A stretch of DNA of 32,405 nucleotides. Origin: Jimgerdemannia flammicorona (taxonomy: Eukaryota). How positions within the stretch are numbered: position 1 is the stretch's first letter; each line of letters opens with the position of its first letter. Positions 1 to 32,405 of the stretch are shown here, one piece after another. Both the position numbers and the translations under genes were made by a program. Where the stretch lies: positions 1 to 32,405 of the forward strand of contig RBNJ01000350.1 of assembly GCA_003990765.1 (NCBI GenBank), in the 5' to 3' direction. Under the pieces are notes generated by a model that was given only the letters and a program-made list of their open reading frames with translations, searched no databases and had not been told where the DNA came from.

Positions 1-223
1 ACGAGAATCGGATAACTGACATGTTTGTGGATATCTCCTTCGTCTTCATATTCTCAGGTCCCCGGCGACATCTACTGGGCCTTCTCGAACAACCTGTTCC
101 GGTCGCCCGACTCGCCAAACATGCGGCATCTGTGCTTGACCTGCCCGACGGACGTGCAGCAGTGGTGTATGCAGGTGGTGGGCAGACAGGATTGAGCGGG
201 TGAGGAGCGAGCCAGCGGTGGAC

Positions 224-502
224 CACCACCCTCTTCGGCACCTCCATAATCCCGACCCCGTTCCCGACAGCCAGTTCGGTGAAATTGTCGAGAGCCTAGT
301 CGCGGTGCTCCTTAAGCTCCTCGACTGCCTCAGCGGAGGCGTCGTGGCCCGTCTCCTCTGGCTGGATGGCGCGGCACTTCCACATAAGATACTGCCAAAG
401 AGTGTTGATGACTGAAACGACCATCTGAAGAGGGTTGGAAATTCCTCCTCGTAATCCTCCCTTATCAACGAGACTGCCTATTGGCTGTACGGCGACGTCC
501 AT
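224..502 (-). pseudogene. Decayed fragment resembling a fungal cohesin subunit Scc3/STAG (middle HEAT region)
   Basis: Minus strand reads MDVAVQPIGSLVDKG, then (shifted frame) YEEE, then an acceptor-like ctcttcag, then MVVSVINTLWQYLMWKCRAI...ELKEHRD*ALDNFTELAVGNGVGIMEVPKRV. The in-frame TAG at 298-296 is one transition from TGG. The family resemblance (YxMWKC...RD(W)xLDxFxE) is from memory, not a search. Confidence 0.35.
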
Positions 503-1017
503 AATGGCGATGAGGTGCTGAGGGAGGAGTGGAGCTGGTAGTCCGTGAATTGGGCCGTCGGGAAGAATAATCTGGGACTGCATAAGTTCGCTATAATAGT
601 TCGCAGTCCAAAACACACATAGCCGCCCAGACACGACCACTGACGACGAAACTAACCGTACTTGGAGCTTAAACAACGCCCGATCGTATCAAACGCGATG
701 TCAACCGTGGGTTTGGTACTCACATGTGTTTGGTTGTTAGGTTGACGCGTCCGATTTAAGAAAAGCTCCGATTCTCTGTTCGTTTTCGGTGGGTATGTGG
801 TCTGTGTTTTGACTGGTTTGGGCATGCCCCGATGGATATAATTGGTGGTGGGTCCAGCTTGAAATATTTGTGCGACCACGTTGTCCCTGGTTTGAGGGTT
901 TGAAGGCGCCCACCTTTCTCCCTGTTTTGTGATTTTGTGTTGCGGCGGTCACATCCGACCCGAAGTACTACCTTAGATCTCAGCTTTTCCTCCTAACGTC
1001 AACGTTACGCTTCCACC

Positions 1018-1824
1018 ATGGATTTCTACGACAGCATCGGGTTCAGCTTGAACGGAGCCACCATCGCCCTCGCGCTTCAGGCACTTTGGGACGTCGTCTT
1101 AACTTGGAGCCATATCCCGCACAAGAAGGTCGTCATTCTCAAGATCGTCTTTACAATCACACTTGCCGCTACGACCTGCTTAGCATCCGTGCTACAGGCG
1201 CCCGATATCAGTGGATGCTTTGTGCTCGGTAAGGTGCTCTCCACACTCTTCCAGACCAGCATGACCGCCGCTGACTGGATCCTGCTTTCGCGAGCGACTA
1301 CGGTGTTGATATTGAGGCCTAAATTCGCGATGGTTATGGAGTGCACGTTTGTGGCGATTAGATTTGGCGCCGGGGTAGCTGATGCTATTCTGACGTATGT
1401 CATTGATGTCCCTCCAGGTGGCCAATGCATTTTCACACCGGATCCCGGCACCGCGCTGGCCACGGCCTCCATCGACCTTGTCGTTGACATTTATGTGACT
1501 GCCGCCATCGTTTTATACCTCAACGTCCACACCACCGAGTTTGAACGGAAGCTAAGCGGCCTGTTTTCCGCCCTCGTTTCTTCCAACCTACTCCGTACCC
1601 TTATTCTCTTGCTCTTAAACGCTGCTACGGTCATCTTGATCATCGTCCCTTTCGTCGCGCCATGGAAGTCTATCATCTTTCATTCTGCAAACATTGCATA
1701 TATTCTGACCATCACCTACGATTCAGACATTTTTAAGATGATGGTAAAGAAGCAGGATAGGATTTCTCGACGGAAACAGTTTCCGGACTTAATATTGACC
1801 ACGCACACGAGGCCTATGTTCTAG
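1018..1824 (+). CDS. Intronless 268-aa multi-pass membrane protein, 7TM/GPCR-like orphan receptor
   Basis: Good start context (ccaccATGg). About seven hydrophobic segments, a Cys at the start of TM3 (SGCFV) and a Cys in the TM4-TM5 loop (GQCIF), an Asp-containing TM5 (IDLVVDIYVT), and a basic cytoplasmic tail. Confidence 0.8.
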   Translation: MDFYDSIGFSLNGATIALALQALWDVVLTWSHIPHKKVVILKIVFTITLAATTCLASVLQAPDISGCFVLGKVLSTLFQTSMTAADWILLSRATTVLILRPKFAMVMECTFVAIRFGAGVADAILTYVIDVPPGGQCIFTPDPGTALATASIDLVVDIYVTAAIVLYLNVHTTEFERKLSGLFSALVSSNLLRTLILLLLNAATVILIIVPFVAPWKSIIFHSANIAYILTITYDSDIFKMMVKKQDRISRRKQFPDLILTTHTRPMF

Positions 1825-1960
1825 ACGATATGAACTGACGCAGTCCAATTAAGGCAATATTTGGGATTTCGGATACGTCATTGACACAGAGCCAAACTGC
1901 ACTCCACTCCATCTTTCTTTTTCATTTTATTTTATTTTATGCTTTTTCTCTTTTCGTATT

Positions 1961-1962
<2 letters not shown>

Positions 1963-2036
<74 letters not shown>
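1963..2036. repeat. Poly-T tract (~74 nt, one C interruption)
   Basis: Read directly from the sequence. Confidence 0.95.
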
Positions 2037-2037
<1 letters not shown>

Positions 2038-3475
2038 ATTATTTATGGCTCTCATAAGAGTTTAGTGTGTACAATATTATTACGTTTTGTAACAAAAACT
2101 ATGTCGGCGTCCGATTTATTAGACAAGAGGGTTTTTAATATGATTCATGAAATGTGTAATCATTTAATTAGAAATCATCGTAATTTCTTTGAAAGGTTCT
2201 ACACACTAGCTGTGTGAGATTTTTGGAATCAAGGGGGACTCCGAGAATCCGAACCAGGTGCCAAACATAGTTACCATAGTTGCACTAGGCCCAAAGACAT
2301 GATAGGCCGCATCGAAAGAAAATACTTAACGCGTAGCTAAAAGAATCGCTGTAATTACGACAATATTTTTGAAAATACGGGATCGGAAGCTTTATCCATG
2401 AGGCAAGGGATCTTGATCATTATTTCCTTAAGCTCGGCGTTCGGATCCTTGTGCCTATTCTCCGATTGTTTCTATCTCCCAAACGCGCAGATCTTTAGCC
2501 ATCGCGAATGAAAATTTTCAATGGTCCTGGCTCTCTACACATCATTTATAGCCATGTGTATTAAACCTGTGCATATGAATTGAGAAAGAGGTTTAGACTG
2601 AAAAATCCAGGGATGTCATGTCAAGATCGACAGAGATATGGCGTCTTCACCGAACGATTAATCGTGCATTTGTGTCCTCAGAGCATTTTTATTTTTTATT
2701 TTTATTTATTTATTTATTTATTTTTCAACAAGTTCATAGATTCCGCCGCTTTATGGTTTTGATTGAAACCGCCTTTAATGTGTGGAATACAAAAATACCT
2801 CACAAATGGATGTTTAGCCCCGAAGGTACGGCTAGTGGTTATAACGTATTGGTTGGAAAGCTAACATTGTGACTTAGACGCTACCAAAATTGCGGTTGCA
2901 AGTTCATTTCTTTTCCGTGCTATGAGCCACTGAGTGTCCGTCGCTGACACGTAGTCTCCTGGCCATGGGCAAGCGCGTTCAGGTCACGTTGTTCCATATA
3001 ATAATGCTCATGAGTATGAGGCATAGGTTTATCAGAGCCCTGCCAAAGGGCTGGCGTTCATGGACCGCAAAAACACCAACAATGCATACTACCTAAGTCA
3101 TTGTCATTGTGGGATGGATTGGATCAGGAACCATAACCATAGTAAGAGTTGTAGGGAATCAAGAAATAGGAAGCATGAAGAGCCAGGGTGGTGTATCTGC
3201 CACGTCAGGGTCGTTTTCTCAGTGAGGCCCGTCCATGAGTTGCTTACTCTACACCCCGATTGCTCATCGTGAGACATAGGTCTTTCAACAACCTTCTCCG
3301 GCAGTGGAAAGGTCATATTCGCTTCGTTTATGCATGAACCTGGGCAGTGCAGATTCCTGATGACCTTTGGAAGAACGAGAGTGGTGTGGGGAAAGAATAT
3401 TTATTTGAAGTCCTTGTACATAGGACCACATGACCAGCAAACTCTATAAACTCTATGACAGCCTTAACACACAGC

Positions 3476-4004
3476 ATATTACCAAATTCAGGGATACCGC
3501 CGGTTTTTTTTTCCTCAACCCGATTTTCCCGCCACTGGATTTTTTCAGAAGACGAGTTTTTAGCGCACCAATCACGTCCTTTGGTCTTTGTGGATCGCCC
3601 ACTCCTGCACCATCGCTGTCTTTGTTGATAAAATGCATGGACGCGTTCACGCATCTTTTTTTCTTTTGCCATATATACATACATACATACTCAACACAAT
3701 GGAGCAAACCTCTGACCCCAATAACCGTCCTTGGAAGCTTAAATAACACATCTTTTCGCTCACAATATCCGGTCTGGATTTCACAATGGATAAATAAACG
3801 ATTATGGATGGATAAACATCGTCGCTGTTGTCGCCATTGTCGTCGTTACTGTCATTGTCAATATGGATGGAGAGGTGGGGGGGTTCAGAGGTGGGGAAAG
3901 GATGCGATTGGGTGCATCCTCTGAAAAAATCCAGTGGTGAAAAAAATTTTGGTTGAGGGAAAAAAACGGTGGTGCTATAAAGTATCCCTAAATTGAGCAA
4001 ATAT
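3476..4004. mobile_element. Degenerate MITE / non-autonomous TIR transposon (~530 bp)
   Basis: Imperfect ~105-bp terminal inverted repeats at 3476-3582 and 3897-4004. They share a perfect 18-bp core CCACTGGATTTTTTCAGA (3532-3549; reverse complement at 3920-3937) plus AATTYAGGGATAC and CCTCAACC blocks. TA at both outer ends; no coding capacity. Confidence 0.75.
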
Positions 4005-4671
4005 CGACTCGGGTTGGTAATTATATAATCAGTGTTGCTACTACAGATATCGTCACAAATAATCGCAATTTGGTATTTTCGATGGCATCCACACTATTTT
4101 GTTTAACTTATAGCATTTGATGAAATATGGGAGAAACCCATTTTCGAATTACAAGTGGTTGTCTGTGTGCGCAAAATTTGAACATTATCCTACATATTTC
4201 CCAATCTGGATAGATACAAAAACAAAGGCAAATAAATAAATAAATGAAATGGGGGAGGGGGGATTTATATATATGGTAGCCGCCCTTAAAATCAAAGGAT
4301 TTTCCATACTCAAATGAGGCGAAGTTTATTAAAAAGTACCTTATGGCCTATCTGGATTGGTACCCTTTTCAAAAAAAAAATTCATCTCAGATGTCCGCAT
4401 TTATCCCGCACTGGACTTGTGAGTTAATATTTCAACTGGCTGTCACCTTGTCGGGTTGGATGTATGGGACGGAGGGGAGACGGTGGATGAGTTATGTGTG
4501 AGATTTTGGTGCATTGGAAATAATGTCGGCGCCAAACTGTAGAACATTGATCGGCTCAGCCAGGCTGCGATAGAGATTTTATCAAGGGACATATATATAT
4601 ATACATAGGAATTGAATTAATAATAAAAATTCATATCGGGTCATGCAAAGTCTACCATAATATTTTTTTTG

Positions 4672-4709
4672 AATAAAATAAAATAAAATAAAATAAAATA
4701 AAATAAATA
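4672..4709. repeat. (AAAAT)n microsatellite
   Basis: About seven tandem AAAAT units. Confidence 0.9.
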
Positions 4710-4819
4710 CTTTTCCATGAAAAATCAAAAATAATTTTTTTGTAAATAACTTGCATAAAAAAAAAAAGAAATCATAATATATAATATAATAGTACGCAAA
4801 TTAAATGTAAACGGAAATG

Positions 4820-5230
4820 TTAAAGGCCAAGATGGAACTTAGCGACGAATTTTGTCATGCCACGACCGCCCAATTCACGTTCTATTTGAGCCCAGTGACT
4901 GGAATCAAAGAACTCGTTGAGATCGGCGATGTGGGCTTGGAAGGTGTCGCGGAAGGGATAGCGGTGTCTAAGCAGGGTGGACGAATGGGTAGGGACAAAT
5001 CGTGTAGGGGAAAACTGCTGATTTGGTGTGATTGAATTAGTCCAATATCAGCAAAAATAAAATAAAATAAAAAATAAAAATCGAGAGCGTAAAAATACCT
5101 CATTTTGCAAAGTTGGCGTCTCCCCGGTGTTCGATAGCATTTCTTCGGGTGTCCGACTCGAAGGCTCGCCATCGTCACAGGCCCCTGGCTCGGGGGAGAC
5201 GAGCGTGGCGACTTTGTTATTGGGTGGCAT
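4820..5230 (-). CDS. Microprotein family copy A, 109 aa, 2 exons (5230-5099, 5017-4820)
   Basis: A phase-0 GT..AG intron (5098-5018, ctaat branch site, CAGCAG tandem acceptor) joins MPPNNK...TLQNE to QFSPTRF...DLNEFFDSSHWAQIERELGGRGMTKFVAKFHLGL*. The C-terminus aligns without gaps to copies B and C. Confidence 0.65.
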
Positions 5231-6456
5231 GTTTGTTCTCTAGCAACTGTGGGTTTAAACATGGTGTTAACCATTGGGGGGGCGTGAGGCGTATATTTGG
5301 AAGGTAACGTGGTTCTGTCAAGCTGTCAAGCATGACGAATGGAATCGACATGTCAATTTTGGCAAGCGGTCTGGCACTGAACCGGAGACTAACCTTGGAG
5401 GTTTTTGAAGTTTTGGTTTGAAGGATGTGCAAGGCTTGCAATCTAATAAGATGAAAGATACCCGTAACTAAGCCTTCCTGCTTCTCTAGCAATTGGTATC
5501 AAATCACCTTGAAACCGGCGCACAAGGTTGAGGGTTCCAAACTTGGCATTCTTGAGGCCAACGTGGAAATCTAACCCTTTCTGTCGCCTCCGCTGTTCCG
5601 CGACATTCGAATATGGCGATCGACAACACGCGGCATGTCATTCCTCACACTCTGAATATCCTCCTAACCACCCTCATTGTGCTCGCCTTCCCATAAATAA
5701 AAATAAAAATGATATAAAAGAACAACAATGTATAATTCTCGCATTGGATCCAGTCCGGAACCGTATGACAGGCGGTTGATTGGTTGGCGGATGATTTTTA
5801 AACCTTAAAATTTTAAATTGATCAGTCACATAATACGAACGCCCTCGCTTGTTTTTTTTTGGGGGGGGGGAGGGGTGACCCCTTGAAAGCACGCCAATGC
5901 ACAGTATACGCATTACCGTGGTTCACAAATACAATGACTCTTTCATGTTCTAAATTTTGAGATTGTGGCATAGGTGTTTTAAACTGCTAACTACATGCTC
6001 TTGCCTATAGGTTGCTTTCATCAACACCGCGCGACGTAATCCACCAAAACACCGTGAAAACCACACAGATCTGCTAGTAGACAACTCCGGGATGAAACTA
6101 GGTTCTTCTACTACTTGAATTCTACGAATAAACCCGCCTACGGTGTTATGTGACTCGAGTAGGAAATATTGCGAATCCATTCAATAGTCGCATCTACTGT
6201 AGGGTTTATGGCGGTTACACGACGAACACATCGTGTGGTCATCAGCCAAGGTGCGTGTGAGGCCGACGCGGTGGAGATGTCAGGACGAAAAATATTCCAA
6301 ACGAACGCCAGGTAATTACAATATGTATATACCCCCGACGATCCCTAAACGACGGCTCGTTCTCAATTTTCACAGTGACGGCGAAGTGTCATGGCTGACT
6401 TGCGTGAAAAATCGTCACACATGTCCCCTAATAAACCGACGATGGAACGCACCTGA

Positions 6457-6924
6457 CTACGTCCCATTCGATGAGGCATGGAGTGGGGAGGAAAGAGACC
6501 CACTGTTTCTAGCATCACATCTTGCAACTGCTGCGAGCGAGCCTTGGTTTTCCCTCTGGTTACTCTCCTTTTGACCTCGCTTGCGAAGAACTGCACCCTC
6601 GTCGTCAGAATTTTCTGCGGTAGCAACGAGAACGGAATACCGGAGGACTGATCTAGCCAATGGCGGGATCGGAGTAATCACCATGGGAGGCCTCGTTGTC
6701 GCCTTCATGCGGCTCGGCGCTGGCGGTTGCGCGTCGATGGTGTCGTCACGATCCGTGATGACAATGATGGTTATCGATTTCGATTGCGGCATCCGCACCT
6801 GGATCGTGATGTTCGTCCTGTTTGGCGAATCTGCATCCTCCACCGCGGCGGCCTCCTCGAGCGGCGAGATGGCTTAGCTCTGACGACGTGGAACTCTTTG
6901 GTATAGAATTCGGGATGGATTCAT
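6457..6924 (-). pseudogene. Possible disrupted ORF of unknown function
   Basis: ATG at 6924 gives MNPSRILYQRVPRRQS, then TAA (6876-6874), then the same frame continues AISPLEEAAAVEDADSP... to 6457. GC-rich, coding-like composition; no family recognised. Confidence 0.25.
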
Positions 6925-6936
6925 ACTTGTGGATCT

Positions 6937-6995
6937 TGACCTGAGGTGGGTGTGACCTGAGGTGGATGTGATCTGAGGTGGGTGTGACCCCTGAG
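6937..6995. repeat. 16-bp tandem minisatellite, ~3.5 copies (GACCTGAGGTGGGTGT)
   Basis: Units gacctgaggtgggtgt / gacctgaggtggatgt / gatctgaggtgggtgt / gacccctgag. Confidence 0.9.
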
Positions 6996-7758
6996 CGCGG
7001 CCGACTTTTTCAGCACGACGAGATGTTCTCTTGCAGACACGATAGGTAAGGCGGTGGTGGAGGAGGAGGAGGCGAGCAGGGTATTTGCGGAGCGGCGGGC
7101 GTTTGGCACATGGGGCTGCGGAGAAGCCGCAATATATGATATTCTTGGTACTGGAGAATATGAATTCGGTGGAATGCATGTGCCGAAAATGTGCCTTGCG
7201 AATGGCGACAATGGTAGGCATGGGTGGATGAGTGGGTAGGTGGGGGATGAAATAGCAGTGCCATCTGAACCGACGACAAAATATAATGTTATATGTGAGT
7301 TCACGTAAAATATCGCCTACCGTCCTCCGCCCTCCGTCCTCCCGACATTTATGTATATATCCTGGTATTGCTCCCTCACAGAAATCTTTTCTTGATGGCC
7401 CCCAATGCGGGTGACATGTTTCAAGACAAACACAACAATGAAAATCGCTGATCTGCCCACCTTGAAACGTCAAGCCTCCGAGTAAATAACACTGACGCGA
7501 CGGCGATGGCTAGCAGCAGGAATCTCGACAACAGCGAGAACGCAGGTGGAAATGATGTTGGAGGAAGGGTGCGGTGTGTGCCATTCTGTCGGGGTGATAA
7601 TTGTTAATCGCATGCGTCGACCAGGTCATTCTCCACAATACGCCTTCCCCGTCCACCACAGCGCGATGCCTCTCAGTGTCGGCAATGTCAGGGAGAATGC
7701 GTGGGCCAAGAGCAGGGGAAGGGTTGAGGGTTGCCAGGGACCAGTCGCAGTTACAGGG

Positions 7759-7983
7759 GTGACGTCACATTTCGCAAATGGATTAAGTGTCACGTAACAC
7801 GTGTCGAACCCTACTACGATCGGTTTGAATGGCTTGTTTAGCATGAATTGGTTCTCTGTCGAGTTATGGCTTGCTTGGCAATAATCCCTCGCCTCTCTGT
7901 GTGGCAGCAAATTGACTCCCGTATGCATCATGCATGACTCAGGCTACGTTCGATGAAAGCGGAAATACTACCCCCATTGACTC
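7759..7983. promoter_or_regulatory. Cluster of bZIP-type sites upstream of the GH28 gene
   Basis: Palindromic GTGACGTCAC (7759-7768), TGACTC (7913), TGACTCA (7935) and TGACTC (7978), 440-660 bp upstream of the ATG. Short motifs only. Confidence 0.3.
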
Positions 7984-8419
7984 CGATTGACATCCATTCA
8001 TGGCAAGACATATCGTGCTCCTTTATAGGCTTTCCGTTGCCAGAATTAATTTTCCGTTCTTTACCCGATTGGATGCACTTTTTTCACAACTATTCTCGTA
8101 CGCTTTTGTTGGCTCTTGGCTAGTAAATGATCACAAAGTGTATTTCATTATGTATATTGCTCCATATGTACAAACGCATCCACATATTCGCGTCTAAATG
8201 CGCATATTTAGGTAAAACGACCGTCGCACCATGTAAGTTTACGCTGCGCAATGCCGTCGTGCGATATTCGCATTGTAACCCTGACATCTATAGTGATTTT
8301 TCACTGTACGTGGAGACAGTTGTATGTCCGCCCTCAAACTTACCTGCCGGCAAATGTGCATAAAATGCCGCATCACGATTCACAGACACCCGACTCATCC
8401 TCGTCAGACACACCAAAGC

Positions 8420-9857
8420 ATGGCTCCAATTACCCGCCTTCTCTCCCTGGCAACCGTCTTCCTCGTCGGCAGCACTTTTGCAACCACCGTTTGCACTGTC
8501 CCACACAAGCCCGGTGGCGACGACTACAACGCCATCGCCTTGGCGTTCGCCAGTTGCAGCCAAAACGCGCAGGTGGTCTTCCAGTCCGGTGTGGTCTACA
8601 ACCTGAACCAGCCGCTCAACGTGACGGGTTTGAACAACGTGCAAATTAAGCTCGACGGCAGCATCAGCCTGCCGAACAACATACTGTACAAAAACAAGAC
8701 GACGGCGTTCATCGCCATCTCCGGCACTAACGTCGACATCATCGCTCCCGCCGACAGCTCACAGAACGGCAGAATTATTGGCAATGGCCAGGTGTGGTGG
8801 GACAAGGGGATCAGCAGCGGTCGCTACGCGACGCTGCAAGTCTCAGTCAAGAGAGGCTCTATCCAGAACCTGAAGATCGAGCAGTCGCCGTTCTATAACC
8901 TCGTCCTGGATCACTCCAGCCACCTTAGAATTGATGGTATTAAATTCACCTCCGTCTCCGCCAACTCGGTTCGTAAACCGTTTCAAATTCAAAATTCACT
9001 TCTGCATGCCGACTGGGTCAACTCAACTTGGTCTTTCATTTTACAGAACTTGCCCCGGAACACGGACGGGATCGACTTCTTCTATAGCAGCTTCATCAAC
9101 GTCAGCAACGCGCAGATCACCAACGGCGACGACTGCATCTCCGTGAAGAGTAACAATACAGACCTGTACTTCAATCATGTAAAATGTGTTGGAAGCCATG
9201 GCATCAGTATCGGTTAGTCAAGTTTCCCAAGTAATGACTTATCCCAATTTGCGAGTAATTGGATTTTCAGACTAACACGAGTGTCAAAATTTTTAATGCC
9301 ACTCCGGTTCTGGTTTATCAGGAAGTCTCGGCATAACCCCCGGCGTTTACGAGTACTCGCTCCGTATCCGAGCTGACGACACGAGCTGCACAAACTGTAG
9401 CAATGGTGCTAGGATTAAAACTTGGCCTGGTAAGATACGGACACTTTCCGCGTATTATTCATATGAAGCAGCACTAACTAACAAATACCATCGAGCAACA
9501 GGTGGTGTGGGTCTCGTGCAAGATATCACCTTCAACGGCTTTGCCGTCACCGGTGTTGACCGCCCAATCTATATCGACCAATACTATTGCGACACCGGGG
9601 TCGGCTGTCGCACGGGCAAGTCGCTGGTGCAGATCCAGCGAGTCAACTTCAATAACTTCACCGGCACCTCGTCTGGCGCCAAGAGCAACAATCCCGTCAA
9701 TATTATGTGCAGCGCCGATGCCCCTTGCCAGGAGGTCTATCTGTCCAACATTAGTATCACGTCCCCGATGGCGAATGTGTCCAACATTTGCACAAACGTG
9801 GTTGACAACAAGCCCATCGGGATCACCTGCGTCCCTGGGAAGATCTCCGTCTCTTAG
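8420..9857 (+). CDS. Secreted GH28 polygalacturonase (exo-PG-like), 392 aa, 4 exons (8420-8968, 9047-9212, 9322-9429, 9502-9857)
   Basis: Signal peptide MAPITRLLSLATVFLVGSTFA. All four GH28 motifs are present: NTDG, GDDC, GSHGISIGSLG (split by intron 2) and RIKTW. All introns are GT-AG; spliced length is 1179 nt, in frame. Confidence 0.93.
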
Positions 9858-11770
9858 TAGAGATAAGAATGACAATATCTGCTGGATTCCAATACTCTGA
9901 TGTATGACAGAATTTGTTAAAAATTAGTCCACAAAATATATTATGTCGTTTTTATAATCGTGTCCGACGCCGGCGCCGCAAAATAAATATGATCGTAGTG
10001 AAACACGACTACATATTTGGTTTAAAAAGGTTATGTCTGTGTGGATGTGAAACATTAACTTGAAACGTGTAATTTGAACGCGTCGACTTCCAAACTAGAC
10101 TGCCGCTATATGCACGTTCTGGCCAGTAATGGAAGGACCACTCCAGCGCACGTATAGAGGGCCACACCATAAGGAGCGACACAAGCCAACACGTGTTTTT
10201 CCCCGGGCTTAGGCGGGCATAAGGGAAAGAGGGTCGAGAAGATACGCAAAAGGCAGCGTTTGGCTTTATGTACCTTGACCCAGATTGTTAAGCAATAATG
10301 TAATTACAACGACCTCCCCCCTCCCCCCTCCCCCCACTCAGAAACGAAGTGACTGTGACTCCGCATTTGGCCACGTGGATTTCCTGCTTTACACGCCATG
10401 CTGACCGTGACCGCACGGCACAATCCACCCCCCAAAAACTCCCCTACCCTCCTTTAGCCCTGGGTCCGAATCATCCGACACCCCTGGCGGCATTTCCGTT
10501 GGACATTCGAGAGTGAAAAGCAGTAACTTAAAAATCGGGTTATTTGCTGCGGGCCCCGTGCTTCCCTCTCCCCCACCGAATGTTAACAGCTCAATGGTTT
10601 GCTACGACAGTAATAATTAAAAGCGTTGGGTGGTCGATAATGGATGTCCGCGGAGATATTTACGACGTTTAGTCGCATGGCGATTTAAACCGAACAAGGT
10701 TCTTATTGTTTGCTTGATTGGGTGATGCATAAATGTTCATCCCTTTTTTAGCCACACGACGTCAAAGTTCCACCGGCGACATTACCGACATGCGATACTC
10801 CCCACTGGAACAGTTTGCAATCCGAAAACTCTGCCAACTCATCCAATGCATGGAGTTGCTCGAATTGGGCGACACGGTCGGTTGCAATAGTGTTATTGTT
10901 GGCGAGGCCGCAGAGTTGCTCCTTTCCTACTTCTTTTCATTCTTTGCATATTTTCCTCACACTCGCTTGCATTCTGAAAATGTACGGCATCAATCAGTCA
11001 CGCCAACTCCGAGGGCATCACACCACACGTCTCATGTGATGACACATGCACCAGACCCCGTGCGAATATATTTTAGTCCATGCTTCTGTTTACTGACTTA
11101 TGCTACTGTTTACTAACTTTTAGCACAGTGACATGGAAGGAAATCTGTGACACGGAAGGAATAGTCATACTAAGCCACTAAGGTAAGATTTTAAAAGTGG
11201 CCGCACGGCTTACGCAATTTATTTGTCAGGTCGATCAGGGCGCGTCCCAGAATAACTTTCTCCATTGACCGAGTTGGGCACGCTAACGAAATAGCGAAAC
11301 CTGGAAAATAACAATTCCGCTTCTGTACACGTATATATTTTCCGTCGGACATGACATGGACACTTCGATATTTGTGCGGGTGCTCGAATGACTCGGCGTA
11401 AACGCCACCATTTGTAATGCCTCTGTCATTCGCAGGCCAGTAATGGAGGTTTACATGCACAATTTCGTTCCTGATTTCCTTCTAGTAATTCTTTGTATCT
11501 TTGTATCCATCAGATGATGACCATAACGAAGCTGAGCCGCCTGCGCAGCATTTCCACAGCTTCTATTTGTCTGTGTCGCGCTTGAAATGGTGGCTGTTGA
11601 CACTCGGTTTTCCGAATGACCCTGGCGGCACGCGAGTGGCTGTGCGGGTCGGGAGAGAGGCGAAAGCGCTGGATTTGATTCCCCTACCGAACCTCATAAA
11701 TGGGGCATCAACCCCCTCCTCGCCTCGCAATCCCTTCTCATCAAATTCCATCCCACCACCGCCCTTATTT

Positions 11771-13742
11771 ATGACTGAAATATTCAACAAGCTCGAGCAC
11801 ACAATCAGGGATCGTTTCCGGGGCGCCAAGGACTTCCTCACTGGCCACGCGCCCGAGACCAATGTTCCTTGGCACAACTGGGCGGGCAATCAAAGGTGTA
11901 CGCCGGCCAAAACGTTTCACCCGCGCACCGTCGACGACCTCAAGGGAATTGTGAAGATGGCCAAGGACGAGGGCCGGGGCATACGCTGCGTGGCCGAGGG
12001 CCATAGCTGGAGTAGCATCAGTAATACCAACGGGTACCTGGTGAACGTGACGGAGATGGACGATGTGGTTGTCCAGAGGAGCGACACCCATGGATGGACC
12101 GTCACCGCCGGTTCGGGTGAGCTTTCGGTGGATGTGTTTCGTTTTACAGGAACCCGGAGTTTGTGTTCATGTTTGCGAATCCGCCAAACCCATATGCTAT
12201 TGCTCCCTGCAGGTGCCACACTTAGTAAACTGGACGAAACGCTCAAGGCGCACAACCCGCCGCTCACACTTGTATCAGCGACGGTGCTGGATAACGGTTT
12301 GTATTCTTAATTTTGCTTGGTTCTGTTGCAGTGAATAAACCACCGTAAACCCGATGAAGTTCTGACATTTGGCATTCATGTTTAATAGTAAGGGTAGGCG
12401 GTATCGTTGCGACCGGCTCCCACGGAGCCACGACCTGGTCGCGTACCATCCCGGAGCAGGTCGTCTCCATGATAATTGTTACGGCGGACGGCGAGGAGCA
12501 CGAGTTCTCGGACGAGATCGACCTCGTTGAGATGAGCGCCGCCCGCGTCAACCTAGGTAAGGCCGTGTGGGGTGAGACAGACCTTATTAATTATTATTAT
12601 TATTATTACAGATACCTGTTTTCCCACCGGATTTTTTTTTTTTTTTTTTGCGCTGCAGGCCTCCTTGGCATCATCTACACGGTCACCTTCCGTGTCCAAC
12701 CGATGTACCACCTTCGTATGATCGACTTCTTCCCGCCGATCACGTCGTGGCTGAACGCTGCGACGCTCAAGGAGATAGTGAACAGATCCGAGGCTGTGGA
12801 GGTGTTCTACTGGCCATTCAATAGCGGCGACCTAACTGCGACGCATGACAAGCTGTGGGTGAAGCAGTGGGTGCGAACGGAGGACCCTGTAACACAGTCG
12901 CAGGACTTCCTGCGGGCCGAGCGGATCGGCCAACAACTTTCGGTGTCATTCAGCGACAAGCTATACGAGTTCCTTCCTACTCATCCCTCCGCCACGCCCC
13001 ATCTTTGTCGTCTGCTCTTCGAGGCCGGGTTGAAGTCCGCCGACAATGTGTTGCTCGCCCCTGATGCAATCCATTACCAGCATGGCATAGATGGGATTCC
13101 GTGCTGGGACTTGGAATTCGCTTTTAAGGTGAACGAGGATTTTTCTAACGTGGTGGAAGGAGTGAGCATGATCATTGACAAGGTACGGGTCTTTACTATT
13201 CTGTTTCTAATAGAAAGCCCTTCTTACCTGCTCCTGCTATGGGCAAATTTAACTTACCTATCTGATCTTTACACAAATCACACATTCATGACTGCTCCTC
13301 CACACAGGTCTACCAGAACGCCAAGAAGAACAAGTTCCCTTTCAATCTCACGGCCGAATTTCGCCTTTGCAAGTCTTCACAGGCTTTCTTGTCGTCTGCG
13401 TACGACACGGACCCGGATGCGATCTACTGCTTCCTGGAGGTTCTGGCAATAAAGGGCACCGGCGGGTTCGACACGTTCTCTGCGGAGCTCGGCGACGCCT
13501 GGATGAAGCAGTTCGGCGCGCGGCCGCACTGGGCCAAGATGTGGGAGCACGTGCCGGGCGTGCACGCACGACTTCGCACGCAGCCAGGCAATGCGGATAG
13601 GTTCGCCAAGTTTGACACTGTGAGGAGGAAGTACGACCCGAAAGGGATGTTCTTTGGGAATCCGTCGCTGAAGGCCGTTCTTCTCGGGGAGAAGTTGCCC
13701 TCCGGGTTCAACTCCAAAGCGGTTGCCGGGTTTAAACGATGA
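11771..13742 (+). CDS. FAD-linked aldonolactone oxidase (D-arabinono-1,4-lactone oxidase / L-gulonolactone oxidase family), 518 aa, 5 exons (11771-12116, 12213-12296, 12389-12556, 12659-13182, 13308-13742)
   Basis: Motifs WHNWAG, EGHSWS (His for covalent FAD), VGGIVATGSHG, NLGLLGII, EFR, RPHWAK and YDPKGMF. All introns are GT-AG; spliced length is 1557 nt, in frame. Confidence 0.92.
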
Positions 13743-15187
13743 AAAGCTTCGTTTTTGTATTTGCTTGCTGTAATTGTTCGATGTATTCGATGTGTTTAAT
13801 TTTGTATAATCTCACTTTTTTATTTTCGTCACATCAAGGTGTATGGATATATTATCCTATCCACTTTATAATTTTTTCATGGCGCATTGCTTTATTGTGC
13901 ATTCGGTAACGTGGTCTTCAAAGACAACACGTTGCTAGAAATAAATAGTCTGAGCGAACGATTTTAATAAAGGCCGTAATTATTTAGAAAATAGAGGGAG
14001 ATGACCGCGAGGACGTCACCAATGCTCTTGGGACCACTACTAATTACCGCGCTCCCCAAGATTGTTCAATGCGAGTTCTCCAACGAGCGGGCGCATTCGA
14101 GTATCCAGTGCAGGACCGAGTGGGACCGCGCAACTTGCGACGTTTGTTGGACGTATGACAATTACGAAGAGCACTTAACAGTTGGCCAGAAGCATGACCT
14201 CGAACGGGGACAAGACGCGGTTCGGGATGTCGCGACTGCAGTTTTACGTGGCAAGTGAGATCCGCGCATGAGGATTTCTATCGCCATCGTCGCCCGCCAT
14301 GTATGTAATTGGCATATCTTTCGCATAGCAGTAGGTTGGTAATTCAGCGCATATAGAAACTTGTCAAGGGGGATGTTCTTCCTTTCTATCTTTTTTTTTT
14401 GTTTTTTTGTTTTTTTTTTAATACAATCCCGAGGCGCTTGCAAGGTTTGTTGAGCGAAACCGGTGTTTCGGTTTCCGGAAAGATTGTAGTTGAGGCGGTC
14501 GGTAGGAGCCGAGTCACAAACCACACAGCCGCAAATAGTTGACGTAGTGCTAAAAACTTGGAGAACGGCGCGCTGCCCAATCGTCGAAGACGAAAGGGAT
14601 TTCGGGGGAATTTCGTGACGGTCAATGGTGACCCGCAACATCCGCAACTTGAACTTGACATGGGTGAGGGTTTCGGTGGGAACAGCCCGATGGTTGCATG
14701 CCGCATGTGTATATACATTTGAATGGATAAATAATAATTCATGGCACCAAAATTCAGCCGCTTCACATACAGTGATATGCAAAGATATCCGATTGCTCAA
14801 ACGTTCATTAAAAAAAAAAAAAGTATTGTATACAGAGAATAAAAATGTACTGAAAGGCAGGAACCTAGCGTCATTAAGACGAAACCCAATCTCGATATTA
14901 TGTCGTAACATACCGTTGTCGATAGATCGATTTCGGCAGTTTATTACACCCCCCCAAAAAAAGAGTACAGTGCAAACAATCAAACATTTTTTTGCCCAAT
15001 ATTAACTACCTCTACCTCATCCACAACAAGGACAGTATGATGAGTGATGCAATAAAATCCGCCAATTGTCCAGCGCAACTACTAGGTAGAAAATATATTC
15101 GATACACAAAAAAAAAAAAAAATAAAAAATCTCCCTCATATCGTTCAGTACATTTTTTTTCGAGATACAAGGTGAAATCAACGCCAT

Positions 15188-15708
15188 CTACGTCAGTTTT
15201 TTTCTAAACCACCGTTTTGCACATGAATCTAGAGGAAAGGGGTAAAGCGGAAAGTGAGAAGTACGTCGCCGTTATATTTGGCGACTAATGCACCCAAACA
15301 TTCTCTCCACCAGTAATTGCTTCTAATAAACGGCCGACGCTCTTAACCGACCGCAACACCGCGCTCATAATATAAAATGAAACCCCCGTAGAACAACCTT
15401 CAACCCATACAACAGCAGGCGATGTCTACATTTAAAACCTACCAGTTCTCTTCTCCGGATCACATTGGCATTTGAGCTGCAACTCGGGCTGGAGAGGGCA
15501 GTGCGTGAATGGGGATTTACGGTATCCCATATCGTCAAAGTAATGGATCTCAGAGGGGCTTAATAGCATCGTCGCAGCAATGGAGTGGACAGCGGCGTCG
15601 CTCCATCTGTTGATAGATGTTGGGAATGAACATGCCAGATTTGTGAGTCATGACGACATAATGCGTTGCCATTTCTGAGGCAATCGATATATATATATCA
15701 ATCATCAA

Positions 15709-15742
<34 letters not shown>

Positions 15743-17106
15743 ATCACGCATCACCACGCGCTTTCGAAACACGAAACTTACCTTTCGTAGAAGAACCCGC
15801 CCGTCCGATCCAGATACTCAAAGAAACGAAGATACGCTGAAGACCTGAAGAAATTCAAGCTGCCGATCTCAAGATTCGACCCGAAATAACACGTGTTATA
15901 CGTGCGACCATCATCGTCTGAAATAAAATCAAGTCGATTCTTCTTGGGAATGAGAGAGGAGTATTGACGCATGAAGGATTTCACCGTTTTCCAGAGCGTC
16001 GACATAGTTTGCTCCGAATCGTTGAGCGCAAGAGTCCAACCTAGGAAGGAGGCAAGAAGACGTTGCTTAGGTGGAGAAGTGGTAATTCCTCATGGTAACG
16101 TCGACTACGCTGACTCACTCCACACTTTTTTTTCTTTTTAGACTGTTACTTACTAAACTTGATGTCATTTTCTTCCATAAACACGAACGGATCATAATCA
16201 ATATTGCACAAGAATTCGACAGAGGGGTCAATGCGCCAATAATAATCGTAGCCATTGAGTAGCGGATGGCGAAAGAAGAACCCTGCATTATAGCTATGGA
16301 AAATATAGTCGAAGAAGTCAGTCGGAGAGACAACATGGATAAACGCTTAACAGAAATCAGCCAGGGTGCCGACTACATGTTCCTTTTTCGTATCTCCGTA
16401 AACTCCACACGCGCTCTTCACGCTTCCACAGTAACACTCACCGGGCCGTTAGCTGATATGACAGGCTCCCGCCATGCACAACCCGATTTCTGTCGGCTTG
16501 CTCTTCGTCTACCCAGGGCGGGTAACTAAAATCGTGGTCGGGGAAATAGCCTGGGGTAGATGATCGATAGTTTCTGTTAGAGTCAGTGTACATTTGTTTC
16601 TATGCGACGAAGGTGAGCCTCAGTCTGTCCATCCGGCAGCGCTCGTTCTGGTTCAGATTCCAAGCAGACACGTCGCGGTTTCAAGTAAAAAACATTTAGG
16701 ACGCACCGTAATGTGTGGTAGCCTCCGTCAAGTCGGTTGTGGCTTTGCGGAACTTTGTTGAGAATCCCTCCTCGTCGAGAAACAGGTAGGGGTACTTGTA
16801 TACAGAGTTAAACTTGGTCTCGACCTGTTTCATGGTGTGCCGGACGGCATCAAACTCAGAGTCGCCGCCAATGATCACGATTATGGCGTTGGCCTGTTTG
16901 GACAAGTTGTGCCATGGTGCCAGAGGTTCGAACGGGTCATCATGGGCGACGTTGGGGTGCTTCCGGGGCTTCGTAAGGGGGGCAGGTACGTGATCTAGCG
17001 CTCCTTGACCGGCAAAGTCCGAGGTGTAGAAAAAGTAGACGAGCAGCACGAGGACGAGCAAGGTGATGGTAAGGGGTCGGACCTTGACGGTGATAGCGTG
17101 GGCCAT
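15188..17106 (-). CDS. GT15 (KRE2/MNT1/KTR family) alpha-1,2-mannosyltransferase homologue, 370 aa, 6 exons (17106-16707, 16550-16442, 16293-16154, 16040-15782, 15606-15443, 15228-15188)
   Basis: Type II membrane anchor. Motifs KFNSVYKYPYLFL, GFFFRHPLL..YDYYWRIDP, TLWKTV, GGFFYERWSDAAVHSIAA, HCP..KCQCDP and DSCAKRW. Spliced length is 1113 nt, in frame; the last exon is the least certain. Confidence 0.9.
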
Positions 17107-17569
17107 TGTTGTAGAAATGACAGGGGGGACGTCAACGATTTTCCAAGACGGCGCTCACCCTCCAAAGATGGTCTTCGCGCCACGGTCCTTCGATTGGCGG
17201 ACGGAATTCGCATATATATAATTAGCGCATAGCGGACTTTTCTTTTTTGAGTGCTCACGATAATACCGAAGACAGAAGACGAGGAATTCCCGTGTCACAC
17301 CATTGTCCCATTGTCGAATAAAAAATCAACGTCCGCCGGTCAAGTGCAAAAGTTACTTCTTTTAATTGCAAAAGTCAACCGTCTACCCCCAAAGTAAAAC
17401 ATTGTCAATAAGAACCCATTTCTCTACCATTTCTCTACCAGTCCCCTAACACCTTGAACACAGGCGGGATTATGGCAGGAAATTTATTCCTCGCGTAAAC
17501 AAAAGATAACACAGCTTGTTCATGTACATATTTGATTTCAAATACTCGCGGCATACCATTGCGGGTAGG

Positions 17570-17783
17570 TCACCTGTCAAGTTTGCCAGAGGACTTTTCG
17601 GCTTTCTAAAAAATGTGTTTTGTCGTCAGAGCGGGATCCAAAAGTCTGTTTTCGAAAATAACGAGAGGCACGTTGTACCTTGGCTTTGTGCGCCTTCTGC
17701 TCCTCCTTCTTCTCCGTTTTTGACTTTGGTCGGTTCTTCTCGGCCTTCGACTTTGGGGCTTCCTTTTCTGTCTTGGGAGGCAT
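17570..17783 (-). CDS. Putative 46-aa Lys/Glu-rich micropeptide, 2 coding exons (17783-17679, 17605-17570)
   Basis: MPPKTEKEAPKSKAEKNRPKSKTEKKEEQKAHKAK joined to KAEKSSGKLDR* by a 73-nt phase-0 intron (weak donor GTACAA, ctgac branch site, ttttttag acceptor). Upstream are TATATAA (17945-17939) and a 5'-UTR intron starting GTGAGT at 17856. Confidence 0.5.
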
Positions 17784-18782
17784 GGCTGCAACAAGTTCCT
17801 ATTAGTAAACTGGATCTAGGTACATCACGGACAACGACTGATGACGTTTGACTCACCGATGTGTTGTTGGTTGGTATAAAAGGGTTGCAGAGAGAATGAG
17901 CAGAGGTCGTTTTTAGCGCGCCAGACGGACGAACAGTCTTATATACCAACGAAATTGGGTGTGAAGCGTGACGGGTTTGAACAATCACTTTCGCTGCTGA
18001 CAACCTCTATTCTCACGGCTCCTGCGTCGTCTGACCGAATTAGCACACGGTGCATCGTGTCGCAAGTTTCACTCATTCGTATTTCTTTGTTCATGAATGT
18101 TATTGAAAGGACTGCGTCAGCATGCTGGTTGAGGAACAACGCCTAGTTTCATTTCGGAATCATAGAACAGGAATATCAGTCCACAACGTTGGAATCGTTG
18201 GAACCTCAGCTGGCAGGGTTGCATTGTTTATACGTGTGCCCGAAACGGAGCCCCTGTGCATAAGACAAACACCACGTGGGCTCCATAGTTTCACTCGAAA
18301 ATGCCGAAAGGCGTCATGTTGGGGCGATTATGGTGCAACCATGACGAATCTGGTCTCCGGCATATTGTCACATTCTCCCATGGTCTTAAACGCAAGATAC
18401 TTAGTCGCATTGCATTATACGCTACTGTTTTATTCAAAATTGGGACTGGGGCAAGCTAACCATAATACATTCCTCATCTACGCCAAACGATTCTCTATTA
18501 TCACGTGACATACAATAATGGCTCAAGCCACATGCTTTCTAGAACGTCGTACTATCCAATCCAATTGTCACTTGTACAAGTTGAGCTAGAATCTTGGGAT
18601 GACGTGTATATATATACGATAACTTAGGAGCATAATAACAACCGTTGAGTAAATTAAATTAACGTTTTAGCGTATCTTCAAACAAAATAAATGAAAAGTA
18701 TCTTCAAATAAAATAAATGAAAAGTCAATGTTTTTGTTGCACGGTTTTCCAAAAAAAAAAAAAAAAAAAAAAAAAAGGTTTC

Positions 18783-20250
18783 TCAGGCCAAAGGACGCCT
18801 TCCCAGCACGGCATGCCAATTAGTGTACGATCTCGAATCCCGGAGCTTGTTGACAAGGTCATCGACGTACTCGTCATATTCATCCAAGGTTTTGTTGAGC
18901 GCAGGGGCGAAGACGGTCTTGGTCGCTTGGCCGATCGCCTTGGCGTCGTTGAACCAGATCTCGCTCAATTGTCCGTTCCAACCTAGCTCATATCGGGAAT
19001 TGAAGGTCAGACGAACTATCTGGGCGCTAAATATTGAAAGTAACAGAACCGATAGGGGAATGAATATTCACTTACCGACGGCGATACTCCGCTTCTCGTG
19101 CGTAACAAGTTGGAAACCAGCGGAGGGAACCAAAGCAGCCAAATGAGTCGCCACGTAAGGATCCTGGCCGCCCATTGATAAGATGGAGCACACTACAACA
19201 GCAGATATTTCGGAAGAACAAAGCGTTACGGATCGATCTTGATATAGCCGGTACCCCCCCACCAACCACACCCACGTCGTAAGCACCATACTCGTACGTT
19301 TTTCCATATGCGCGTAACAAGCCGGATCTGCCGTCACATAAGCAACCTCGCTCTCTACTAGCTGGATGAACCCTCCGGGTTTGGTCACGCGAAACAATTC
19401 CGCCAGCACCGCGGGCCACTCGCCCGCGCGCAAACCAAAGATCAGCGATCGCATGTGAACGAAATCAAAGCTCTCATCTTCGAAAGGGAGGCCCTCAAGG
19501 ACGTTACACTTGTGGAAGCTGATGTTAGGAGGGTTCAACGTCTCCGGGAAAATGGGCGACATATCGATCGCATGACATTCCGTATCAGGATGATCTGCCG
19601 CTATGTCCTAGAGGTGAAGGGCGTTAGGAAAGATAACGAAAGCCTCTGTGTGTGTTTTGGCCAAAAGCACACCAAGAGACAAGAGAGATTTACTCACTAT
19701 AATCCATGTTCCCGGACCACAGCTTTAATTTGAAAGGTAACGAGAAGAAAGAACGACAGTGAGCATTCATGGCCTTGGTAAACCAACTCTAATATACGAT
19801 TTCGTGACCTTACCCAACATCAAGAATGGTTGCGTCCTTCCTCGTAAAAACTTGCTCGGCCGCCGAAAGGACCGATCTGTGGATAACAGCAAAACTCGAG
19901 CGTGAATCCCTCATTCAATCACCACAGCTAAACCATACCACAAGAACAATACTTCAAACATACCCTTCAAATATTGACTTCACCAGATAATGCTGCATTA
20001 TCAGGCGGTCTATCTCTTGATTGTCACGCGGCAAGAAATACGAGCTTCCCTTCACTGCATGATACTTGCGCCCCTCCATCCACCGAAAGTCCGGGACATC
20101 GTCGGCAGCAGTGGTGGGGGCGTTCGACGGTCTCACTTCCATGCTGCTGGTCTTGCTTCGCGTTGATGGAGAGAACCGAGGCCATGAGCGTGGTTGGAGT
20201 TTAATTCGACCGCCGGAGCGCCGTTTGATTTTTGACGCCTCAATCCCCAT
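18783..20250 (-). CDS. Class I SAM-dependent methyltransferase (LaeA-like/Methyltransf_23-25 type), 333 aa, 6 exons (20250-19964, 19876-19814, 19722-19698, 19607-19298, 19192-19076, 18982-18783)
   Basis: Motifs GRKYH..YFLPRDNQEIDRL..QHY, motif I ILDVGCGPGTW (split over a 25-nt exon), LPFEDESFDFVHMR and ELFRVTKPGGFIQLVE. Spliced length is 1002 nt, in frame. Confidence 0.92.
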
Positions 20251-20387
20251 TTTGTGTGGGATGCATGCTCTGTGCAATTCAGAATGCACTCCACGAAGCT
20301 GGGCGAAACACAAAACGCTGCCTTTATGTTTGTCAAAGAACATTAAGGTTCCATTGTTCGGAACCCAAGGTCTGGGTGGTCATCTGG

Positions 20388-20388
<1 letters not shown>

Positions 20389-20443
<55 letters not shown>
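20389..20443. repeat. Poly-T tract (55 nt) upstream of the methyltransferase
   Basis: Read directly from the sequence. Confidence 0.95.
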
Positions 20444-20444
<1 letters not shown>

Positions 20445-22454
20445 GTTGCATGGGGTCGTTAACATGCCCCTGGATTGGAGCTTTGCCAATTTTGCGGTTT
20501 GTGCTGCCGACGTTACTCCGGAATGGGTAGATACTGCTCTTCCCGATCTTGAATTTTCCAGATATGGCCATCCTTAGGGCCAATCATTTCCGAACTGATA
20601 GCGGGTAGCATCTTAGAAAGTTTGTGTGAACGTGGCTTGATGGAGAGTTTGGGAACAATACCAATCTACATTATCTTGCAAACCACGGATTTTGGGAAAA
20701 AAAAAAAAAAAAAACCATTAAGAAACCATTGAACCCAACCGTTCAAAGCTTTCCACCAAATGGTGGAAAACACGTCAATGAATTAGTCACAAAACCTTTG
20801 CTGGTTGTGTGACAAACCTTACAAGAGATTTGCTTCCGCTATAATGTTGGTAAGAATAAATCTCACGCCATGCACCTGCATCTCCTCGGAGATAAAAAAA
20901 GATCGTCATCCGGCTTCATGGCAGGGGATCCGCTTTACAGCAACAAGATTTAATTTCCCTTTAAAACGCAATATTTGTTGTGCCAATCATCGATCTACGT
21001 ACGAAAAGGTTTTGCCAACACAAAGGGCCGGTGCGTATGACGACGAATGTGAATTACGTAATATGCGGAACCTGTTCAAGCTTGGTTCTGTTACATGCTT
21101 TGAGCCGTCCACAGTTCTGGGGTAAACCACCCTTCGTGCATGATAAATCGTGCTTGTCGCTACAATACAACTCATACCTGCTTGCTGGGGAATATTATTA
21201 TATGACCACTTCTTAAAAATGTTTTGCCAAGCTTGGTTTATCGGTTGCTTTATCTCTCTCACTCACAAGTATATCGTCGGCAAATGAGCTGCGCTCTACA
21301 AATTCTACATACGCTTTTTTTTTTTGGGGGGGGGAGAGGGGTTTGTTTGTTTGCCGTGTTTAGGCACCAAACCAAACCAAAATAAACAAACATAGCACAC
21401 GATGACATATTTTCATTTCTTACAGAATTAAAAACCTTAAGCTATGACGGATGACATAATCACAGGGCCCTGCTTTGCATAAAAGCAAACGTCATCTAGG
21501 GGATGAATATAAATTCCGCTTGAATAGTTGTAAGCGAAGCATCATTCACCCTCTGAGAATTGCAAAGTTTGGGTTCTAAAGCCAGGGGCCACTGTGGTCA
21601 GCTATTTTTACCGGATGCTATTTATTTGTCATTTACTTTATGCATGCATCGGATCCCATATCCTGCAGAAATGACGGCGCATGCATTCAAGAGCATTTGG
21701 CATACACCGGTTGATCCAAATCCGCGTCGAACATTCTCGACCTGAACACATCCATTCCAACATACCCAGCTGGGAGTACATATAATTTGCGTAGATTAAG
21801 TTTATGTGCGAGTTTTGCGTGCGCGGAGGGCACGTCCGCTTACCACACGCCATGGTTTTCTAGCTTGGCATCTGTTCCTGCATTCACACTCTCGGCGAAT
21901 CCTTGGAGTTAAAGTATGTCATGGGGTGTTTCGATTCATTGACATCTGAAGGTTTGTGTGCAAAAGACTTTTCTGGAACGAATATGGCCCCTCAGCCGGA
22001 CAAATCAACATTTGGGTTAGGTTTAGTGTTTACCTGTCCTTTGAACCGCATATGCTATGTATAATAATGTTCTCTAAATTAATGTGTAATTGTTACAAAT
22101 ATCCTGCCTTAAGCTCACAATCAAAGAGGTGTGTCAACGCGCAAACCATAGGCCACCCTGCCGCTACTAGTGATGTGTTTGTGTATATCCTCGATATTTT
22201 CCTCATCTTATTTTTGACACTCGCCCATTCTCATGACGACATTGACTTTTCTTCCTTTTCGAACTTCTAGAAAAGGTGATCGACATCCCAGAATATCTCT
22301 TTCATGCTCCGTCTCACTCACATCTTTGACAAAAATGATTTTTTTTTTAGTTGTCAACATCGTTTTCGCTGACCGAGGATTAACTCACAAAAATGAGGTC
22401 ACGCAAATTCCGGTTCAGCTGAAAACGCCAATAGAAACTCGATTTTTTTTGGAG

Positions 22455-23060
22455 TAGGTTCTGAGAAATTCTGGCGAGTTTCCAGGATATTACTAAAAGC
22501 ACACCAGGAGTCAGAACAGACCAGAAGTATCCAGAAGTTAAAAGCTAGAAGTAGTCAGAAGTCAGAAGCCAGAAGACAAAAGTAATTTCTAGTATATCAT
22601 ATCCTAGGCATATAAGGAATTATTTGATATATTTCTGACATGAATGTTTGATATAATTTATTAAATACAGATTTCTAAACAATACTATTATTAAGAATAT
22701 AAAAATCCAATAAACACGGGAAAACATCACTTGTTCAGATGGTGGTATGATATATAATGTCATCTGGATCAATCACATCAGATATCAAGGACATCACTAT
22801 CTTACTGTTGGTCAGATCTGATACTATGACCATTCTTCAACAATTAAGCAGTACAAAACAAATACAACCCAAAACCCTGCCGATTACAGATAAGCACAGA
22901 GTGGTGGTGGTAATTAAGTATGAATGATGACCAAGTTCAGAAGGGTGACCAACCACTGTGAGGTACTCACGAAGTGATTCCAGCAGTTGACAGTAGAAGG
23001 GTTTCATATTGGTGGGGTGGTGGGCATCTCATCAGTACAGAAGAGGGACAAGTCGACGTC
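22455..23060. mobile_element. CpG-depleted DNA-transposon end relic with subterminal (Y)CAGAAG repeats
   Basis: Begins taggttctg. Clustered ccagaag/tcagaag/ctagaag units at 22510-22576 can be read as deaminated CCGGAAG. Very few CpG over ~600 bp. Confidence 0.45.
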
Positions 23061-23409
23061 ATGAAGCTGCTTATGGCCGAGTATGAGACAGCCAAAATGT
23101 CGCGTTTATCAAATGAATTTTGTCTTTAAAAGTTTCGTGGTACCATATATTATTAATACCGCTTGTTTCAATACAAACTCACTCCCCTCGTTGCATTTTA
23201 ATTACATCCACGTTACATCATGTTTAACTTTCCAGCCCGCTCTTCCAATATTTCCGGAATGTGAACCATTCACGGGTTAATCCGACATTTCTTCCTCCGA
23301 TGCTATCTTCGCGCGACGTGTCACATGGTCGCGTGATTGAAAATATGTGCATTACATCCACCCTTTGTGTTGAGATGGCACGTGATAGATTTCCCTGCAT
23401 TTCGGGCTC

Positions 23410-23610
23410 CGAACCGGACGAGTAAATGTGGACTGGACGAGCGAACATGGACTAGGCAGTGGACTGGGGAGCGATTGTGAGCTGGATTAACGAAAGTGGG
23501 CTGGACGGTGGACATAGATTTAGACGAGCGAACATGGACTGGACGAATGAGAACGGGGACTGCCGAACTGGAAGATGGACTGCCGAGCAAACGTAGTCTC
23601 GTGGACTGTT
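23410..23610. repeat. Degenerate TGGACT-based repeat tract
   Basis: Many tggact/ggact units and an exact 18-mer GACGAGCGAACATGGACT at 23436-23453 and 23523-23540. Confidence 0.7.
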
Positions 23611-24290
23611 CAAACCGGTGAAGCGCCTCTACCCGCTGAGCAGATCGCTTCCAAGGTGGCACTCTTCCCGTTCAATACCCCTCCAATTCCCGAGCCAAGA
23701 AGCTGTGGAACTTGCTGCATAACCACAAGAAAAACGGCACCACCTCCCACATTTTCGGCGATTTAATCTCGTTCGGAGTACTTAACCAATGATCCGACCG
23801 TAAGCTCTTTCCAGGGAATGTTCTTCTTCCAAAGGACGGCTAAATCCAACGCGATCAAGAGTGTACGTAAGGATTGTGAAATACTATGTTACCTGAAACC
23901 CATATCGTGGAGACTTAGCCAAGCGGCTGACGAGCTTTATATCAAAGTCGTGTATCAGTTCGCGCTTGAATCGGTGTGTTAGTTTTAATCACTCGGGAAC
24001 ATTTTCCATATATTATGACGTTTGAAAGCGACAGATAGACGAAGGACCAAAGCCGCAGGTCACCGTATTCCCACCGCAATTGTTCATTTGGATCACATGA
24101 CAAGTATACCTGGTTGTTGCCGTTATAATATCACAAGGCATAAAATGTACGACTAGGTACTCAATGGGTACCAGTTGAAATTTTGTGACGGTTATTGTCG
24201 GCAAGGCAGCAACTAATATATTATTAGTCTATAGAGTATATAACGCCGAAACGAAACGCGAATATAATTGTAAGCTTGAATGCTCAAAAT

Positions 24291-25032
24291 AGTTTCAACC
24301 CCATGATGTGAGAATAATAGCACTTCACTGCACTGCGGTCAGTGCCGAAAGTAACCGGGCTATTTCGAAAAGACATTTTCGGAATTTGAACCTTACATGT
24401 TTTATTTTTTCAATAAATACACTTGAAAGAGTCAATCTCCGTTTACTTGAATCAGCAATCTCTGAAGAATTATCGGCATATCTCTGACCTTCAAAATACA
24501 ATCAAATGGCCGATAAACGTACAGTTATTGTCTCCTTTCTCATAGAATTTGCTCAAATTTTTAAATGCGTCATGAATAGGCGATCCCAACACGCCATCTC
24601 TCTTTCTCCTAGCTCTTGCTGCTTTCCTTCTACAAACACCTTTACTTATGCCTTGTACTATCACGGTATTTGTATGCGCCTCTCCAGGATTACTATTTGT
24701 CACCTCAATAGTCCACCAAAATTCCAGATCTGGCGCCCTCCGAACACTCGCTCGACGTGGGGACGAGCCTAGCTGCCACATCAGTCCCGCCGGATGCTGG
24801 TTCGAATGCAGAGCTTTATTTGCAACCCACGCATGGTGATGCCACCACGGCATTGCCGCAGATAGAAGAATCTCTGCTGGACTACTTATTTTCGACAGAT
24901 TTTGCCCCTCTTGAAGAACAGCTCGACGAAAATGGAATGATAGAATTTGTCAGAGTGGTGTGTCGCCCTCAAAGCCTTTTAAACGGCTCACTTCTGGTGG
25001 CTGAATATCCCTTGGAGTCCGCTGAAATATTG
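24291..25032 (+). repeat. Left arm of a diverged ~750-bp inverted duplication
   Basis: Collinear with the reverse complement of 29192-29973. Shared blocks include catgatRtgagaa, tttacttgaa, ttccttctacaaa, attccaRatctggcgcc, cgagcctagctgc, ccgccggatgctg and gtccgctgRaatat. Confidence 0.85.
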
Positions 25033-25077
25033 GGTATGCCTTGTCAGGGATATTGCTCCCGGGCATCCCGTGGTTGA
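24674..25077 (+). pseudogene. Microprotein family copy B (disrupted)
   Basis: The ATG at 24674 is homologous to the copy C start but is followed by a 2-nt indel and an in-frame TAG at 24709-24711. Downstream IPDLAP..SLAA..VPPDA..SLLDYLFSTDFAPLEEQLDENGMIEFV is retained. Confidence 0.65.
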
Positions 25078-25900
25078 ATCCATTTATCTAAAGAGCATAA
25101 ATGCAAGGTCATGACATCGTCCTTTTTAATACGTTTGCCGCAATTCGCTTTGAGAAGGTTTGTTCCATCAAATATGTGTGTTGATTTCGGAAGGAAACCC
25201 CAAGTATACGGCGTAAATGTCAAACCGTTTAAATTCCTTTCCATCGAGCTCAATGTCCAATTCACACAGATTGCTGTAAACCTTTGTCCCGGGGACGGAG
25301 AGCCATGCTGTCTGCCTTGTCTGTTTAGAAGCCTGCGGTGAAGGCTCTACAACCTGGTAATCTGAAACCATCACTTCAGAACCGCTTTCGATCGATCCTA
25401 CTGGAGACTGACATTTTGGCGCGCTTTTTCGCGACATGCGAAGGGATTCCCTTAGGGAATATGGTGTTCTTAAAGACATGGTGGCAAATCGTCATGTAGT
25501 GTGGAGAGGTCGCCGTAAATGTGTCGACTGCCTCCGCAAGGTTGCGGGCCGGCGAGCTTGAGGTCAAAGTGGCTCATAATTTTGAGCAGCAAGGCGCGCA
25601 ACGCACCATCTCCCAGTCGGACCGTGCCGTTGCACCCCGTCACTATATCGCAAAACAGCACGGCGTTTTGAAGCTGACAATGCGTTTTCGTTGCGTCCTC
25701 AGACAAAACACAGCAACAGGTCGTGCTCAGACGTGGCAAGGGTTGCTGCCTCGGTGAATAGTAGCTCGAGGGCCTCCTTGGAGAGGTCGGCCAACTCGCC
25801 AATGGTGAGTTTGTGAGTGCGGAAGGTTTAGGAGTGCATCGTAGAAGGCTTTGTTGGCTTCGCGCCAGGGGACGACAGCGACGGCTTTATTGAGAAGCAC
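25044..25900 (-). pseudogene. Frameshifted gene relic with a BTB-associated BACK-like segment
   Basis: 25812-25699 reads KLTIGELADLSKEALELLFTEAATLATSEHDLLLCFV*, resembling the BACK pattern LSxxxLxxLL...SExxL...W. It is followed in other frames by ALRALLLKIMSHFDLKL and further coding-like fragments down to 25044. Confidence 0.4.
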
Positions 25901-26061
25901 CAAAATCAGCGAGGTCGTTCACGTGCTAACACCATCTCCATGAGCTTGGGGAGGAGGCAAAAGCTTGTTGTACGGTATGTCCTTACCGCAAGGAAATTTC
26001 GACTATATATTCGATGACAATAAATCCGAGAATGATGTTGTGTACCGCGGAGGTGATATCG

Positions 26062-26542
26062 TTGAAGACAATACAAAGAGAGGAACCTTCTCAGGTTTTA
26101 CATACAGCATTGCCTTGAAGATGGGGTATATTTAAATGTCTGTCATATAAATCAATTCCAATAAAAAGTGTTACAAACCTTACAATGGACTAAGTATGGC
26201 AAATTAATTAGATAGACTGAGATAATAGAGTTTGAAACATACTCTACTCCTGGTATTTTTTATTTTTATTTTTATAACTATTTAAATATATATTTGATAA
26301 AATAAGTACAATTAATATAATAATATATATATAATTTATAGTTTAGCTCTATTATTTACTTTATAGCTTAGTTTTACCTATATATCTCTAAATAATAAGT
26401 TTAAAATAGATATTTTTTATGCTCTAGCTATATAATTTAAGACTAATTATAATATTATATTACAAATCTTTCTTACTTAATTTTTTTTTTATCTTTTATT
26501 ATATAATATAAGTAGTTTATTATATAATTTCTCTAAATTACT

Positions 26543-26580
<38 letters not shown>

Positions 26581-27266
26581 AAATTATATATAAGGTTTTA
26601 TTTAATTTGAAGAGTATTATTAACTTAAAGTAATAGATTTTAATTATTATTATTATTAATAGAATTTACTCTTAGATCTTTTAAAAGCTAGTTTTAACTT
26701 CTTTAGATATTATTGCTTATTAATTTAAGTTTAGCTTTTTGTTTTTTTCTTTTTAATAGTAGTTTACTATAATATTTATAATATAAAAGAAAGAGAGAAT
26801 TTAATAATTCTAGTATAAAATATTAATTTTTTTAAAAATATAAATTTAGTTTATATTAATTTATAAAGATATATTATATTATATCTAAAATAGTTAAGAT
26901 CTTATATAGAAAGTTACAATAGTTGATTTAATACTCATTTAGTTAAATAGTTGAGCTGATAATAGTTAATTCTAGTACTTTAATTAAATCAAATTGAAAA
27001 ATCCTCAATTTATTTAAGAGTAGTAGTTAATTCTTCTATCAGCTATTATTATATACATATAGATATAATCTAATTTTATCTCAATTTATCTAAATTCAGT
27101 AATGAGTCTCTAATAAAGTTTCTGCCATGATGAGTGTTATGTACTATATCTCTATTAATAAGATTTAGTACTGTCAACCTCAATCTTTAATTAGTTTACA
27201 ATGCTTGATCTGTTGGATTTTTAAAATACCATATGAATCAGGCATCATAAAAAATGAGCAACCCTA
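26062..27266. mobile_element. Extremely AT-rich, CpG-free transposon relic ending in a hAT-like terminus
   Basis: No CpG found by eye from 26062 to 27306, and the core is TpA-rich. The right end caacccta (27259-27266) reads TAGGGTTG on the minus strand. Confidence 0.6.
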
Positions 27267-28619
27267 CTAGTCTATATAAAGAACAAATCTTGAAGCCAGT
27301 ACAGCACGGCATGTGCCTAGCTTGACATCGCTAGCACACTTCGTGGGAGGTTGGGTCCTTCCAGGCGGAGGCGGTGTTGAGATTAATGCCACTGTCGCAT
27401 TGGGCGACTAAAGGGAAGATTGGTGCTGTGAAAGTGTACATCGATGCTACTTACGAGGTGTTGGACGTCCTTTCCAGTGAATTTGCCAAACCATCGCCGG
27501 AAGGAGGTAAGGGCACTGGCTAATTTGTCATTATGTTTGCCATCGTTTTCGTCTCAGAAGATTCTACACACGTACTTGGCAAAATCCAACAGCCGTACAC
27601 TCGATATCATGTGTTTTTGCGAACCGAACAAAGCCAATATCTAACAGTTATGGAGATTGTTCCTATAAACCAAGTTGCAGAACTTTTGTACTGCAACGCT
27701 CCTTGATATGTATATACTCTCAATTAACGTGTCCTTTGAATTGTTGTCATACCGAACTCGGACACAAACTTAATCCGACTGACCAAAGTAATTCAGAAAA
27801 TGTAGATATATGCAATCGAAGCGTAGTCCCATAAAAATAAAGTGACGTGTGCTAATGTGTTCTTTTAATTTTTGCACACAGATTCATACAAAACTCTATT
27901 TTGTGTTGTTGACTTCTGTGCAATGTACCCATTGCTTCCACACCATATTTGCGACCTCGTCAGGTTAGCGGCCTACTCCGATCGCACCGTTCTCATGAAG
28001 ACTTATTGTGTTTGTGTCGTTTGTCCCACGATTTGGGGGGGGGTGGGGGGGATCGACACCATATGGCTTCATGTCTCGTTGCACAAGCACACAGGATCCA
28101 CGTGCAACTCTCCCACCTTAAAAAAAAATAAAATGAGTGAATATTTACTATTTCCAGCAAGCAAACTGCAACCGTTATACAGTTATTAATAATTACGGTT
28201 TTTTTCCTTGGCGTATTATTTTACCCCCCCCCCTCCGCTAGCGTATATTCCGAAAGCCCCCATTGTCGTTTACTCATAATTCTAAGTTGTGAATATCCAT
28301 TTTGTGTGATCGTAATTGATATTTCGCAGTTAAAAAAAAAAAAAAAAGTTCCCATAATCAAAAATCTTGCCGAATCCTTCGAGCTAACGTATGTGTCATG
28401 CTGGAAACTAGGTGCTAACGAAGGGCTCTACCATATGTTTCGATTTGTTAGCATCTGAAGGTTATTGCACAAATTATCTTTTCAGGACTCTCTCAGCCGG
28501 ATAAACAACTACAGGCTCGTCATGTTATGCCATTGAAAATGTGTATCAAGCATACCAAATATACCCTAAGATGGTTTACGTATTTCTGCGTTACGTCCAC
28601 TAGGATAAATAACATATTA

Positions 28620-29112
28620 AATGGGATGTCGGCGGCACGGGTGATACGGGCTTTGTGATGACAACAATGATGTCAAGATGGCCGTGGCTGAACGGAGATC
28701 TGATTAATTTGGAAAGATGGCTCGTGGAAGCATGTTTTAAAAGTTAGTAGGGAGCTCTTGAACGTGAGCAAAAATGAAATGATGATTATTTTTCACGTCC
28801 ACATACTACTCTTTGGCCAAGATATTTACCCGTATTTGTCTGCAGATGATTCCTAAGATGACCGTTCGTGGGAGGCAACACAAGACAACTCGCGATACCT
28901 AAATCGGTAAGAAAAGGGCCCAAGAAGCACGCCAAATTCACACGTTGACAACTTGCATGATTTACGTTGCTTTCATTTCTATCATATGTTTGCCATTTAT
29001 ATGGATGTATGTCTACGCATAGTTGAACTATAGCAATAACAATCACAATGAGGATAAAAGTAGAAGACAGAAATAAGAGCTGAAAGTTCATACTAGTGAT
29101 TGTCATAGTCAA
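28620..29112 (-). pseudogene. Possible decayed type II membrane protein, sulfotransferase-like
   Basis: N-terminal hydrophobic stretch FQLLFLSSTFILIVIVIAIV. Across a frameshift, RVVLCCLPRT + HLRNHLQTNTG resembles the LxSxPRSGNxxLRxLLxxxTG PAPS-binding loop. Weak. Confidence 0.2.
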
Positions 29113-29191
29113 TTAATAAAATTTGATATCATATGAAAAAGGTCAACGTATAACTCGGCTTAGTGTTAGAACACATATTTTTTTTGATTCA

Positions 29192-29503
29192 TCACATATT
29201 CCAGCGGACATTTATCCACCAGTAGTAAACATTTTGAGGGGGGCGTGCTTCTTTGGCGAATTCCCTCATTCCCCTTCCGTTAAGTTCTGCTTCAAGGGCA
29301 GCAAAGTCTGCCGTAAACAGATACTCAAACAAATCCTTTTGCGGCGATGTTGCCATCACTTCCTGATGTTCTGCATTTGGGTCAGCATCCGGCGGAACTA
29401 ATTCAGCAGCTAGGCTCGACGCCACGCCGAGCCTGCGTTCGTTTGGCGCCAGATTTGGAATTGTGGATGGTCGAGGTGATAACCTGAAATCATGGAGGGG
29501 CAT
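29192..29503 (-). CDS. Microprotein family copy C, 103 aa, single exon
   Basis: Open frame MPLHDFRLSPRPSTIPNLAP...DLFEYLFTADFAALEAELNGRGMREFAKEARPPQNVYYWWINVRWNM*. Homologous to copy B in DNA and to copy A in the C-terminal motif. The start codon is inferred. Confidence 0.6.
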   Translation of the reverse strand: MPLHDFRLSPRPSTIPNLAPNERRLGVASSLAAELVPPDADPNAEHQEVMATSPQKDLFEYLFTADFAALEAELNGRGMREFAKEARPPQNVYYWWINVRWNM

Positions 29504-29973
29504 ACGGATACCACGATTGCATAAGGCATAAATAAAGCATTTGTAGAAGGAATGCGCCAAGAGGTAGGAGAGGAGGCAAGACATGGGGGTCGGAATCGCC
29601 CATGAATGTTGCGTTTGCAAAGTCGTCGAGGACACCCACCTTATCCCACGTATCCCATAGAAGGGAGACAATATACGTTAATCGACGGCTACACGATATA
29701 AGGCTGAAGATTGCTTTCGTCTGAGGTATTTGAAGTTACACAATCGTTTAATTGTATTGGGGGGAGGGGTAGTGAAATGAATAATTCTTTAGAGAGCTCC
29801 GCTGATTTAGAGGTTCAAGTAAATGATCGGTAGGTCAATTCATGTATTTATAGAATAAACACATAAGGTTCTCCTAGTCTTTGAATTTCGAAAACTCCTT
29901 TTCAATGGCTCAATTACTTTTGTTAGTGTCTGTAGTGTAGTAATTTGGTTCTCATATCATGCGAATTGAAATC
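29192..29973 (-). repeat. Right arm of the diverged ~750-bp inverted duplication
   Basis: The reverse complement is collinear with 24291-25032, including ~400 bp of non-coding upstream sequence. Confidence 0.85.
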
Positions 29974-32405
29974 GTTAACATGCGATAATTAACGACTTGG
30001 GGCTCGGGAGTAAACTTATGCAGTCCATGCAGTTGCCACATCCAAATCCTATCACGCTTACAAAATCAAACCCATTATATCCGCGTTTTGTTTCGGCGTT
30101 ATTAGCGGAGCCATACTCCAACAGAATAATAATAAATGAGAGACGCAGAAGCGTTCTTAAGAGCCGCAGAGGCAAGTCTTTGTCGACGTAATATTTACAC
30201 ACTATTATGGCAACAAGTCACGGCTTTGAACCTGCTGATAGAATCGACATCTCGTGGTATTTGATAAAGCCAGAAGTCCTCGGCTGCAACTTCATCCTTC
30301 TGGAGACCCGCCTTTAAACCATCGTATTCGGGAGGTTCCCGTACGCAATGATAAGGGAAAGATTATATAGACATTAAAAGCTAGCATATTCGATCGAATA
30401 GTACGAGAGCATTACAAATATTTCCTGCACAGCGCGTCATTCCAGTTATTTTATTTTTATTTATTTTTATTTATTTTTATTATTATAGATATCAATTGAT
30501 AATGTTTAAAAGGCGAAAGTGACCGAAAAGCTATTTGCATGTGCAATGTCTTCTCGATTTGTTGGTAAGAAACAGAAACTCTATACAATGGCCGAAAGAA
30601 CGAATTAGCGACTAACTGAAATAGTTCTTTCCAAGTCGTGTGTAGTCAATACCTGTTTCCGAGTATTTTTAGAAAATACTTATTCCTTCAAAACCATCCT
30701 TTCGAGCTTAAGGAATCTGATTAAGCGATGAATCGGTGATGACGAGGTGTCGGCTAAAACTTTCGTTAGTTACGGCCCAGAACTTTTGATAAGGTCCAAG
30801 CAAACTTGATGTTTCAAGGCAGATGTTTCAAAGCAAGTAAATGTGGGGGTAGTTGTTCGTATGCGAAATTCTCAATGACAGGAATTTCGCACGGGTAGAG
30901 GGTCCACAAGGCGTCGTACGAAATTTCCTGTTTGATCTTATCGTTCCGACTCCTTTGTTTGTCTCTTTTATCACTCCGGGTCGTTTGTCTCTTTTTATCG
31001 ATTCTGCACGTTGACAATGCATAAGATGTTCGGCGCCGACAGTGTTTTCACCTATGTTGTACAGTCTAGACAATCCAGAACTGTCGAAAGGTAATTTTCG
31101 TGCCCTCCTGCCGTTTCAATTTATTTATTTTTTCCTTCGTTCGTGTGCATTTTGCTCCCAGAAATATGTCAAAGCTTTTGATGCTGTATTGTCAGCCTCA
31201 ACGCTACGCCACAACATTGTTGGTTCGAAAAATCTATTAAATGTTTCAAACGAAGTCTAACAATAAGTAAATAAATAAAATGCAAGAATAATACAATTGG
31301 GGATTGCGGTTCATGTGAGGACTCGCCGTTAGTCATACTGTTTCCACACAACGGCATGCTTATTTGCTTTACGCCAATTATAGTGGGCCAGTCTTGTCAC
31401 GAAATAGCGATACCTATGTCTTGATTAATTAACAACAATAAACACATCATTGTAAAGCTTCTAATACTTCCTATTCATTTTGTACCGACTCAACAGATTT
31501 TTTCCGCGCACATATATCAAATGAGGATTTCCAATGAGGTTTCTGGCACGTGGGAAAGATGGATATTGGTTCCGATAATCAATATCTATCATCCTCATGA
31601 TGCCTTGGGAATTTTCGAAACGCTACGTTGCATATACGTACATGCTCCAGACCGGGTGACATCAGCCACTACCCCTTTTGGGATACGGTCGATGGATGCA
31701 TGGCACATGTCAACCCCAATGCATCTGTCTGACAGCCGCTGTCTACCCTTATACTCGACTACTATTGCCAGACCTTCGACACAAACAGGAGCACGATTTT
31801 ATTTTATTTATTTATTTATTTTATTCATTTATATATTTTTATTTATTTGGGCTCTTCCATATAAGGCTGCCCATGGTACTTTACATTTTCGCAAACATAC
31901 CAAATGGGTCATAATCTCAGAAGCCCAGAGCACGCCGGTTCCCAATGCTTCACTAACAGCTGACGTGAGCATGCGTTCCATATTTCAGCTCACCACCGAT
32001 GTTTGCCTCACTTGGTTCTTTTCGACAATTTCCTTGACCAACTCTTTGATTCCATATAATAGAGCTCGTGTTCTCAATGATCGACCTCCAGAGTGTCCTT
32101 TGTCCTTCTAGGAATCACAAGACTATTGCCATGTCCATCTGCTTAATAATCGGAATCGGGTGGGTGATAGGATTGTGCCATGCAAAACCACCACCATGGT
32201 TTCGTTCCGTGTATTCCCACACCAAAACTTCATTTCCAAAAAGCGTTGATGCTATAGATCAAGAAGTAATTCAAATTAAGGTTTGTAGCAATTATTATAG
32301 AAAGCACAAGATTCAATAACTCCATCGTAAACAAATAGGTGCTTTAAATCTAACCAAAATTAATAATCAAGGTAATCGACGAGCTGTAAAGCAAGAATTA
32401 AAAAA

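Follow-up and report, generated by a model that had tools for sequence, protein, structure and literature searches.

A 32,405-bp stretch of Jimgerdemannia flammicorona DNA (contig RBNJ01000350.1; hereafter the window) carries three copies, A, B, and C, of what is read here, at a rough probability of 0.55, as a real and so far undescribed family of small, acidic fungal proteins with a restricted taxonomic range, which share a C-terminal mini-domain and may act as adaptors or inhibitors. The 27-residue motif stretches of the three loci align without gaps, as the initial annotation had reported, at 4844–4924 (minus strand) in A, 24871–24951 (plus strand) in B, and 29255–29335 (minus strand) in C, and each is also recovered as a profile match.

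The homology of A to B and C, claimed in the initial annotation, was checked against shuffled controls and is significant by shuffling, by a profile of B and C, and by a profile of proteins from outside the window. The Smith-Waterman scores of A against C (60) and of B against C (164) were matched by none of 2000 shuffles. The score of A against B (42) was equalled by 32 of 2000, and by itself this weak pairing would allow the likeness to be a chance match out of six frames. Against that reading, a hidden Markov model (HMM) built from B and C alone found A as its only other match (E = 3.8e-4, 16.5 bits; next best E = 2.8) among the 1316 pieces of the six-frame search space of the whole window. 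In the same 1316 pieces, an HMM built from five outside proteins matched exactly A (E = 1.5e-9, 35.1 bits), B (E = 1.4e-9, 35.2 bits), and C (E = 6.4e-12, 42.8 bits), the next best piece having an E-value of 5.9. None of 60 block-shuffled windows attained the score of A with either profile, the top scores being 12.2 bits for the B and C profile and 8.2 bits for the outside profile. A chance origin of the likeness is refuted. Copy A has no DNA similarity to B or C and yet retains the protein motif, which agrees with the far divergence at the DNA level originally noted.

Copy A (4820–5230, minus strand) is modelled as two exons separated by one putative intron, giving a protein of 109 amino acids. 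Exon 1 (5099–5230) has 44 codons, starts with MP, and is Pro/Ser-rich, and exon 2 (4820–5017) has 65 codons plus the stop and bears the conserved C-terminal domain. The putative 81-nt intron (5018–5098) is of the GT..AG type, T-rich, and in phase, with a GTATTT donor, a CAG acceptor in tandem (CAGCAG), and a CTAAT branch-like site 16–20 nt upstream of the acceptor; an unspliced reading meets a TGA within it. These signals resemble those of the supported introns in the GH28 and oxidase genes of the window, which are approximately 90–125 nt long. Codon usage is positive in the exons (+0.14 bits per codon for exon 1, against a null mean of −0.15 with a standard deviation of 0.18) and strongly negative in the putative intron (−1.05 bits per codon). 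Copy A had been described as visible only after splicing, which stands for the ATG-initiated frame but not for the motif, since the latter lies wholly within exon 2 and can be seen without splicing.

Copy C (29192–29503, minus strand) is an open frame encoding 103 amino acids from an ATG at position 29503, or 130 amino acids from an in-frame ATG at 29584. A model of this copy with an upstream ATG and an intron was ruled out, as an acceptor in phase is absent. The ATG-initiated frame is intact in C and, with its putative intron, in A; both products begin with MP and span 103–109 amino acids, as first described. Copy B (24712–25077, plus strand) runs from stop to stop over 121 codons and is probably a decaying copy, because its only in-frame ATG falls within the motif and none lies ahead of it. 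Compared with C, it has a TAG at 24709–24711, differs by a 2-nt indel following the C-type ATG, and carries 10 inserted nucleotides directly past the domain. An alternative model (24648–24711, plus strand) would begin at an ATG at 24648, with six codons starting MP followed by a possible GT..AG intron of 46 nt (24666–24711) that would restore the frame. This model is weak, as the intron would be far shorter than the 81–125-nt introns of the window and C has no in-phase acceptor at the corresponding place. The earlier count of two open copies and one disrupted copy fits the sequence, B being the one that has lost its ATG-initiated frame.

Judged by their alignment, B and C are a local inverted duplication of approximately 720 bp that includes the upstream region and its candidate promoter. 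The duplicated segment extends over approximately 24300–25020 on the plus strand at B and, inverted relative to it, approximately 29195–29965 on the minus strand at C. DNA identity is 63–71% over the flanking and coding parts, and falls to 34–40% beyond the segment. A TATA-like element, AATAAATACA (24412–24421, plus strand), is conserved in the duplicate, with its counterpart in C at 29842–29852 on the minus strand, and may serve as part of a promoter.

The selection proposed for the module was examined through the dN/dS of B and C, which is below 1, at 0.44 overall (bootstrap interval 0.21–0.88) and 0.18 within the motif; both intervals are wide, and the motif value is noisy because synonymous sites are saturated there. 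The coding part of the duplicate (71% identity) is no closer than its flanks (63–71%), so the case for constraint leans mainly on conservation across species, and recent constraint on B and C is weakly indicated. The codon-usage score of C (−0.17 bits per codon) is no better than that of random open frames (−0.15, standard deviation 0.18). Faster evolution of B than of C was not detected in matches to the outside consensus, five being found only in C and two only in B (p = 0.45).

Relatives outside the window were sought by running a profile of the three copies against 1,835,955,588 proteins at E ≤ 1e-3. Five of the nine matches are small acidic proteins with the same C-terminal motif, each representing a protein cluster (P0007, P0008, P0010, P0011, and P0013; 78–172 amino acids). 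Three of these five carry source names, all as hypothetical proteins of Endogonales fungi: BC938DRAFT_482413 and BC938DRAFT_474518 from J. flammicorona, and BC937DRAFT_92625 from Endogone sp. FLAS-F59071. The other four were set aside as repeat-driven: P0005, P0009, and P0012 gave zero match to the outside-only profile, and P0006, which matched it only as three weak tandem motif-like repeats of 8–12 bits each, is at most a possible member. In BLASTP comparisons, A shares 46% identity over 37 amino acids with the Endogone protein P0013 (E = 2e-10) and matches it a second time in the N-terminal part (E = 0.003); C shares 57% identity over 37 amino acids with P0007 (E = 8e-10). A belongs to an older branch of the family, and its best outside match is this Endogone protein. 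Word-indexed searches using the single sequences of C or of exon 2 of A returned no matches, and the profile form of that search returned only four proteins, all of them already in the query alignment. Full-text literature searches on the locus tags and genomes of the relatives listed no description of the family.

The module in the outside clusters roughly follows the pattern L-x-x-[YF]-[FLW]-x-[ST]-x-x-[FW]-[AT]-x-[LIM]-E-x-E-L-x-G-R-G-M-x-E-F-x-x-E-[VI]-R. Like the window copies, the three named Endogonales proteins are small (78–166 amino acids) and acidic, and a variable N-terminal part precedes the shared module, which occupies the same C-terminal position; identity to the window copies is low outside the module, and the proteins are without a described function or family. 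The module ends 8–54 residues ahead of the C-terminus, a range that also covers the differing tails of the three named proteins. The N-terminal halves are weakly but collinearly similar, with one island of the form [ST]-[IV]-P-x-L and another of the form V-P-[PT]. The family had been called lineage-specific. Its distribution is indeed restricted, but it is not private to this genome, and with five relative clusters elsewhere, three of them from Endogonales, lineage-restricted is the better term.

The view that the motif belongs to no known domain was borne out, in that Pfam, NCBIfam, PDB sequences, Foldseek, and the ESM Atlas all lacked a significant match. The best Pfam-A match to B, C, and exon 2 of A at E-values up to 10 was DUF4327 (E = 0.17), whose 12.5 bits fall short of the cut-off of 27, and the five outside members, searched at E-values up to 1, gave none under 0.07. 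NCBIfam had no usable match to the family. Foldseek searches of 350,542 PDB chains with the full-length and domain models returned 0 matches at E ≤ 10, a comparison of low power for 46-residue queries, and the best ESM Atlas score (0.88, with 119 of 256 shared features) was to bacterial clusters and at noise level. In the PDB sequence search at E-values up to 10, the best matches were sucrose isomerases, with non-significant E-values of 0.24–0.5. The local pattern shared with these GH13 enzymes (4gin_A and 1zja_A, residues ~54–105) spans about 50 positions, including the D-F, L..EL, and RGM positions, and would permit the motif to be a relic of, or a convergence on, the helix-strand region that precedes the conserved D-x-x-x-N-H stretch. 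Such an origin is close to refuted: a Pfam alpha-amylase match is absent, the fold context differs, the predicted structure is all-helical, and the members, at 78–172 amino acids, are too short for a catalytic barrel and lack the other GH13 regions and the remainder of the enzyme.

It is very unlikely that the module is a divergent, nucleic-acid-binding helix-loop-helix of the SAP type. Part of the motif, hydrophobic-A-x-L-x-x-E-L-x-x-R-G-hydrophobic, bears some resemblance to the initial half of the SAP motif, and this resemblance is the only point in favour of that assignment. SAP is absent from the Pfam results for the eight family members (E-values up to 10 or up to 1), no SAP-bearing chain is among the PDB sequence matches at E-values up to 10, and Foldseek was blank. 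The module is moreover acidic, whereas the SAP face is basic, and it is predicted to have three helices rather than two.

AlphaFold2 models, built on only 8 sequences (pTM 0.30 for the full-length protein, 0.46 for the isolated domain), predict that the N-terminal two thirds are disordered, as first proposed, and that the last ~35 residues form three short helices. In full-length C these helices lie at residues 54–61, 65–73, and 78–86, with block pLDDT values of 85–87, compared with 49–58 for residues 1–50. The three helices recur when the 46-residue domain is modelled alone (mean pLDDT 77). The earlier designation of a C-terminal helical module thus holds as to its helical nature, but the prediction is of a mini-domain of three short helices, not one amphipathic helix. 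The N-terminal two thirds of the proteins are predicted to evolve fast. Isoelectric points of all 8 members lie between 4.0 and 5.7 (A, 5.7; C, 5.1; outside members, 4.0–4.5). Inspection of the N-termini by eye revealed no obvious signal peptide; a hydrophobic N-terminal stretch is absent from A, the 103-residue form of C, and four of the five outside members, and a short one is seen in P0010 and in the 130-residue form of C.

The villin headpiece, UBA, and peripheral-subunit-binding domains are very small free-standing three-helix domains. The module may work in a comparable manner: it is predicted to have ~35 residues, with three short helices around a small core of aromatic and aliphatic residues, and to sit at one end of a flexible chain. 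Membership in any of these families is unsupported, there being no Pfam sequence match and no Foldseek PDB match. Conserved hydrophobic residues at i, i+3/4, and i+7 of each helix would make up the core of a mini-domain that stands on its own, with conserved Glu and Arg residues on its surface. The module would probably function in protein docking, with the mini-domain binding a conserved cellular partner, while the acidic tail, variable apart from short conserved islands, could recruit or block something else. The family proteins would then be small intracellular adaptors or inhibitors.

The acidic character of all members (pI 4.0–5.7) could also point to an acidic, aromatic-rich surface for transcriptional activation or co-regulator contact, which would make the proteins nuclear rather than general adaptors. 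A hydrophobic-x-x-hydrophobic-hydrophobic pattern is linked to activation domains, and the bulky hydrophobic residues of the members have a similar spacing. Activation domains are, however, seldom so conserved in sequence and seldom predicted to fold into a three-helix unit, and neither a DNA-binding domain, a nuclear signal, nor a known partner was found by Pfam among the 8 members, which leaves a nuclear role a long shot.

That the motif stems from an accessory frame belonging to some repetitive or mobile element, or from decaying relics of such an element, rather than from host genes with a cellular role, is unlikely, although several features would suit this origin. The family is multi-copy: three copies lie within 25 kb here, J. 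flammicorona accounts for at least two of the clusters, and P0006 contains three weak tandem motif-like units. No recognised gene occurs in the stretch around B and C (20.5–32.4 kb), which adjoins an island of 18% GC, B is broken, and the two copies have diverged equally in coding and flanking DNA. Transposase, reverse-transcriptase, and other mobile-element domains are nevertheless absent from the 137 frames of at least 75 amino acids in the window, and the B and C segments lack terminal inverted repeats. Retention of the protein motif in A despite the loss of DNA similarity, its maintenance across genera while the remaining protein drifts, and a dN/dS below 1 also argue for host genes. Rfam and tRNA scans of the window gave 0 hits each.

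The preferred reading, a host-encoded family with a docking mini-domain, can be extended to a more speculative form. The module would then be a previously unseen free-standing fold of ~35 residues, one of the smallest known units of folding, within a fast-evolving, acidic, and mostly disordered family confined to Endogonales-type plant-symbiotic fungi, whose copies are born and lost locally and which modulates a conserved protein of the fungus or of its host, possibly during symbiosis. This extended form is rather improbable.

The finding is of value as a new and well-supported protein family rather than as a new mechanism. It gives a name-worthy signature to unannotated "hypothetical proteins" in a few early-diverging, plant-associated fungal genomes, and the inverted duplicate with one broken copy shows genes arising and decaying locally. 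Should the 35-residue module fold by itself, folding studies would gain a new and convenient mini-domain, and the search for its binding partner a handle.

Three loci of the window, copies A, B and C, belong to a well-supported new family of small proteins with an undescribed module, a conserved C-terminal helical part of about 35 residues that encloses a gap-free 27-residue motif. Copy C, on the reverse strand, has 103 open codons (29503–29192), or 130 if read from an in-frame ATG at 29584, with its motif at 29255–29335. Copy A, also on the reverse strand, starts with an ATG at 5230 and comprises a first exon of 44 codons, a putative 81-nt, T-rich GT..AG intron (5098–5018) and a second exon (5017–4820) of 65 further codons. 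The initial annotation held that copy A is visible only after splicing; this stands for the two-exon frame, in which read-through of the intron meets a stop, and fails for the motif, which lies wholly within exon 2 (4844–4924). The acceptor of this intron is a tandem CAGCAG (5015–5020, reverse strand), and two splice forms one codon apart are therefore possible. Under a codon-usage model whose training set was 1302 codons from Pfam-supported genes, the exons of copy A score +0.14 and +0.18 bits/codon and its intron -1.05, against a mean of -0.15 (sd 0.18) for 104 other open frames; copy B scores +0.04, and the -0.17 of copy C is uninformative against that mean.

Chance likeness of the three copies is excluded. 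Smith-Waterman scores of 60 for A/C and 164 for B/C were reached by none of 2000 shuffles, and the score of 42 for A/B by 32 of 2000. A profile built from B and C only finds copy A at E 3.8e-4 among all 1316 pieces into which six-frame translation divides the window (53,150 residues in total), with the next best piece at E 2.8, and its 16.5 bits exceed the best score in 60 block-shuffled windows (12.2 bits), which bears out the homology of A with B and C first proposed from inspection.

Single-sequence word-indexed searches with copy C and with exon 2 of copy A returned no matches. The three-motif profile (HMMER), run against 1,835,955,588 representative proteins, a library compiled from public genome and metagenome data at large, gave nine matches at E<=1e-3. 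Five of them are small proteins (78, 130, 150, 166 and 172 aa) that carry this module close to the C-terminal end. Source names assign two of these five to Jimgerdemannia flammicorona, as hypothetical proteins, and a third to Endogone sp. FLAS-F59071; another is tagged ‘lgn’ only. In the reciprocal direction, a profile of these five outside proteins picks out the three copies and nothing else from the six-frame window (E 1.5e-9 for A, 1.4e-9 for B and 6.4e-12 for C; next piece, E 5.9), and scores nothing above 8.2 bits in shuffled windows. Copy A is nearest to the Endogone protein (17/37 identical, E 2e-10), with a further N-terminal match at E 0.003, and copy C is nearest to the library protein P0007 (21/37 identical). 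The N-terminal parts of the family are variable apart from weak collinear islands, namely [ST]-[IV]-P-x-L, V-P-[PT] and a conserved Pro that precedes the module by about 20 residues, and the entire small frame, beyond the motif alone, therefore looks homologous among the members. Three other matches (P0005, P0009 and P0012) are long repetitive proteins that the outside-only profile does not match and were set aside. The remaining one, P0006 (221 aa), is matched by that profile only as three weak tandem units of about 60–70 residues with a weak motif each (8–12 bits; 34.9 bits in all); either a relative grown by repeat expansion or a translated satellite could account for it.

Copies B and C stand to each other as inverted duplicates over roughly 720 bp (24300–25020 and 29965–29195, approximately), a stretch that takes in some 350–450 bp upstream of the frames. 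The two are 71% identical over the coding part and 63–71% over the flanks, compared with 34–40% outside the segment. A TATA-like AATAAATACA and nearby blocks are kept in both duplicates (B, 24412–24421, forward strand; C, 29842–29852, reverse strand), about 230–340 bp upstream of the candidate ATGs. Copy B has an uninterrupted run of 121 codons between two stops (24712–25077, forward strand), and its sole in-frame ATG lies inside the motif (24871–24951). Relative to copy C it has a 2-nt indel that directly follows the C-type ATG, a stop codon (TAG, 24709–24711) and a 10-nt insertion immediately 3′ of the module, which shifts the frame of the tail. A B-specific rescue, by an ATG at 24648 and a 46-nt GT..AG intron at 24666–24711, is conceivable and weak, since the introns supported in the window are 81–125 nt long and an acceptor in phase is absent from the corresponding position of copy C. 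The earlier count of two open copies and one disrupted therefore holds, A and C being ATG-open. Antisense to copy B is a 120-codon ATG frame (24491–24853, reverse strand), which is not conserved, because on the corresponding strand copy C has an open run of just 46 codons (29347–29487, forward strand).

Between B and C, dN/dS is 0.44 over 78 codons (Nei-Gojobori; bootstrap 0.21–0.88). The comparison that the initial annotation had proposed for the motif gives 0.18 over its 27 codons, a noisy value because synonymous sites are saturated (pS 0.66), versus 0.63 outside the motif. Copy B does not depart significantly more than copy C from the consensus of the outside proteins (13/22 vs 16/22 positions matched, p 0.45).

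The window looks fungal. Its intron-bearing genes encode a GH28 glycoside hydrolase (8297–9854, forward strand), a FAD-linked ALO-type oxidase (11489–13739, forward strand), a GT15 mannosyltransferase (15781–17154, reverse strand) and a methyltransferase (19071–19607, reverse strand), the last of which probably extends to about 20379 in a frame that has no Pfam match of its own. Long open frames lacking a Pfam match are found at 997–1821 and 31425–32108 (forward strand) and at 6460–7509 and 25171–25886 (reverse strand); judged by eye, that at 997–1821 resembles a multi-pass membrane protein. Intergenic poly-T runs of about 30–80 bases occur at 1957–2037, 15710–15741 and 20389–20443, the last just upstream of the methyltransferase gene. 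Copies B and C, which are convergent, flank an island of 18% G+C (26001–27000), and around it, from 20.5 to 32.4 kb, no frame of at least 75 aa has a Pfam match. The multi-copy state of the family, its gene-poor, AT-rich surroundings and the broken copy B suggest that the motif copies could be of mobile-element or relic origin; however, none of the 137 window frames of at least 75 aa has a mobile-element domain, and no terminal inverted repeats are found at the bounds of the B or C segment.

For the small-protein family itself, AlphaFold2, run on an eight-sequence alignment, predicts full-length C with a mean pLDDT of 62.9 and low confidence in the N-terminal half. Helices are predicted at 54–61, 65–73 and 78–86 (block pLDDT 85–87), and a fourth at 93–102 in the tail reaches only 52–55; the 46-residue domain alone gives the same three helices at a mean pLDDT of 77.1. 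As we read the pattern, conserved hydrophobic positions recur along each helix with a spacing of i, i+3/4 and i+7, helix 2 has a conserved Ser/Thr ahead of it, and G-R-G-M makes up the last turn. The absence of a known domain, remarked on from the sequence alone, was borne out: Pfam and NCBIfam hold no family for the module, Foldseek on the PDB gave 0 matches at E<=10 for the full-length C and 46-residue models, and the ESM Atlas gave no usable match for the outside protein P0010 (domain scores at most 0.88). The best PDB sequence matches, GH13 sucrose isomerases (4gin_A, 1zja_A and others; E 0.24–0.5, not significant), share a local pattern likeness in a helix-strand region (residues 54–105), and derivation from GH13 failed in Pfam, PDB sequence and predicted-structure tests. 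The module is what we take to be reminiscent of SAP, UBA or villin-headpiece modules, without support from the searches here; the SAP-like reading failed in these same three tests and in composition.

A full-text literature search found no description of the family, which public databases hold only as unnamed hypothetical proteins. As far as seen, it is restricted to a few fungal genomes, and present evidence does not mark it as a novel type of system. Every member is acidic (pI 4.0–5.7), and no obvious signal peptide stands out when the N-termini are read by eye. The proteins might conceivably act as nuclear co-activators. We infer instead that the family proteins may be intracellular adaptors or inhibitors, in which docking on a conserved partner would be the task of the small folded helical module, and the fast-evolving, disordered acidic arm would bear short linear motifs.
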